DNA from: a virus | DNA: 44,197 nucleotides | Direction: 5' to 3' (one strand) | Virus genome (UHGV): UHGV-0105297 | Part shown: positions 1 through 44,197 of the stretch, one piece after another | How positions within the stretch are numbered: position 1 is the first letter of the stretch | How the letters are laid out: each line of letters begins with the position of its first letter | Notes under the pieces: model-generated | The model's input: only the letters and a program-made list of their open reading frames with translations | What the model was told of the DNA's origin: nothing | Databases searched by the model: none | Program-made: the position numbers and the translations under genes

Positions 1-600
1 CCAGCCGATGACACCACCGTGCCGCCAACGCCTGCGGTCATGGAATCTGATGAAGATTTCCGCGCACGTATCCAGTTATCGCCGGAGGGATACACCACGG
101 CAGGTTCCGAAGGCAGTTATGTGTTTCACGGACTTGGCGCAAGTTCTGACGTGCGCGACATCCAGGCAATCAGCCCGGAGCCAGGCAAGGTGACCATTTA
201 TGTGTTGTCGCGCACTGGTGATGGAACTGCACCAGCCACAACACTTGATGCGGTAACCAGCACCCTGAACGGTGAAACCGTGCGCCCACTGACCGATGAA
301 GTCACCGTGCTGTCAGCAAACATTGTGAATTACACCATTGAGGCGGAACTTACTTTGTTTCCCGGCCCTGACTCTGACGTTGTGCTGCAATCGGCCATTG
401 ACGCCGTAGCCAAATATACAGAGGACCAGCGCCGCATCGGGTACGATGTCACGCTGTCTGGCCTGTATCATGCGCTGCATCAACCTGGCGTGCAGAATGT
501 CACGCTGATCTCGCCAACTGCATCACTGGTGCTGGGTGATGGCCAGGCCAGCTACTGCACATCCATCAATGTAACCGTGGCGGATGAAACTGATGTCTGA
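1..600 (+). CDS. Baseplate assembly protein J, C-terminal ~200 codons (reading frame open from nt 1; continues the ORF at 43898-44197 if the sequence is circular)
   Basis: Frame 1 is open from nt 1 to the stop at 600. Position is upstream of a gpI homolog, as in P2 (W-J-I-H). The far end of the window carries the matching N-terminal part. Confidence 0.75.
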   Translation, partial: PADDTTVPPTPAVMESDEDFRARIQLSPEGYTTAGSEGSYVFHGLGASSDVRDIQAISPEPGKVTIYVLSRTGDGTAPATTLDAVTSTLNGETVRPLTDEVTVLSANIVNYTIEAELTLFPGPDSDVVLQSAIDAVAKYTEDQRRIGYDVTLSGLYHALHQPGVQNVTLISPTASLVLGDGQASYCTSINVTVADETDV

Positions 601-1171
601 TGATTTGCTGCCGTATAACGCCACCGAAGCTGAACGAGCGCTGGCAAATACCACTGCCAGGATCAGTGACGTCCCTGTTGTTGTCCGTGAAGTCTGGAAT
701 CCTGACACCTGCCCATCAAATGTGCTTCCGTGGCTGGCCTGGGCGTTCAGCGTTGATGATTGGGATACAAACTGGACAGATGCGCAAAAGCGCAACGTCA
801 TCAAACAGTCAGTTTATTCGCAGCGCATCAAGGGAACCATAGGCGCAGTAACGCGCCAGCTTGCTGCGCTGGGGTATGACATCCAAATCCTTGAGTGGTG
901 GCAGAAGGAAACAGAAGGCCAGCCATACACTTTCGATGTTTTCATTACTTCCAGCCAGTACCCGCTAACAGCTAAGGATTACAGCAAGGTGCAGGAAGTT
1001 ATAAATACAAACAAGAACTTACGTTCACATATGGGTAATGTTCAGTTGATTGTCAGATCTACCGATAAAACAACGGCTGGCATTGTTTGCGGAACAGGGA
1101 ATGAGGTGAATTTAACTAACTATATCAATAACAGCGGCGCGATTAACGAATTTAACTTGATTTTATCATAG
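584..1171 (+). CDS. Phage tail protein I (P2 gpI-like baseplate wedge)
   Basis: 195 aa. Overlaps the J stop (ATGA-type coupling). Conserved N-terminal 'LLPYNATEAERALA...VWNPDTCP..LPWLAWAFSVD' typical of the gpI family. Position between J and the fiber genes. Confidence 0.8.
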   Translation: MKLMSDDLLPYNATEAERALANTTARISDVPVVVREVWNPDTCPSNVLPWLAWAFSVDDWDTNWTDAQKRNVIKQSVYSQRIKGTIGAVTRQLAALGYDIQILEWWQKETEGQPYTFDVFITSSQYPLTAKDYSKVQEVINTNKNLRSHMGNVQLIVRSTDKTTAGIVCGTGNEVNLTNYINNSGAINEFNLILS

Positions 1172-1179
1172 GTGATAAA

Positions 1180-3582
1180 GTGGAACTGAAAACATATTTT
1201 GCACAAGATAGCGCCGGAAATATCATACCTTCCGCGAGCGTTACTATCTACGAGTCTGGGACAACAAACATTGTTAGCGGTCTAAAAACCGCTGGTGGTG
1301 CAGATCTTAGCAACCCATTCAATTCTGAAACATCAGGTCGCATACAGTTTCGCGCACCTGATGGCATGTATGACATGTTAGTTTCCAAAGATTCAACCAT
1401 CATGCAGAAGGTTGCTATTCAATGCGTTGATTACGCAGAGTTTAAACAGACATCAGAGCAAGCCAATGATGCGGTTAACAGCATTAATGGCATGAACAAC
1501 AACCTGTTTGACCCGTTTTTTGAAATCCTTATTAACAACCCGACGCTTGGCGGTAAAACCCACATCCAAAGCGGATCGCTGGTTGCTGCATCAGGGAACC
1601 ATTCGCCGTTTGGATATCCTGCCATTGTTGCTGGGCCTGCTTCCGGTGCTATTGCTTCGCGTAATATTTGGCTGGCTGACTGCGGAATCCAGGTGGCTGA
1701 CGTCATCAATATTCATACCACAGCTTGGTATGCGAACGCTGGCGGGCGTATTGCTTACATTTTCAGGAACGCATCAGGCACGATCATTGGAAGCCAGGTT
1801 CTGGACTATGCGCAGAGCACTGGCGCAAATTCATTCACGAAGCAGTTAACTGTTCCAGAAACTGCCGTTCGCCTTGAGGTTCGCGTTGAAAATACAGCTA
1901 ATGCTGGTTCCATCGAGATCGCATTAATTCTGGTAAGCAAGCAGTCAGCGGCAAACTATCCAGCCGTTCCTGTGCGCCCTGAATCGCCTTACCCGATTCC
2001 TGCCGGTACTAACTCGGTAGGGACTGCGGCCATTCAAAAACAAGCCGTAACCGTCGATAAGGCCAACTTTTTCGTGCCTGGTAAAAACTTATTCGATAAG
2101 TCAGCCGCGACGCTTGACTCATACGTTGATTACACCACTGGAACCATTAAAGCCAATGCCACTTATGCCGCCTCTGACTTTATCGCAGTGACGCCGGGTA
2201 ACACTTACACGCAGGGCTATTCCCACCAAACTGCGTACTACGATGCGAACAAAGCCTATGTTTCTGGCGTGAACGTAGCAACTTCACCGACAACCCCAAG
2301 GGCGTTGGTCATTCCTGCTGGCGTAGCTTTTGTGCGAATGACGGTGTTGAAAACAGGCCTTGACACAATGCAATTTGAAGCCGGTGCAGAGGCTACAGAT
2401 TACCAGGCGTACAATCTGTATCTTGATTCATCGCGCATTGACCCATCAATCGCGAACCAGGGTGCAGAGCAGCAGTATGTGGAACGAGCTTACCAGGTCC
2501 GCGTTGGGCGAATGAAACTTAGCCAACTGGCATCATCAGTTTCGGCGATCCTGAATATTGGCTTTATCGGTGACTCATGGACCCAACTGGCAACACGCTA
2601 CACGCAGCCTTTAGCCAATGCATTACGTAAAACTTTTGGTAGCGGGCCTGGGATCGGCTGGGTTTCTTTCGGACGTCACAACACATCAGCGAGCATCATT
2701 AATGGCAGCGTTTTTTCAACTGGTAACCTGGCCACGCAGTTCACCTGGTCTGCCGGTTGGCAGTTCAGCTACAGCGGAACCAAAAACCCGACAAATAGCA
2801 GCCCTGACACGGCGGTTGTAACGTCATCGACAGTTGGCGACGTACTGACCGCAACCGTGCCAGGAACAGCAAATGGCGGATGGTCAACGTGTAGGCTTGG
2901 CTATGTTGGAACTGCTGACGGCGTGATCAGATACAAATGGGATAACGGCGCATGGACTAACTTGAATGTCCAGGGCAGCGGCCTGTTGTTCACGGACATC
3001 AACCCGCCTGCCACAATTGGCGCGTCAAACGTTCTTACCATTGAAGTGGTATCAGGCACCGTGTCACTGTGCGGGATTAACTGTATCTCTACTGGCGCAG
3101 GTGTGCGGTTTTATAAACTCGGTGCTTCTGGTTCGAGCATTGCAAGCTGGCTGACGATGGACCAGGCAGCATTCACCGCAGCACTGACAGAGCTGGCGCT
3201 TGATACTGTGGTGTTACTGTTCGGAACCAACGATCAGCGAATTACTGGTGGCGCATCCGCCTTTGAAACGAACATGCGCTCTCTGATTGCGCGCGTAAAA
3301 ACTGCATTACCGGCGGCTGACATTATGATCGTTATGCCGTGTGAGAATACGCAAGCGGGCCAGCAATCAACAATGGCAAATATGGCAAAACGGGCGCAGA
3401 AGGTTGCTAAGGAATTAAACTGCACATTCCTTAACCTGCAATATATTTTCGGTGAAAACGTAGCCGATTATGCGAATGGTTCTAACCACTCATGGTTCGC
3501 AAGTGACGGCATTCACCCTGACCCGTCAACCGGCGGATACCTGATTAAAGACGCAATTTATCGCGCGCTGGTCAATCGATAA
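1180..3582 (+). CDS. Tail fiber / tailspike protein (800 aa) with C-terminal SGNH/GDSL hydrolase (esterase) domain
   Basis: Long ORF directly after gpI. The C-terminal ~270 aa carry SGNH blocks: 'GFIGDSWTQ' (block I, GDS), 'LLFGTNDQ' (block III, GxND) and 'DGIHP' (block V, DxxH). Base composition is lower in GC than the neighbouring genes. Confidence 0.65.
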   Translation: MELKTYFAQDSAGNIIPSASVTIYESGTTNIVSGLKTAGGADLSNPFNSETSGRIQFRAPDGMYDMLVSKDSTIMQKVAIQCVDYAEFKQTSEQANDAVNSINGMNNNLFDPFFEILINNPTLGGKTHIQSGSLVAASGNHSPFGYPAIVAGPASGAIASRNIWLADCGIQVADVINIHTTAWYANAGGRIAYIFRNASGTIIGSQVLDYAQSTGANSFTKQLTVPETAVRLEVRVENTANAGSIEIALILVSKQSAANYPAVPVRPESPYPIPAGTNSVGTAAIQKQAVTVDKANFFVPGKNLFDKSAATLDSYVDYTTGTIKANATYAASDFIAVTPGNTYTQGYSHQTAYYDANKAYVSGVNVATSPTTPRALVIPAGVAFVRMTVLKTGLDTMQFEAGAEATDYQAYNLYLDSSRIDPSIANQGAEQQYVERAYQVRVGRMKLSQLASSVSAILNIGFIGDSWTQLATRYTQPLANALRKTFGSGPGIGWVSFGRHNTSASIINGSVFSTGNLATQFTWSAGWQFSYSGTKNPTNSSPDTAVVTSSTVGDVLTATVPGTANGGWSTCRLGYVGTADGVIRYKWDNGAWTNLNVQGSGLLFTDINPPATIGASNVLTIEVVSGTVSLCGINCISTGAGVRFYKLGASGSSIASWLTMDQAAFTAALTELALDTVVLLFGTNDQRITGGASAFETNMRSLIARVKTALPAADIMIVMPCENTQAGQQSTMANMAKRAQKVAKELNCTFLNLQYIFGENVADYANGSNHSWFASDGIHPDPSTGGYLIKDAIYRALVNR

Positions 3583-3599
3583 TTAATAGGGCTAATCAG

Positions 3600-4985
3600 A
3601 TGGCTTATTCAACGATACACACCAATTATGGCCTGCAACGACTGGCGCAGGCTGAATCAACAGGGATTGCAATCAACCTTACGCAAATGGCGGTAGGTGA
3701 TGGAAACGGGAATGCCGTTACCCCGGACCCTACGCAAACTGCGCTAGTTAGGGAGCGGTTTCGCGCCAGTATCAACCGCGTTTATCAGTCTGCTGATGAT
3801 CCGCTGCGGTTCACTGCTGAACTGGTTATTCCGGCGAGTGCTGGCGGCTTCACCCTGCGTGAAGTCGGTGTGTTTGATTCAGATGGTTCGCTTTTCGCCG
3901 TAGGCAACCTGCCTGCAACCTACAAACCGACAGACAGCGAAGGCGCCTATTCTGACACGGTTGTGCGCCTTGACTTCATGGTGAGCAATGCCAGCACCAT
4001 CACGCTACAGATTGACCCGAACGTTGTGGTAGTAACGCAGCAGTGGATCAGCAATAACGTGACTGCTGCCACTATCATTCCTGGTGGCACCACGGGGCAG
4101 TTGCTTGCTAAGAGTTCAAACGCTGATGGCGATTATGTTTGGCAAGATCCGACAGTCGCAAACGTTGTGGTTGATATTGTGGAGGACCGCCAGACGCTGG
4201 CGGCAGGTCAAACAGTTGTTGACCTTGTTGAAACCATCACCTACGGCCTGGCCGTGTATATCGAAGGTATCCGCCTTAACCGCGGTTCAGGCGTTGACGA
4301 ATGGCAGCCACACCCAACAATTTCAACGAGGCTGACGCTTGGCAAATCATACACTGCCGGGACCAACTTCCTTGGGGTGAACAATGAGCCAGCAGGTAGC
4401 GCGCCAGCACCTCTGGAGCAAAGCCAAAACCTGGCTGACGTTCCTAATAAGCCGACGGCACGCACTAACCTGGACGTGTTCAGCAAGGCGGAAACCAGGC
4501 AAATGGCACCAGCCGGGCTGGTGGCTACGTTCGCCAGAAACACTGCGCCTTCTGGATGGTTGAAAGCGAATGGTGCAGCCATCAGCCGCACAGCTTACGC
4601 TGATCTTTTTGCGGCAATTGGCACAACGTTTGGCGCTGGTGATGGCATTAACACCTTCAACCTTCCAGACTTACGCGGCGAATTTATCCGCTGCTGGGAT
4701 GATGGGCGCGGGGTTGATGCTTCACGGGCATTCGGCGGCAGGCAGAAAGGCACGATTGTTGGCGCGAAGGATGACAACAACGACGCTGCCAACCCGTCAT
4801 TTTTGGCCAGCGGAAATTCCGTTGATTATGGGAGTGATGCGGTTTCGTTTGCTGATTACCCCGGCATCAAAGCTTATTACCTGAACCTGACCGATAAAAC
4901 GGCTGTTGATTCATCAGGCCAAAATCAGTTTTTCAGTGTCACACGCCCGCGCAACGTTGCTCTGCTGGCGTGCATTAAATTCTAA
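3600..4985 (+). CDS. Tail fiber protein, P2 gpH-like N-terminal domain plus C-terminal tail-collar domain
   Basis: The N-terminus ('MAVGDGNG...ELVIPASAGGFTLREVGVFD..GSLFAVGNLPATYKP') matches the conserved gpH N-terminal attachment domain. The C-terminus 'FNLPDLRGEFIRCWDDGRG' is the phage tail-collar motif. Confidence 0.8.
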   Translation: MAYSTIHTNYGLQRLAQAESTGIAINLTQMAVGDGNGNAVTPDPTQTALVRERFRASINRVYQSADDPLRFTAELVIPASAGGFTLREVGVFDSDGSLFAVGNLPATYKPTDSEGAYSDTVVRLDFMVSNASTITLQIDPNVVVVTQQWISNNVTAATIIPGGTTGQLLAKSSNADGDYVWQDPTVANVVVDIVEDRQTLAAGQTVVDLVETITYGLAVYIEGIRLNRGSGVDEWQPHPTISTRLTLGKSYTAGTNFLGVNNEPAGSAPAPLEQSQNLADVPNKPTARTNLDVFSKAETRQMAPAGLVATFARNTAPSGWLKANGAAISRTAYADLFAAIGTTFGAGDGINTFNLPDLRGEFIRCWDDGRGVDASRAFGGRQKGTIVGAKDDNNDAANPSFLASGNSVDYGSDAVSFADYPGIKAYYLNLTDKTAVDSSGQNQFFSVTRPRNVALLACIKF

Positions 4986-4994
4986 GGCGGCATT

Positions 4995-5300
4995 ATGACC
5001 ACAAAAATTGTTTATCAGTACGACATCGCCGGGATGTTCACCGGCGAAACGGAAGCCGATGAATCGCCGCTTGAACCTGGCGTTTTTCTTATACCTGCGC
5101 GCTGCACTGAAGTAGCACCACCTGAATATTCTGGCGACCAGTGGCCTCGCTGGAACGGTGCCAAATGGCACCTGGTGACGATAAAGCCAGTCGCTGAAAT
5201 ATCAGCGACTGACCCGGTTGAAAAACTGCGTGATTTCCTGACTGCAAACCCGGATGTGGCCGCGCTGATTAGCGCAACGAATGAGGCAACCAATGTATGA
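4995..5300 (+). CDS. Tail fiber assembly chaperone (gpG/Tfa-like)
   Basis: 101-aa ORF immediately after the fiber gene. Tfa-like N-terminus 'IVYQYD...G.F.GE'. Confidence 0.55.
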   Translation: MTTKIVYQYDIAGMFTGETEADESPLEPGVFLIPARCTEVAPPEYSGDQWPRWNGAKWHLVTIKPVAEISATDPVEKLRDFLTANPDVAALISATNEATNV

Positions 5301-6070
5301 GCAAGGTTTTACACCTGATTGAAGCACTAACTACAGATCCGGCAACAAATGTTGTTTCTGCGAAGGTTTCACCAGTTGGCCACCCGGATAGCAAACAACT
5401 GGTTACTGGTGAAGCGGTTAAAGGTAGGCTGATTAACGTTCGCGTGTTTGCCTCGCCTGGCGTATACACCTACACCCCGACGGCAGGCACCAAAGCCGTA
5501 CTGGTCGAGGTGTTAGGCGCTGGCGGCGGCGGTGGCGGTACGGTTTCAACATCATCCGGCGCGTTTGTTTCGGTTGGTTCCGGCGGTGGCGGTGGTGGAT
5601 ACGCTGCCAGTTATCTGACTTCAGGTTTTTCCGGCATTGGTGTGACCGTTGGCGCTGGTGGCGGTTAAGCGGCGAACAGCGGCGGCGCAGCCGGTGGAAC
5701 GTCAGCATTTGGCGCGCTGATTACAGCTACCGGCGGCGCTGGTGGCGTAGCTGGCGGGAATACCGCTGCGGCCAGCGCTGCCGTGCCTTACGGTGGCGCG
5801 GTGCCTGGCGCTGGATCTGGCGGGAACCTTATCAATGCTGAAGGCTTCTATGGCAACTATGCGCTGATTAGTACGTCACCATGCAGCGGCGGTGGCGGCG
5901 GTTCACACTTCGGCGGCGGCGCTTACTATTCAAGCGGCACCGCAGCAGGACGGCCAGCGGTCACGCCTGGCAGCGGCGGATCTGGCGCAACGTCATTGGG
6001 CGGGAACGCATCCGGCATTACTGGTGGTGGCGGCGCGCCTGGAATGGTGCGCATTTGGGAATTCGCGTAA
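5297..6070 (+). pseudogene. Glycine-rich tail-fiber-region protein; single reading frame interrupted by an in-frame TAA at 5666-5668 (ORFs 5297-5668 and 5783-6070 are in the same frame)
   Basis: Both ORFs are in frame 2 and the sequence between them is open in that frame. Poly-Gly/Ala/Ser composition continues across the stop. Confidence 0.45.
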
Positions 6071-6087
6071 AAATTATTGTCGCCTTT

Positions 6088-6110
6088 GCCCGCTTCTGCG
6101 GGCTTTTTTT
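6088..6110 (+). terminator. Rho-independent terminator (GCCCGC-TTCT-GCGGGC + T7)
   Basis: GC hairpin followed by a TTTTTTT run, directly after the glycine-rich gene. Confidence 0.6.
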
Positions 6111-6114
6111 ATTC

Positions 6115-6133
6115 CTGACAACCCCCACGAAGA
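6115..6133 (+). promoter_or_regulatory. Conserved late-operon motif CTGACAACCCCCACGAAGA (copy 1), 70 nt upstream of the sheath start
   Basis: Identical 17-19-mer is present at 36497, 39255 and 43505. A 1-mismatch variant is at 32215. Confidence 0.5.
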
Positions 6134-6203
6134 AGCAAAACCCGGTGCGCGGCACAATCAGACTGCCTTTTTTTAATGTGTGCACACATCAGGAACTGTA
6201 AAC

Positions 6204-7637
6204 ATGGCAGATCAATTTTTGCATGGCGTGGAGGTGCTGGACATTGATTCCGGTTCACGCCCGATTCAGACAGTAAAATCCAGCGTCATCGGCATTGTTG
6301 GCACCGCGCCGAATGCTGACGCAACCAAATTTCCACTGAACACCCCGACGCTGATTGCTGGCAGCCGCCTGGAAGCGTCATACCTTGACACCGTTGGCAC
6401 CGGCGAAGGCACCCTGCCTGCTGCACTGGATGCCATTTTTGACCAGATCGGCGCGGTGGTTATTGTCATCCGCGTTGAAGAAGGCGACACCGACGCCGAA
6501 ACGCTGGCCAATATCATTGGCGGCACCAACGCCACTACCGGACAATATGAAGGCGTACAGGCGCTGCGTGCTGCCGAAGCCGTCACCGGCTATTCTCCGC
6601 GCATCCTGTGCGTTCCTGGCTTCACCGGTAGCCGCATTCAGGGTGGCGTAACGGCCATCACCATGACAGCGCAGGGCAGTGGCTACACCAGTGCGCCAAC
6701 GGTTGCCATCACAGGCGGCGGTGGCACCGGTGCAACCGCACACGCTGTGCTTGGCACTGGCGCTGATGCAGGCAAAGTGACCAGCGTTGTCATCGACAAC
6801 CACGGCAGCGGCTACACCAGCGCGCCTACTGTGGCGTTTTCTGGCGGTGCTGGTACTGGCGCAGCAGCAACGGCATCCTTTGGCGTGGCAGCAAACGCGG
6901 TCGTTTCCGAACTGATTGGCATTGCTGACAGCCTGCGAGCCGTCATCATCGCTGACGGCCCTAACACCACCGACGCTGACGCCATCGCTTACCGTGGCGA
7001 CTTCGGCAGCAAACGCGTTTTCGTGGTTGACCCGGCTGTGCTGATTCTGGACGGCGACGGCAACACCGTTGTTGACCCGGCATCCGCGCGCGTAGCTGGC
7101 CTGATTGCCTGGGTAGATAACAACCTGGGTTTCTGGTGGTCACCGTCTAACCAGACCATTAACGGCATTCAGGGAACGGCGCGCCAGATTGATTTCGTGC
7201 TGGGTGACGCTTCCAGCCGTGCGAACCTGCTGAACGAAAACGAAGTGGCTACCATCATTCGCCAGGACGGTTTCCGCCTGTGGGGTAACCGCACCTGTTC
7301 GAGCGATCAGAAATGGGCATTCCTGTGCGTGGTCCGTACCGCTGACATCATCAATGACAGCCTGGCGCGTAACCACCTGTGGGCTGTTGACCGTGGCATC
7401 ACCAAAAATTACGTCACTGACGTTATTGAAGGTGTGAACAACTATCTGCGATACTTAACCAGTATCGGTGCCATCCTGGGCGGTTCCTGCTGGGCTGACC
7501 CGGACCTGAACACCGCAGACCAGATTTCACAGGGCAAAATCTTTTTTGATTTTGATTTCACGCCAGCGTACCCGGCTGAACATATTACGTTCCGCAGCCA
7601 CCTGGTTAACGATTATGTGCAGGAGATTTTTGACTAA
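6204..7637 (+). CDS. Contractile tail sheath protein (P2 FI-like)
   Basis: Sheath-size ORF before the tube gene. RBS AGGAA lies 8 nt upstream of ATG 6204 (the ORF track starts at 6180). Contains an internal tandem ~40-aa repeat ('GSGYTSAPTVA..GG.GTGA.A') not expected in a minimal sheath. Confidence 0.8.
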   Translation: MADQFLHGVEVLDIDSGSRPIQTVKSSVIGIVGTAPNADATKFPLNTPTLIAGSRLEASYLDTVGTGEGTLPAALDAIFDQIGAVVIVIRVEEGDTDAETLANIIGGTNATTGQYEGVQALRAAEAVTGYSPRILCVPGFTGSRIQGGVTAITMTAQGSGYTSAPTVAITGGGGTGATAHAVLGTGADAGKVTSVVIDNHGSGYTSAPTVAFSGGAGTGAAATASFGVAANAVVSELIGIADSLRAVIIADGPNTTDADAIAYRGDFGSKRVFVVDPAVLILDGDGNTVVDPASARVAGLIAWVDNNLGFWWSPSNQTINGIQGTARQIDFVLGDASSRANLLNENEVATIIRQDGFRLWGNRTCSSDQKWAFLCVVRTADIINDSLARNHLWAVDRGITKNYVTDVIEGVNNYLRYLTSIGAILGGSCWADPDLNTADQISQGKIFFDFDFTPAYPAEHITFRSHLVNDYVQEIFD

Positions 7638-8143
7638 TGGCCGCTCGCGACGTTCGCAAGAACCTAAACCTGTTCGTTGATGGCCGGGGATACGCTGGCC
7701 AGATCGAGGATTTCAACGCGCCGAAACTGACGCTGACCACGGAGGAATTCCGGGGCGGCGGCATGAACGCGCCGATTGATCTCACCACCGGCCATGAAAA
7801 ACTGGTCACTGACTTTCAACTGATTTCGTATGACAAAGACGTTTTAGCACTGTGGGGCGTCACCGAAGGGAACCAGATTCCGTTCGTGGCCCGCGAAGCG
7901 CTGGAATCCTTTGACGGCACCGTGACGCCGGTGGTTCATACCATGCGCGGGAAGATCACCGAAATCGACCCGCAGACCAGCAAGGCAGGCGAAGTGCCGC
8001 GCCTTAAGGTCACGATGTCGCTGGTTTACTACAAACTTCAGCACGGCCAGAGCACCATCCACGAAATCGACGTGGAGAACATGATTCAGGTCATCAACGG
8101 CGTTGATGTTCTGCAATCTATCCGTTCTGCGCTGGGCATGTAA
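7637..8143 (+). CDS. Tail tube protein (P2 FII-like)
   Basis: 168 aa. Start overlaps the sheath stop. Position and size match the FI-FII-E-T synteny. Confidence 0.75.
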   Translation: MAARDVRKNLNLFVDGRGYAGQIEDFNAPKLTLTTEEFRGGGMNAPIDLTTGHEKLVTDFQLISYDKDVLALWGVTEGNQIPFVAREALESFDGTVTPVVHTMRGKITEIDPQTSKAGEVPRLKVTMSLVYYKLQHGQSTIHEIDVENMIQVINGVDVLQSIRSALGM

Positions 8144-8200
8144 TTTCTTCGGCCAGTCATTTGGCTGGCCATTTTCACAATCATTGTTGAGGCGATAAAA

Positions 8201-8491
8201 ATGGCTGCAAAGAAACTACCTGAATATTTGGTACTGGCTGCTGATGGTTCTTACATCGACATTACTTTGTCACGCGCGCTGGACGTCGATGGCGCGAAGA
8301 TCACCGCGCTGCGCATGCGTGAACCGACTGTTGCCGACCAGGAAACCGCTGTTGATGCGGGTGGCAGTGACGCATCACGAGAAATTTCCATGTTCTCAAA
8401 CCTTATGGAAATTACGCCAGACCAGATGCGTAAACTACCGATTCGAGACTACAAGCGCGTTCAGGAAGCGTTTTTAAATTTTACCAACTAA
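8201..8491 (+). CDS. Tail assembly chaperone gpE-like
   Basis: 96-aa ORF between the tube and tape-measure genes. Acidic small protein as in P2 E. Confidence 0.55.
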   Translation: MAAKKLPEYLVLAADGSYIDITLSRALDVDGAKITALRMREPTVADQETAVDAGGSDASREISMFSNLMEITPDQMRKLPIRDYKRVQEAFLNFTN

Positions 8492-8624
8492 GCCCGGAAT
8501 ACATCCGTTCGGGCGTTCTGGCGCTGGCCAGCCACACAGGCTGGTCATTGACAGAGATTCAACGGCTGCGGGTAAGCCGGTTCATATGGTGGATTGAGGG
8601 GCTTCCCAAACAAAATGGCAATTA
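8201..8624 (+). CDS. gpE' -1 frameshift extension product (putative; shift at A AAT TTT, 8476-8482)
   Basis: Slippery heptamer AAATTTT (also GTTTTTA at 8470-8476) sits just before the E stop. The -1 frame is open for ~47 codons to a TAA at 8622-8624, overlapping the tape-measure start. This is the classic E/E' arrangement. Confidence 0.4.
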
Positions 8625-10702
8625 ACAAAGCGCTATCGGCAACCATCACCATTGGCGGTGCCATTTCAAACACTTTAAAGGGTGCATTTAGCACCCTTGA
8701 CAAGTCATTCAATAATATCGGTTCTTCGCTATCAAACCTTGAGAAGAAAAACAAACTTCTTGAGCGATCAATTAATACCTTCGGCAGAGAAGGTAAAAAC
8801 GTTGAATCATTACGTGAAAAATACAAAGCAAACGCCGCCGCAATAGACAGGCTGCGAGAATCATATGAGCAACTTAATGACCTGCGAAACCAGTCAGAAG
8901 AAAATGATGGCGCACTTGATCGCTACAAGGGGCAGATTCTTGAGATTGTCGCGCTGGGGACATCTTTTGCCGCGACAGTAAAACAGGCGATTGATTTTGA
9001 ATCAACAATGGCCGACATCAAAAAGGTTGTTGATTTTACATCGCCTGATGGACTCAAAGAAATGGGTAAAACCATTCTTGATATGTCCAAAGTTCTACCA
9101 ATGACTGCTGACGATATTGGTAAAATTGTTGCCGCTGGTGGTCAGGCCGGTATCGCTACCAAAGAGCTTACCGCGTTTGCAGAATCCGCCATCAAAATGG
9201 GTGTGGCGTTCGATATCAGCGCCGATGAAGCTGGCCAGGCAATGGCAGAAATGCGCGCAGCGTTCCGCATGACGCAGCCGCAAGTAAACGTTCTGGCAGA
9301 TAAAATAAACTACCTGGGCAACAACACAGCCGCATCAGCCAAAGACATCATGGAGATTGTGCAGCGCATCGGGCCTCTGGGCGAAGTAGCTGGCGCTGCT
9401 TCCGGTTCGATTGCGGCTATGGGCGCAACCCTGCGCGGCATGGGCGTGCAGAATGAGATCGCCGCCACCGGCATCAAAAACCTGTTGCTTACCCTGTCAT
9501 CCGGCAAGGCAGCCACCAAAGGACAGGTGGCAGTGTTTAAACAGCTTGGCTACACATCAACGGAAGTGGCCAAATCAATGCAGCTTAACGCCGATGAAAC
9601 GATCCGCGTTATCCTGAAAAAGCTGTCAAAACTGCCGAAGCACGCACAGGCCGCCGCACTGACGCAACTGTTTGGTAAAGAGGTTGTGGGCAGTATCGCC
9701 CCACTGCTGACCAACCTTGACCAGTTGCAAGCCAACCTGGCGCTGGTTGGTGATAAAACCAAATACGCCGGTTCGATGGAAAAAGAATACCAGGCGCGTG
9801 CGGCGACTACCGCAAACAGCCTGATAATTTTCAGAAACCAGATTACTGCTTTGGCAATCACTGTGGGTTCTGTTCTGCTTCCTGCCGTCAACAGTGTGCT
9901 GCAAACGGTAGGGCCGTGGATTGGGCAGGTAACTGACCTTGCATCAAAACACCCGGCAGCAACCAAAGCCATTGTGGCGACGGTTGGAGCGCTGATCACT
10001 TTAAGGCTGGTCACTTTTTCTGTTGGGTATGCGTTCACGTACATGAATAAAATCGTGCTTGGTGTGCGCACAACTCTGGCAGTCATCCGGGCGCAGATGG
10101 TCCTGACATCAGCCACAATGACAACTGCGGCTACAGCGATCAGGATTGTTGGAATGGCGTTCCGATTTGTTGGGCGTAGCATTGTATGGATGGGGCGCAT
10201 GTTACTGCTTAACCCCATAGGCCTGGCCATAACCGCCATCGCCGGTGCGGCATTCCTGATTTATGAAAATTGGGACAAGTTAAAGCCTTGGTTTATCCAG
10301 TTGTGGAAGGACATCACCGACATTTTTGACAAGGCCGTTGGCAAAATCATGGGAATGATTGACGGTATTAAGGGTAAGTGGGATGACTTCAAATCCACCG
10401 TTTCTGACGGTGTTGGCGACGCCTGGCAGAAAACGAAAAACTTTTTCAGCGATCCGTTTGGCACTGATGAACCAGGCAGCAAGCCAGCCGCCGCAGCACC
10501 TGGACTGACGCCACCGCCAGCGCCGCCGATGGCCAACCGTGGTGGCAACACGTACCAGGACAACAGCCAGAACACATACCAAATCAATCAGCGACCTGGT
10601 GAAAGCACTGACGACCTGGCTAAAAAAATTGCAGCAGCACAGGAACGCCAGCGCCAGATCCGGCAGCGCAGCATGATGACTGACGGAGCATATCAGCCAT
10701 GA
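8594..10702 (+). CDS. Tail tape measure protein
   Basis: 702 aa, alpha-helical and Ala/Gly-rich, with C-terminal hydrophobic segments. Position after E/E'. Confidence 0.85.
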   Translation: MRGFPNKMAINKALSATITIGGAISNTLKGAFSTLDKSFNNIGSSLSNLEKKNKLLERSINTFGREGKNVESLREKYKANAAAIDRLRESYEQLNDLRNQSEENDGALDRYKGQILEIVALGTSFAATVKQAIDFESTMADIKKVVDFTSPDGLKEMGKTILDMSKVLPMTADDIGKIVAAGGQAGIATKELTAFAESAIKMGVAFDISADEAGQAMAEMRAAFRMTQPQVNVLADKINYLGNNTAASAKDIMEIVQRIGPLGEVAGAASGSIAAMGATLRGMGVQNEIAATGIKNLLLTLSSGKAATKGQVAVFKQLGYTSTEVAKSMQLNADETIRVILKKLSKLPKHAQAAALTQLFGKEVVGSIAPLLTNLDQLQANLALVGDKTKYAGSMEKEYQARAATTANSLIIFRNQITALAITVGSVLLPAVNSVLQTVGPWIGQVTDLASKHPAATKAIVATVGALITLRLVTFSVGYAFTYMNKIVLGVRTTLAVIRAQMVLTSATMTTAATAIRIVGMAFRFVGRSIVWMGRMLLLNPIGLAITAIAGAAFLIYENWDKLKPWFIQLWKDITDIFDKAVGKIMGMIDGIKGKWDDFKSTVSDGVGDAWQKTKNFFSDPFGTDEPGSKPAAAAPGLTPPPAPPMANRGGNTYQDNSQNTYQINQRPGESTDDLAKKIAAAQERQRQIRQRSMMTDGAYQP

Positions 10703-11106
10703 GTTTTATGTTACCCATTGGGCAGATGAACATCATGATGCAGTTGGGAACCTTCCAGTTCTGCATCCAAACGGCGGTTTATCAGGAACTGATCCGCAAA
10801 AATGAATACAAGTGGCCATCGCAGCACCGTTTTGGTCAGCGTCCATCACGCCAGTTCGTTGGCGTGGGGGATGAAACTATCCAGCTACCGGGCGTCATTT
10901 ACCCTGAATACCGGGGCGGGTTTCAGCAGGTGGAAGCCATGCGCAGAATGGCTGCGCGTGGTCAGCCGCTGCTTCTGGTGGACGGGCTTGGCAAGCTGTG
11001 GGGCCGCTACGTCATCGAGAGCATTGACGAAAAACAATCATTGTTTGCGGCGTTCGGCGCGCCGCGAAAAATGGAATTCAGCATTTCCCTGGCGAGGTTC
11101 GATTAA
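10699..11106 (+). CDS. Tail protein gpU-like
   Basis: 135 aa. Overlapping start. Position T-U-X-D. Confidence 0.6.
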   Translation: MSFMLPIGQMNIMMQLGTFQFCIQTAVYQELIRKNEYKWPSQHRFGQRPSRQFVGVGDETIQLPGVIYPEYRGGFQQVEAMRRMAARGQPLLLVDGLGKLWGRYVIESIDEKQSLFAAFGAPRKMEFSISLARFD

Positions 11107-11321
11107 TGGCCAATCAGACATACGTGACCAGCGACGGCGACACTGTGGATTACATCGCGTGGAAATATTATGGCAACCAGGACGCTGGCACCGTGGAACA
11201 ACTGCTGGAAGCCAACAAAGGCGTGGCCGACATGGGGCCGGAACTGGCAGCCGGTATCACCATCACGCTGCCGGAAATCATCACGCCAGCGACTGAGCAG
11301 GGGATTAAACTGTGGGATTAA
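11106..11321 (+). CDS. Tail protein X-like (small LysM-like tail protein)
   Basis: 71 aa between U and D. 'DTVDYIAWKYYG' resembles the phage tail protein X family. Confidence 0.5.
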   Translation: MANQTYVTSDGDTVDYIAWKYYGNQDAGTVEQLLEANKGVADMGPELAAGITITLPEIITPATEQGIKLWD

Positions 11322-12430
11322 TAGAAGCCATCCGCGTTGCGCCAGCGTACCGCGTGACGGCCAACGGCACGGACATCACCAACAAAATCAATGAACGCCT
11401 GATCACGCTGAACCTGACGGACGGCGTTGGCTATGAATCCGACACGCTGGAAATCTGCCTGGCGGATGATGAACCGGCCAACCCAATCCAGATGCCGGAA
11501 ACCGGCGCAGAAATCGAACTGTTCATGGGTTATGACTTCATCACGCAGCGCATGGGGCTGTTCGTGGTTGATGAGGTCGAGTTATCCGGCTGGCCTGGCC
11601 AGATGAACATCCGCGCCCGCGCCGCGATTTATGACCAGTCGAAAGGCGGCAAAAAAGACCTGCAAACGCAAAAGTCACGTAGCTGGACGTCTGGCACGAA
11701 GTTTGGCGACATGATCAAGCGTATCGCCGACGAACACGGCATGGAATACGCCATTTCGCAGAGCATTGCAGGAATAGCGCTGCCACACATCGACCAGGCT
11801 GACGAATCTGACCTGAACCTGATGCTGCGGGTTGCCAAAAAATATGACGCCGTGGTGAAGCCTTCAGGCGGCAAAATCACGGTCACGAAGCGCGGCGAAG
11901 GCAAGACAGCCAGCGGCGAAGAACTGCCGACCATCACCCTGGATGCCTCGCAGTGCACCGCGTACCGGCTGACCAGCCAGAAGCGCGAGAATGCAGGCAC
12001 AGTGGTGGCGCGTTACCGGCTCACGAAGAAAGGCAGCAACTACGAAGTCAAAGTGGGTGAAGGCGAGCCAGTCAAGCGCATTGGCAAGGCGTACCCGACG
12101 CAGGCACAGGCGCTGGATGCCGCCAAAGCCGAACTGTCCAGGCGCAGCCGCAACCAGGTGACTGTTGCTGTGTCGATGCCGGGTGACCCGACCATTGCCG
12201 CTGAATGCAAACTGGTGCTTACCGGGTTTCGCACCGGCATTGATGGCGAATGGCTGATTACCCGCGCAGATCACCGTTTCGACCCGAACAGCGGCTACAC
12301 CTGCGACGTGGAAGCCACGAAGCCAAACGATGATAAAGAACCTGAAGTGCAAGTGGTCGAACACAAACGGTCAAAGCCTGGCGACTGGAAACCAGAAGAT
12401 GACGGCCCCGGTCATGTAATCACAGAGTAA
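11312..12430 (+). CDS. Tail protein gpD-like (late control D / tail spike-associated)
   Basis: 372 aa. The terminal gene of the P2-type tail cluster, followed by an intergenic region with a 16-bp palindrome. Confidence 0.75.
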   Translation: MGLIEAIRVAPAYRVTANGTDITNKINERLITLNLTDGVGYESDTLEICLADDEPANPIQMPETGAEIELFMGYDFITQRMGLFVVDEVELSGWPGQMNIRARAAIYDQSKGGKKDLQTQKSRSWTSGTKFGDMIKRIADEHGMEYAISQSIAGIALPHIDQADESDLNLMLRVAKKYDAVVKPSGGKITVTKRGEGKTASGEELPTITLDASQCTAYRLTSQKRENAGTVVARYRLTKKGSNYEVKVGEGEPVKRIGKAYPTQAQALDAAKAELSRRSRNQVTVAVSMPGDPTIAAECKLVLTGFRTGIDGEWLITRADHRFDPNSGYTCDVEATKPNDDKEPEVQVVEHKRSKPGDWKPEDDGPGHVITE

Positions 12431-12520
12431 TAACAACAATTGTTGTTGCAATCATCGTAAATCATCGTATATCATTACTTCGAACCCGGCGGATAACCTG
12501 CCGGGAATAAAAACGAGGTA

Positions 12521-13639
12521 ATGCCCATTATGTCTACTCCATTCGAACAAGCCGGTTTTACTGCTGATGACGTTTTTACCATTCGATCAGGTAAATCGCA
12601 TTTCCATTTTAAGCACGGTGACCAGTTCAAACTAAAAGAAGATGACGGCTCATTCTGTCCGTTTTTCCATCAAAAACATGGCTCGCCTTTCGTTGATGGC
12701 GTTGCTGTTTATCTTCGAGATATTGAGCGCGTAGAGCAAAAACCCGAAGGCAAAACCCTGCTGCAAATCATGGCCGAAGAACTGCCGAAGCGTGGAGGCT
12801 GGCCGCAATTTCAACGTGAACTACAGGCCGTGCAGGACGCTGACGGCGAAATTAAGTTCCATTTGACTGATTATCCTTTGTCGTTCCAGCGAAACAAGCC
12901 TGGCAATTGGGGGTCTGATTGCGAAAGCGCATGGCTGTTATGTCAAGTGCGGGATAGTGGCGATTACAAATCTAACCCAAACATTGACTGTGAGACTTTG
13001 GCCAGCGACTACGCCACCGCCATTATCACCCGCGAACAGTACGAAGCCGCGCTGGCAGAACAGGGTATTCATAAGATTAAGTTTGATTGCCGGATTGTAG
13101 GCACTGACGGCTGGATTGATTGGCCAGGTGGTAAGCCACCAGTTGATAACGCTGCTGTGGTGGATCTTAAATTCCGCGGCGGTGAAATCGCTTCCGGTTT
13201 GGAGGCTGGCAAATATTACTGGCCGCACACTGGCTATGAACACGACATCATCGCCTACCGCCTGCACCAGCCGCAGGAAGCAGTACAGGCCAAAGCGGAT
13301 GACGAAGCCGATCTGAATGACTGCATTGGCCAGGCTCCTGCGCCGGTCTATAGCGGCTACGGGGTTCCGCCGGTAGGTGCTGCAATCGAATGGCGCGAAG
13401 GCCGCCGCTGGTATCCGGGAACAGTCACCGCGATTGGTGAACAGTTAATCATCATCAAAGACCAGCATGGCGAAGAAGGTTCTTACAGCCTTGAACATAC
13501 CGATTTCCGCCGGGCAAACTTCGAAGTTGATGAACTGGCCGCAGTAATTGACGCCAGTGACGAAGGTGGCGAATTAATCCCAAGTCATCAGAAAGCAATT
13601 GCCAAACACCTGATTGACGCAGGCTACCGCAAACAATAA
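12521..13639 (+). CDS. Hypothetical protein (372 aa), no recognisable domain; first gene of the cargo region at the P2 'old' hotspot position
   Basis: Clean ORF with RBS GAGG. No catalytic motif I can assign. Occupies the gpD-int variable slot. Confidence 0.5.
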   Translation: MPIMSTPFEQAGFTADDVFTIRSGKSHFHFKHGDQFKLKEDDGSFCPFFHQKHGSPFVDGVAVYLRDIERVEQKPEGKTLLQIMAEELPKRGGWPQFQRELQAVQDADGEIKFHLTDYPLSFQRNKPGNWGSDCESAWLLCQVRDSGDYKSNPNIDCETLASDYATAIITREQYEAALAEQGIHKIKFDCRIVGTDGWIDWPGGKPPVDNAAVVDLKFRGGEIASGLEAGKYYWPHTGYEHDIIAYRLHQPQEAVQAKADDEADLNDCIGQAPAPVYSGYGVPPVGAAIEWREGRRWYPGTVTAIGEQLIIIKDQHGEEGSYSLEHTDFRRANFEVDELAAVIDASDEGGELIPSHQKAIAKHLIDAGYRKQ

Positions 13640-13698
13640 TTGTTCTGGTCGGTGTATTCGCACCGGCTTCATTTAAAATCATTTCAGGTAATTATTTT

Positions 13699-14604
13699 AT
13701 GACGACTATCCGCAAACTTTACGAGTCAAAGCAAATCACTGCGAAGCGCAACAACACTTTTCTGGTGGCTTTCCAGGATTTGTACATGGAGCCGGGTTAC
13801 AACATCCGTGACGGAGAGATTGACCAGGACAGTGTTGACGGCTTTTGTGCGTCGTTCATGGCAGGTGCCTACGTGCCAGCCATTGGCGTGGATATAACTG
13901 ACACCGGCCTGCGTGTGAACGATGGCCAACACCGCTACTTAGGTGCGCAGAAGGCTGTCAGCCAGGGAAAAACGGATCTGATGCTGGAAGTGTATGACGT
14001 TACTGAACTGCCGCCAGCACAACGCATAGGCCGTATGGTTAAAGCCAACGATGGCACGCCTACGTCACCCATTGCCCGTGCCAATGCCTACGCCCGCATG
14101 AAGGCTGAAGGCATGACGAATGACCAGATCGCCAAAGAGGTTCACCGCAGCGCGTCAGACGTTGCCAACTTCCTGGCGCTGGCGGCCTGCCCGGAACACC
14201 TGAAAGAAATGGTGAAGGCTGGCCAGATGTCCTACGTGATGGCCATCGACCTGGCCAAAGAGCATGGCGAGGATGCGCCAGCCGTGGCAGCAGAAGCGCT
14301 GGAAAAGGCCAAAGCCGCTGGCAAAGAGAAGGTGACGAAGAAATTCACCGCGCCTAAAGAGCCGAAGGAACCGAAGGCACCGGCGGAACCAGCAGCACCG
14401 GCCAAACCGAAGGCCAAACCGGTACAGGGTGAATTCACCAAAGACCAGCTGATTCAACTGGCTGACCTGGCCGTGCAGATTGAGCGCGTAGGCAATGACT
14501 GCCTTGACCACTACACCGGCGACCAGTTCACGATCCTGCGCACTTCGGTGCAGACATGGCGCGACCTGTCAGCGCTGATTGATGTCTATCTGGGGGCCAA
14601 ATGA
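13699..14604 (+). CDS. ParB/Srx-fold protein with DGQHR motif (DndB/DUF262-like N-terminal domain) plus HTH and Lys/Pro/Ala-rich linker
   Basis: 'RVNDGQHRYLGA' matches the DGQHR/DGQQR signature of DndB and DUF262 ParB-like NTPase/nuclease domains. A predicted HTH follows ('NDQIAKEVHRSASDVANFLALA'), then a KEPKEPKAPAEPAAPAKPKAKP low-complexity linker. Confidence 0.55.
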   Translation: MTTIRKLYESKQITAKRNNTFLVAFQDLYMEPGYNIRDGEIDQDSVDGFCASFMAGAYVPAIGVDITDTGLRVNDGQHRYLGAQKAVSQGKTDLMLEVYDVTELPPAQRIGRMVKANDGTPTSPIARANAYARMKAEGMTNDQIAKEVHRSASDVANFLALAACPEHLKEMVKAGQMSYVMAIDLAKEHGEDAPAVAAEALEKAKAAGKEKVTKKFTAPKEPKEPKAPAEPAAPAKPKAKPVQGEFTKDQLIQLADLAVQIERVGNDCLDHYTGDQFTILRTSVQTWRDLSALIDVYLGAK

Positions 14605-14888
14605 AAGGCGAACTGAAAGCTGGCGGCCTGGCGCTGGTTTATGGGTTGACCCGTGACATAGAAAAAAATGGCCGATGTGTCACCTTAATTGAAATTGCTA
14701 CAGATATGGAATCCGCGATGGCGTCGGCAAGAAACGGATTGCCGCCAGCTATATGGTGGAGGGTTGCAGGGTTAAATCCTGATGGATTGAGCAGGGTTAT
14801 GGCAAAAAACCTGCTGCCCATCGACGGCGACGACGACCAGGAACCTGACCAACTGGCCAAAGACAAACCCGCCGAACTGACGGCGTAA
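14601..14888 (+). CDS. Hypothetical protein (95 aa), acidic C-terminus
   Basis: ATGA overlap with the preceding gene. No domain recognised. Confidence 0.4.
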   Translation: MKGELKAGGLALVYGLTRDIEKNGRCVTLIEIATDMESAMASARNGLPPAIWWRVAGLNPDGLSRVMAKNLLPIDGDDDQEPDQLAKDKPAELTA

Positions 14889-14897
14889 GGGGAGATT

Positions 14898-15152
14898 GTG
14901 AAGCGACATATTATTACGCTGGTTGTGGCAATATTTTTGACCGGCTGCGACAACCCAAAAAGACAGCCGGAAACTGTTGATCAGGCGTTGCGGCAGCAAA
15001 TCTTCATGGAGTGCCTGCGTACCGTTCCGCAGGGGCCGAAAACCACAGCGAGCAATGATTGGGCAGAGGTAGTGGAACAGTGCGCAGATGCGGCATTGGA
15101 TATGGCCACCACTGCGACCTATTCAAACCGAATTTATAAACGAGACAACTGA
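14898..15152 (+). CDS. Small lipoprotein (84 aa) with signal peptide and lipobox LTGC
   Basis: N-terminus 'MKRHIITLVVAIFLTGC' is a canonical SPII signal plus lipobox. Small prophage lipoproteins in moron positions are often superinfection-exclusion factors. Confidence 0.5.
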   Translation: MKRHIITLVVAIFLTGCDNPKRQPETVDQALRQQIFMECLRTVPQGPKTTASNDWAEVVEQCADAALDMATTATYSNRIYKRDN

Positions 15153-15179
15153 CAGTGCCGGTAAGGCGTAAGGAAATTT

Positions 15180-15515
15180 ATGAACATCAATGAAATTCAG
15201 AAAAAGATCCACGCTCAAAACGTAGAAATGGGATGGTGGGATAAACCGCGCGAAAAAGGCACCTTGCTGATGCTGGTTGTATCAGAGGTTGCAGAAGCGA
15301 TGGAGGGTGAACGCAAAGACCTGATGGACGATCACCTTCCACACCGGAAGATGGCAGAGGTTGAACTGGCTGATGCCGTCATCAGGATTTTGGATTATGC
15401 GGAGGCGTTTGGTTATGATGTTCAATCTGCAATGTTAGAAAAAATCGCGTACAACCGGTCACGCGCCGACCACCAGAAGGAAAACAGAAGCAAGCCTGGA
15501 GGTAAGGCATTCTGA
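15180..15515 (+). CDS. MazG-like nucleoside triphosphate pyrophosphohydrolase (all-alpha NTP-PPase)
   Basis: 111 aa. 'VVSEVAEAMEGERK' is an E-x-x-E-x-x-E metal-binding motif typical of the MazG/HisE fold. RBS AAGGA. Confidence 0.6.
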   Translation: MNINEIQKKIHAQNVEMGWWDKPREKGTLLMLVVSEVAEAMEGERKDLMDDHLPHRKMAEVELADAVIRILDYAEAFGYDVQSAMLEKIAYNRSRADHQKENRSKPGGKAF

Positions 15516-15520
15516 CCAAC

Positions 15521-15546
15521 AGCCCGCCACTTCGGCGGGCTTTTTG
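15521..15546 (+). terminator. Rho-independent terminator (GCCCGCC-ACTTC-GGCGGGC + T5), possibly bidirectional with the tRNA
   Basis: Perfect 7-bp GC stem plus T run directly after the MazG-like gene. Confidence 0.65.
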
Positions 15547-15550
15547 TTGG

Positions 15551-15627
15551 TGGCGACCCCGCCAGGAATCGAACCTGGAACCCCCAGCTTAGAAGGCTGG
15601 TGCTCTATCCGGTTGAGCTACGGGGCC
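15551..15627 (-). tRNA. tRNA-Arg (anticodon UCU), complete 77 nt including encoded CCA
   Basis: The reverse complement folds as: acceptor GGCCCCG/CGGGGUC, D arm GCUC-AACCGGAUA-GAGC, anticodon stem CCAGC/GCUGG with loop CUUCUAA (UCU), variable loop GGGUU, T arm CCAGG-UUCGAUU-CCUGG, discriminator G, CCA. Confidence 0.8.
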
Positions 15628-15668
15628 GTGTAATTATGTGGCGTGATTCAGAGTGTAGCCTTTGCGCT

Positions 15669-15692
15669 ACCATACCCTAAACCATACCCTAA
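15669..15692 (+). promoter_or_regulatory. Tandem 12-bp direct repeat ACCATACCCTAA x2 (candidate integrase arm-type site, P arm)
   Basis: Perfect tandem duplication. A related pair lies ~225 bp downstream, immediately before int. Confidence 0.4.
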
Positions 15693-15892
15693 TCTGTTGC
15701 GCATATCTGCTAAGTGTCTGTAATTCCTCGCATATTAACATTGTTGCAATCCGCTTAGAATGCGGTTACAGTGGCTTAATCGCAGGTCATCAGGAATCAC
15801 GTAAACAGCCACTAAGCCATTGCGTTTAAACGTCATTCTACATCATCCCCGGCTAAGTGCCTGCAATCAGATCACCTTTTGACTTGTGCCGA

Positions 15893-15916
15893 ACCGTACC
15901 CTAAACCGTACCACAA
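15893..15916 (+). promoter_or_regulatory. Tandem 12-bp repeat ACCGTACCCTAA / ACCGTACCACAA (candidate integrase arm-type site, P' arm)
   Basis: Same consensus (ACCRTACCCTAA) as 15669-15692. Ends 16 nt before the int start. Confidence 0.4.
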
Positions 15917-15931
15917 TTTGAGGCATAAGCC

Positions 15932-17143
15932 ATGCTGACAGAGCGCCAGATACAAGCGGCCATGCGCGCCGTGACCAGTGAAACCGTGCTTAACGATGGG
16001 GCCGAAGGGCGTGGCAGCGGCAGCCTGCGCCTGCGCATTCGTGCCGGGGCAAAAGGGCCAGCCGCTATCTGGCAGGCTATCTGGTACGGCGGCGGGAAAC
16101 GCGCCAGTAAGGCCATTGGCCGCTACCCGGATTTGAGCCTGGCAGACGCACGCCGGAAGTATGAAACCGAAGTGCGTGACGTGCTGGCGGCAGGACGTGA
16201 CCCAAACGCAGTGGTTGTGCAGGCCGAAGCGCCAACCGTTGAAAAGATGTTCCAGGCTTACATCCAGTCACTGAAGGACAAAGGCGCAGCCAGATGGGAT
16301 GAATCGGAACGCCTGCTACTGACTGGCAGGCACAACGCCGCCGATGACCTGGGGCGCAACACCGTGGCATCCACCGTGGAACCGGCAGCCATCGCAGACC
16401 TGCTGGCCAAAGGCATCAAGCGAGGCGCACGCCGCACCACCGACATGCAGCGCACAGCTATGGCCGCAGCCTTCAATTGGGCCATGAAGGCAACGCACGA
16501 CTACACGCAGGAACGGCGCATGGATTGGGGCATCAAATATAACCCTGTTGCAGCGGTTCCGCGTGACGCCGGGGCGAACAAGACGCGCGAACGGAACCTG
16601 TCAGCGGAGGAAATGAAGCACGTATGGGCCAGCGCGCCAGACCAGACCGGCGACGTTCTGCGCCTGGTGATGGCCACCGGCCAGCGCGTCATTGAAGTCA
16701 TGCGCGTGGAAGGCGCTGACGTGGATCTGAACGCCAGGCTGTGGACGATGCCAGCCGCAAAGACGAAGGGCCGCAAATCCATGCACCTGGTGCCGCTGCC
16801 TGAACAGGCGGTGGAGATATTCCAGCGGCTGATTGACCTGCACGGCGATGGCTACCTGTTCCCAGCACGCGAGGGCGCAAAGGGTGCCATCATCGGCATT
16901 CCGAGCGTTAGCCGGGCCGCCAGCCGCATGGATGGCATCAAGCGTTTTCAGCCACGCGACTTGCGCCGCACCTGGAAGTCACGCGCCGGTGACGCTGGCA
17001 TTGACCGGTTCACCCGCGACCTGATCCAACAGCACGCGCAGACCGACACCGGCAGCAAACATTATGACCGCTATGACTACCTGCCGCAGATGCGCGAGGC
17101 GATGAATAAGTGGGAAATATGGTTGCGAAATGCTATAGCGTGA
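15932..17143 (+). CDS. int: Tyrosine recombinase / phage integrase
   Basis: 403 aa. N-terminal arm-binding/SAM-like region and a C-terminal catalytic domain with 'R..L...GQR..E' and 'HDLRRTW...G...LI..LLGH'-type motifs ('RDLRRTWKSRAGDAGI'). Adjacent to the tRNA and arm repeats. Confidence 0.85.
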   Translation: MLTERQIQAAMRAVTSETVLNDGAEGRGSGSLRLRIRAGAKGPAAIWQAIWYGGGKRASKAIGRYPDLSLADARRKYETEVRDVLAAGRDPNAVVVQAEAPTVEKMFQAYIQSLKDKGAARWDESERLLLTGRHNAADDLGRNTVASTVEPAAIADLLAKGIKRGARRTTDMQRTAMAAAFNWAMKATHDYTQERRMDWGIKYNPVAAVPRDAGANKTRERNLSAEEMKHVWASAPDQTGDVLRLVMATGQRVIEVMRVEGADVDLNARLWTMPAAKTKGRKSMHLVPLPEQAVEIFQRLIDLHGDGYLFPAREGAKGAIIGIPSVSRAASRMDGIKRFQPRDLRRTWKSRAGDAGIDRFTRDLIQQHAQTDTGSKHYDRYDYLPQMREAMNKWEIWLRNAIA

Positions 17144-17475
17144 TGTAGGATTAAATTGATAGTTTTCGGTGCGACTTTGCGGGTTTTTAGAAACTGACCA
17201 CAAAGATAAATGCAAACGAAGAACGTTTTCTGATGGCGGCGTAATAGCCTAAAATCAGCGGGGTATTCCAGTTCCCTGTAAATGAATCTGGCGCACTGGC
17301 CCGGTGTGATTAATAATGGGCACGCACTATGATGCACTTTTGCGGTTACATCTTCCATCCAGGGTGTTACCTCGCCACCGTGAAAGTGCATCGCAGTGCG
17401 CCGTTCGCACTGATGGAACTTACCCGACAAGTGATTCCAGATAAGGCAGGTGATCCTATCTCCCGCTGCGTGTGG

Positions 17476-17506
17476 TTAGCAGAGCAAAGCCCGGTACGCC
17501 GGGCTT
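17476..17506 (+). terminator. Hairpin terminator (AGCCCGG-TAC-GCCGGGCT + T5) downstream of int; also lies just 3' of the leftward operon
   Basis: GC stem plus T run on the plus strand. Confidence 0.45.
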
Positions 17507-17515
17507 TTTCTTTGG

Positions 17516-18181
17516 TCATTCTTCCGGCGTCATCGGCCCATGTTCCGGGCAGTGCGGCGACCCGACTTCCAGCCACTTTTGCGTAACCCGCACCGTGTAG
17601 CCGCATTCCTCGCATTCGCACTTCTTCAGTCTGGTGGACTGCTTTGGCTTCGCCGTGGATGCGCCGCCTACTGGTGCCACTTCCACTTCATCATCGCCGT
17701 CATCATCGCTGCCGCCTTCATCCAGACCGATGCGCAGGCGTGGCACTCTCACCACCTGGCCACGGTCAAACGTCAGTTTGGCGTGCGGCATCGGCCCCAA
17801 TTCATCCAGGAACGGTTTCACGTACTCTTTGAACGCTTCACCAGGCGTGGTGGCGGTCATCGGCCCATTGAGGCCCACAGCCTTGCATACAGTGGCAAAC
17901 GCGCCCTTGTGGCCGCAGTCAAAGCCAACGGTGGCGTGCGTCAGTTCGTGCCACAGGTGGTTTGCAACCAGGTACGGTTCCACCTGGTCTGGCATGATGA
18001 ATATTTCAAAGGTGTTATCTGAACTGCACTTGCTGTGCCAGCACTGCGCCGCCGTACTGGAACGCGCGCCGGTGCTGCAAAAGCCAACGGACACGCGGAA
18101 CTTAGGCATTTCATAGCCGAATTCTTTGAAGCGCGGCGCGAACTTCGCCGCCAAAGCATTTAACCAACCTTCACGATCCAT
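17516..18181 (-). CDS. SprT-like zinc metalloprotease domain protein with C-terminal zinc ribbon
   Basis: HExxH in 'LWHELTHATVG'. C-terminal 'CECEECGY...CPEHG' Cys cluster. Confidence 0.55.
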   Translation of the reverse strand: MDREGWLNALAAKFAPRFKEFGYEMPKFRVSVGFCSTGARSSTAAQCWHSKCSSDNTFEIFIMPDQVEPYLVANHLWHELTHATVGFDCGHKGAFATVCKAVGLNGPMTATTPGEAFKEYVKPFLDELGPMPHAKLTFDRGQVVRVPRLRIGLDEGGSDDDGDDEVEVAPVGGASTAKPKQSTRLKKCECEECGYTVRVTQKWLEVGSPHCPEHGPMTPEE

Positions 18182-18227
18182 AAAGTATTACCTCATTGCG
18201 TTTAAACGTGGTTTTATTCTATGCCAA

Positions 18228-18252
18228 CAATGAAAAACCCGCCATTGCGGCG
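18228..18252 (-). terminator. Hairpin (CCCGCCGCAATGGCGGG) + T5 on the minus strand between ssb and the SprT-like gene
   Basis: Reverse-complement reads stem-loop followed by TTTTT. Confidence 0.4.
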
Positions 18253-18278
18253 GGCTGATTACTTAGAATTATTTGGAA

Positions 18279-18797
18279 TTAAAACGGGATATCGTCATCA
18301 AAATCCATCGGCGGTTCGCCGCCTGCTGGTGGCTGCTGCGGTCGAGACTGCGCGCCGCCGCTGAAACCAGGGCCGCCGGTACTTCCTGTGCGGCCAGTGC
18401 CAGAACCGCCAGAACCGGCACCTTGCTGGCCGCCTGCCTGGCGGTTTTCGTTGGCCGTTGACAGCATAATCATGCGGCCATTCATGCCCACGTTGATTTC
18501 AGTGGTGTAGCGTTCAACGCCCTGCTGGTCAGTCCATTTGCGAGTACGCAGCGCGCCTTCAATGAACACCTTGCTGCCTTTGCGCAGGTATTCGCCAGCC
18601 ACTTCCGCCAGCTTGCCGAAGATGACCACGCGGTGCCATTCTGTCTGCTCTTTCTTTTCGCCGGTGGTCTTATCCTTCCAGCTTTCAGTTGTCGCAATGC
18701 TGAGATTGGCCACAGCGCCGCCGCTTGGCATATAGCGCACTTCAGGATCTGCGCCTAAGTTGCCAATGATTTCTACTTTGTTCAGTGAACCGGCCAT
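18279..18797 (-). CDS. ssb: Single-stranded DNA-binding protein
   Basis: OB-fold N-terminus '[29 protein letters not shown]', Gly/Gln-rich linker, and the canonical acidic tail 'DDDIPF'. Confidence 0.9.
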
Positions 18798-18805
18798 AAT
18801 TGCCC

Positions 18806-19015
18806 CTATTTACGTTTCAGATGTGCGGCGTGCTTTTCAGCACATGCCGCATCGCAATAAATTTTCTTGCTGCCTTCCTGGAAATCCTCCCCACAGTTCA
18901 GGCAGTAACCCTGCGGCACAGCGTGAACCGCCGGTGCCTTCTGGAAATGCGCGGCAATAGCCGCAGCGCGTTCCCGATCTTCACGCTCACTGGCGCGGTC
19001 AATATCGTCAGACAT
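18806..19015 (-). CDS. TraR/DksA-family C4 zinc-finger protein (likely starts at internal Met, ~70 aa)
   Basis: 'CLNCGEDFQ....YCDAAC' C4 finger in the C-terminal half. The ORF-track start at 19111 would overlap the upstream gene by 104 nt, so the internal start is preferred. Confidence 0.45.
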
Positions 19016-19433
19016 CGTGCACCCCGAACTGACCAGGTGCTGCGGTGCATTTGAAGTGGTGGTAATCATCACGGCCACCACAAACCGGGCATTCATCAAA
19101 CGGCTGTTCATTGTCGTTGCCAGCTACTGGCTGGCTGTGACGCTCCAGCCAGATGACCGCGCCAGCCAGGTAGACAATCGCGCCCAACAGTTCACGCACT
19201 GCGGCGTCAACCTGGCCACGGTTGGCCATGCCCTGCGCTTCTTCGGATTTCTTATCCGCCTGACCTAAAATGAAGCCAACGCCACGACGATCACCGATCT
19301 GTTGCATGGGCTGCTGGTGAAACGGCTTGTTATCAGCGTGACGTTCCGCACCCTTGCCGGTGGCGGCCTGGTCAAAGGCGCGTTCCAGAACGTTAGCCAG
19401 TGATTCATACCCCTTAACGCTTTTCATTGTCAT
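19008..19433 (-). CDS. Hypothetical protein (141 aa) with C-terminal CxxC...HH cluster
   Basis: ORF in the early-left operon. 'DECPVCGGRDDYHHFKC' is a possible zinc-binding motif. Confidence 0.4.
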   Translation of the reverse strand: MTMKSVKGYESLANVLERAFDQAATGKGAERHADNKPFHQQPMQQIGDRRGVGFILGQADKKSEEAQGMANRGQVDAAVRELLGAIVYLAGAVIWLERHSQPVAGNDNEQPFDECPVCGGRDDYHHFKCTAAPGQFGVHDV

Positions 19434-19644
19434 TCGCCCCGATCATGTTTTTTGATTCATACGCTTCCACGCTGGTGATGGAGTAGCGCACGCGCGAACC
19501 GAACTTGGTATAAGCCGGTCCCTTTCCCTGATTACGCCAGTTGGCCAGGGTGCCGGTGGTGACAGCGCCATTCCAGCGCTGTACCAATTCCTGTGGCGTC
19601 AGATACGTGCTTTGTTTCTGTGCCGTTTGTGCCATGTGTTTCAC
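19414..19644 (-). CDS. AlpA/excisionase-family HTH DNA-binding protein
   Basis: 76 aa. 'LTPQELVQRWNGAVTTGTLANWRNQGKGPAY...RYSITSVEAYE' matches the HTH_17/Xis-AlpA pattern. Confidence 0.5.
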   Translation of the reverse strand: MKHMAQTAQKQSTYLTPQELVQRWNGAVTTGTLANWRNQGKGPAYTKFGSRVRYSITSVEAYESKNMIGANDNEKR

Positions 19645-19649
19645 CTTTC

Positions 19650-20633
19650 TTACTGTTGGCCCATAACCTGGGAATTCAGGTCATCAACGTCCTGGGCATC
19701 ATGGTTGGCTTCGGCGCGTTGCTTGTCGTAAGCGCGCGCAGATTCCAACAATGATTGTTTGAAGTCATCGCCCAACGCTTTGCGGAACTTCGCCGGGGTT
19801 TTCTCCCAACATTCCAGCGTGTAGGCTTCGCCTTTTTCCGTTACGCCGCGCAGGCTGTTGCGCCATTTCTCCACTGCTGCATCCAGCTTGTTTCCACCCT
19901 GCACCCATTTACGCAGCGCTAAACCGTCCTGTGCGCTGATGTATCCGGTTTCGCGGCCAATGATGCTGCGCAGTTCTTCCGGGCATTTCATGACCTGTTG
20001 CGAACTGCCGGAATCCCACATCATCAGGCTGGCGGTCATTTCAAACATCACGTTCTTTTCCGTCACCGGCATGATGCCTTGCGGTTCGTATTCAGTTTTT
20101 CCGTTCACCTTCACCAGCTTGACTTTCTCACGCGCACGGATGCAGCAGATAACGTGCATGTTGGACTGAAGGAGTGCGTTCATGAAACGCTTGTGTTCAG
20201 CCTTCGCGCGGTTCCACTGCGGCTTCGCGGGGTTGGCCAGGGTGGCGATTTCTTCACAGCCGCCGGTGCCTTCCCATTCGTGCGAAACGCTATCAATCAC
20301 CAGCACTTCAACGCCTGCCTTCTCAAATTCGCGGATGGCGTCAATGTAGCGCTGCGGGCTGAAAGGCGGTTCCAGGTCACCGATCCAGAACGCATCCGGG
20401 CGGGATTCAAGACCTAATGACGCCTGGATTTTGTCATACGTGTCATCGCTGGCGTACAGAGAACCACGGCGGTTTTCAGTGTCGAGAAAACCAACCTTTG
20501 TGCCGTCACCGTTGGCCAGACCGTAGGCCAGCATGAGCGCTGACAGGGTTTTCCCGCTGCCGCTGATGCCAGCCAGGCCAATCACCAGGCGCGCGCCTTC
20601 ACGTTCTGCTTTGCGGATGCTAATTACTGCCAT
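19650..20633 (-). CDS. AAA_24/Sak4-like RecA-fold ATPase (phage recombination/replication ATPase)
   Basis: Walker A 'GISGSGKT' near the N-terminus, ~330 aa, adjacent to the exonuclease and ssb. Confidence 0.55.
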   Translation of the reverse strand: MAVISIRKAEREGARLVIGLAGISGSGKTLSALMLAYGLANGDGTKVGFLDTENRRGSLYASDDTYDKIQASLGLESRPDAFWIGDLEPPFSPQRYIDAIREFEKAGVEVLVIDSVSHEWEGTGGCEEIATLANPAKPQWNRAKAEHKRFMNALLQSNMHVICCIRAREKVKLVKVNGKTEYEPQGIMPVTEKNVMFEMTASLMMWDSGSSQQVMKCPEELRSIIGRETGYISAQDGLALRKWVQGGNKLDAAVEKWRNSLRGVTEKGEAYTLECWEKTPAKFRKALGDDFKQSLLESARAYDKQRAEANHDAQDVDDLNSQVMGQQ

Positions 20634-20663
20634 TATTAATTCCTCAACAATTGTTGTTATTGA

Positions 20664-21983
20664 TTAAGCCGCGCCAATCAGGTGCGCGTTTTTGTTCGCG
20701 TGCCAAGCTGGCATATTGATGGTTTGGATCTTGTCGCCGTAGCCGGGCCAGTTGTCGTTCGCCAGGCATTCAGCATAAACGCGCAGGTCATGCTGATACT
20801 GCGCACGGCCCAATTCCAGGATGGCGGAATCAAGGACGTACACACCGACAGCGTAAGGCGGCTTTTTCTCAACGGCGATGAATACGAACGCCTTCACGTC
20901 ACGACCGGTGGCCAGCTTGACGCCATCCATGTAGTAAGGCGCTTGCACATCATAGCGCCAGTTGGCCATTGATTTGGCGAACCCTTCCGGGCTGGCGTCA
21001 TCAGTGGTTTTAACGTCAACCAGCACGTTATCTTCACGCCACCAGTCTGGACGGCAGCGGCACAGCACGCCGGTAGTTGGATCAATCCAGTAAACAGATT
21101 TTTCCGCCTCGCCAGGAACGCTGGTCAGCAGCGCGTGTGCAGCCGGGTGGTTGTGAACTGCATCGCGCATGGCGTGCAACTGGTCCCACACTTCAGGTGA
21201 CAGCACGATGCGGCCAGGGTTGTTTTCTGTCCATTCTGCCAGCACGTCAGACCACAAGCGCACGTTCTTGCCGTTGGCTGCCAGCCATGCTGCCATTTCG
21301 TGACGGCTGGCGGTGCTGGTGGACAGGATATACGGGCGGCCATGTTCCTGATGGTATGCGTCAGTGATTTCAGACCACAGCACAACATCAACGCCGTTGT
21401 TGCGCAGCAAATATGCCAGATCGTTACGGCTGCCGCTGGTTGACAGTAAGCCAGGACGCGCAGCGTTCAACTGGTTGATGATTTCTTTCAGGTCTGGTGC
21501 CTTCATCGCATTAAGCTGTTCAGCGTTCCAAACTTCTGACGGCTGATTATCCAGGATGCGTTCAACCAGTTCGCCTTTGTTGCCACCAGTCAGCAACTTC
21601 GGCAGGCGGCCCGCGTTCAGTTCATTGATTTTGGCCACCAGCACATCAGCGTCACGCACCGCATCAGGATGCGCCGCGATGCGTTCAGCGTTGATGGCTT
21701 CAACCATTTCCACCAGCACTTCGCGTTCTTCAATCGCTTCCGGCACGTCAGAACGGCGCAGCGCCAGGCAATAAGTTTCCGTGAATACTTCAGGTTCAAG
21801 TATTAACGCATGGGCAGCGGTTCCTAATTCCTGCGCTGGCGTTGGCGTGTGGTCATTATCCGCAGTAACCACAGCATGGTAATGCATCGGGCTGCGGTGA
21901 ATTAAATCCAGGCCGGATTTGCTGATTCCGGGGCCGCCGTGGTATTCAGCATTTGAAATACCTTCATACACACCAGGTTTCAT
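20664..21983 (-). CDS. RecE-like / PD-(D/E)XK exonuclease VIII-family protein
   Basis: N-terminus 'GVYEGISNAEYHGGPGISKSGLDLI..SPMHY' is the hallmark of the RecE C-terminal-domain (DUF3799-like) exonucleases. First gene of the leftward operon. Confidence 0.5.
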   Translation of the reverse strand: MKPGVYEGISNAEYHGGPGISKSGLDLIHRSPMHYHAVVTADNDHTPTPAQELGTAAHALILEPEVFTETYCLALRRSDVPEAIEEREVLVEMVEAINAERIAAHPDAVRDADVLVAKINELNAGRLPKLLTGGNKGELVERILDNQPSEVWNAEQLNAMKAPDLKEIINQLNAARPGLLSTSGSRNDLAYLLRNNGVDVVLWSEITDAYHQEHGRPYILSTSTASRHEMAAWLAANGKNVRLWSDVLAEWTENNPGRIVLSPEVWDQLHAMRDAVHNHPAAHALLTSVPGEAEKSVYWIDPTTGVLCRCRPDWWREDNVLVDVKTTDDASPEGFAKSMANWRYDVQAPYYMDGVKLATGRDVKAFVFIAVEKKPPYAVGVYVLDSAILELGRAQYQHDLRVYAECLANDNWPGYGDKIQTINMPAWHANKNAHLIGAA

Positions 21984-22255
21984 TTGTTACCTCGCAATTA
22001 TTATTTAACATGACTTCGGATTAACTGCGGTGAATTATGGCTGACGTGTTGTTATACTGTCAACTTCTTTGTAATTAACCTATTTTAGATCAGCGTCACT
22101 GCGCCTAATCAACAAACCTTAGCTGTACATCTGCCATGCATTTTTTGCAGATCACGCTTTGCTGAACATCAATGACTAATACTTGCGGTTGCACATAAGC
22201 AACGCAGTAACATACAATCGTAAATACTTTAAATGATAACCGATGAACAATAATT
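21984..22255. promoter_or_regulatory. Divergent early promoter region between the leftward (exo...) and rightward (helicase...) operons
   Basis: 272-bp AT-rich non-coding gap between divergently transcribed gene starts. Confidence 0.4.
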
Positions 22256-23671
22256 ATGGGTGTAATACTTAGAGACTATCAATCTGACATTATTCATAGG
22301 GCGCGCCTTTCGATGAAGCGCAACCGCCGCGTGTTATTGCAGGCACCAACAGGCGCGGGGAAAACTGCGCTGGCGTCATACATGGCTGGGGAAACATCAG
22401 CCAAAGGCCAGCAGGTGTGGTTTATTTGCCACCGCGCTGAACTGGTATTACAGACCAGTTTGACATTCAGGAAGTTCGGCATTGACCACGGATTCATCGC
22501 CGCCGGTTACCCCATGAACCTGCGCGCTGGGGTGCAGATATGCAGTATCGACACACTGAAGAACCGCATCACCACGCTGACACCGCCAAAGCTGGCCATC
22601 GTTGACGAGGCGCACCACTGTGGCGCTGCTGGATGGGCGCGCGTAGTTGCCTGGCTGGCAGATAATGGCGCGTTTGTCATCGGCTTATCAGCCACGCCTA
22701 AGCGCCTGGACGGCACCGGCCTGGATGAACATTTTGACGACATCGTATTAGGGCCATCAGTGCGCTGGCTGATGGATAACCGCCACTTGTCTGACTACCG
22801 CATGTTTTGCCCTGACATTCCCGATCTGAAAGGTGTTCGCAAGGCGATGGGTGATTTTGCCAAAGGCGAAACCGCAGAGAAGATGGACAAGCCAAAGCTA
22901 ACCGGCAACATCATTGCGCACTGGCAGAAATATGCACAGGGTATGAAAACGGTTGGCTTCGCCGTGAACATTGCCCACAGCCAGCACCTTACCCGCGCGT
23001 TTATTGATGCCGGTATACGCGCCGCGCACCTGGACGGCGGCACCGACAAGGCGGAACGCAAGCGCATCATTCAGGCATACGCCAACGATGACCTGGATGT
23101 GATTTTTAACGTGTCGCTGTTCGGTGAAGGTTTCGACCTGTCAGCTATCGCACAGACTGACGTGACGATTGACTGCCTGATTGACGCGCAGCCAACACAA
23201 TCATTGTCGCTGGTCCTGCAAAAAGATGGCCGCGTGCTGCGACCGTCACCAGGCAAAACCGCCATTATCCTGGACCACGCTGGCAACGCGCTGCGTCACG
23301 GATTCCCCGACGATGAACGCGAATGGTCACTGGTTGGCGACGGTAACGCCAGCAAGTCATCAGGCAGCGACGGACCACCACCGCCGGTGATCTGCAAAGG
23401 CTGTTTTAACGCCATCCGCCGACCGCTGCCGGATACCTGCCCGCACTGCGGTAAATCCATGCGCGAGGAAGCCAAAGAAATCGAAGTGGCTGAAGGCGAA
23501 CTGCGGGAAATGGACGAGAAAGCCAAAGAAAGCCTGCGCGCGAAGATGCGCCGCGAGGAGGACGCTTGCAAGGATATTGGCGCGCTGACCGCCCTGGCGA
23601 TGAAACGCGGGCTGCCTAACCCTTCCGGCTGGGCCATCGCGAAGATGGGAGGAAGAAGGTTTAAGCGATGA
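22256..23671 (+). CDS. SF2 DEAH-box helicase (ResIII-type) with C-terminal zinc ribbon
   Basis: Motif I 'APTGAGKT', motif II 'VDEAHH', and 'CKGCFNAIRRPLPDTCPHCG' C4 ribbon. Confidence 0.75.
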   Translation: MGVILRDYQSDIIHRARLSMKRNRRVLLQAPTGAGKTALASYMAGETSAKGQQVWFICHRAELVLQTSLTFRKFGIDHGFIAAGYPMNLRAGVQICSIDTLKNRITTLTPPKLAIVDEAHHCGAAGWARVVAWLADNGAFVIGLSATPKRLDGTGLDEHFDDIVLGPSVRWLMDNRHLSDYRMFCPDIPDLKGVRKAMGDFAKGETAEKMDKPKLTGNIIAHWQKYAQGMKTVGFAVNIAHSQHLTRAFIDAGIRAAHLDGGTDKAERKRIIQAYANDDLDVIFNVSLFGEGFDLSAIAQTDVTIDCLIDAQPTQSLSLVLQKDGRVLRPSPGKTAIILDHAGNALRHGFPDDEREWSLVGDGNASKSSGSDGPPPPVICKGCFNAIRRPLPDTCPHCGKSMREEAKEIEVAEGELREMDEKAKESLRAKMRREEDACKDIGALTALAMKRGLPNPSGWAIAKMGGRRFKR

Positions 23672-23700
23672 ATTCATGTTGATTGATAGGTTTAAACGTT

Positions 23701-23736
23701 TGGAATATTTACCTAAGTAAAGATATTATTATTCAC
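23701..23736 (+). promoter_or_regulatory. Sigma70-like promoter (TTGGAA-18-TATTAT) with palindromic operator TTTAC-CTAA-GTAAA in the spacer; copy A of a duplicated cassette
   Basis: Near-consensus -35/-10 elements. The inverted repeat is centred in the spacer. A 57-bp homolog sits at 29798-29854. Confidence 0.45.
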
Positions 23737-23925
23737 ATAGGGCGGCGGCAGGATGCAGCCGGAGAGGAGCAACGCAGGGGCTTGATCGAAGTGTCAGGAT
23801 TCCCAACCGTGAGGCCGAACATTGGACACTCGCCGCAAGGCAGAACGCTTACCAATGACATCGAACCGAGGCTACCGACGAAGCACGACGCCCACCAAAA
23901 TCAACAGCATCATGAGGGCAAGACG

Positions 23926-24132
23926 ATGATCAAACAACCGCCGTGGGAATACAAAAACTGCAAATCAGGCCAGATTTACGATATGGGCGAAGGTATTTTA
24001 GGGAAAGTTACTACCGCTTTTCGTAATGGTGCAGCAAATATGCTGGTACTTAACGGACCGACAAAAGGCTTAACCTGGTGCGTTAACGGTCAATCAACAA
24101 GCACCTACCGACTGGTAGAAGATGCAAAATAA
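23926..24132 (+). CDS. Small hypothetical protein (68 aa)
   Basis: RBS GAGGG 10 nt upstream of ATG. The larger ORF-track call 23683-24132 spans the promoter and is rejected. Confidence 0.3.
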   Translation: MIKQPPWEYKNCKSGQIYDMGEGILGKVTTAFRNGAANMLVLNGPTKGLTWCVNGQSTSTYRLVEDAK

Positions 24133-24174
24133 CCACCCTGCCCGGTTCGCCGGGCATTTCTCACAGGTGAAACT

Positions 24175-24330
24175 ATGAAGTTTATCAACGCTATCGGAAC
24201 GACCTGGAACACCTTCACCGCGCTGGTGGATGCTGGTTTCAAACTGGTGCTGGGCTTCCTGCTGCTGGGCTTCGGCCTTGGGCTGCTGGTGACCGCCGCA
24301 ATGTTTCTTTATCACGTCTTTGCGAGGTGA
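24175..24330 (+). CDS. Small hydrophobic membrane protein (51 aa)
   Basis: RBS AGGTGA. 'LVLGFLLLGFGLGLLVTAAMFLY' forms a single TM helix. Below the ORF-track cutoff. Confidence 0.3.
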   Translation: MKFINAIGTTWNTFTALVDAGFKLVLGFLLLGFGLGLLVTAAMFLYHVFAR

Positions 24331-24333
24331 GGT

Positions 24334-24744
24334 ATGGCCAACAAAGAACACGCCCTACAGAACGCGATACGCAACGCCCTGGCTGGCCGCGCGCTGATAT
24401 TCCGCGCCAACGTGGGCAAGGCGTACACCAGCAATGACGTGATGAAGGTTCCGCGCCAGATGCCGGTTGTGATGGGTCCGAAAGATATCTTGCTGCGCAA
24501 CTACCGGCCATTTGAAACCGGGCTGCCGCCTGGATTCTCTGACCTGTTCGGGCTGGTGGCGGTGGAGATCACCCCGGATATGGTTGGCCAGAAGGTGGCC
24601 ATATTCACCGGCCTGGAAGTCAAAGACGGCGCGCGCGTATCGCAGTTGCAGCGCAACTTCATCAACGCGGTGAACGATAACGGGGGCCGCGCCGGTGTTG
24701 TGCGGTCAGTGGAAGATGCTGAACGCCTGGTGTTCGGCAAATGA
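24334..24744 (+). CDS. VRR-NUC domain nuclease (PD-(D/E)XK)
   Basis: 'GFSDLFGLVAV' and 'TGLEVK' match the D...(D/E)xK core of the VRR-NUC family. Typical partner of phage SF2 helicases. Confidence 0.65.
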   Translation: MANKEHALQNAIRNALAGRALIFRANVGKAYTSNDVMKVPRQMPVVMGPKDILLRNYRPFETGLPPGFSDLFGLVAVEITPDMVGQKVAIFTGLEVKDGARVSQLQRNFINAVNDNGGRAGVVRSVEDAERLVFGK

Positions 24745-24801
24745 ACCGGTGTTTGCAGTACGCCATCAACACGGCGCGATTCATGTTTGAGGACTACCGC
24801 A

Positions 24802-24966
24802 ATGATGACCATCGAGAGCATTCGCAGGCTGTTTGCCGAAGCGCTGGCAACGGGCAATCACATTACCTTCCTTGCTGCGAAAACAGCTTACCGGGATTAC
24901 CAGCGCTACGGCATGTTGACGCCGGGCGACGTTCAACAACTGAAGAAAGTGTGGGGGATTGAATGA
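24802..24966 (+). CDS. Small hypothetical protein (54 aa)
   Basis: RBS GAGGA. Stop overlaps the next start (ATGA). More protein-like than the alternative ORF 24741-24962. Confidence 0.3.
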   Translation: MMTIESIRRLFAEALATGNHITFLAAKTAYRDYQRYGMLTPGDVQQLKKVWGIE

Positions 24967-25196
24967 ATATTCCATCGTTGTTTAAACAAATGAAAAAAGA
25001 TTTTATTAAGTGCGTTGCGGCGGCCATTGAGGCATTCACTATGCACGCCGTGCGCCTTGGCTTCCGCCATCCGGTGCGGTCAATGCAAGTGGTGCTGGAC
25101 TACCCGAAGCCGGGGCCGCGCAAATCGCGTTTCACAGGCATTGCGGCAATGCGCCGGGATGCACGCCGCCAGCGTAACCGGAGGAAGGCAGCATGA
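24963..25196 (+). CDS. Hypothetical protein (77 aa), basic C-terminus
   Basis: ORF in the rightward early operon, coupled starts. Confidence 0.35.
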   Translation: MNIPSLFKQMKKDFIKCVAAAIEAFTMHAVRLGFRHPVRSMQVVLDYPKPGPRKSRFTGIAAMRRDARRQRNRRKAA

Positions 25197-25405
25197 GCAA
25201 ATCACCGCTGAAAATGATGGTACGCGCGTTCAAAAAAGAAACGGCGCATTGGGTTGGACATCCGCAGGGATTCAAGTCAACGCGAGAATGGAAGCACTGG
25301 TGCCGCAGTATGGCGCACGGTTGGGATTGGCCAGTTGATGAAATCCAGTGCCAGGACGACGCTGACGAGGTGGCAAGGGATGAAATTTACTATCTGGTAA
25401 ACTGA
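25193..25405 (+). CDS. Hypothetical protein (70 aa)
   Basis: ATGA-coupled ORF. Confidence 0.35.
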   Translation: MSKSPLKMMVRAFKKETAHWVGHPQGFKSTREWKHWCRSMAHGWDWPVDEIQCQDDADEVARDEIYYLVN

Positions 25406-25407
25406 CT

Positions 25408-25656
25408 ATGAACCCGGTCGAATTCATCAAAAAGCAGATTGTCACTGAACTGGTGAAACAAGGCGCATCACCAGCTACGGCGCTAATCGCTGCTGACCAT
25501 GCGGCGGAACATTACCGCATCAGTTCTGGACTGGGTAAAGACCCGTACAGCGAACTGATTTACCGCGCAGGCCAGATGGCCATGAAGCATCAGCCAGACT
25601 TCAAATACGTGCAGCCGAAGCCACCGGCTAAACCACGTACACGCCGCGTGAAGTAA
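25408..25656 (+). CDS. Hypothetical protein (82 aa)
   Basis: ORF with basic C-terminus 'KPPAKPRTRRVK'. Confidence 0.35.
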   Translation: MNPVEFIKKQIVTELVKQGASPATALIAADHAAEHYRISSGLGKDPYSELIYRAGQMAMKHQPDFKYVQPKPPAKPRTRRVK

Positions 25657-25731
25657 GATTATTCCAAAAGATATTTACTTTAGTAAATGCGCCCGGTATT
25701 ATGGGCGCATTGTTATTACGAGGCTATTACT

Positions 25732-25929
25732 ATGCACGAAAGGACCGAACGACTAATCAATATTATGACGGAACACAATCTGTCTTGCCGTGATGTTGGT
25801 ACTATTCTTGACCGCACAGAACAGACTGTTTCGATCTGGCGTTGCAGCCACAAACCTGGCCAGCGCGTCATCCCCGGTTACCTGCTGGAACTGCTGGAGT
25901 TCAAACTGGCGCAGCAGGCACAGCAATGA
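25732..25929 (+). CDS. Small HTH regulatory protein (~65 aa)
   Basis: Internal Met of ORF 25687-25929. 'LSCRDVGTILDRTEQTVSIWR' is a helix-turn-helix. Confidence 0.35.
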   Translation: MHERTERLINIMTEHNLSCRDVGTILDRTEQTVSIWRCSHKPGQRVIPGYLLELLEFKLAQQAQQ

Positions 25930-26156
25930 ACGCCTGCACCTGGCAGCCAACCACAGTGACGCTGCACGATGGCAGGCAGGTGGCAAGCGACAGCCAGGAA
26001 TGGCTACTGGAATGCGAAGCGCGCCACATCCTTAAACAGCCTGGCATTCAGGAACGCCGCGCACTACTGGCCACCATTGAACAACGGCGCGGGAAAGCAG
26101 CCCGCGAACATTTAGAAGAACGCGCAATGGCCATATGGCGCGCCCAACGAAAATAA
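25926..26156 (+). CDS. Hypothetical protein (76 aa)
   Basis: ATGA overlap with the previous stop. Charged, helical. Confidence 0.35.
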   Translation: MNACTWQPTTVTLHDGRQVASDSQEWLLECEARHILKQPGIQERRALLATIEQRRGKAAREHLEERAMAIWRAQRK

Positions 26157-26166
26157 TCGGGGTTGT

Positions 26167-28470
26167 ATGAGCGCACAACAATCATTCAAGGATCTGACCG
26201 AACAGGAAATAGCCGAAGCGCTATCCTACATCGATTCCAGTTGCGACCGTGAAACATGGGTGCGCATGGCGATGGCGGTCAAGTCTGAATTAGGCGACGG
26301 CGGTTTTCCCGTCTGGAATGACTGGTCACGTCAGTCGGATAAGTACAACAGCAAAGACGCCCGCGACACCTGGAAATCAGTAAAACGCCACGGTGGCATT
26401 GGTATTGGTACACTCATTGGTGAGGCGCAATTGTTCGGCTTCTCGCTGAACGATAACGAACGCACGCCACTGACAGCCGAAGAAATCACCGCGCGCAAAC
26501 AGCGCCGCGAAGCAGAAGAACAGGCAGAGAAGCAGCGCCGCGCAGAGAGCATGGCGCAGGCAGCAGAGCAGGCCAGCAACATTTGGGAAGCGTCAGCCGA
26601 ACTGGAAGGCGACGAACACCCGTACCTGAAGCGCAAGCAGGTTAAGGCGTTCGGTCTGCGTATTGGCCGGTTCCGCAACCAGGATGGCGCACTGCTGGTG
26701 CCTATCCGTAACATCGACGGGCAGATCACCAGCCTACAGGCCATATTTCATAACGAAAACCCGCTGATTGGGCGTGACCGTGACTACCTGCCAGGCGGCC
26801 AGAAGCGTGGATGCTTTCACGTCATTGGCAACAAGCCGACAGGTGCCAGCCCGGTCATTGTTATCTGCGAAGGGTATTCCACCGGTGCATCCATCCACAT
26901 GGCGACAGGCTATTGCGTCATTGTGGCGTTTGATGCCGGTAACGTGCCGACAGTTGGCAGGCTGATGCGCCAGCAGTTCGGACGCGCAACAATCATTGTG
27001 GCTGCTGATAACGACCAGTGGCACGACGAAGGCAAGCAGAATGATGGCGTTCACTACGCGCGCCAGGCGGCTACGCAATCAGGCGGCCTGCTGGTGGTGC
27101 CGAAGTTCGACAAACTGAGCGACCAGCCGACCGACTTCAACGACCTGCACGCATTGCAGGGTTTAAACGCTGTGCGTGACCAGATTAACGCCGTACTGCC
27201 TGAACCGGCGAATGATAACTGGCTGCCGCTGGATGCCACGGTGAACCCGTTCATGTATCCGCACATGAGCAACCAGCAGAAACCATTAAGCACCTGGGAA
27301 AACCTGGAATGGATGCTGGACCAGTACGGCATTAAGGCGCGCTATAACGAGATCAGCAAAAACGTGGTGGTCACCATCCCTGGCCGCGATTACGGCATGG
27401 ATTCCGCCGACAACTGCGCCCTGGCGGAGATTTCCAGCCTGTGCGCCCGCAACGGGATGCCGAAAGGTGACGCCGGGGATTACATCAAACTGATTGGCGT
27501 GGCCAACCGATACAACCCGGCGGCAGAATTCATCACGTCACGGCCCTGGGATGGCGTCAGCCGCATTTATGACCTGGTGGATACCCTGACCACACCGGAC
27601 GGTTTTGATCGCGGTCTGGTGCTGATGATAGTGCGCCGCTGGCTGATTTCTGCCGTAGCTGCGGCCATGAAGCCAACCGGTTTCTGGTCCAAAGGCGTGC
27701 TGGTGCTTCAGGGCGATCAGTCGCTGGGTAAAACGTCATGGTTCAAATCGCTGCTGCCGCCGACCATGCGCGACCTGATAAAAGACGGCGCGACCATCGA
27801 CCCGTCAAACAAAGACAGCGTGACCACGGCGATTGGCCACTGGATGGTTGAATTAGGCGAACTGGATGCAACATTCCGCAAGGCCGACATTGCCAGGCTG
27901 AAATCGTTCATCAGTTCTGACGTTGACATGCTGCGCCGCCCTTATGACCGGCTTGAATCGAAATACCAGCGCCGCACGGTTTTTTTTGCATCGGTCAACC
28001 CGAAACACTTCCTGGCCGATGACACCGGGAACGTGCGCTGGTGGACCATACCCGTCACTGACGTGAACTATGACCACGACATTGACACACAACAACTGTG
28101 GGCCGAAGTGGCGCAACTGTACCGCGACGGTGAACGCTGGTGGCTTGATCGCAATGAAGAAGCCATGCTGGAACAGGTCAACAAAGAACACGAAGCGATT
28201 GACCCGGTAGAGGAAATGATACTGATGCGCTACGAATGGGGTTGCGACAGACCAGCAGCCTACGCAGAGCGCACAGCCACGCAGGTGTTGCAGGAAATCG
28301 GCTATGACAAGCCGAACAAGTCACAGACAACCCATTGCGCTGGTGTACTGCGAAAACTCACTGGCAAGCCTGCCAGGAAGTCTGGCAGCAATCGGCTGTT
28401 TAGCCTGCCGCCGAAGGTTCCTAACCCTGACCACCGGCGATTCAATGACGATGATGACCGGCCATTTTGA
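26167..28470 (+). CDS. Bifunctional DNA primase (PriCT-like N-terminus + Toprim) fused to VirE/P4-alpha-type P-loop NTPase
   Basis: Toprim 'VVICEGYSTGASIHMATGYCVIVAFDAGN...DND'. Walker A 'GDQSLGKTS' in the C-terminal half. 767 aa. Confidence 0.75.
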   Translation: MSAQQSFKDLTEQEIAEALSYIDSSCDRETWVRMAMAVKSELGDGGFPVWNDWSRQSDKYNSKDARDTWKSVKRHGGIGIGTLIGEAQLFGFSLNDNERTPLTAEEITARKQRREAEEQAEKQRRAESMAQAAEQASNIWEASAELEGDEHPYLKRKQVKAFGLRIGRFRNQDGALLVPIRNIDGQITSLQAIFHNENPLIGRDRDYLPGGQKRGCFHVIGNKPTGASPVIVICEGYSTGASIHMATGYCVIVAFDAGNVPTVGRLMRQQFGRATIIVAADNDQWHDEGKQNDGVHYARQAATQSGGLLVVPKFDKLSDQPTDFNDLHALQGLNAVRDQINAVLPEPANDNWLPLDATVNPFMYPHMSNQQKPLSTWENLEWMLDQYGIKARYNEISKNVVVTIPGRDYGMDSADNCALAEISSLCARNGMPKGDAGDYIKLIGVANRYNPAAEFITSRPWDGVSRIYDLVDTLTTPDGFDRGLVLMIVRRWLISAVAAAMKPTGFWSKGVLVLQGDQSLGKTSWFKSLLPPTMRDLIKDGATIDPSNKDSVTTAIGHWMVELGELDATFRKADIARLKSFISSDVDMLRRPYDRLESKYQRRTVFFASVNPKHFLADDTGNVRWWTIPVTDVNYDHDIDTQQLWAEVAQLYRDGERWWLDRNEEAMLEQVNKEHEAIDPVEEMILMRYEWGCDRPAAYAERTATQVLQEIGYDKPNKSQTTHCAGVLRKLTGKPARKSGSNRLFSLPPKVPNPDHRRFNDDDDRPF

Positions 28471-28518
28471 TTGTTCATTCGCCCGCACCGGCGGGCATTT
28501 TTAATTAAAGGTGACATT

Positions 28519-28992
28519 ATGAAAATTGTTTTATCCGCGATCTACATCGCATCCATTTGCCTGGCTAACTTTTCCGTCCACCTGTTCGGGCCTGCAATCA
28601 CTCCGCTTAACGCTTTCCTGTTAATCGGGCTTGATTTCGTTATCCGTGACAAACTGCACGAACGCATTGGCATTGCCAGAATGCTGGTGCTTGTCGCCGT
28701 AGCTGGGGTAATCAGTTTTGCTATTAACCCGGCAACAGACATGATCGCAATAGCCAGCGTTTCGGCGTTCGCGCTTGCATCCGTGACTGACGCCACCGTT
28801 TACCAGGCGCTTATCCGTAAACCCTGGTTGGTGAAATCTAACGGCAGCAACCTGGCATCATCAGCCGTGGATTCCCTGGCGTTCCCGCTTATCGCGTTCG
28901 GCGCATTTCTCCCGCTGGTGGTCATTGGTCAGTTCGCTGCAAAGGTATTCGGCGGCGCGATTTGGGCATGGATGCTGCGGGGTGTTAAATGA
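28519..28992 (+). CDS. YhhQ/VUT-family queuosine-precursor (preQ0/preQ1) transporter homolog, short form (157 aa)
   Basis: Multi-TM protein. 'FLLIGLDFVIRD', 'LANFSVHL' and 'SNLASSAVDSLAFPLIAF' parallel E. coli YhhQ 'FIFLATDLTVRIFG', 'SSNYLVQL' and 'GNVSDTLAFFFIAF'. RBS AAAGGTGA. Confidence 0.6.
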   Translation: MKIVLSAIYIASICLANFSVHLFGPAITPLNAFLLIGLDFVIRDKLHERIGIARMLVLVAVAGVISFAINPATDMIAIASVSAFALASVTDATVYQALIRKPWLVKSNGSNLASSAVDSLAFPLIAFGAFLPLVVIGQFAAKVFGGAIWAWMLRGVK

Positions 28993-29759
28993 CCACACAT
29001 TACCACGGCGGCCCACTGTGGGGCGGTGACGAATTGCTGAAGGCGCTTTATCGCAACACTGGCGCGCTGGTTTCCTACGCACGGCCAGACCAGATAAAGA
29101 AAATCGCAGCCATCCGCTGCAAACTGGTTCTGGACAATGGCGCATTCTCCACCTGGCGGAAAGCGGCGAATGACAACGGGAAGGAATGGTGGCGCAAACA
29201 TTGGGAAGGATATTATGACTTTGTTGGCGAGTGGTTCAGCCGCATTGAATGGTTCATCATTCCTGACGTGATTGAAGGTAGCGAACAGGAGAATGACGAA
29301 CTGATTGGCCAGGTTCCTGAATGGCTGATGCCAAAGGCTGTGCCGGTCTGGCACAGTGATGAAAGTATAGAACGACTTGTGCGCCTTTGTGAGCGCTTCA
29401 GCCGCGTGGCAATAGGTTGTTGTGGTCCACATCGTTCGATCCGTTCAGCGGCCTGGAAATCACGCATGACTGAGGCATTCAGAGCCATATATGTGGAACG
29501 CAATATGACGGTGAAGATCCACGGTCTGAGAATGCTGGATGGCCGCGCATTAAGCCAGTTTCCGTTTGACAGCGCAGACAGCACCAACGTGGCAACAAAC
29601 GTTCCAAAGACGATGGCCAGGCTACCAAACATCACGGATAAACTGCACCGTACAGCTATCATGCGGCACACTATCGAGATGGTGATGCCGCCAACGGTGG
29701 AAGAATGGAAGGTGGCGCAGAACGACAACACGCCACTTTTACACTGGAATGCATCATAA
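28989..29759 (+). CDS. TGT-like (queuine tRNA-ribosyltransferase fold) DpdA-like protein, candidate 7-deazaguanine DNA transglycosylase
   Basis: 256 aa, translationally coupled (ATGA) to the YhhQ homolog. 'VLDNGAFS' resembles the TGT substrate-pocket 'DSGGFQ' motif. No TGT zinc site, as in DpdA. Assignment rests on size, motif and the YhhQ association. Confidence 0.45.
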   Translation: MTTHYHGGPLWGGDELLKALYRNTGALVSYARPDQIKKIAAIRCKLVLDNGAFSTWRKAANDNGKEWWRKHWEGYYDFVGEWFSRIEWFIIPDVIEGSEQENDELIGQVPEWLMPKAVPVWHSDESIERLVRLCERFSRVAIGCCGPHRSIRSAAWKSRMTEAFRAIYVERNMTVKIHGLRMLDGRALSQFPFDSADSTNVATNVPKTMARLPNITDKLHRTAIMRHTIEMVMPPTVEEWKVAQNDNTPLLHWNAS

Positions 29760-29780
29760 CCCGCTTCGGCGGGTTTTTTC
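29757..29780 (+). terminator. Rho-independent terminator (CCCGC-TTCG-GCGGG + T6)
   Basis: Hairpin plus T run immediately after the DpdA-like gene. Confidence 0.65.
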
Positions 29781-29802
29781 TTTTATTGATATGTAAAAAC
29801 GA

Positions 29803-29840
29803 TTGGAACATTTACCTAAGTAAATATAGTATTAATCACA
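29803..29840 (+). promoter_or_regulatory. Promoter/operator cassette copy B (TTGGAA-18-TAGTAT with TTTAC-CTAA-GTAAA palindrome)
   Basis: ~47/57 identity to copy A at 23695-23751. Followed by RBS and ATG at 29878. Confidence 0.45.
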
Positions 29841-29877
29841 TGAAGCGGCGCAAGCCCGCAGTAATGAGGATTAGAAA

Positions 29878-30126
29878 ATGGCAAAAGCACTGGCAAAAAA
29901 CAAAAAATACGTTCTGGCTACTTACACCGCTGACGTATACAAGGGTTACACATTTCTGTTTGACGCAAACGATGACCGTCTGGAAACCAGCCCGCTCGCC
30001 ATCATTGGTGAAGCCAATCCAGTTGGTAAACAGTTTTCAAAAGGCCGTCACGCCGTTCAGAACGTAGTTGATGCGAACGGTAAAGAACACACCGTTTTCC
30101 TGGGTGACCGTTCTGTTGCCGCATAA
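29878..30126 (+). CDS. Hypothetical protein (82 aa)
   Basis: RBS GAGGA. Clean ORF. No domain recognised. Confidence 0.4.
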   Translation: MAKALAKNKKYVLATYTADVYKGYTFLFDANDDRLETSPLAIIGEANPVGKQFSKGRHAVQNVVDANGKEHTVFLGDRSVAA

Positions 30127-30172
30127 CCACCACGCCCCACCAGCGTGGGGCCAATAAAAACGAGGTAACGCC

Positions 30173-30250
30173 GTGCGTACATTTATCATCGACATGATTT
30201 TAACAGTGACGTTTGTGGCCGTTGTTTTCTACATCAATTTTCTTATGTGA
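30173..30250 (+). CDS. Very small hydrophobic peptide (25 aa, GTG start), speculative
   Basis: RBS GAGGT 7 nt upstream. 'VRTFIIDMILTVTFVAVVFYINFLM' is a single TM-like segment. Confidence 0.2.
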   Translation: MRTFIIDMILTVTFVAVVFYINFLM

Positions 30251-30257
30251 GGCATTT

Positions 30258-30374
30258 ATGATTTTTGACTGGCTTAATTCATTACCGAAATGGCAAGCGC
30301 GCCGCGTTGCGCTGCTTTACTTCCCGGCGATCTGCTGGGCCACTGCTGCAATTATTGTTTGGGGTGCGATATGA
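30258..30374 (+). CDS. Small membrane protein (38 aa), translationally coupled to the next gene
   Basis: 'MIFDWLNSLPKWQARRVALLYFPAICWATAAIIVWGAI'. Stop overlaps ATG 30371. Confidence 0.3.
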   Translation: MIFDWLNSLPKWQARRVALLYFPAICWATAAIIVWGAI

Positions 30375-31123
30375 AAGAGGTGAATGTTGATAACGTGCAG
30401 GCGCGCATTGCACATTTGGAAACGTGCGCGCAGATCGGCTGGCGGCTTTCTATGGGCCATGAATTCGAAATGGAGTGTTTGCGGCAGTTGCTGGCCGCAA
30501 TGGAACAAAAGCCGTTCATGTATGGTATCGCAGACCCGGACGGAAACCCGCACATGGATGAAATGTGTGTCAGCCCAACCCGGTCATCCGTTGAAGATGC
30601 CGTGTCATGTTTAAACGAAGATAATACAGACGTTGGCGAGGCGCTTTATCAGGTTGTTCCGCTTTACCGTCACCCTGTGAATCCAGCACCGGAGAAATAC
30701 AACGTCGGTGAAGCCACCATGCTGCACATCTTCACTGCTACAGGCATGACCAACGTTTCTGACATGCAGGCTGTGTTTGACCGGGTTGAAGCGGTGCTGG
30801 TTAAGCTGGAACGGAAACCAAAGGTGATAGAGCCTGAAGGGTGGATGGACATGATGACCAGGCTGGCAAATGGTCTGGAGCTAATGACATCGTTGGCATC
30901 AGAAAGGGCAATCAGTGTTGACACGTGTGTTTGTCTGGAGTGGGTACGTGACGCACGCGCCATGATTAACCAGGCGCAGGAACCAGCCACAGACAACACC
31001 GCGCAGCAGTTTGAAAGCCTGGCTGAAAATACGGAACCGTGCGTGATTTGCGGCGTGGTATCGAGTCACCCGGAAGGCTGGCACTACTGCCACGCCACCA
31101 GCGCGGGGAGCGGCAATAAATGA
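30371..31123 (+). CDS. Hypothetical protein (250 aa; the ORF track extends to 30290 but likely starts at MKEVN)
   Basis: ATG overlapping the upstream stop. C-terminal Cys/His cluster 'CVICGVVSSHPEGWHYCH'. Confidence 0.4.
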   Translation: MKEVNVDNVQARIAHLETCAQIGWRLSMGHEFEMECLRQLLAAMEQKPFMYGIADPDGNPHMDEMCVSPTRSSVEDAVSCLNEDNTDVGEALYQVVPLYRHPVNPAPEKYNVGEATMLHIFTATGMTNVSDMQAVFDRVEAVLVKLERKPKVIEPEGWMDMMTRLANGLELMTSLASERAISVDTCVCLEWVRDARAMINQAQEPATDNTAQQFESLAENTEPCVICGVVSSHPEGWHYCHATSAGSGNK

Positions 31124-31422
31124 GCCTGGCCAGCGACATCCTGCGGCGTGCTGCTGTGTCGCCGGAGCAATACAAGCCGTCACCGGTGGTGGCGGTGAAA
31201 CAAAAACCAGCAGTGATACCAATCAGCAATCGCGGCCTGCATATGGCGCGTGTTCCCGGCTGCTACCGCGTTGAATGCGGATGGCGTGCGAAAGCATGGG
31301 ATGGCGTTATGGAACATAACCTGGGGACGTTCGACACGTTTACGCGGGCACGAATAGCCTGGAGATTGTGGCACCTGTGGAAATGCAGAGGCTACGAAAA
31401 CATACCAACCGGGAAAAACTAA
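31120..31422 (+). CDS. Hypothetical protein (100 aa)
   Basis: ATGA-coupled ORF. Trp/Arg-rich C-terminus. Confidence 0.35.
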   Translation: MSLASDILRRAAVSPEQYKPSPVVAVKQKPAVIPISNRGLHMARVPGCYRVECGWRAKAWDGVMEHNLGTFDTFTRARIAWRLWHLWKCRGYENIPTGKN

Positions 31423-31445
31423 CCGCCTTCGGGCGGTTTTTTATT
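31422..31445 (+). terminator. Rho-independent terminator (ACCGCC-TTCG-GGCGGT + T7)
   Basis: Hairpin plus T run directly after the 31120-31422 gene. Confidence 0.65.
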
Positions 31446-31504
31446 TGGTAGATTTTCGCATATCAACCACTTTTTTCGATAAGTAATCATCACACAAATG
31501 CGAT

Positions 31505-31776
31505 TTGGGACTATCTATGGTCCCAAATGGGACTATCTTTTTCGGAGATAGTCCCACGTTAAGTGCATGATATTAATGACGAAAACACCACTTGGGACTA
31601 TCAGGGACAACATATTTATAAATATAGATTTAAATATTAGGGTAGCCACGAGTAATATATAGGAATGATAGTCCCAGTTGTCCCAACTTAGTCCCAAAAT
31701 GCCGTTTTTGTTACTGCAATCAATAACATAACGTTGGGACTATCTTTTTATAGTTGGTCCCAAGTTAGTCCCACGC
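31505..31776. repeat. Iteron array: 11 copies (full or partial, both orientations) of TTGGGACTATC / GATAGTCCCA flanking a ~60-bp AT-rich spacer; candidate replication origin or activator-gene operator array
   Basis: Direct full copies at 31505, 31527, 31592 and 31734. Inverted copies at 31547 and 31667. Partial inverted GTCCCAA at 31520, 31680, 31690, 31757 and 31768. AT-rich 31605-31665. Confidence 0.55.
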
Positions 31777-31844
31777 TGTTATTTGGCCTTTTCTTGCGCT
31801 ACAATCCCCCATGTTGACTTTTATTTATAATTATTGGGGGTTAT

Positions 31845-32291
31845 GTGGACCTTCCGCGCAGTGTTCAAGAAATAGCTGACGTTATTGGGCGTGAACGCGC
31901 CTTGTATCTTATCGGTCAGTTACCGGTTTATACCGTCAGAGATAAGCGCGGCCACGTCAAAGACACCCGCGTTATTCTTTATGTGCCGAAAACGCTGGCG
32001 GTGGATTCCGACCTGGTAAAAATCCTCGGCTGGAATGATGCCAGCAAGATGGTGCGATATTTCGGCGGCGAACTGCTTTACCCTGGAAACTGCAAAGAGA
32101 TTTACCGGCGCTTTATCATCCAGACCATCAAGCGCATGTGCAGCGAAGGCATTGACCACAAAATCATTGCCCACACGCTGGAAGTCTCAGAGCGCACCGT
32201 TAAGCGCCACTGCACTGACAACCCCCACAAAGACCAGAAGCCTGCCAATGACAATCATCGCGAACGTCAATTACTAACCGTGGGGCTTTAA
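31845..32291 (+). CDS. Mor/C-family-like late transcription activator (small protein with C-terminal HTH)
   Basis: 148 aa. C-terminal 'IIAHTLEVSERTVKRH' HTH. Sits immediately upstream of the lysis and packaging genes. A late-promoter-like motif lies at its 3' end. Confidence 0.4.
   Translation: MDLPRSVQEIADVIGRERALYLIGQLPVYTVRDKRGHVKDTRVILYVPKTLAVDSDLVKILGWNDASKMVRYFGGELLYPGNCKEIYRRFIIQTIKRMCSEGIDHKIIAHTLEVSERTVKRHCTDNPHKDQKPANDNHRERQLLTVGL
32215..32233 (+). promoter_or_regulatory. Late motif variant CTGACAACCCCCACAAAGA (copy 2), inside the 3' end of the Mor-like gene, 63 nt upstream of the holin start
   Basis: One mismatch to the consensus. Confidence 0.45.
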
Positions 32292-32296
32292 CTTGA

Positions 32297-32620
32297 ATGA
32301 GCATTTTTGAGAAACTTCTGGATAACATTGGTTGGGCGATAGCTGGCATGATGGGCGCATTGGTTGCTGTGCCTTTCCATGATGACAAATCGCTGAAAGG
32401 CCGCCTGTGGTTCGTGTGTAGCGGCATTGCCTGTTCTTACTTCCTTACAGGCTGGTGGTCATGGTTCTACAGCATTCCCAATAATCTGGCCGGTGCAGTT
32501 GGTTTTCTGCTTGGCGCATTTGGTGGTTCGCTGGTTGCGGCTGTCATCAGGAAGATTCAAACCGCCGACCTTGCGAGCTTGATTGAAACTATCAAGAGCA
32601 AATTCGGTGGTAATGCATGA
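32297..32620 (+). CDS. Holin (lambda S-like)
   Basis: 107 aa with 3 TM segments. C-terminus 'LASLIETIKSKFGG' parallels lambda S 'IGSLIKRFAAKKAG'. Precedes the endolysin. Confidence 0.6.
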   Translation: MSIFEKLLDNIGWAIAGMMGALVAVPFHDDKSLKGRLWFVCSGIACSYFLTGWWSWFYSIPNNLAGAVGFLLGAFGGSLVAAVIRKIQTADLASLIETIKSKFGGNA

Positions 32621-32895
32621 CAACGTTCGCCATTAATTTTATCGCCGTCTGTTTCATCTTCATTTGGGCATCATGGTGCGTGGTGTACAGCGGAGTGAAA
32701 GACGGCATTGTTGGAAAACTGTTCTTCTCGCTGGTGGCAATATCCGCACTGGCAATAATCATCCACACCCTTACCGGCCATTACGCTAAACGGCCATTCA
32801 TCACCATGAACGTCAGCATTGCGCTGGTTGGTGCGCGTCACGTCTTTATGTCGTGGCTGAAGCGCTACCGGACATCGCAGCAGAGGAAAATTTAA
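32617..32895 (+). CDS. Small membrane protein in lysis cassette (possible antiholin/holin partner)
   Basis: 92 aa, 2-3 TM helices, between holin and endolysin. Confidence 0.4.
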   Translation: MTTFAINFIAVCFIFIWASWCVVYSGVKDGIVGKLFFSLVAISALAIIIHTLTGHYAKRPFITMNVSIALVGARHVFMSWLKRYRTSQQRKI

Positions 32896-32896
32896 C

Positions 32897-33385
32897 ATGC
32901 CATTCATCTCACCCCAACAGGCCGGTGGTAAGAACGTTTGCGCGTTCCTGGATGCCATCGCGTTCAGTGAAGGCACTGACAACGGCAGACAGCGCACCAA
33001 TAACCACGGCTATGACGTGATTGTTGGCGGCGGCCTGTTCACCAGTTATGCCGACCATCCACGTAAGCTGGTGGCGTTGCCTTCCCTGGGCATCAAATCC
33101 ACCGCCGCTGGCCGTTATCAGTTGTTAAGCCGCTATTTCGACGCCTACAAAAAAACGCTTGGCCTGAAAGATTTCAGCCCGCTGTCACAGGATCTGATTG
33201 CCATTCAGCAAATCCGTGAACGCAAGGCGCTGCAACTCATTCAGGCTGGCCAGTTTGAACAGGCGGTGCGACAGGTTCGCAATATTTGGGCTTCACTGCC
33301 TGGCGCTGGTTATGGGCAGCATGAACACAAACTGGAAAACCTGCTGGCAGCATACCGCCAGGCCGGTGGAACGGTGGCAGCATGA
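32897..33385 (+). CDS. R: Endolysin, lambda R-type lytic transglycosylase
   Basis: Near-colinear with lambda R: 'FLDAIAFSEGTDNGRQRTNNHGYDVIVGG.LFTSYADHPRKLV', 'AAGRYQLLSRYFDAYKKTLGLKDFSP.SQD' and 'NIWASLPGAGYGQHEHK'. Confidence 0.9.
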   Translation: MPFISPQQAGGKNVCAFLDAIAFSEGTDNGRQRTNNHGYDVIVGGGLFTSYADHPRKLVALPSLGIKSTAAGRYQLLSRYFDAYKKTLGLKDFSPLSQDLIAIQQIRERKALQLIQAGQFEQAVRQVRNIWASLPGAGYGQHEHKLENLLAAYRQAGGTVAA

Positions 33386-33915
33386 CAACCGCAATCATTG
33401 CGTTTGTGAAGGCATACTGGCGAGTGATCGCCGGTATGCTGGTGGCCGTCCTGGTGGCGGCCATGCTGGTGCTGTACGGCTACAACAAGGCCGATGCAGC
33501 ATGGCAGACCAAATGGCAGGCGCGCGACCTGGCTGACGAGAAGGCGAAGAACGCCGCGCTGATTGAGGCGACCGAAAAAAATAAACGCCTTGCTGCTGCA
33601 CAGGAGCAGGCAGCACAGGCATACGAGAAGGGCAAACAAGATGCACAACAAGAGGCTGAAAGCACTATTGCTGCTTACCGCGCTGGCACTATCAGGCTGC
33701 GGTCACAGTTCACCTGCTTTAACCGGAGTATGTCCAACGCTACCACCAGCGCCAGCGTCCGTGATGCAGCCAGTGGATGCGGACTTTCAGAAACAGATGT
33801 CGAATTTCTTGTTCGATTCGCAGAGCGCGCCGACAAGGTAGCCCACCAGCTTAGGGCTGCGCAGGACATCATCCGGGCTGACCGTGAGGTGATGAACGAG
33901 GCGAAAGAAAAATGA
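33382..33915 (+). CDS. Rz: i-spanin (Rz-like)
   Basis: N-terminal TM, then a long coiled-coil. Follows the endolysin with overlapping start. Confidence 0.7.
   Translation: MTTAIIAFVKAYWRVIAGMLVAVLVAAMLVLYGYNKADAAWQTKWQARDLADEKAKNAALIEATEKNKRLAAAQEQAAQAYEKGKQDAQQEAESTIAAYRAGTIRLRSQFTCFNRSMSNATTSASVRDAASGCGLSETDVEFLVRFAERADKVAHQLRAAQDIIRADREVMNEAKEK
33641..33841 (+). CDS. Rz1: o-spanin (Rz1-like lipoprotein) embedded in the +1 frame of Rz
   Basis: 'MHNKRLKALLLLTALALSGC' is a signal peptide plus lipobox. Pro-rich mature part. Wholly nested inside Rz. Confidence 0.6.
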   Translation: MHNKRLKALLLLTALALSGCGHSSPALTGVCPTLPPAPASVMQPVDADFQKQMSNFLFDSQSAPTR

Positions 33916-33939
33916 AAAAATGTGACGCAGACCGCACAA

Positions 33940-34030
33940 AAATGCTTGACACCATCGAAATGTTAAAATTTCGCGGGTCCTTCCCTGCGGCCACCCCTTG
34001 CGGGGGCAGTGCCACCGCATAATTCGCGTT
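33940..34030. other. Candidate cos region (lambda-like) between the lysis and terminase genes
   Basis: 'CGCGGGTCCTTCCCTGCGGCCACCCCTTGCGGGGGCAG' has partial dyad symmetry and resembles the lambda right-end/cosQ 'CGGGTCCTTTCCGG' context. Nu1/gpA-type terminases are cos-cutting. Confidence 0.3.
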
Positions 34031-34080
34031 CTGCGTGGATAATCAAAATCGGTTTTAGCATTAGAAAGAGGCGATATTAA

Positions 34081-34605
34081 TTGGCAAAAGCGATTAAAGG
34101 CCGGACGGTGAACCGCAGTGGCCTGGCGGAAGTGTTTGGCGTCGCACCGCCGACTGTTGACCAGTGGCGCAAAGACGGTTGCCCGTTCGTCACCCTCGGC
34201 GGGCGCGGTAAAGAATGGGAGTTCGACACGGCACAGGTTGCCGCCTGGTTGCGTGAACGCGACGTGCGCGCGGCCACCGGCGATGCACTGGCCGATGAAT
34301 CGGAACTGAAGCGCCGCAAGCTGGCAGCCGAAACCGAAAAGGCCGAACTGGAACTGGCCAAATCAAAAGGCGAAGTGGCACCGCTGGAACAGGTTGAACG
34401 AGCGGTGGCGAAAGCATTCGCGGAGGTTCGCGCCGGGATGCGCAACCTTCCGCAGCGCACCGTTTCCATGCTGATTGGCGAAACCGATGAACGCCGGTTC
34501 AAAACGGTGATGATGGGTGAGATTGACGAGGTGCTGAAGTCGCTTAACGCCGTCTCCCTGCTGGATGGCTACGACGAGGGCGGCGACGGTGACAGCGAAG
34601 AATAA
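34081..34605 (+). CDS. Terminase small subunit, lambda Nu1-like (start uncertain: TTG 34081 or GTG 34108)
   Basis: 'VNRSGLAEVFGVAPPTVDQWRKDGCPF...GGRGKEWEFDTAQVAAW' aligns with lambda Nu1 'EVNKKQLADIFGASIRTIQNWQEQGMPV..GGKGNEVLYDSAAVIKW' (winged HTH). Confidence 0.7.
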   Translation: MAKAIKGRTVNRSGLAEVFGVAPPTVDQWRKDGCPFVTLGGRGKEWEFDTAQVAAWLRERDVRAATGDALADESELKRRKLAAETEKAELELAKSKGEVAPLEQVERAVAKAFAEVRAGMRNLPQRTVSMLIGETDERRFKTVMMGEIDEVLKSLNAVSLLDGYDEGGDGDSEE

Positions 34606-36610
34606 CCCTTTTTCCAACCTTGATGGCATCGCCGCAGCGATCCAGCGCGCGCAACAACATTTGTTGCCGCCACCGGACATGAAGCCTTCAGAGTGGGCGC
34701 AGGAACACATCCGCATCCCTGCTGGTAACGCCGTTCCGGGGCCGCTGCGCCTGGATAACGCGCCTTACCAGCGTGAACCAATGGATATGCTGGTAGACCC
34801 GGATTGCTACCGGGTAACGCTGATGTGGGGCGCACAGGTTGGCAAAACGCTGCTGGCACTGTGCGTGCAGGCGTACTGCATCGGGGCGGAACCGTGCAGC
34901 CAGATGATGATGCAGCCGTCACAGGATGACTTGCGCACCTGGCTGGAAACGAAATTCAACCCGCTGGCGGAAGAATGCGAGCCGGTGACCAACGCCATTG
35001 CCAAACCGCGTGGCCGCGACGGCGTGAACAACCAGAAAATGAAGTCATACCCTGGCGGCTTCATGATGTTCGCCTGGTCTGGCTCGCCAAAGACCATGCG
35101 CGGGCGTTCAGCGCCAAAGATTGTTTGCGATGAGGTGGACGGATATGAACGGACGAGCGAAGGCCACCCGGTTGGCCTGCTGTGGCAGCGTTCCGCCACG
35201 TTTGGCGATCAGCGTTTCCTGCTGGAAATCAGCACCCCTACCATCAAGGGTGACAGCTACATTGAAAAGGCGTTCGAGATGGGCGATCAGCGGCATTTTT
35301 ATGTCTGCTGCCCGCACTGTGACGATCATGTTACGCTGGAATGGGAGAACGTGCGCTGGGATGGCCAGCGGGAAACCGACGCGGAAAACCTGGCGGCCAT
35401 CGAAGAACAGAAGCCGGAAACCGCGCACCTGTATTGCCCGTCCTGCGGCGCTGAGTGGAATGACGGCGAGAGGATAGCGGCTATCCGCCAGGCAGAAGCC
35501 AAAGGCGCTGGCTGGAAGGCATCCAGGCCGTTTGACGGTCACGCCAGCTACCACCTGAACGAACTTTACAGCACGTTTCGCAAGGTGCCGGCCATCGTGC
35601 GTGACTACCTGGACAAGCTGAAAACGGACGACCTGCAAACCTTCACCAACGTCAGCCTGGCGCGCACCTGGGAGGAAGAAGGCGACAAGGTTGACCCTGA
35701 CAGCCTGATGGCCCGGCGCGAGGAATACGCCGCAGCGGCACCGGCTGGCGTCCTGTACATCACCGCAGGCATTGACATGCAGATTGACCGCCTGGAATGC
35801 GAGGTGGTTGGCTGGGGCGTAGGTGAGGAATCCTGGTCGCTGGGTTATCACGTCCTGTGGGGCGACCCGCTGACGCCAGATCCGTGGGATGCGCTGGATG
35901 ACCTGCTGGCGGAAACCTACCAGCACGAAACCGGCGCAGTGCTGCCGATCATGGCCGCCTGCCTGGATACCGGCGGCACCAGCGGTTACACGCAGGCCGC
36001 CTACGACTACGCGCGCGGGCGCACCGGTCGCCGTCTGTTCGCCATCAAGGGTGTTGGCGGCTGGGGGCGTCCTATCGTCGAGAAGCCGCAGCGCAAGCAG
36101 TCTGGTAAAGACGCCCGCAAAGTGGATCTGTTTCTGGTTGGCACCGACGAAGCCAAACTGATAAACGCGCGCCGCCTGGCTAAATCGACGCCGGGGCCGG
36201 GGTATTGCCATTTCCCCGCTGACCGCGATGAGGAATGGTTTAAACAGGTCACCGCTGAAAAACTGACGGTGCGTTACGTTAAGGGCCAACCGGTTCGCGA
36301 GTGGAAGAAGCCAGACCGGGCGAGAAATGAGGCCACCGACTGCCGCAACTACGCGCTGGCAGCGCTGAAAATCATGCAGCCATCGTTTAAACGCCTTGCC
36401 GCGAAACTCGGCGTAGCCAACGACAACGCGCCACCGGAGAGGCGCGCCCGCCTGCCAGCCGTTAAGCCGGTGATGCAGCCGCAGGAAAAGCCAAAGGACA
36501 ACCCCCACGAAGAAGAAAGGCAGCCAGTAACGGAGACTAAACCGGCAAAAATCAAACGTTCCGCCAGACTTGGCAAAGGCCGTGGCGGCGGATGGGTGAA
36601 CCGGTGGTAA
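34565..36610 (+). CDS. Terminase large subunit, lambda gpA family
   Basis: 681 aa. Walker A-like 'GAQVGKT'. 'CPHCDDHVTLEW...YCPSCGAEW' zinc-finger-like segment as in gpA 'CPHCGEEQYLKF'. C-terminal nuclease region. Confidence 0.85.
   Translation: MATTRAATVTAKNNPFSNLDGIAAAIQRAQQHLLPPPDMKPSEWAQEHIRIPAGNAVPGPLRLDNAPYQREPMDMLVDPDCYRVTLMWGAQVGKTLLALCVQAYCIGAEPCSQMMMQPSQDDLRTWLETKFNPLAEECEPVTNAIAKPRGRDGVNNQKMKSYPGGFMMFAWSGSPKTMRGRSAPKIVCDEVDGYERTSEGHPVGLLWQRSATFGDQRFLLEISTPTIKGDSYIEKAFEMGDQRHFYVCCPHCDDHVTLEWENVRWDGQRETDAENLAAIEEQKPETAHLYCPSCGAEWNDGERIAAIRQAEAKGAGWKASRPFDGHASYHLNELYSTFRKVPAIVRDYLDKLKTDDLQTFTNVSLARTWEEEGDKVDPDSLMARREEYAAAAPAGVLYITAGIDMQIDRLECEVVGWGVGEESWSLGYHVLWGDPLTPDPWDALDDLLAETYQHETGAVLPIMAACLDTGGTSGYTQAAYDYARGRTGRRLFAIKGVGGWGRPIVEKPQRKQSGKDARKVDLFLVGTDEAKLINARRLAKSTPGPGYCHFPADRDEEWFKQVTAEKLTVRYVKGQPVREWKKPDRARNEATDCRNYALAALKIMQPSFKRLAAKLGVANDNAPPERRARLPAVKPVMQPQEKPKDNPHEEERQPVTETKPAKIKRSARLGKGRGGGWVNRW
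36497..36513 (+). promoter_or_regulatory. Late motif GACAACCCCCACGAAGA (copy 3), inside the terminase-large 3' end, ~100 nt upstream of the next head gene
   Basis: Perfect 17-mer. Confidence 0.45.
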
Positions 36611-36616
36611 ATCATA

Positions 36617-37156
36617 GTGACATGTTCGACGTTTCCGAAACAGATTACAGCCGGGCTGACCTTTGAAACCCGGCTGACAAGCAAAAAATATCCGCCTGCG
36701 CTGTGGTCAGCAGAACTGCTGATGCGCGGGCCGATTGCCATTAACCTGGCCGCCACGATTGACGGTGATGAATTCGTGTTCAGCGCCGACGCCAGCACAA
36801 CGGCGACGTGGGCCGCTGGCGATTACTGGTATTCTGTGCGCGTCACCAGCGGTTCAGCGGTTCAGGAACTGGAAAGCGGCCAGTTGACCGTATTACCGGA
36901 CATGGCCAGCGCCAGTTCGGGTTATGACGGCAGAACGCAGGCAGAAATTGCCCTGGCAGCCATTGAAGCTGTTCTGGCCAACCGCGCGACCAAAGACCAG
37001 GACCGCTACCGCATCAACAACAGGGAATTGTACCGCACATCCATTTCAGACCTGCTGAAACTGCGTGATTTTTACCGTGATCTGGTGAACCGCGAACGCG
37101 CAGCGAAGTGCGGAAGCAATCCATTTGGGCGCAAACTGCGCGTGGTGCTTAAATAA
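36617..37156 (+). CDS. Hypothetical head-region protein (179 aa) between terminase and portal
   Basis: Position only. No domain recognised. Confidence 0.35.
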   Translation: MTCSTFPKQITAGLTFETRLTSKKYPPALWSAELLMRGPIAINLAATIDGDEFVFSADASTTATWAAGDYWYSVRVTSGSAVQELESGQLTVLPDMASASSGYDGRTQAEIALAAIEAVLANRATKDQDRYRINNRELYRTSISDLLKLRDFYRDLVNRERAAKCGSNPFGRKLRVVLK

Positions 37157-38727
37157 TGGGATTATTTGACAGATTCAGGCGCAGTAAACCTGCGCCGCAG
37201 CCGGTTGAACAGCCGGTTGAACAGCCGAAAAAACGCGGTTTTGCGCCCAATAAGGTGGCGCAGCGCATGTTTGACGGCGCGCGCGTTGACCGACTTGGAA
37301 CCGCCTGGCCGACGCAGCCGCAAACGGCTGATGACATTATCAAGAAAAATCAGCGTGTTTTGGTGGCCCGTTCGCGTGAACAGGCCGCAAATAACGACTA
37401 CGCCCGCGAATTTCTTCGCCTGTGCCGCACAAACATTGTTGGCCCGCGCGGGATCATCTTGCAGGCCAAAAGCATGGGCAGCAATGGCACGCTGGATACC
37501 CCGGCGAACGAAGCCATTGAACTGGCGTTTGACGCCTGGGGTAAGAAACAAAACTGCGACGTGACCGGGAAACGGTCATGGCGTGAAATACAGTTATCCT
37601 GCATCAACAGCGCCGCCAAAGACGGTGAATTCATGGTGCGAATGGTGTTTGGCGCAGATGCCGGGCCGTGGGGTTTCTCGTTGCAGGTGCTGGATCCGCA
37701 GCGCTGCCCGGTGGACATGGTTGAAGATCGGCTGACGAATGGAAATTTCATCCGCTTCGGCATCGAGTTTAACCGCTACGGGCGGCCAGTGGCGTATTAC
37801 TTCCAGACCACCGATGATTCCGATGATAACTACATTTGGGCGGGGAAAGATTTCATTCGTATCCCGGCTGAAGAAATCATTCACGGTTTCGTTGAAGATA
37901 TCGTGGGCCAGAAACGCGGCCTGCCGTGGATGGCTACCGGCCTGTTTCGTCTGCGCCACCTGGGCGGCATGGAAGATGCCGCGCTGGTCAACGCCCGCGT
38001 GGGTGCCAACAAGATGGGTTTCATCAAGTGGGCAGATGGAAAAGGGCCGGAATGGGATGACCCGGAAAACTACTACGTTGAAAGCGAGCCTGGCGAATTC
38101 GAAATTCTGCCTGATGGCGCTGAATTACAGGAGTGGAACCCGCAATACCCTAACGGCGAATTTGCCATTTTCAGCAAACAGATGCTGCGCGGGATCTCCG
38201 CTGGTTTCGGCGTTGCGTATAACAATCTGGCCAACGACCTGGAAGGCGTGAACTATTCCAGCATTCGACAGGGAACGCTAAACGAGCGCGAGAACTGGAA
38301 GGAATTGCAGGAATGGCTGATTGAATCGCTGCACCAGTCCGTTTTTGATGCGTGGCTGCCGCGTGCGCTGCTGTCTGGCCGGATCACCGTCAAAGGCCGC
38401 AGCCTGAAGCCTGAACGCATCGACCGTTACAGCATGATTGAATGGCAGCCGCGCCGGTGGTCATGGGTTGACCCGCAGGCAGACGTAAAAGCCGCCGAAA
38501 CCATGAAAAACAACATGCTGCAATCGCCTGGCCGCATCATCCGCGAAATGGGTTACGACCCCGATGCAGTATGGCGCGAGTCAGCCAGCGACGTGCGCCG
38601 CATGATTGACAACTACGTTGCGCAGGGCATCAGCCAGGAAATGGCTGAAAAATTGGTGCTGCACAGCATGGGGCAGGACAAACAATTGTTGCAGGGGCAA
38701 ACCGATGAAACAAAACCGGCTGAGTAG
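37156..38727 (+). CDS. Portal protein
   Basis: 523 aa, immediately downstream of the terminase module and upstream of the protease/capsid gene. Confidence 0.7.
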   Translation: MGLFDRFRRSKPAPQPVEQPVEQPKKRGFAPNKVAQRMFDGARVDRLGTAWPTQPQTADDIIKKNQRVLVARSREQAANNDYAREFLRLCRTNIVGPRGIILQAKSMGSNGTLDTPANEAIELAFDAWGKKQNCDVTGKRSWREIQLSCINSAAKDGEFMVRMVFGADAGPWGFSLQVLDPQRCPVDMVEDRLTNGNFIRFGIEFNRYGRPVAYYFQTTDDSDDNYIWAGKDFIRIPAEEIIHGFVEDIVGQKRGLPWMATGLFRLRHLGGMEDAALVNARVGANKMGFIKWADGKGPEWDDPENYYVESEPGEFEILPDGAELQEWNPQYPNGEFAIFSKQMLRGISAGFGVAYNNLANDLEGVNYSSIRQGTLNERENWKELQEWLIESLHQSVFDAWLPRALLSGRITVKGRSLKPERIDRYSMIEWQPRRWSWVDPQADVKAAETMKNNMLQSPGRIIREMGYDPDAVWRESASDVRRMIDNYVAQGISQEMAEKLVLHSMGQDKQLLQGQTDETKPAE

Positions 38728-40729
38728 CATTATCGGCACCTATTACACCCGCGAAGCTGGCAGTAAACCGCTGCCGGATTTCAACAAAGGCGGCCTGGTG
38801 CGCACTATGGAGGTGCGCAGCTACGACCAGGAAAACCGCACCGTTGAACTGGCGTTTTCCTCTGAAATCGAGGTGGAACGCTGGTATGGCGTGGAAATTT
38901 TGGACCATTCACCGGCAAGTGTTCGCCTTGACCGTCTGCGTGACGGCGGGGCGCTGCTGGTAGACCATGACTGGAGCGATCAGGTTGGCGTTGTAGAGTC
39001 TGTCAGTATCGACGCAGACCGCCGGGGGCGGGCTGTGGTGCGTTTCGGTCGAAGCGCGCGCGCTGATGAGATTTTCAACGACATCGTTGACGGTATCCGC
39101 AAGCATGTTTCTGTTGGCTACCGCGTGTTAGCGGCACAGCTACAGGAAGTGCGTGACGAATATACGGACGTTTACCGGATCACCGATTGGGAACCTTATG
39201 AAATCTCCATTGTGAGCGTTCCCGCTGACACCACCGTGGGCATTGGCCGACAGGCTGACAACCCCCACGAAGAACAGCGCGCAGAGAAACCCAATACTGC
39301 GCAAAGTACAAAACCCGTTTCTGAGGATTCAAGAATGGAAAAAATCTTGCGCGATGCATCCGGCAACCTGGTGCGCGCATTGGTAGACGAGAATGGCAAC
39401 ATCACGCAGGTTCTGGAAATGCTGGAACGTGCTGGCGATGATGCCCGTAGCGCTGAACAGCGTGGCCGCAAGGCAGAACAGGACCGCGTGCGTTCCATCA
39501 CCGAAATGGGTGATAAGTACAACGCGCGTGACCTGGCGCTGAAAGCTGTTGCCGAAGGCACCACCGCTGAAGCATTCCAGCGTTCGCTGCTGGACCACCT
39601 GAACAAGCCGAAAGACCCGGCGCAGCCGTCTGATGGCACCCGTTCCGGTGCAAAACCGCTGTCTGAAATGCCGTCTGCCGCTATCGGCATGGATGAAAAA
39701 GACATCCGCCGCTATTCGGTGTTCAACGTCATTCGCGCCCTGGCGAACCCGAACGACGCAGCCGCACAACGTGCCGCAGCGTTCGAAATCGAGTGCAGCC
39801 ACGCCGCACAACAGCAATATGGCCGCAGCGCAAAAGGCATCCTGATCCCGGATGACGTACTTCGTGCGTTCAACGCCGGTGGTGCACCGAACACCCCGAC
39901 AGGCGCGCAGACCGGTTCCAACCTGGTTGGCACCGATTTTATGGCCGGTTCTTTCATCGACCTGCTGCGCCCGCGTACCACCATCATGCGCCTGGCTCGC
40001 ACTATGGGCGGTCTGGTTGGTAACGTCGAAATCCCGAAACAGACCGGCGGCGCAACCGCTTACTGGATCGGTGAAGGCGACGACGCCAACGAAACCACGC
40101 CGACCATCGGCCAGCTTGGTTTAAGCCCGAAAACCGTGGCAGCGTACACCGATATCACCCGCCGTCTGCTGATGCAGTCCACCCCTGACGCTGAAGCCAT
40201 CGTGCGCGGTGACCTGGTGGCAGCAATTGCGCAGGCGATTGATTACGCTGGCTACTACGGCACCGGGACCAGCAACCAGCCGCTGGGGCTGTCCAACTAC
40301 ACCGGCATTAACGCGGTTGACTTCGCAGCAGCGAACCCGACCTATGCGGAACTGGTGCAGATGGAAACCGAAATCGCGGCTGATAACGCTGACGTGAACA
40401 GCATGGCATACGTGCTGAACGCCCGTGGCCGTGGCGCTGCCAAAACCACGCCTAAATTCGCCAGCGGCACTTCGGTTGCTGATGCTGGCGTGATTTGGGA
40501 GCCGGGCAACACCATCAACGGCTACCGCGCTGAAGTCACCAACCAGGTTGATGACGGTGATGTGTTCTTTGGTAACTTCGCCGATCTGGTTGTGGGCATG
40601 TGGGGTGGTCTGGATATGACGGTTGACCCGTACAGCCTGAGCAAATCCGGCGGTCTGCGTATCGTGGTGTTCCAGGACGTAGATTTTGCTGTGCGCCGCG
40701 TGGAATCTTTCTGCATCGGTCGCAACTAA
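38705..40729 (+). CDS. Prohead protease (HK97/S78 family) fused in frame to major capsid protein with delta (scaffold-like) domain; internal in-frame restart at 39336
   Basis: The N-terminal third has a prohead-protease signature ('WEPYEISIVSVPAD'). The 39336 start has RBS GAGGA and a coiled-coil 'MEKILRDASGNLVRAL...' delta domain. The C-terminal part is HK97-fold MCP-like. No stop separates the parts. Confidence 0.6.
   Translation: MKQNRLSSIIGTYYTREAGSKPLPDFNKGGLVRTMEVRSYDQENRTVELAFSSEIEVERWYGVEILDHSPASVRLDRLRDGGALLVDHDWSDQVGVVESVSIDADRRGRAVVRFGRSARADEIFNDIVDGIRKHVSVGYRVLAAQLQEVRDEYTDVYRITDWEPYEISIVSVPADTTVGIGRQADNPHEEQRAEKPNTAQSTKPVSEDSRMEKILRDASGNLVRALVDENGNITQVLEMLERAGDDARSAEQRGRKAEQDRVRSITEMGDKYNARDLALKAVAEGTTAEAFQRSLLDHLNKPKDPAQPSDGTRSGAKPLSEMPSAAIGMDEKDIRRYSVFNVIRALANPNDAAAQRAAAFEIECSHAAQQQYGRSAKGILIPDDVLRAFNAGGAPNTPTGAQTGSNLVGTDFMAGSFIDLLRPRTTIMRLARTMGGLVGNVEIPKQTGGATAYWIGEGDDANETTPTIGQLGLSPKTVAAYTDITRRLLMQSTPDAEAIVRGDLVAAIAQAIDYAGYYGTGTSNQPLGLSNYTGINAVDFAAANPTYAELVQMETEIAADNADVNSMAYVLNARGRGAAKTTPKFASGTSVADAGVIWEPGNTINGYRAEVTNQVDDGDVFFGNFADLVVGMWGGLDMTVDPYSLSKSGGLRIVVFQDVDFAVRRVESFCIGRN
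39255..39273 (+). promoter_or_regulatory. Late motif CTGACAACCCCCACGAAGA (copy 4), inside the protease domain, 62 nt upstream of the internal capsid/delta-domain start at 39336
   Basis: Perfect 19-mer. Confidence 0.45.
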
Positions 40730-40777
40730 CAATCATTGTGGCCGCTTCGGCGGCCATATTTGCATTGAGGAAAAGCA

Positions 40778-41077
40778 ATGAAATCTGTTTTGATTAAACT
40801 CACGTCAGCCATTGCCATCGCCGGTGCCATTGCCAAAGCGGGCGAAGTGGTTGAGGTGACCGAACTGGAAGCCAAAAACCTGCTGGCGCGCGGGAAAGGC
40901 GTTCTGAACGATGAACAACCGGTGCAAGATGATGACCTGGCCATTGAAAAAATGACCAAAGATCAGCTGGTGGACATCGCTGACCAAATGGAAATCGAAG
41001 GCGCGGCGAAGATGACCAAAGCGCAGTTGATTGAAGCAATCACCGCCGCAGGCGAAACCAAAGAGGACGCAGAATAA
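40778..41077 (+). CDS. Small head-associated protein with tandem Rho-N/SAP-like motifs
   Basis: 99 aa. Duplicated 'MTKDQLVDIADQMEIEG' / 'MTKAQLIEAITAAGE' helix-extension-helix motifs. Confidence 0.4.
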   Translation: MKSVLIKLTSAIAIAGAIAKAGEVVEVTELEAKNLLARGKGVLNDEQPVQDDDLAIEKMTKDQLVDIADQMEIEGAAKMTKAQLIEAITAAGETKEDAE

Positions 41078-41439
41078 TGATCCGTCATGGCACATCCGTG
41101 AAAGTGCTGGCAGCACCGGCAACCGTAACCGCTAACGGTAACGGCACCGCTGTTGATGTCAGCAAATATGAAAGCCTGGTGCTGCTGCACGCCGTTGCCG
41201 CAATCACCGCAGGTGAAAACACCATCAAACTGCAACACAGCGACGATGGTTCAACCGGCTGGACTGATGTTCCGAACGCAGCATTTCCGCAACTGACTGC
41301 GACCACGAAAGAAGCGTCACTGCTGTTCAACTCTGACCGCTTCAAAAAGTTTGTGCGCGTGGTTGATACGGTGAGCGGCACCACCCCGTCTGGTGTGCGT
41401 TCCGTTGTCCTGGTTGGCGTAACGAAAGAGTCGCAGTAA
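41077..41439 (+). CDS. Hypothetical structural protein (120 aa)
   Basis: ATGA-coupled ORF in the head-completion region. Confidence 0.4.
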   Translation: MIRHGTSVKVLAAPATVTANGNGTAVDVSKYESLVLLHAVAAITAGENTIKLQHSDDGSTGWTDVPNAAFPQLTATTKEASLLFNSDRFKKFVRVVDTVSGTTPSGVRSVVLVGVTKESQ

Positions 41440-41771
41440 TGCCAGCGCCGTCCTGGGAAAACCTGGACGACTTTTTTGACTTTGACACCAACGGCGGGTT
41501 TTCATTCCCCGCCGTTTTGCAATCTCAAAAAGGCTGGACCAGGACAATTAACGCCATCTTTGATGACCCGTATTTCAACGCGCAGATTGGCGAATATGAA
41601 GCAGACACCAGCAGCCCGCGCCTGACGGCGAAGGAATCAGACCTGTTTGGCCTGCTGCGTGGTGATGTGATCACCATCGCCGGTGAGACGTTCGACGTAC
41701 TGGATTCACCCGAACAAGATGGCACCGGAACCGCTGTGATAAGGCTGGCGCGACAGGATGCTAAACTTTGA
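41439..41771 (+). CDS. Head-tail joining / head completion protein (putative)
   Basis: 110 aa. Position between the capsid and tail completion genes. Confidence 0.35.
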   Translation: MPAPSWENLDDFFDFDTNGGFSFPAVLQSQKGWTRTINAIFDDPYFNAQIGEYEADTSSPRLTAKESDLFGLLRGDVITIAGETFDVLDSPEQDGTGTAVIRLARQDAKL

Positions 41772-42306
41772 TATTGAGTGGAGCGAATTACAGGCCGTAG
41801 CTGGTGAACTTCAGGCCAGCGAAAAGCAGTTTAAGGCCGCATTGAGCCGGGCGTGTAACCGCACGGCTGCCACCCTGCGCCGGATGTCAGCCAGGGGGCT
41901 GAAGGATGAACTGCAATTGCGTACCCTGTCAGTGCTGCGCAAGCGCCTGAAATCCATCAAGCTGAAGGCCAAAAGCAAAACCGGCCTGGTGCTCTGGTAC
42001 GGGCTTAATGACCTTCCTGTGAGCAGTTTTAAAGGCCGTGTGCGCCAGACGAAGGAAGGCGCTGACTTCCGTGGCCATCAGTTTAAAGGCGCGTTTGTGG
42101 CCAAAAGCGGCATTAAAGGCAAACGTACAGTGTTTAAACGCAGTGGAAGTGGCCGCCTGCCAATCGCTGAACAACTGATGCCGATCAAGGATAAAGCTGA
42201 CGTGTTCATTGAGGATGAAATTTTTGTGCAGGTTGAGGAAATTTTCTGGAACAACTTTCGCCGTGACCTGGCCGCGCGCGTCAAATACAACATTGGTGGC
42301 AAGTAA
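41758..42306 (+). CDS. Virion morphogenesis / tail completion protein (gpS-like, putative)
   Basis: 182 aa, basic. Position before the baseplate genes. Confidence 0.35.
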   Translation: MLNFDIEWSELQAVAGELQASEKQFKAALSRACNRTAATLRRMSARGLKDELQLRTLSVLRKRLKSIKLKAKSKTGLVLWYGLNDLPVSSFKGRVRQTKEGADFRGHQFKGAFVAKSGIKGKRTVFKRSGSGRLPIAEQLMPIKDKADVFIEDEIFVQVEEIFWNNFRRDLAARVKYNIGGK

Positions 42307-42872
42307 TGAACGCGAATACCGACATTGATTTAGGCGTGCTGCATGACGCCATCACCGCCGACATCAAAGCGGCGTTCCCTTCCCTGGTAACCGTGGAGTT
42401 CTACCAGGATGAACCTGAAATGCGCAAAAATCTGCCTATCCCGGCTTGCCTGCTGACGCTTTCAGAAATGGAGGTTGACCAGGAGATCGACCCCGGCACC
42501 GAACAACTGGCGGTTAATGCGACGTTTGAGGCGTATTTTCTGATTAACAGCCTGCGCACCCCGCGCGCAAAGCTGGCCATCCGGCAGAACATCGCAGCGT
42601 TCATGGCCTGGCTACGCCTGCGCCGCTGGACCAACCCGGATGACCCAAGCAAGAAACTGCCAACCGGCCCGGCTTACGTCATGGGCGGATACCCTGACGA
42701 CTTTCAGCCGGAAATTGACAAATACGAGGTGTGGCGCGTCGAGTGGCAGCAGGTCATCCACCTGGGGAACACTATCTGGACCGATGAAGGCACGACGCCA
42801 GGCAACCCGGTTTATAGCTGGTCACCTGACATCGGTTTTGGCCATGAAGAAGATTATAAGCCGATACTATGA
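42306..42872 (+). CDS. Tail completion / baseplate-associated protein (putative)
   Basis: 188 aa. ATGA-coupled to neighbours. Confidence 0.35.
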   Translation: MNANTDIDLGVLHDAITADIKAAFPSLVTVEFYQDEPEMRKNLPIPACLLTLSEMEVDQEIDPGTEQLAVNATFEAYFLINSLRTPRAKLAIRQNIAAFMAWLRLRRWTNPDDPSKKLPTGPAYVMGGYPDDFQPEIDKYEVWRVEWQQVIHLGNTIWTDEGTTPGNPVYSWSPDIGFGHEEDYKPIL

Positions 42873-43504
42873 ACAATTACGATCTGACAGAAATGAACCG
42901 CGCGCTGTCAAACATGATTCGCGTGGGTAACATCAGGGCGGTTGATGTCGCCAATGCGCGCGTGCGTGTGGCGTTTGGCGGCTGCGTCAGTGACTGGCTG
43001 CCGTGGGGAGCGTCACGCGCTGGAAACCGCCGGGACTGGACAGCGCCTAACGTTGGCGAACAGGTCATGGTGTTCTGTCCGTTTGGCGATCCGACGCAGG
43101 CGGTGGTTGGGCCGTCCATTTTTCAGGATGACTTCAGCGCACCGGCAACCAGCGCAGACCAGGACACGACAGTTTACCCGGATGGCACAACAGTTGACTA
43201 CAACAGCGCAACGAACACGCTGACGGTCACCGTTGCTGGTTCAGGTAATGTGGTCATCAACTGCAAAGTGGCTACCGTGAAGGCTGACACCAGCGTGACA
43301 ATCGACACGCCGGAAACCACCTGCACTGGCAACCTGACCGTGAATAAGAGTTTCACGATGGGCCAGGAAGGCGGCATCGCCACCATGAAAGGCAACGTGG
43401 CCATTGAAGGCGGAAGCCTTACCCACAACGGCAAAAACGTTGGCAGCACGCATACGCATGGCGGCGTACAGTCTGGCGGAAGCAACACCGCCGCACCGAA
43501 CTAA
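42869..43504 (+). CDS. Baseplate assembly protein V (central spike)
   Basis: 211 aa. OB-fold N-terminus 'RVGNIRAVDVANARVRVAFGG..SDWLPW' then a beta-helical Thr/Val-rich repeat region, characteristic of gpV. Followed by W and J. Confidence 0.8.
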   Translation: MNNYDLTEMNRALSNMIRVGNIRAVDVANARVRVAFGGCVSDWLPWGASRAGNRRDWTAPNVGEQVMVFCPFGDPTQAVVGPSIFQDDFSAPATSADQDTTVYPDGTTVDYNSATNTLTVTVAGSGNVVINCKVATVKADTSVTIDTPETTCTGNLTVNKSFTMGQEGGIATMKGNVAIEGGSLTHNGKNVGSTHTHGGVQSGGSNTAAPN

Positions 43505-43523
43505 CTGACAACCCCCACGAAGA
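43505..43523 (+). promoter_or_regulatory. Late motif CTGACAACCCCCACGAAGA (copy 5), intergenic V-W, 33 nt upstream of the gpW start
   Basis: Perfect 19-mer, followed by a short CCCCCACG...CGTGGGGG hairpin. Confidence 0.45.
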
Positions 43524-43556
43524 TGAACGCCCGTCCGTGGGGGCATTATCGAGCCT

Positions 43557-43895
43557 ATGAACGGAACAGACGCGAACACCGGGAAACCGCTGGATGGCCT
43601 GGCGCATCTTCAGCAATCAATAAAAGACATACTCACGACCCCGATTGGCTCGCGAGTGATGCGGCGCGACTACGGCAGCCGATTGCCGCGCCTAGTTGAC
43701 GCACCAATGAACCGGGCCACGCTGATTGACCTGTACGCAGCGACCGCAGAAGCGCTGCTAACCTGGGAACCGCGTTTCAGCGTTCAGCAGGTTGTTGCCG
43801 TATCAGCGGCACCAGGGCGCGTGGAATTGATGGTCACCGGCGAATACCTGCCGGATGGCCAACAGGTAACGATTGATGGAATAGTGGTGACATAA
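43557..43895 (+). CDS. Baseplate protein W (GPW/gp25 family)
   Basis: 112 aa. 'LQQSIKDILTTPIGSRVMRRDYGSRL' matches the GPW_gp25 lysozyme-like family. Confidence 0.8.
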   Translation: MNGTDANTGKPLDGLAHLQQSIKDILTTPIGSRVMRRDYGSRLPRLVDAPMNRATLIDLYAATAEALLTWEPRFSVQQVVAVSAAPGRVELMVTGEYLPDGQQVTIDGIVVT

Positions 43896-43897
43896 TG

Positions 43898-44197
43898 GCC
43901 GGTGCATTCACCGTTGTTGATTTATCACAATTGCCAGCGCCTAACGTTGTTGAGCAGCTGGATTTTGAAACGATTCTGGCCGCAATGATTGCGGATCTAC
44001 AGAGTCGTGATCCTGATTTTACTGCGCTGGTGGAATCCGACCCCGCATATAAGATTTTAGAAGTCTGCGCCTACCGTGAATTGCTTATCCGCCAGCGCGT
44101 GAATGAGGCCGCGCAGGGTGTGATGTTGGCTTACGCTACTGGCGCAGATCTGGACCAGCTTGGCGCAAACGTAGGCGTTCAGCGCCTGGTTATCACA
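43898..44197 (+). CDS. Baseplate assembly protein J, N-terminal 100 codons (continues in frame at nt 1 if circular)
   Basis: ATG overlaps the W stop. Frame is open to the last base of the window, ending on a complete codon. Joined with 1-600 this gives 300 aa (P2 gpJ is ~302 aa). Confidence 0.8.

Follow-up and report, generated by a model that had tools for sequence, protein, structure and literature searches.

The complete genome of an Iiscvirinae/Jilinvirus-group myovirus in a circular metagenome record opened inside baseplate gene J

Results

The window is one entire phage genome

The window, i.e. the whole stretch of DNA that was analysed (UHGV virus genome UHGV-0105297, 44,197 bp), is one entire phage genome, closed to a circle and without chromosomal flank. 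Very probably, it is the full unit genome of a myovirus of the Iiscvirinae/Jilinvirus group, taken from a circular metagenome assembly that was opened by chance in the baseplate gene J, with virion DNA that is linear and has cohesive (cos) ends. A whole phage genome opened in J was what a sequence-only reading of the window had proposed, and this was confirmed by a terminal overlap in the source contig, by assemblies opened at different points and by collinearity with complete isolate genomes. The gene complement consists of 60 protein genes, all called ones being phage-type, and one tRNA; as claimed earlier, the window contains no bacterial flanking genes. The opening of the record inside J, which falls in codon 101/102 of this gene, is arbitrary and routine.

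Both record ends lie in a baseplate operon, with the following features.

42869..43504, plus strand: gpV-like baseplate spike, 211 aa (Phage_base_V, Phage_spike)
43557..43895, plus strand: gpW-like baseplate wedge (GPW_gp25)
43895..44197, plus strand: gpJ-like baseplate gene, N-terminal 101 codons, cut by the record end
1..600, plus strand: gpJ-like baseplate gene, C-terminal 199 codons and stop
593..1171, plus strand: gpI-like tail protein (Tail_P2_I)
1180..3582, plus strand: fibre/spike in the gpH position, 800 aa, with a C-terminal GDSL/SGNH esterase domain; a cassette that varies among close strains

When joined, 43895-44197 and 1-600 form a single 903-nt ORF with a 300-aa product, the predicted length, and the order V-W-J-I-H is restored as anticipated. 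The first 600 nt are indeed open from the first base and encode the gpJ C terminus, ending with a TGA at 598-600. At the other end, the frame is open to the last base, but the start codon (ATG) is at 43895-43897, giving 101 codons rather than the 100 codons previously counted from 43898. The product was also said to have exactly the size of P2 gpJ, which is slightly off, since P2 gpJ has 302 aa.

The joined gene shows no discontinuity. Its product matches the Pfam family Baseplate_J (E 8e-25), and its DNA aligns by blastn as one ungapped piece over 100% of its length to gene J of the Klebsiella phage KA2-1, the Enterobacter phage Arya, ep3, ECOO78, ECO1230-10, and others. In the alignment that had been suggested as a check, the protein and five intact homologues share 300 gap-free columns, with the join (LVIT|PADD) inside an invariant stretch. 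Alignment to P2 gpJ (53% identity) also crosses the join, and so does, over residues 7-295 (E 2e-82), the unbroken match to the baseplate protein PA0618 (PDB 6u5b), which belongs to an R-type pyocin (tailocin) and not to a phage, and served as a solved-structure yardstick for join continuity only. Gene J can therefore be annotated as one 300-aa product instead of two fragments.

Differently opened assemblies close on the same unit length

The source of the window is the ENA contig NODE_150_length_44252 minus a 55-nt terminal k-mer overlap. The final 55 nt of this contig are identical to window positions 1-55 (44,252 - 55 = 44,197), therefore the join is not due to chance. Scaffold_181 (44,252 nt), whose first 55 nt equal its last 55 nt, is opened at window position 18236/18182 and crosses the 44197|1 join with 20,339 nt of sequence and no mismatch. 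Contig k119_61762, opened at window position 19726, has 44,316 nt, i.e. 44,197 + 119, a sum from which alone its 119-nt overlap is deduced. The k = 55 and k = 119 assemblies, opened at different points, thus each give a unit length of 44,197 bp. With respect to assembler and k-mer size, these assemblies of the exact sequence were made independently, but they may share their data, perhaps all coming from one sample. An exact 36-nt junction pattern had no match in IMG/VR.

The ends of the virion DNA probably map to a cohesive site upstream of the terminase genes

Cohesive ends had been predicted near 33940-34030, and the site maps within this range, ∼10 kb upstream of the record cut in J.

32297..33915, plus strand: lysis cassette with two holins, endolysin, and spanin
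34003..34015, no strand: cos cohesive end GGGGCAGTGCCAC, 13 nt, with a putative 5' overhang
34081..40729, plus strand: lambda-type packaging and head genes, i.e. Nu1-like TerS, TerL, head-tail joining, portal, and protease-capsid fusion
34589-36610: GpA-type TerL

The site adjoins Nu1/GpA-type terminase genes, as assessed by Pfam matches of TerS to Phage_Nu1 and of TerL to GpA_ATPase and GpA_nuclease. Two public contigs (L010 and L011) start at the equivalent of window position 34003, a third (L009) starts at the same base after a 14-nt Illumina adapter tail, and a fourth (L022) ends at the equivalent of 34015. These four contigs come from strains 91-97% identical to the window, and GGGGCAGTGCCAC is present on left-end and right-end contigs alike. 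Another contig considered as the source of the right end (L019) stops 65 nt short, and L022 was used instead. Among isolate records, ECOO78 has GGGGCATTGGTCC at both termini (the corresponding paper makes no statement on termini) and the first base of KA2-1 is the equivalent of 34003. The right end of the KA2-1 record, with 58 unexplained nt beyond the 13-mer, counts against a cos site. Evidence on the ends of the identical genome comes indirectly, from the Logan contig ERR1190869_860, which matched at 100% identity in a comparison of 4,004 nt and is broken at 33901-34116, the only part that it lacks.

Close strains thus have fixed ends at GGGGCAGTGCCAC, and the virion DNA of the phage studied here is most likely linear with this 13-nt sequence as a 5' cohesive end. 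The polarity of the overhang, and the cutting of this very genome at 34003-34015, are what we infer. We propose that the Nu1/GpA-type terminase would cut at cos, leaving the 13-nt 5' overhang on linear, non-permuted virion DNA, and that the cohesive ends would anneal after injection to give a circular form. Assemblers would have closed the circle because some reads span joined cos, and the resulting circular path of the metagenome assembly would have been opened at an arbitrary point in J.

Headful packaging, which predicts circularly permuted and terminally redundant virion DNA with no fixed ends, so that the circular contig would reflect a true permutation, is very improbable. Although a circular assembly by itself fits headful packaging too, contigs from different samples end at the same base, one of them with a sequencing adapter, ECOO78 carries its 13-nt repeat at both record termini, and a terminase of the Nu1/GpA (lambda cos) type is encoded. 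Published data point both ways. The genome announcement for Arya describes terminally redundant and circularly permuted DNA on the basis of PCR and restriction digests (PMC5754474), but annealed cos ends would yield these results as well, and the ends of the relative Mano were reported as cos from PhageTerm (PMC7849712). The fixed cohesive end contradicts the circular permutation claimed for Arya, and public contig ends alone sufficed to place the cohesive end of this group with single-base resolution.

The probably linear, cos-ended virion DNA also bears on how the record is described. "Circular" is a property of the assembly and of the intracellular form. Of the earlier wording, "circular or circularly permuted", the circular closure of the record stands, whereas permuted virion DNA is unsupported: since the ends are fixed, permutation is a feature of the record and not of the virion. 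Similarly, the statement that the window is the entire replicon holds for the intracellular circular form, and only for that form. The record is usable as a complete genome and can be re-opened at cos (34003).

An intact-looking integrase locus in a phage without a cI-like repressor

The following features bear on a possible integrated or episomal state.

13699-14604: ParB HTH-domain protein
15551..15627, minus strand: intact tRNA-Arg(UCU), beside the integrase and conserved there in relatives
15628..15931, no strand: putative attP-like intergenic region, with repeats and a central hairpin
15932..17143, plus strand: tyrosine integrase, 403 aa, with Arm-DNA-bind_3 and catalytic domains
21984..22312, no strand: divergent control region, where the cI-like repressor of HeidiAbel is missing

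The integrase looks intact, with catalytic residues R252, K277/279, R345, H368, and Y378 present, and the His of its HxxR motif is replaced by Arg, as in relatives. The attP-like region contains paired 12-nt repeats, ACCRTACCCTAA, at 15669-15692 and 15893-15916, additional GCTAAGTG repeats and, in its centre, an anticodon-loop-like hairpin at 15751-15765. When HeidiAbel CI was used as a tblastn query, there was no match in the window, where a 232-nt spacer takes the place of the locus. The int/attP module was not found integrated in any of 5,426 complete E. coli genomes. Nor was an integrated copy found in one pattern-based scan of 185,579 species-representative genomes with the integrase, the sole match being 28% identical, in a Kistimonas MAG. 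Of the integrase, putative attP and arm sites reported from the sequence, the integrase and the arm-like repeats are thus real, but the attP stays attP-like, with cI absent and no integrated copy found. The presence of an integrase alone is not equivalent to a demonstrated temperate phage, and, as a lesser reading, the integrase, attP-like DNA and tRNA-Arg of this repressor-less phage may serve a purpose other than lysogeny. The idea that the tRNA-Arg(UCU) serves to read AGA codons was unsupported, AGA accounting for only 26 of 803 Arg codons.

The integrase, the adjacent tRNA-Arg and the arm-like repeats could suggest a prophage, either excised or integrated in tandem, or a chromosome fragment with coincidental or repeat-matched ends and a 55-nt overlap that is an assembly artefact, and the BASEL authors mention that some bacteria carry genuine prophages of this viral group. 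However, this is highly improbable considering that the window has no host genes, that the join exactly restores a conserved gene, that the k = 55 and k = 119 assemblies agree on unit length despite different openings, and that neither a cI-like repressor nor, in the genome sets above, an integrated copy was found. In addition, the exact gpW protein is found on 18 public contigs, all of at most 50 kb, and the contigs with the exact integrase, SSB, and TerL proteins do not exceed this length either.

A phage-plasmid, i.e. a plasmid-like prophage that persists as a circular episome, which the ParB HTH-domain protein and the circular assembly might suggest, can hardly be entertained. Neither a ParA partner nor a plasmid replication initiator is encoded, and relatives were isolated as plaque-forming lytic phages. 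Furthermore, a 3.2-kb stretch spanning the join had no match among the 72,556 plasmids of PLSDB, which argues against a catalogued plasmid or phage-plasmid.

A widespread tmRNA-like RNA cassette

Separate from genome topology, we observed an RNA cassette downstream of the integrase gene that is widespread, unannotated and deserves its own study.

17156..17325, plus strand: tmRNA-like RNA cassette, 170 nt, with the tag frame ANEERFLMAA at 17213-17248

The tag frame starts with a GCA resume codon and ends with a hydrophobic stretch (...AA or VA) and a stop. The tags are ANEERFLMAA, ANDDVVLMAA, ANEEMYLAVA, and ANDNTFLAVA, and synonymous changes distinguish the copies. Folding the cassette by itself for minimum free energy was not informative (z-score -0.6). 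The structure is supported by covariation: in the post-tag helix and pseudoknots, 98.1% of cells are paired and 11 of 32 pairs show compensatory changes, a level that 0 of 500 shuffles reach, while slid controls pair at 30-44%. ARAGORN at default settings detected no tRNA-like domain (acceptor stem, T arm, CCA) in the cassette, the boundaries seen by comparison with KA2-1 and HeidiAbel leave no room for one, and scores against Rfam tmRNA families were 20-27 bits, vs gathering scores of 47-84. Of 50,697 phage records, 719, which belong to unrelated families, carry the cassette without annotation, and it is also present in lambdoid prophages downstream of Q. Matches of at least 99% identity that had been thought to be tail fibre or tRNA are neither, but short exact matches to the cassette. 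Tentatively, with its tag frame, covarying helices and two pseudoknots, it could represent a not yet described class of "tmRNA without a tRNA-like domain" that is carried by phages and horizontally mobile, although we consider this rather doubtful. The cassette might take part in the trans-translation of the host or interfere with it, and could outweigh topology in importance.

Comparison with known systems

The remaining genes complete a layout that can be compared with that of other phages.

3600..4985, plus strand: second tail fibre (Phage_tail_fib and Collar domains)
6204..12430, plus strand: P2-type tail genes, i.e. sheath, tube, E, tape measure, U, X, and D
17516..21983, minus strand: leftward early genes, i.e. 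SprT-like, SSB, small ORFs including Xis/HTH-like, AAA_24 ATPase, and exonuclease VIII-like
22313..31422, plus strand: replication and accessory genes, i.e. DEAD helicase, VRR_NUC, primase, Vut_1 transporter-like, and others
26167-28470: primase
28519-28992: Vut_1 transporter-like gene

The phage is an enterobacterial myovirus with a P2-type tail and a lambda-type head, an ordinary new member of the Iiscvirinae/Jilinvirus group, with whose classified members it shares gene order and hallmark proteins. Isolate genomes of this group, among them those of KA2-1 and HeidiAbel, are collinear with the window. KA2-1 (PQ571296), Arya, HeidiAbel Bas97, PT1, ep3, ECOO78, and ECO1230-10 share with it a genome size of 41-44 kb, the gene order, packaging and head genes of the lambda type, a tail of the P2 type, a gpJ of 300 aa, the tRNA-Arg beside the integrase locus and the lysis cassette just ahead of cos. 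Window 34003-44196 corresponds to KA2-1 1-10212 and window 1 onward to KA2-1 10214 onward. The alignment to KA2-1, itself unclassified, covers about 76% of the window, in segments of 70-90% identity; as an alignment-based estimate, overall similarity to KA2-1 is near or below the 70% genus line, that to Arya, HeidiAbel, and ep3 is lower, and similarity to relatives is well under the 95% species line. The window differs from these relatives in its receptor-binding fibre (800 aa, GDSL esterase) and in its extra cargo, the Vut_1-like gene and the tmRNA-like cassette. Its integrase allele is nearer to those of HeidiAbel and PT1 (83% aa identity) than to that of KA2-1 (54%), but HeidiAbel and PT1 have a cI-like repressor that the window lacks. 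A human-metagenome member with an intact-looking integrase and no cI is thus added to a small phage group of debated lifestyle.

Phage P2 has the same gene order in its V-W-J-I-H-G operon, a V that likewise has 211 aa, and members of the I, U, X, and D families, whereas the head, terminase, replication, and lysis genes of the window are not P2-like and its H position is taken by a gene unrelated to P2 H. Phage lambda, like the window, has genes for a Nu1-like TerS and a GpA-type TerL directly downstream of cos, and fixed ends with a short G+C-rich 5' overhang, which is 12 nt long in lambda vs the predicted 13 nt (GGGGCAGTGCCAC) of the window.

Circular closure and gene J

A terminal k-mer overlap is the usual mark of a circular path in de Bruijn assembly. 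An exact look-up of the gpW protein led to NODE_150_length_44252_cov_14.49 (ENA ERZ1303825), in which gpW sits at its window coordinates. The source sample is SAMEA3708795, and its run is probably ERR1190869. This contig is identical to the window except that its last 55 nt repeat window 1-55, and the window is therefore the contig minus a 55-nt k-mer overlap (44,252 − 55 = 44,197). Two further assemblies show no mismatch to the window in the parts compared. The first, scaffold_181 (ERZ28582095; 44,252 nt, first 55 nt identical to its last 55 nt), is cut open at window 18236/18182, in the opposite orientation, and 20,339 nt of it read straight through the join between 44197 and 1 without a mismatch. 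The second, k119_61762 (ERZ27235240), has its opening at window 19726; the comparison covered its first 3,448 nt, and its 119-nt overlap is deduced from its total of 44,316 nt (44,197 + 119). These assemblies may come from one sample; their independence lies in the assembler, the k-mer size and the opening point, and perhaps does not extend to the data.

The sequence-only reading had proposed that the two ends of the window form one gpJ-like baseplate gene, which proved correct. The last 303 bases (43895-44197) begin with ATG, three bases earlier than the start first assigned at 43898, and their frame is open through the final base. Bases 1-600 are open from base 1 to a TGA stop at 598-600. 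Joining the two stretches yields a 903-nt ORF with 300 codons, whose product matches Pfam Baseplate_J (E 8e-25) and is joined between residues 101 and 102. By blastn, sixteen phage records have a gene J to which the joined DNA aligns from end to end in one ungapped piece; among them are Klebsiella phage KA2-1, Enterobacter phage Arya and Escherichia phages ep3, ECOO78 and ECO1230-10. Alignment of the protein to gpJ homologues, proposed earlier as a check, revealed no break: with five intact homologues it occupies 300 columns with zero gaps, and the residues at the join (LVIT/PADD) lie within an invariant stretch. Continuity also holds against the solved pyocin baseplate protein PA0618 (residues 7-295 covered, E 2e-82) and P2 gpJ, which is 53% identical and whose best-conserved block straddles the join. 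The predicted length of 300 aa was thus right, but it is not exactly that of P2 gpJ, which has 302 aa. The genes around J (V-W-J-I-fibre) follow the P2 order, as had been predicted for V-W-J-I.

Probable fixed cohesive ends of the virion DNA

A cos site had been predicted near 33940-34030, and comparison with relatives places it exactly at 34003-34015. The GenBank record of ECOO78 carries the 13-mer GGGGCATTGGTCC at both termini, and the KA2-1 record begins at the base equivalent to the cos start. Four metagenomic contigs, from strains 91-97% identical to the window, end at the same site. L010 and L011 start at GGGGCAGTGCCAC, equivalent to window 34003, and L022 terminates exactly at ...GGGGCAGTGCCAC, equivalent to 34015. 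In L009, 14 nt of Illumina adapter tail (CGCTCTTCCGATCT) are fused to the base equivalent to 34003, which is therefore a physical DNA terminus. The 13-mer occurs on left and right ends alike, as expected when end-repair fills in a 5' overhang. A conservative Logan assembly of the identical genome (ERR1190869_860, 43,981 nt) is missing only 33901-34116, around cos. Terminase subunits of the Nu1 and GpA types are encoded directly downstream, and cos ends were reported by PhageTerm for the related phage Mano (PMC7849712). We infer that the overhang is 5' and that the window genome itself is cut at 34003-34015. The virion chromosome would be linear with 13-nt 5' cohesive ends, and it would circularise in the cell, where the circle captured by the assembly would arise.

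Of the earlier description as "circular or circularly permuted", the circular assembly stands, whereas permuted virion DNA gives way to fixed cos ends. Circular permutation was claimed for Arya from PCR and restriction digests (PMC5754474). This statement conflicts with the fixed 13-nt cohesive ends of the group, and we doubt it because annealed cohesive ends would yield the same PCR and restriction results. Headful permutation is disfavoured, and the claim is probably mistaken for this phage group.

Two features of public records lie at cos. A 36-codon ORF (33912-34022) annotated on several contigs spans the site, can be intact only when the DNA is circular or concatemeric, and is probably spurious. 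The KA2-1 record (PQ571296) continues for 58 nt (43611-43668) past its right-end cos 13-mer; this tail occurs nowhere else in KA2-1 and nowhere in the window, and is probably an artefact of that record.

Integrase, attP-like spacer and lifestyle

15628-15931: spacer of ~300 nt between tRNA-Arg(UCU) and the integrase gene, attP-like
15932-17143: integrase, 403 aa, with arm-binding and catalytic domains

The integrase is 83% identical to that of HeidiAbel (Bas97), which has been described as "seemingly intact". It keeps R252, K277/279, R345, H368 and Y378, and in its HxxR motif Arg replaces His, as in relatives. An intact tRNA-Arg(UCU) gene lies upstream on the opposite strand. The spacer, well conserved in PT1, MQ-4, Alux-21 and HeidiAbel, contains the 12-nt repeat ACCRTACCCTAA as two pairs with a spacing of 224 nt (three exact matches vs 0.47 expected by chance), and a second repeat family, GCTAAGTG. 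At its centre, midway between the arm-like repeat pairs, is a hairpin (15751-15765; minus strand CCGC-ATTCTAA-GCGG, loop CTTCTAA in relatives) whose loop mimics the tRNA-Arg anticodon loop, 125 nt from the complete tRNA gene. The hairpin may be a crossover core aimed at a host tRNA anticodon loop, and the phage tRNA may be a replacement copy. The integrase, attP and arm sites noted earlier are thus present as sequence features, with attP function putative.

No cI-like repressor is present at 21984-22312, where a 232-nt spacer is found instead, whereas HeidiAbel has one between its exonuclease and helicase genes (29140-29682). With its integrase intact, the genome fits a state of "integrase kept, repressor lost". 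In the literature, the lifestyle of this group is "enigmatic": lysogeny has yet to be observed, and only some members retain intact integrase and cI genes. No integrated copy was found among 5,426 complete E. coli genomes, and a scan of species-representative genomes for the integrase returned only a 28%-identical one.

A tmRNA-like cassette downstream of the integrase gene

~17156-17325, plus strand: noncoding tmRNA-like cassette, ~170 nt, just past the integrase stop
17213-17248, plus strand: tag frame of the cassette, ANEERFLMAA followed by two stops

Hundreds of unrelated phages share short matches of very high identity with the window, and these trace to this cassette. Its tag frame reads GCA AAC GAA GAA CGT TTT CTG ATG GCG GCG TAA TAG. 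Matches to Rfam tmRNA families are sub-threshold, none reaching the gathering score; ARAGORN calls a "permuted tmRNA" only at lowered thresholds, and a tRNA-like domain is not detectable in the window copy. Phage HK620 has a copy between pR'/qut and tQ; a prophage of E. coli 55989 and lambdoid prophages have one downstream of Q; and further copies are found in phages of the genera Kuttervirus, Ithacavirus, Buchananvirus, Carvajevirus and Sashavirus. The tags in HK620, the 55989 prophage and these genera are ANDDVVLMAA, ANEEMYLAVA or ANDNTFLAVA, and copies of the tag frame differ by synonymous changes. After the tag, five helices and two pseudoknots are 98% paired across ten copies, with compensatory changes in 11 of 32 pairs; none of 500 shuffles equalled this, and slid controls were 30-44% paired. 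KA2-1 and HeidiAbel lack the element at the same spot, and it therefore behaves as a ~160-nt cassette. The element is present, almost always without annotation, in 719 of 50,697 phage records covering many unrelated families; among E. coli genomes, 137 of 5,426 contain it. No tag string was found in the searchable literature, and Kuttervirus genome announcements report zero tmRNAs.

Other variable or shared loci

Between gpI and the collar fibre (window 1180-3582; loci L007-L014 in related contigs), the gene differs among strains with identical gpW. Its products have 800 aa (with a GDSL esterase), 723, 688 (CBM_4_9), 696 (pectate-lyase-like), 945 or 720 aa, and the slot looks like a hot spot for receptor-binding-protein swaps. 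A noncoding segment between the helicase gene and a 68-aa ORF (23734-23883) has no Rfam match; it matches intergenic DNA of Dhillonvirus siphoviruses (HK578, EP23, ityhuna and others) and HeidiAbel 36717-36936, a different location. A Vut_1 (PF02592) family gene, annotated as a YhhQ-type queuosine-precursor transporter (28519-28992), sits in a stretch without alignment to KA2-1 (28339-30257).

Completeness and relationship to known phages

The isolate KA2-1 (43,668 bp) is collinear with the window, as is HeidiAbel. Window 34003-44196 corresponds to KA2-1 1-10212 and window 1 onward to KA2-1 10214 onward; the coordinates run on across the join, and therefore nothing was lost or duplicated there. 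The window holds 60 intact protein genes (92% coding) and one tRNA, and no host flank is found within its 44,197 bp. On identical public contigs, the called genes span nearly all of the genome and have phage-type functions only. No contig longer than 50 kb was found to carry the exact gpW, integrase, SSB or TerL protein. An integrated or tandem prophage and a phage-plasmid are, like permutation, disfavoured by the fixed ends, the lack of host DNA, the gene content and a plasmid search that returned no match. Together with the overlap-trimmed contig, the collinearity and phage-only gene list uphold the claim of a complete phage genome without bacterial flank. The observation made from sequence alone is confirmed, and its interpretation is supported with corrections.

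The relatives belong to subfamily Iiscvirinae, genus Jilinvirus, small myoviruses (41-44 kb) that combine P2-type tails with lambda-type head and packaging genes. Alignment to KA2-1 covers approximately 76% of the window, in segments 70-90% identical. Judged by sequence, the genome is new at species level and falls on or slightly beyond the limit of the genus. A gene J split across the record ends is nothing unusual in a phage genome assembled as a circle, and this phage joins a known group as a new member.

Follow-up and report, generated by a model that had tools for sequence, protein, structure and literature searches.

Five copies of a 19-bp motif as probable parts of activator-dependent late promoters in a phage related to Jilinvirus

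The window, that is, the whole stretch of 44,197 nt that was analyzed, is a phage related to Jilinvirus (KA2-1, Arya, ECO1230-10, and ep3). A scan of the window with the sequence CTGACAACCCCCACGAAGA, allowing up to three mismatches, gave five matches, all on the + strand; 0.02 matches were expected from the shuffled window, and none of 100 shuffles attained five. Copy 1 (6115 to 6133, no mismatches) is intergenic and is the candidate promoter of the sheath operon. Copy 2 (32215 to 32233, one mismatch) lies in the 3' end of a putative activator gene and is the candidate lysis promoter, while copy 3 (36495 to 36513), whose two mismatches both fall in motif bases 1 and 2, lies in the part of the large terminase gene encoding the C-terminal tail and is the candidate promoter for the head-tail joining and portal genes. 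Copy 4 (39255 to 39273, no mismatches) is located in the linker past the prohead protease domain of ORF 38606-40729. Copy 5 (43505 to 43523, no mismatches), the candidate promoter for baseplate genes W to J, fills the gap between genes V and W, beginning 1 base past the V stop codon and lying 34 nt ahead of the W ATG at 43557. An intact 17-nt core, GACAACCCCCACGAAGA, occurs at 6117, 36497, 39257, and 43507, and the core copy at 32217 has a G-to-A change at core position 13. The four perfect 17-mers and the one-mismatch copy of the original prediction were thereby recovered, and its claim that they exceed chance expectation was borne out by the shuffles.

The three copies within coding sequence have a single reading frame in common, reading DNPHKD at 32217 (within ORF 31845-32291) and DNPHEE at both 36497 (codon 645 of the 681-codon large terminase) and 39257 (codon 218 of the protease-capsid ORF). 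The shared frame was deemed to be weakly informative because TGA is present in one of the two alternative frames of the motif. The nuclease domain of the large terminase ends at residue 607, before the motif codon, and the S78 protease domain comprises residues 117 to 210 of ORF 38606-40729, with the motif codon just after it. The coding or intergenic context previously assigned to each copy agrees with these frames, ORFs, and domains. The flanks of the copies within the window are unrelated to one another. Copy 1 is found directly after an intrinsic terminator (GC stem and T run; 6090 to 6111, + strand) that closes the tail-fibre operon, and a new promoter is therefore needed at this point.

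A sigma-70-type -10 hexamer (nAnnnT) was observed downstream of all five copies at a fixed distance. The distance from motif position 1 to the end of the -10 was exactly 43 nt (44 nt at V/W), leaving a spacer of 18 nt (19 nt at V/W) whose sequence is not conserved, and over 40 related contigs share this motif-to-(-10) distance with the window. In a 44-site matrix, the information was confined to positions 1 to 19, 39, and 41 to 43. For a test restricted to the window, the five sites were scored at an offset of 38/39 with a generic sigma-70 -10 matrix and the scores were summed. The sum was +17.5 versus −20.7 ± 8.1 for random five-position sets, and only a fraction of 1e-5 of 200,000 random sets attained +17.5. 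When other offsets were scanned, the -10 score gave one sharp peak, at 38/39. It is because a -10 is present at a fixed distance after every copy that the interpretation was changed from a repeat near gene starts to a promoter.

The individual -10 hexamers, all on the + strand, were assigned as follows. The sheath promoter has CACAAT at 6153 to 6158, with a predicted start at about 6165, and the sheath ATG at 6205 has AGGAA ahead of it. The lysis promoter has AATCAT at 32253 to 32258 (predicted start, about 32265; holin ATG, 32297), and this hexamer corresponds to codons N-H of the conserved "ANDNH" tail of the putative activator. Copy 3 is followed by GAGACT at 36533 to 36538 (predicted start, about 36545), with the next gene from 36617, and copy 4 by AATACT at 39293 to 39298 (predicted start, about 39305). 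Downstream of the latter are a Shine-Dalgarno sequence, GAGGA, at 39323 to 39327 and an in-frame internal ATG at 39335, codon 244 (together 39323 to 39337, + strand); judged from sequence, frame, and domains, this ATG is predicted to start a scaffold-capsid product without the protease domain. For copy 5, CATTAT at 43544 to 43549 (predicted start, about 43556-7) is one base farther from the motif than the -10s of the other four promoters. The W ATG begins 8 nt past this -10, from which a leaderless or almost leaderless mRNA is predicted, and in all lineages the -10 and the ATG are likewise separated by 6 to 7 nt. The fixed -10 was not remarked on in the original prediction.

A -35 element was absent, as positions 15 to 20, at its expected place, read AAGAAG or similar. 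A scan for consensus sigma-70 promoters over the late region (29500 to 44197) gave no match near any motif, and the region held 3 such matches versus 8.4 in shuffles. Counted back from the predicted -10, the motif would span about -49 to -31 (about -50 to -32 for copy 1), with its center at about -40. No consistent dyad was obtained when the family matrix was compared with its own reverse complement (best score, 0.44 over 14 positions), and the center of the best score varied between lineages. The sole recurrent internal symmetry of the site was a direct GGAA...GGAA repeat, 15 bp apart.

Eleven complete genomes were compared, namely, the window and ten relatives (ECO1230-10, ep3, PT1, MQ-4, Mano, PPpW-3, Mica, KA2-1, Arya, and FoX1). 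As to whether the motif is absent or misplaced in relatives, all 11 genomes were found to have five copies, each genome with its own variant, in matching locations: in the 3' end of the activator gene, in the 3' tail of that for the large terminase, in the post-protease linker, in the V/W gap, and directly after the terminator that precedes the sheath gene. ECO1230-10, ep3, PT1, MQ-4, Mano, PPpW-3, and Mica each gave five PWM matches at these places; KA2-1, Arya, and FoX1 gave four, together with a fifth copy that was below the threshold and was found by other means. The copies are near-identical inside a genome, and all five shift together between genomes, the version being GACAACCCCCAC in the window and GACAAGCCGCAC in KA2-1. 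From the window to KA2-1, C7 to G and C10 to G are changed at all four late sites with flanks otherwise alike, and in Arya A6 to C and C10 to G are likewise changed at all four. Loci with at least three sites contained 24 distinct versions. Such concerted change argues for a single trans-acting factor that reads the sequence. In nearly all lineages, the copy at the lysis promoter (copy 2) had diverged most. The likeness of copies inside one genome would also be expected of recent duplications or of a small mobile repeat without a regulatory role. This explanation was given next to no credence and was rejected as contradicted by the comparative data: the flanks are unrelated, the positions are retained in phages whose hosts range from Escherichia to Xanthomonas and Burkholderia, with concerted change of the sequence, and the exact 17-mer occurs in 596 Gb of bacterial genomes no more often than by chance (67 matches versus about 69 expected by our own estimate). 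Positional conservation and the fixed -10 together support the originally proposed late-promoter activator sites, and the sequence data make it very likely that the five motifs are parts of activator-dependent late promoters.

When both strands of the window and of 71 related loci were scanned, motif matches were restricted to the late-gene strand. Asymmetric sites on a single strand, scattered over the late genes, would also fit "stoperator"-type sites, at which a prophage repressor blocks RNA polymerase. In cluster A mycobacteriophages, stoperators are many asymmetric immunity-repressor sites oriented with transcription. We regard this as highly improbable here, as only five sites are present, each heading an operon, and a roadblock would not entail a fixed -10. 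Furthermore, the five sites are kept in ECO1230-10, ep3, and FoX1, whose records contain no integrase or cI-like repressor gene; earlier authors described the integrase and repressor genes as deteriorated or absent in some members of the group.

The V/W gap contains an inverted repeat, CCCCCACG / CGTGGGGG (43512 to 43543, + strand; arms at 43512 to 43519 and 43536 to 43543), of which the motif core forms the 5' arm and whose arms covary in KA2-1 and Arya. A motif core that pairs with a downstream complement, covarying in three phages, could instead act in RNA, where an antiterminator, an RNA-binding protein, or a nuclease would bind or process the late transcripts, and all copies are on the transcribed strand, three of them inside messages. 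This is nevertheless very unlikely: no secondary structure is common to the five copies, the pairing being found at V/W only; little upstream RNA would arrive at copy 1, directly after its terminator; and an RNA site would not need a -10 fixed 18 to 19 nt downstream in unrelated contexts.

The candidate reader of the motif, a putative late activator of 148 aa with a helix-turn-helix, is encoded at 31845 to 32291 (+ strand), and the holin gene at 32297 follows. The assignment draws on a match to PHROG 836, "late transcriptional activator" (E = 1.3e-27), a weak C-terminal match to the GerE/LuxR helix-turn-helix, and an AlphaFold model (pLDDT 83) in which the tail, residues 126 to 148, is disordered; this tail is encoded by the lysis-promoter DNA. 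A homologue is encoded directly 5' of the lysis genes in each relative, and the protein and the motif occur together in all genomes. The activators of the window and KA2-1 are only 68.5% identical, compared with 89% DNA identity for their late genes. The predicted recognition helix is commonly S[DE]RHVRN, with departures to SERTVKRH, SRETVNA, TEQHVRF, and SVTGVRA, and these are tracked by departures of motif positions 1 to 5 from GGAAA (TGACA, GCAGA, GAAGA, and GGCAA), a correlation confounded by shared ancestry. The helix SERTVKRH is common to the window, ECO1230-10, and Arya, and their motif centers differ; other residues or another factor must therefore read the central bases. On these comparisons, the 148-aa protein probably reads the motif.

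Its relationship to the Mor/C activators, put forward in the original prediction, is less distinct; proteins of this family have a dimerisation domain, a beta linker, and a helix-turn-helix. The window protein gave no match to Pfam Mor (PF08765) in the profile scan, and among 29 homologues this family matched 13 weakly (best, 2e-5), while generic helix-turn-helix families matched more (Sigma70_r4_2, 20; Sigma70_r4, 15; GerE/LuxR, 21). Profile comparison with Mor gave an E value of 0.004 and a probability of 8.6%, and that with C gave nothing. In both sequence and fold, the likeness to Mor/C was no better than that to many other helix-turn-helix proteins, and the fold match of the protein was confined to the helix-turn-helix. 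The annotation of phage Mano records an HHpred match to Mor (PDB entry 1RR7). Since Sigma70_r4_2, Sigma70_r4, and GerE/LuxR match the helix-turn-helix at least as well as Mor does, the promoters could be real and the protein a stand-in for sigma region 4 rather than a recruiter of the Mor/C type, reading the motif instead of a -35, with the -10 left to sigma region 2, in a sigma-appropriation or "split sigma" mechanism like that of T4 MotA/AsiA at middle promoters. The position of the motif 3' end over the -35 and the asymmetry of the site, which recalls a -35 or a MotA box and not a dyad, are consistent with this. It was considered unlikely, as no AsiA-like partner was found, the N-terminal domain had no sigma-like fold match, and the motif reaches about -49, much farther from the start than a -35 or a MotA box, the latter being centered near -30.

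In the model that we favor, the five motif copies would be the upstream halves of five late promoters, each consisting of an asymmetric 19-bp activator site, TGACAACCCCCACGAAGAA, an unconserved spacer, and a -10, with no -35. The site would overlap the spot where sigma region 4 normally reads the -35, and host polymerase with its main sigma factor alone would consequently be unable to use these promoters. A phage protein on the site, most probably the product of gene 31845-32291, would recruit or position the host RNA polymerase, and five transcription units may thus be switched on together once the activator is made: lysis and terminase; head-tail joining protein, portal, and protease; a scaffold-capsid message with an internal start, continuing through the neck genes to V; baseplate W to J with tail fibres, on a probably leaderless message; and sheath, tube, and tape measure. 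A strong terminator (40737 to 40758) lies 3' of the capsid gene with no motif after it, and genes 40778 to 43504 must hence rely on read-through, which the model does not explain. We infer both the starts of transcription at the motifs and the contact between activator and polymerase; in the literature on the Jilinvirus-related group, transcription-start or binding data were not found for any member. A more tentative alternative is that the motif and the 148-aa protein constitute a distinct class of phage late-gene switch and not a branch of Mor/C. A helix-turn-helix like that of sigma region 4 or LuxR could then read the asymmetric 19-bp box, perhaps as tandem subunits; its specificity could have been reset repeatedly, each time at the five promoters together, to give at least 24 versions of the box; the promoters could dictate amino acids of tails or linkers in three proteins; and one promoter could yield a leaderless baseplate message.

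Late promoters that lack a -35 and depend on an activator are textbook knowledge for Mu and P2, and no new principle is involved here; the control is of a known kind and was apparently previously undescribed for Jilinvirus and its relatives. The layout is common to this group of small contractile-tailed phages, the motif sequence differing by lineage. The regulation and lifestyle of this phage group have been called poorly characterised (BASEL collection paper), and the present analysis provides a testable map of late transcription for it, with five promoters, predicted starts, and a likely activator. The many natural activator-box pairs, with the box present five times per genome, are a ready data set on DNA reading by this helix-turn-helix family and could be used for building orthogonal switches. 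The DNPHEE and DNPHKD peptides and part of the conserved activator tail would be explained as by-products of promoters embedded in genes.

Among known systems, P2, 186, and P4 resemble the window in that several of their late promoters depend on an activator and each of these stands at the head of a morphogenetic operon, and the window contains P2-type tail and baseplate genes (V, W, J, sheath, and tube). In P2, 186, and P4, a TGT-N12-ACA dyad is situated near -55 in the late promoters, which are served by the zinc-finger activators Ogr, B, or Delta. This dyad was absent from the motif, and the candidate ORFs scanned gave no match to a zinc-finger activator family; promoters of the P2 Ogr/Delta type were rejected on these two grounds. 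T4 middle promoters likewise have an asymmetric box in place of the -35 ahead of a normal -10. The MotA box is about 9 bp, is centered near -30, and requires the co-factor AsiA, whereas the motif here is 19 bp and extends to about -49. Many copies of about 20 bp in one genome, near-identical and oriented, that co-evolve with the protein reading them are reminiscent of the promoter sets of T7-like phages, which have their own RNA polymerase. Promoters of this type were rejected, as no phage RNA polymerase is annotated in the ten related complete genomes and each copy is followed by a -10 of the sigma-70 type; the large window ORFs correspond to primase, helicases, and structural genes.

Mu late promoters have a -10 and no -35 and depend on the 19 bp spanning -52 to -34, and lys is directly preceded by C, which encodes the activator (PMC2582627). 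The Mu sites are imperfect dyads centered at -43.5 and bound by a dimer or tetramer (PMC2582627; bioRxiv 10.1101/2025.05.02.651988). Unlike in Mu, the site here has no conserved dyad such as the two 5-bp inverted repeats of the Mu type, its predicted center, when counted from the -10, would be about 3 bp (2 to 4 bp) nearer the start, and the window activator has no Pfam Mor match. Five late promoters are predicted here versus four in Mu (C on Plys, PI, PP, and Pmom, with Mor on the middle promoter Pm), and three of the five are inside coding sequence, one in the activator's own gene; a single activator gene is present rather than a Mor-to-C cascade. As in Mu, however, there would be several late promoters per genome, the -10 is recognizable and the -35 absent, a site of about 19 bp (predicted at about -49 to -31) would overlap the -35 region, Mor/C-type promoters having sites of about 16 to 19 bp, the activator gene lies directly 5' of the lysis genes and lysis promoter, and one promoter serves the protease/scaffold gene. 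The putative reliance on host sigma-70 polymerase with one small phage helix-turn-helix protein would also be shared with Mu.

The 19-mer CTGACAACCCCCACGAAGA was matched five times in the 44,197 bases of the window at a threshold of three mismatches or fewer, always on the + strand, whereas 0.02 matches were expected from shuffled sequences. Copy 1 (6115) lies after an intrinsic terminator and before the sheath gene, copy 2 (32215) in the 3' end of the ORF at 31845-32291, copy 3 (36495) at codon 645 of the large terminase, beyond the nuclease domain, and copy 4 (39255) at codon 218 of a fused protease-capsid ORF, directly past its S78 protease domain. Copy 5 (43505) occupies the 52-nt gap between the baseplate genes V and W. 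The identities originally proposed for the surrounding genes (sheath, ORF 31845-32291, large terminase, protease-capsid, and V/W) were borne out. Three of the five predicted promoters are within coding sequence, and the sequences flanking the five copies are mutually unrelated.

The window is the genome of a relative of Jilinvirus (subfamily Iiscvirinae), in complete or almost complete form. Its late region is 89% identical to that of Klebsiella phage KA2-1, 84% to that of Enterobacter phage Arya, and approximately 80% to those of Escherichia phages ECO1230-10 and ep3 and Salmonella phage PT1, while farther relatives with unchanged gene order have Serratia, Pseudomonas, Achromobacter, Burkholderia, Ralstonia, and Xanthomonas as hosts. 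Ten complete related genomes and 61 related viral contigs were compared. Repeats were successfully found with exact 12-mers followed by a position matrix, 11-mers with one mismatch having yielded GC-rich noise. In every complete genome compared, five same-strand copies were present at the same five places, and their sequence was lineage specific: GACAACCCCCACGAAGA in the window, GACAAGCCGCACGAAGA in KA2-1 (core GCCGC), GACACCCCGCACGAAGA in Arya, GACAAACCCCAAGAAGA in ECO1230-10, ep3, and PT1, GACAAACCCAAAGAAGA in MQ-4, GGAAAAnCCGCAAGAGGAA in Mano, GGAAATCCCACGGGAGGA in Mica, GGAAATTCCGGACATGG in FoX1, and GGCAAACCCACAAGAGGAA in PPpW-3. Loci containing three or more sites comprise 24 distinct versions, with the family consensus GGAAAnnCCnCAAGAGGAA.

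Between the window and KA2-1, two identical substitutions were found in all four late copies, the flanks being otherwise similar, and Arya carries a different pair of parallel substitutions. Such parallel change at unlinked, nonhomologous sites is as expected from one shared sequence-specific reader and rules out a passive repeat; the box has been re-set in concert many times across lineages. That the copies are a mobile or recently duplicated repeat is excluded by these comparative data. The frequency of the exact 17-mer across 596 Gb of bacterial genome sequence is also no more than chance, 67 matches being found against about 69 expected by our own estimate. The Enterobacterales loci among them (Kluyvera, Enterobacter, Raoultella, and Serratia) had no DNA or protein similarity to the window. 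It follows that the motif is not host-wide, and the matches indicate that no prophage with exactly this motif type is present in that collection. The exact 17-mer GACAACCCCCACGAAGA does occur in mutually homologous contexts in Kluyvera (L075, 2505-2521), where it is upstream of an EAL-domain gene, and in Vogesella (L134, 3138-3154). Two more contexts are common to several Enterobacterales. All are unrelated to the window phage and may represent chance or the site of another regulator.

When 44 sites were aligned at motif position 1, high information content was confined to positions 1-19, 39, and 41-43. A conserved hexamer, nAnAAT, nAnACT, or nAnCAT, occupies positions 38-43. In the window it reads CACAAT, AATCAT, GAGACT, and AATACT, and at the V/W copy it is CATTAT, offset one base farther. 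Scored with a generic sigma-70 matrix for the -10, the five sites of the window summed to +17.5 compared to -20.7 +/- 8.1 for random five-position sets, a sum matched by a fraction of 1e-5 of 200,000 such sets, and scanning the offset gave one sharp peak. A matrix scan of both strands of the window and 71 loci returned sites on the late-gene strand only, with the hexamer in register each time. No -35 match was observed at the motif sites, and ordinary sigma-70 promoter matches in the late region numbered 3 versus 8.4 in shuffles. CTGACA was considered as a -35 hexamer and rejected, as no -10 lies 17 bp downstream and the true -10 is at 33 bp; a sigma-54 reading (GG-N10-GC) was rejected on inspection.

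A role of the motif in RNA is unlikely, as it would leave the fixed -10 unexplained and copy 1 is located behind a terminator. Repressor "stoperators" are likewise unlikely because the sites are retained in relatives with no annotated repressor or integrase. Our preferred model is that of five late promoters at which the host sigma-70 polymerase would work only with a phage activator on the box, which would overlap the -35 region. With the last T of the hexamer counted as -7, the motif is predicted to span about -49 to -31, and transcription is predicted to start at approximately 6165, 32265, 36545, 39305, and 43556-7. An in-frame ATG at 39335, preceded by a GAGGA ribosome-binding site, lies 62 nt downstream of copy 4, and transcripts from this promoter would yield a scaffold-capsid product devoid of the protease domain, predicted to begin at codon 244 of the ORF (38606-40729) and to be about 464 aa long. 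At the V/W copy, the first possible W start codon is 6 to 7 nt past the -10 in all lineages (window 43544-43559 and equivalents); since this leaves no space for a ribosome-binding site, a leaderless gpW message is predicted.

A strong intrinsic terminator (40737-40758) directly follows the capsid gene. No motif copy lies beyond it to serve the neck, tail-completion, and V genes (40778-43504), which must therefore depend on read-through. The V/W gap also contains a stable GC-rich hairpin in every lineage, with z-scores down to -4.8 (window 43512-43543; in the compared loci, L001 9528-9559, L003 9540-9571, L004 25211-25234, L007 9594-9619, L008 9726-9756, and L010 10651-10672). The loop contains or adjoins the -10 in ep3, Mano, PPpW-3, and Mica, and the 3' arm of these phages includes the W AUG. 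For the window, KA2-1, and Arya, it is the motif core that makes up the 5' arm, with covariation between the two arms (CCCCCACG/CGTGGGGG, GCCGCACG/CGTGCGGC, and CCCGCACG/CGTGCGGG, respectively). Its formation could be possible only in read-through RNA coming from upstream.

The candidate reader of the box is the 148-aa product of ORF 31845-32291. A match to PHROG 836, "late transcriptional activator," was obtained for this protein at 1.3e-27. Its C-terminal helix-turn-helix resembles those of LuxR or sigma region 4, and the protein accompanies the motif throughout the genomes compared. It has diverged much further between the window and KA2-1, with 68.5% protein identity, than have the late genes, whose DNA is 89% identical. 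Lineages in which box positions 1-5 are other than GGAAA also deviate from the common recognition helix, S[DE]RHVRN. This covariation is supportive yet confounded by ancestry, and the box centre varies among phages with an identical recognition helix; for these reasons, the protein is assigned as the probable reader by inference. A model in which the 148-aa protein substitutes for sigma region 4 is, by sequence alone, inseparable from the proposed activator-dependent recruitment of sigma-70 polymerase.

The disordered tail of the candidate activator bears "NPxxE...ANDN," which is kept even in distant homologues. The codons of its first part, "NPxxE," form the box, and those of its last part form the -10 of the lysis promoter. 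"ANDN" is nearly invariant across distant homologues (alignment columns matching window residues 133-137), and as the hexamer accounts for its last two codons only, the tail may also act at the protein level. This lysis-promoter copy (32215-32233) is the most diverged in almost every lineage, mostly at box position 14, where G is replaced by A or C. This may reflect a lysis promoter that is weaker or later by design, or a limit imposed by the protein tail.

Directly upstream of the activator gene, a 400-nt AT-rich noncoding gap holds eight exact copies of TAGTCCCA (31506-31773, both orientations; 0.5 expected), accompanied by about four variants (GGTCCCA and TTGTCCCA), with none elsewhere in the window. 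Clusters at the same place consist of GGTGACCA in KA2-1, Arya, and ep3, GGTGACAA in PT1 and Mica, and TAGTCCCA in ECO1230-10, and the cluster type does not track the late-motif type. They are probably origin iterons or a control region timing activator expression. An 80-nt AT-rich direct repeat with 79% identity (23679-23758 and 29782-29861), whose second copy directly follows a terminator (29758-29775) and holds a sigma-70-like TTGGAA-16-TATAGT, possibly represents operator regions or promoters of the early or middle phase. A tRNA-Arg gene (anticodon TCT; 15551-15627, - strand) adjoins an integrase-like ORF (15932-17143), and a tRNA is at the equivalent place in relatives. Within the sheath gene, a 69-nt direct repeat (6672-6740 and 6801-6869; 74% identity) suggests that the sheath protein contains a small domain in duplicate.

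Activator-dependent late promoters without a -35 are already well known. The noteworthy features here are the promoters within coding sequence, the concerted re-setting of the box, the asymmetric site, the systematically weaker lysis copy, and the predicted leaderless W message. No description of promoters, boxes, or transcription was found in the literature on Jilinvirus, PPpW-3, ECO1230-10, and the FoX phages; the search did not extend to the original genome papers of ECO1230-10 and PPpW-3, where a prior mention is possible.

The proposed mode of activation is that by which C drives Plys, PI, PP, and Pmom in phage Mu. These promoters carry a -10 but lack a -35, and they require a 19-bp region from -52 to -34; the 16-bp element bound by C is centred at -43.5 (PMC2582627). 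The polymerase parts touched by Mor and C, the activators of the Mu middle and late promoters, are the alpha C-terminal domain, sigma region 4, and the beta flap (bioRxiv 10.1101/2025.05.02.651988). Gene order likewise agrees with Mu, with the activator gene followed by the lysis promoter and lysis genes. The Mu sites are imperfect dyads, whereas a dyad-symmetry test of the box gave no consistent dyad, and none is conserved. The window protein had no match to Pfam Mor; weak Mor matches were obtained for 13 of 29 homologues, with generic helix-turn-helix families matching better, and profile comparison gave Mor at E = 0.004 (probability 8.6%) and nothing for C. As the similarity in sequence and fold is at the helix-turn-helix level only, the protein, originally predicted to be Mor/C-like, is not classed as Mor/C. 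In function, the five-promoter system looks like Mor/C.

What the first reader, a model, noticed from the sequence alone, without database searches (positions are those of the whole stretch)
28519..29780. Translationally coupled YhhQ (preQ0/preQ1 transporter) homolog plus TGT-fold DpdA-like gene in the replication module: candidate 7-deazaguanine genome-modification system relying on salvage
ORF 28519-28992 shares several conserved segments with E. coli YhhQ, the VUT-family importer of queuosine precursors. Its stop overlaps the start of a 256-aa protein whose 'VLDNGAFS' region resembles the substrate pocket of tRNA-guanine transglycosylases but which lacks the TGT zinc site, as DpdA proteins do. 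DpdA homologs in phages insert preQ0-derived 7-deazaguanines into DNA as anti-restriction modifications. A phage encoding only the transporter and the transglycosylase would be predicted to import host or environmental preQ0/preQ1 and swap it into its own DNA. The pair sits directly after the primase and ends with a strong terminator, which supports a dedicated unit.
Basis: partly seen in the sequence, partly recalled or inferred. Interest (0 to 1): 0.8.

Follow-up and report, generated by a model that had tools for sequence, protein, structure and literature searches.

The report
Phage preQ0-importer plus DNA-transglycosylase cassette
A Jilinvirus-like phage has picked up a two-gene cassette, a small YhhQ-type membrane transporter and a DpdA-type enzyme that swaps guanine in DNA for a 7-deazaguanine base. 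This kind of phage (DpdA present, no precursor-synthesis genes) was already described in 2019, so it is a new member of a known kind.

Summary
ORF 28519-28992 (157 aa) is a short VUT/YhhQ (QPTR) family membrane protein. It passes the Pfam PF02592 threshold and its model has six helices. Its stop overlaps (ATGA) the start of ORF 28989-29759 (256 aa).

The 256-aa protein belongs to the phage DpdA family:
- phrog_887, E 1.6e-79.
- hhalign to the genetically validated CAjan DpdA, 94% probability.
- D49/F53/H122/D197 are invariant.

No FolE, QueD, QueE or QueC gene was found anywhere in the 44-kb window.

The pair is a precise 1.26-kb insertion between the primase stop codon and the terminator that directly follows primase in relatives (ECO1230-10, KA2-1).

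Hutinet et al. 2019 defined a group of 76 "DpdA-only" phages, noted YhhQ homologues in some, and proposed use of host or imported preQ0. The closest tested relative is phage 7-11 (62% identical), and only 0.02% of its G is modified. PEAT2 has the same VUT-DpdA pair downstream of its own primase gene.

One claim needs correction: bacterial DpdA does keep the zinc site, and only the phage forms lack it. Activity, substrate and transport remain untested.

The parts
26167..28470 (+). Primase/helicase gene (767 aa). It is the upstream neighbour and the probable source of transcription into the cassette.
   Evidence: Pfam PriCT_2, Toprim_3 and VapE-like domains; phrog_2249 DNA primase, E 2e-220. It is 81-90% identical in DNA to the primases of ECO1230-10 and KA2-1.
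28481..28496 (+). Terminator-like hairpin GCCCGC-ACCG-GCGGGC followed by ATTTTTAATT. It marks the left edge of the inserted cassette.
   Evidence: Found by the terminator scan. Folds at -13.1 kcal/mol, z -3.7. It is absent from relatives, where the ancestral terminator follows the primase stop directly. The related cassette copy in L008 is also preceded by a hairpin.
28508..28513 (+). Shine-Dalgarno-like AAGGTG, 5 nt upstream of the VUT start codon.
   Evidence: Read directly from the sequence.
28519..28992 (+). Short VUT/QPTR (YhhQ-family) membrane protein, 157 aa. Predicted importer of a 7-deazaguanine base (preQ0/preQ1).
   Evidence: Pfam PF02592 E 6.9e-10, above the gathering score. phrog_4899 E 6.7e-40, the same PHROG as CAjan gp41 'putative preQ0 transporter'. 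28% identical to CAjan gp41. 38% identical to E. coli YhhQ over 52 residues. The AF2 model has six helices, pLDDT 83. Homologues are consistently 154-157 aa.
28989..29759 (+). Minimal, zinc-less phage DpdA-family guanine transglycosylase, 256 aa, translationally coupled to the VUT gene (ATGA overlap).
29758..29775 (+). Intrinsic terminator AACCCGC-TTCG-GCGGGTT plus a T-run. This is the ancestral terminator of the primase operon and now forms the right edge of the cassette.
   Evidence: -11.8 kcal/mol. The same sequence follows the primase stop directly in ECO1230-10 and KA2-1.

Best explanation
Window 28496-29755 is a horizontally acquired two-gene cassette in a Jilinvirus-like myovirus. It is inserted between the primase stop codon and the primase terminator.

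The second gene encodes a compact, zinc-less member of the phage DpdA family. I infer that it flips out specific guanines in double-stranded DNA and exchanges them for a 7-deazaguanine base, most likely preQ0. The mechanism would be the two-aspartate double displacement known from TGT and DpdA. D197 is the candidate nucleophile, D49 the general acid/base, F53 stacks on the base, and D93 and H122 read the base edge.

The phage has no FolE, QueD, QueE or QueC, so the base must come from the host queuosine pathway or from outside the cell.

The first gene is translationally coupled to the second. It encodes a six-helix YhhQ/QPTR-type membrane protein that I infer raises the intracellular base pool by importing preQ0, preQ1 or a related base during infection.

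The expected outcome is partial, motif-specific replacement of G in phage DNA that blunts restriction and possibly Cas nucleases.

What is shown: gene structure, family membership, fold, conserved catalytic candidates, the insertion boundaries, and the absence of synthesis genes. What is inferred: DNA as the substrate, which base is inserted, the direction and substrate of transport, and the level and protective value of the modification.
For: - Family and fold of the DpdA-like protein.
- Invariant D49/F53/D93/H122/D197 at the C-terminal ends of predicted beta-strands. Their spacing mirrors D95/F99/D130/H181/D256 of S. Montevideo DpdA (PMC10164549).
- VUT family membership.
- No preQ0 genes in the window. 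PHROG or Pfam scans covered every ORF of 100 aa or more that I called, and tblastn with the CAjan FolE, QueD, QueC and QueE proteins covered the whole window.
- Precise insertion relative to ECO1230-10 and KA2-1.
- The pair recurs as an adjacent unit in unrelated phages: PEAT2, Tbat1_6, ECO111 5-P, LHE71, Phleasolo, Opt-79, Lg3, Phc, AB3P2 and Pam5. It also occurs in 21 of 80 IMG/VR loci, none of which has CAjan-like preQ0 genes within 10 kb.
- Fusions tie the subfamily to DNA modification and to the preQ0 pathway. A 69%-identical homologue in an Erwinia rhapontici chromosome is fused to a Dam methyltransferase and followed by a C5 methylase gene. Other homologues are fused to a D12 methyltransferase or to QueD.
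- Literature: 9g DpdA alone inserts host preQ0 into plasmid DNA in E. coli, and DpdA-only phages were proposed to use host or imported precursors (PMC6884629). E. coli YhhQ/QPTR imports preQ0 and preQ1 (PMC11130926).
Against: - No activity has been shown for this subfamily. The nearest tested relative, phage 7-11 (62% identity), has only 50 dADG per 10^6 nt and no dPreQ0. Mycobacteriophage Orion, also DpdA-only, has no modification (PMC6884629).
- Deleting the CAjan YhhQ homologue changed nothing (PMC7544227).
- The VUT protein is 64 residues shorter than E. coli YhhQ, and it falls below both NCBIfam equivalog cut-offs.
- There is no Pfam, NCBIfam or PADLOC hit for the 256-aa protein, and no sequence-level link to E. 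coli Tgt.
- Bacterial DpdA needs a DpdB ATPase, and no cassette-specific partner is present here.
- A terminator-like hairpin upstream, with no recognisable promoter, may keep expression low.
Confidence: 0.6

Rival explanations
1. The enzyme is a DpdA homologue but inserts only trace amounts of deazaguanine, or modifies a handful of specific sites. Its role would then be something other than bulk anti-restriction, for example marking particular sites, evading one specific defence, or acting on host DNA during lysogeny or early infection. The VUT protein would merely fine-tune supply.
For: Phage 7-11 (62% identical DpdA) has 0.02% of G modified (PMC6884629). Many homologues sit in accessory regions of temperate lambdoid or P22-like prophages next to integrase or ea genes. 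A terminator-like hairpin upstream and the lack of a promoter suggest modest expression. Bacterial DpdA also modifies less than 0.1% of G (PMC10516641).
Against: Fusions to Dam, D12 and C5 methyltransferase contexts look like classic anti-restriction modification modules. The backbone lost the methyltransferase that relatives carry, which is consistent with one protective modification replacing another. DpdA1 levels range up to 30% of G (PMC10516641).
Confidence: 0.22
2. The pair handles a different base than preQ0, such as queuine or preQ1 scavenged from the gut, or another purine analogue. The chemistry of the modification would then differ from known DpdA-only predictions.
For: QPTR substrate specificity varies: E. 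coli takes preQ0 and preQ1, while C. trachomatis takes queuine (PMC11130926). VH7D DpdA2 prefers preQ1 (PMC10516641). The short VUT form is only 28-38% identical to characterised members. The phage comes from metagenome assemblies.
Against: All DpdA1-type enzymes tested so far insert preQ0 (PMC10516641). No sequence feature found here points to another substrate.
Confidence: 0.1
3. The TGT-fold protein does not act on DNA. It might act on tRNA or on a protein, as Cap10 does in type IV CBASS, or it might drain or perturb the host 7-deazaguanine pool as a counter-defence or host-takeover function.
Against: There is no Cap9/QueC-like or CD-NTase partner in the window. Homology runs through phage DpdA1, whose deletion abolishes DNA modification (PMC7544227). 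Fusions are to DNA methyltransferases. The protein lacks the tRNA-binding C-terminal domains of TGT and arcTGT (256 aa against 375-580 aa).
Confidence: 0.05

Closest known systems
Pectobacterium phage PEAT2 VUT-family protein plus 'queuine tRNA-ribosyltransferase' pair (MG432137 / NC_044940)
   Same: The two-gene order and coupling are the same, and the pair also lies directly downstream of a primase gene. Identities are 74% (VUT) and 65% (DpdA). The cassette aligns at the DNA level at 66%. RefSeq already names both genes.
   Different: The backbone is a different phage. Its primase is not detectably similar to the window's by tblastn. Only 3 nt separate primase and VUT there, with no intervening hairpin. 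It has not been characterised experimentally.
Salmonella phage 7-11 DpdA (gp032), type example of the 'DpdA-only' phage group of Hutinet et al. 2019
   Same: 62% identical, same PHROG, and no preQ0 synthesis genes in the phage (PMC6884629). It is the nearest relative whose DNA was analysed.
   Different: 7-11 has no adjacent VUT gene. It is a 90-kb virulent phage. Its measured modification is only 50 dADG per 10^6 nt.
Escherichia phage CAjan DpdA1 (gp35) and putative preQ0 transporter (gp41)
   Same: Both window proteins fall in the same PHROGs as the CAjan pair. hhalign to CAjan DpdA gives 94% probability. The CAjan transporter is also a short form, 159 aa. Neither DpdA has a zinc motif. CAjan dpdA is genetically required for dPreQ0 in DNA (PMC7544227).
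   Different: CAjan carries folE, queD, queE and queC in a 12-gene cluster and replaces about 32% of G. Its two genes are not adjacent. Identity to the window proteins is only 20% (DpdA) and 28% (VUT).
Salmonella Montevideo DpdA of the Dpd restriction-modification system (PDB 7UI4)
   Different: It is 413 aa with four insertions and a conserved CxCx2Cx22H zinc site. It needs the ParB-fold ATPase DpdB and works with DpdC and DpdD-K. The window protein is 256 aa, has no zinc site, does not hit the PADLOC DpdA model, and has no such partners.
E. coli YhhQ / QPTR (PF02592, COG1738), importer of preQ0 and preQ1
   Same: It belongs to the same Pfam family, is 38% identical across the most conserved segment, and is a polytopic membrane protein.
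   Different: It is 221 aa against 157 aa. The phage form lacks a loop of about 20 residues and the C-terminal part, and it is below the NCBIfam equivalog cut-offs. Transport by the short form has never been shown.

Membership tests
VUT / QPTR (YhhQ) transporter family, PF02592 / COG1738 | Match to the Pfam Vut_1 model above its gathering score | tested here: met
   39.9 bits against 27.2, E 6.9e-10. The match covers only profile positions 64-144 of 152. All 120 listed homologues carry PF02592.
VUT / QPTR (YhhQ) transporter family, PF02592 / COG1738 | Equivalog-level match to the queuosine precursor transporter models (TIGR00697, PRK11212) | tested here: not met
   25.3 bits against a cut-off of 50.95, and 19.5 bits against 252.
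VUT / QPTR (YhhQ) transporter family, PF02592 / COG1738 | Polytopic membrane protein with about six transmembrane helices | tested here: met
   The AF2 model has six helices (2-23, 25-50, 52-69, 74-97, 103-127, 132-152), pLDDT 83. The hydropathy profile agrees. At 157 aa the protein is much shorter than E. coli YhhQ at 221 aa.
VUT / QPTR (YhhQ) transporter family, PF02592 / COG1738 | Imports preQ0/preQ1 (or queuine) | not testable with these tools
   This needs complementation of an E. coli queD yhhQ mutant. The only phage homologue tested genetically (CAjan gp41) was dispensable for modification (PMC7544227).
Phage DpdA (DpdA1-like DNA guanine transglycosylase) | Homology to a DpdA with demonstrated function | tested here: met
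   Same PHROG (phrog_887) as CAjan DpdA: 1.6e-79 against 8.2e-96. hhalign gives probability 94%, E 1e-7, over 161 columns. BLASTP E 2e-4.
Phage DpdA (DpdA1-like DNA guanine transglycosylase) | TGT-type (beta/alpha)8 barrel fold | tested here: met
Phage DpdA (DpdA1-like DNA guanine transglycosylase) | Conserved catalytic aspartates and base-stacking or base-reading residues (bDpdA D95, F99, D130, H181, D256) | tested here: met
   D49, F53, D93, H122 and D197 are invariant in 39 homologues and lie at strand ends. D49/F53, H122 and D197 align with CAjan DSGAF, CFH and CDSS. The register of D93 against the CAjan 'VLDG' is uncertain.
Phage DpdA (DpdA1-like DNA guanine transglycosylase) | Inserts a 7-deazaguanine into DNA | not testable with these tools
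   This needs LC-MS/MS of DNA. Indirect support comes from fusions to Dam-type and D12-type DNA methyltransferases and to QueD.
Bacterial DpdA of the Dpd restriction-modification system | Structural zinc site CxCx2Cx22H and the large insertion Ins8 | tested here: not met
   No CxCxxC motif, only four non-conserved Cys, and 256 aa against 413 aa (PMC10164549).
Bacterial DpdA of the Dpd restriction-modification system | Match to the DpdA profile, and presence of DpdB, DpdC and DpdD-K partners | tested here: not met
   No PADLOC hit at E up to 1. No dpd partners were found among the window ORFs. The ParB-like gene at 13699-14604 is a backbone gene shared with relatives that lack the cassette.
Canonical tRNA-guanine transglycosylase (PF01702) | Sequence-profile match to TGT, the zinc site, and tRNA-binding extensions | tested here: not met
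   No Pfam or NCBIfam hit. hhalign against E. coli Tgt gives probability 0.4%. No PDB sequence hit, even with a profile. E. coli Tgt has CxCxxC at residue 302 and the window protein has none.

The most novel reading that the evidence does not exclude
The VUT-DpdA pair could be a self-sufficient, mobile, salvage-type DNA hypermodification module. It would give an otherwise restriction-sensitive small myovirus substantial protection (percent-level replacement of G), and the strength of that protection would depend on deazapurine bases available in the environment, such as preQ0, preQ1 or perhaps queuine in the gut. In this lineage the module would have functionally replaced the DNA methyltransferase carried by sister phages.
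Probability: 0.2. Interest if true: 0.55.

Novelty: new member of a known kind. Interest (0 to 1): 0.3.

Why it matters
7-Deazaguanine DNA modification protects phages from restriction enzymes and Cas9, and it also makes them targets of modification-dependent nucleases such as GrwAB. The 'DpdA-only' group is the largest and least understood class, and its best-studied member is almost unmodified.

This phage offers a clean natural comparison. Its backbone is close to Klebsiella phage KA2-1 and to Jilinvirus HeidiAbel. HeidiAbel lacks the cassette and is reported as very sensitive to restriction. The window phage has gained exactly the two-gene cassette and lacks the methyltransferase those relatives carry.

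That makes it a convenient system for three questions: whether a transporter plus a transglycosylase are enough for protective modification, where the base comes from, and whether the short phage YhhQ form transports anything.

There is also an annotation gap. The subfamily is large (about 1,900 clusters at 50% identity), yet no Pfam or NCBIfam model covers it, and PGAP calls the E. coli prophage copies 'hypothetical protein'.

Tried and rejected
- Sequence and profile searches of the 256-aa protein against PDB chains gave only chance hits.
- hhalign of the family profile against E. coli Tgt found nothing.
- The PADLOC DpdA model did not hit the window protein.
- The afdb50 fold library was unavailable, so the VUT model could not be compared with predicted YhhQ structures. 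No YhhQ-family structure is in the PDB.
- I considered that the ParB-like protein at 13699-14604 might be a DpdB-like helper. I rejected it as cassette-specific because all Jilinvirus relatives without DpdA carry it.
- I considered the longer TTG start at 28471 for the VUT gene and rejected it.
- The upstream hairpin sequence was searched in all fetched loci and occurs only in the same phage.
- The cassette has no near-full-length DNA match in 5,426 complete E. coli genomes. Only one close copy was found in the species-representative genome set, in Erwinia rhapontici. The host therefore could not be pinned down.
- P0255, a DpdA-like segment joined to a baseplate hub domain, was treated as a probable gene-calling or assembly chimera.
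- The 2024 MMBR review on 7-deazaguanines was not available to read.

Full report
**Observation**

The first runs from ATG 28519 to TGA 28990-92 and encodes 157 aa. AAGGTG lies 5 nt upstream of its start. The mechanical ORF list offers a longer TTG start at 28471. However, more than 100 homologues are 154-157 aa, and the gene call for the same phage in a metagenome contig is 157 aa. The second ORF starts at ATG 28989, overlaps the first stop as ATGA, and ends at TAA 29757-59 (256 aa). A seven-pair GC-rich hairpin with a T-run follows at 29758-29775.

**Identity of the first gene**

- It passes the Pfam gathering score for Vut_1 (PF02592), the YhhQ/QPTR family, at 39.9 bits against 27.2. Only the C-terminal two thirds of the profile is matched.
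- It is below the two NCBIfam equivalog cut-offs.
- BLASTP to E. coli YhhQ gives 38% identity over residues 76-127, E 1e-6.
- A profile alignment extends this to residues 5-127 against 16-163. It shows that the phage form lacks a loop of about 20 residues and the C-terminal part of the 221-aa protein.
- It shares phrog_4899 and 28% identity with CAjan gp41, the 159-aa 'putative preQ0 transporter'.
- An AlphaFold model (pLDDT 83) has six helices.
- No structure of this family has been solved.

**Identity of the second gene**

There is no Pfam, NCBIfam, PADLOC or PDB-sequence hit, and no profile similarity to E. coli Tgt. The link to DpdA rests on four lines of evidence.

1. phrog_887 'queuine tRNA-ribosyltransferase' at E 1.6e-79. 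This is the PHROG that also holds CAjan DpdA, whose deletion abolishes dPreQ0 in DNA (PMC7544227).
2. hhalign of a 39-sequence family alignment against CAjan DpdA gives probability 94% and E 1e-7. It aligns LDNGAFS with LDSGAFS, PVWH with PCFH, and DSADS with SCDSS.
4. D49, F53, D93, H122 and D197 are invariant across the family and sit at the ends of predicted strands. This reproduces the D95/F99/D130/H181/D256 pattern that Gedara et al. showed to be catalytic in DpdA (PMC10164549).

The protein has no zinc motif. Bacterial DpdA retains a conserved CxCx2Cx22H site (PMC10164549). The phage DpdA1 of CAjan lacks one.

**Context**

The window is a Jilinvirus-like (Iiscvirinae) myovirus genome with integrase, ParB-like, recombination, helicase, primase, late activator, lysis, terminase, capsid and tail genes. 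Its closest isolate is Klebsiella phage KA2-1.

Aligning the region with ECO1230-10 and KA2-1 shows a precise insertion. Homology runs through the primase gene to 28495 and resumes at 29756. In the relatives the primase stop is followed directly by the AACCCGCTTCGGCGGGTTTT terminator, which in the window follows the DpdA stop.

The inserted piece begins with its own terminator-like hairpin (28481-28496, -13.1 kcal/mol). No sigma-70-like promoter was found between primase and the VUT gene. Expression therefore probably depends on read-through from the replication operon.

A related copy of the cassette in an unrelated viral contig (L008) is also flanked by hairpins, and homology between the two copies is confined to the two coding regions.

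**Is the pair a unit, and is it synthesis-free?**

PHROG or Pfam scans of every ORF of 100 aa or more that I called, plus tblastn with the CAjan FolE, QueD, QueC and QueE proteins, found no preQ0 synthesis gene in the window.

In the phage collection, 106 records carry a homologue of the DpdA-like protein and 26 carry a homologue of the short VUT protein. At least ten carry both side by side. PEAT2 is one of them, and there the pair also follows a primase gene, although an unrelated one.

Among 80 IMG/VR loci with this DpdA subfamily:
- 21 have the VUT gene adjacent, 20 of them immediately upstream and often overlapping.
- 59 have DpdA alone.
- None has CAjan-like synthesis genes within 10 kb.

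DpdA is therefore the core, and the transporter is a frequent but optional partner.

**Independent support for DNA modification**

A 69%-identical, full-length homologue in an Erwinia rhapontici chromosome is fused in one ORF to a Dam-type adenine methyltransferase and is followed by a C5 cytosine methylase gene. Metagenomic representatives are fused to a D12 adenine methyltransferase or to QueD.

The window phage also lacks the DNA methyltransferase that KA2-1, ECO1230-10 and ep3 encode just upstream of primase. The cassette-free Jilinvirus HeidiAbel is reported as very sensitive to restriction systems (bioRxiv 10.1101/2024.09.12.612763).

**Mechanism**

I consider it most likely (about 0.6) that the enzyme exchanges guanine in phage DNA for preQ0 or a close derivative by the TGT/DpdA double-displacement mechanism. 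The base would come from the host queuosine pathway and from import through the VUT protein.

'Relying on salvage' is not required. Hosts of DpdA-only phages generally have the full pathway, and 9g DpdA alone inserts host preQ0 in E. coli at 0.03-0.3% of G (PMC6884629).

Three published results are cautionary:
- Phage 7-11 (62% identical DpdA, no VUT) has only 50 dADG per 10^6 nt.
- Orion, also DpdA-only, has no modification.
- CAjan lacking its YhhQ homologue is modified normally (PMC6884629, PMC7544227).

QPTR substrates also differ between species (PMC11130926).

The rivals are:
- low-level or site-specific marking with a role other than bulk protection (0.22);
- a different base (0.10);
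- a non-DNA target such as the protein substrate of Cap10 (0.05).

**Comparison with what is known, and novelty**

Hutinet et al. 2019 already defined the class: 76 phages with DpdA but no synthesis genes. They noted YhhQ homologues in some phages and proposed use of host-made or imported precursors. RefSeq already annotates the PEAT2 pair as 'VUT family protein' and 'queuine tRNA-ribosyltransferase'. This finding is therefore a new member of a known kind.

What this analysis adds:
- the exact insertion boundaries in a Jilinvirus backbone;
- the recurring adjacency of a short VUT form with this zinc-less DpdA subfamily;
- the methyltransferase and QueD fusions;
- the absence, in this phage, of the methyltransferase carried by sister phages;
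- the lack of any curated model for a subfamily of about 1,900 clusters at 50% identity.

Interest is 0.3. The annotation is correct and biologically meaningful and gives a convenient test system, but it would not surprise a specialist.

Noticed in passing
window 25844-25927 (compare L005 3232-3930 and L004 2232-2930): Sister phages KA2-1, ECO1230-10 and ep3 carry a DNA methyltransferase gene of about 700 bp (phrog_757) two genes upstream of primase. The window has only about 80 bp there and no homologue anywhere (tblastn). The phage that gained the VUT-DpdA cassette therefore lacks the methyltransferase.
   Followed up: partly
window 28481-28496: A terminator-like hairpin (six GC pairs, -13.1 kcal/mol, then ATTTTT) lies between the primase stop and the VUT start, with no promoter-like site after it. 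It may attenuate expression of the cassette, or it may be a relic of the donor locus. A related cassette copy (L008) is also preceded by a hairpin.
   Followed up: partly
L089 6001-7719 and 7712-9679 (Erwinia rhapontici 1SR chromosome): A full-length DpdA-like domain (69% identical to the window protein) is fused in one 572-aa ORF to a Dam-type N6-adenine DNA methyltransferase. A C5 cytosine methylase gene follows it. Together they look like a multi-modification module.
   Followed up: partly
proteins P0245 and P0310 (metagenome representatives of the family): P0245 joins a D12-class adenine methyltransferase to a DpdA-like domain. P0310 joins QueD (6-pyruvoyl-tetrahydropterin synthase family) to a DpdA-like domain. 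Both fused DpdA parts start at the DNGAF strand and so lack the first beta-alpha unit.
   Followed up: no
window 13699-14604: A ParB-like protein carries an NDGQHR motif that resembles the DGQQR NTPase motif of DpdB and SspE. It is a backbone gene of all Jilinvirus relatives (96% identical in KA2-1), so it is not cassette-specific. Whether it could assist a DpdA was not examined.
   Followed up: partly
window 15551-15627 (- strand) and 15932-17143: A tRNA-Arg(TCT) gene lies about 300 bp from the integrase gene. The window also has recombination genes, which is consistent with the facultatively temperate lifestyle discussed for Jilinvirus.
   Followed up: no
window 30290-31123 and 29878-30126: A 277-aa ORF and an 82-aa ORF just downstream of the cassette have no PHROG or Pfam hit. 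The 277-aa ORF is only patchily similar to the corresponding genes of relatives, so this is a variable region.
   Followed up: no
family-wide: This zinc-less DpdA subfamily has about 1,900 clusters at 50% identity, yet no Pfam or NCBIfam model covers it. PGAP labels the E. coli prophage copies (79 of 5,426 complete genomes have a partial DNA match) as 'hypothetical protein'.
   Followed up: partly
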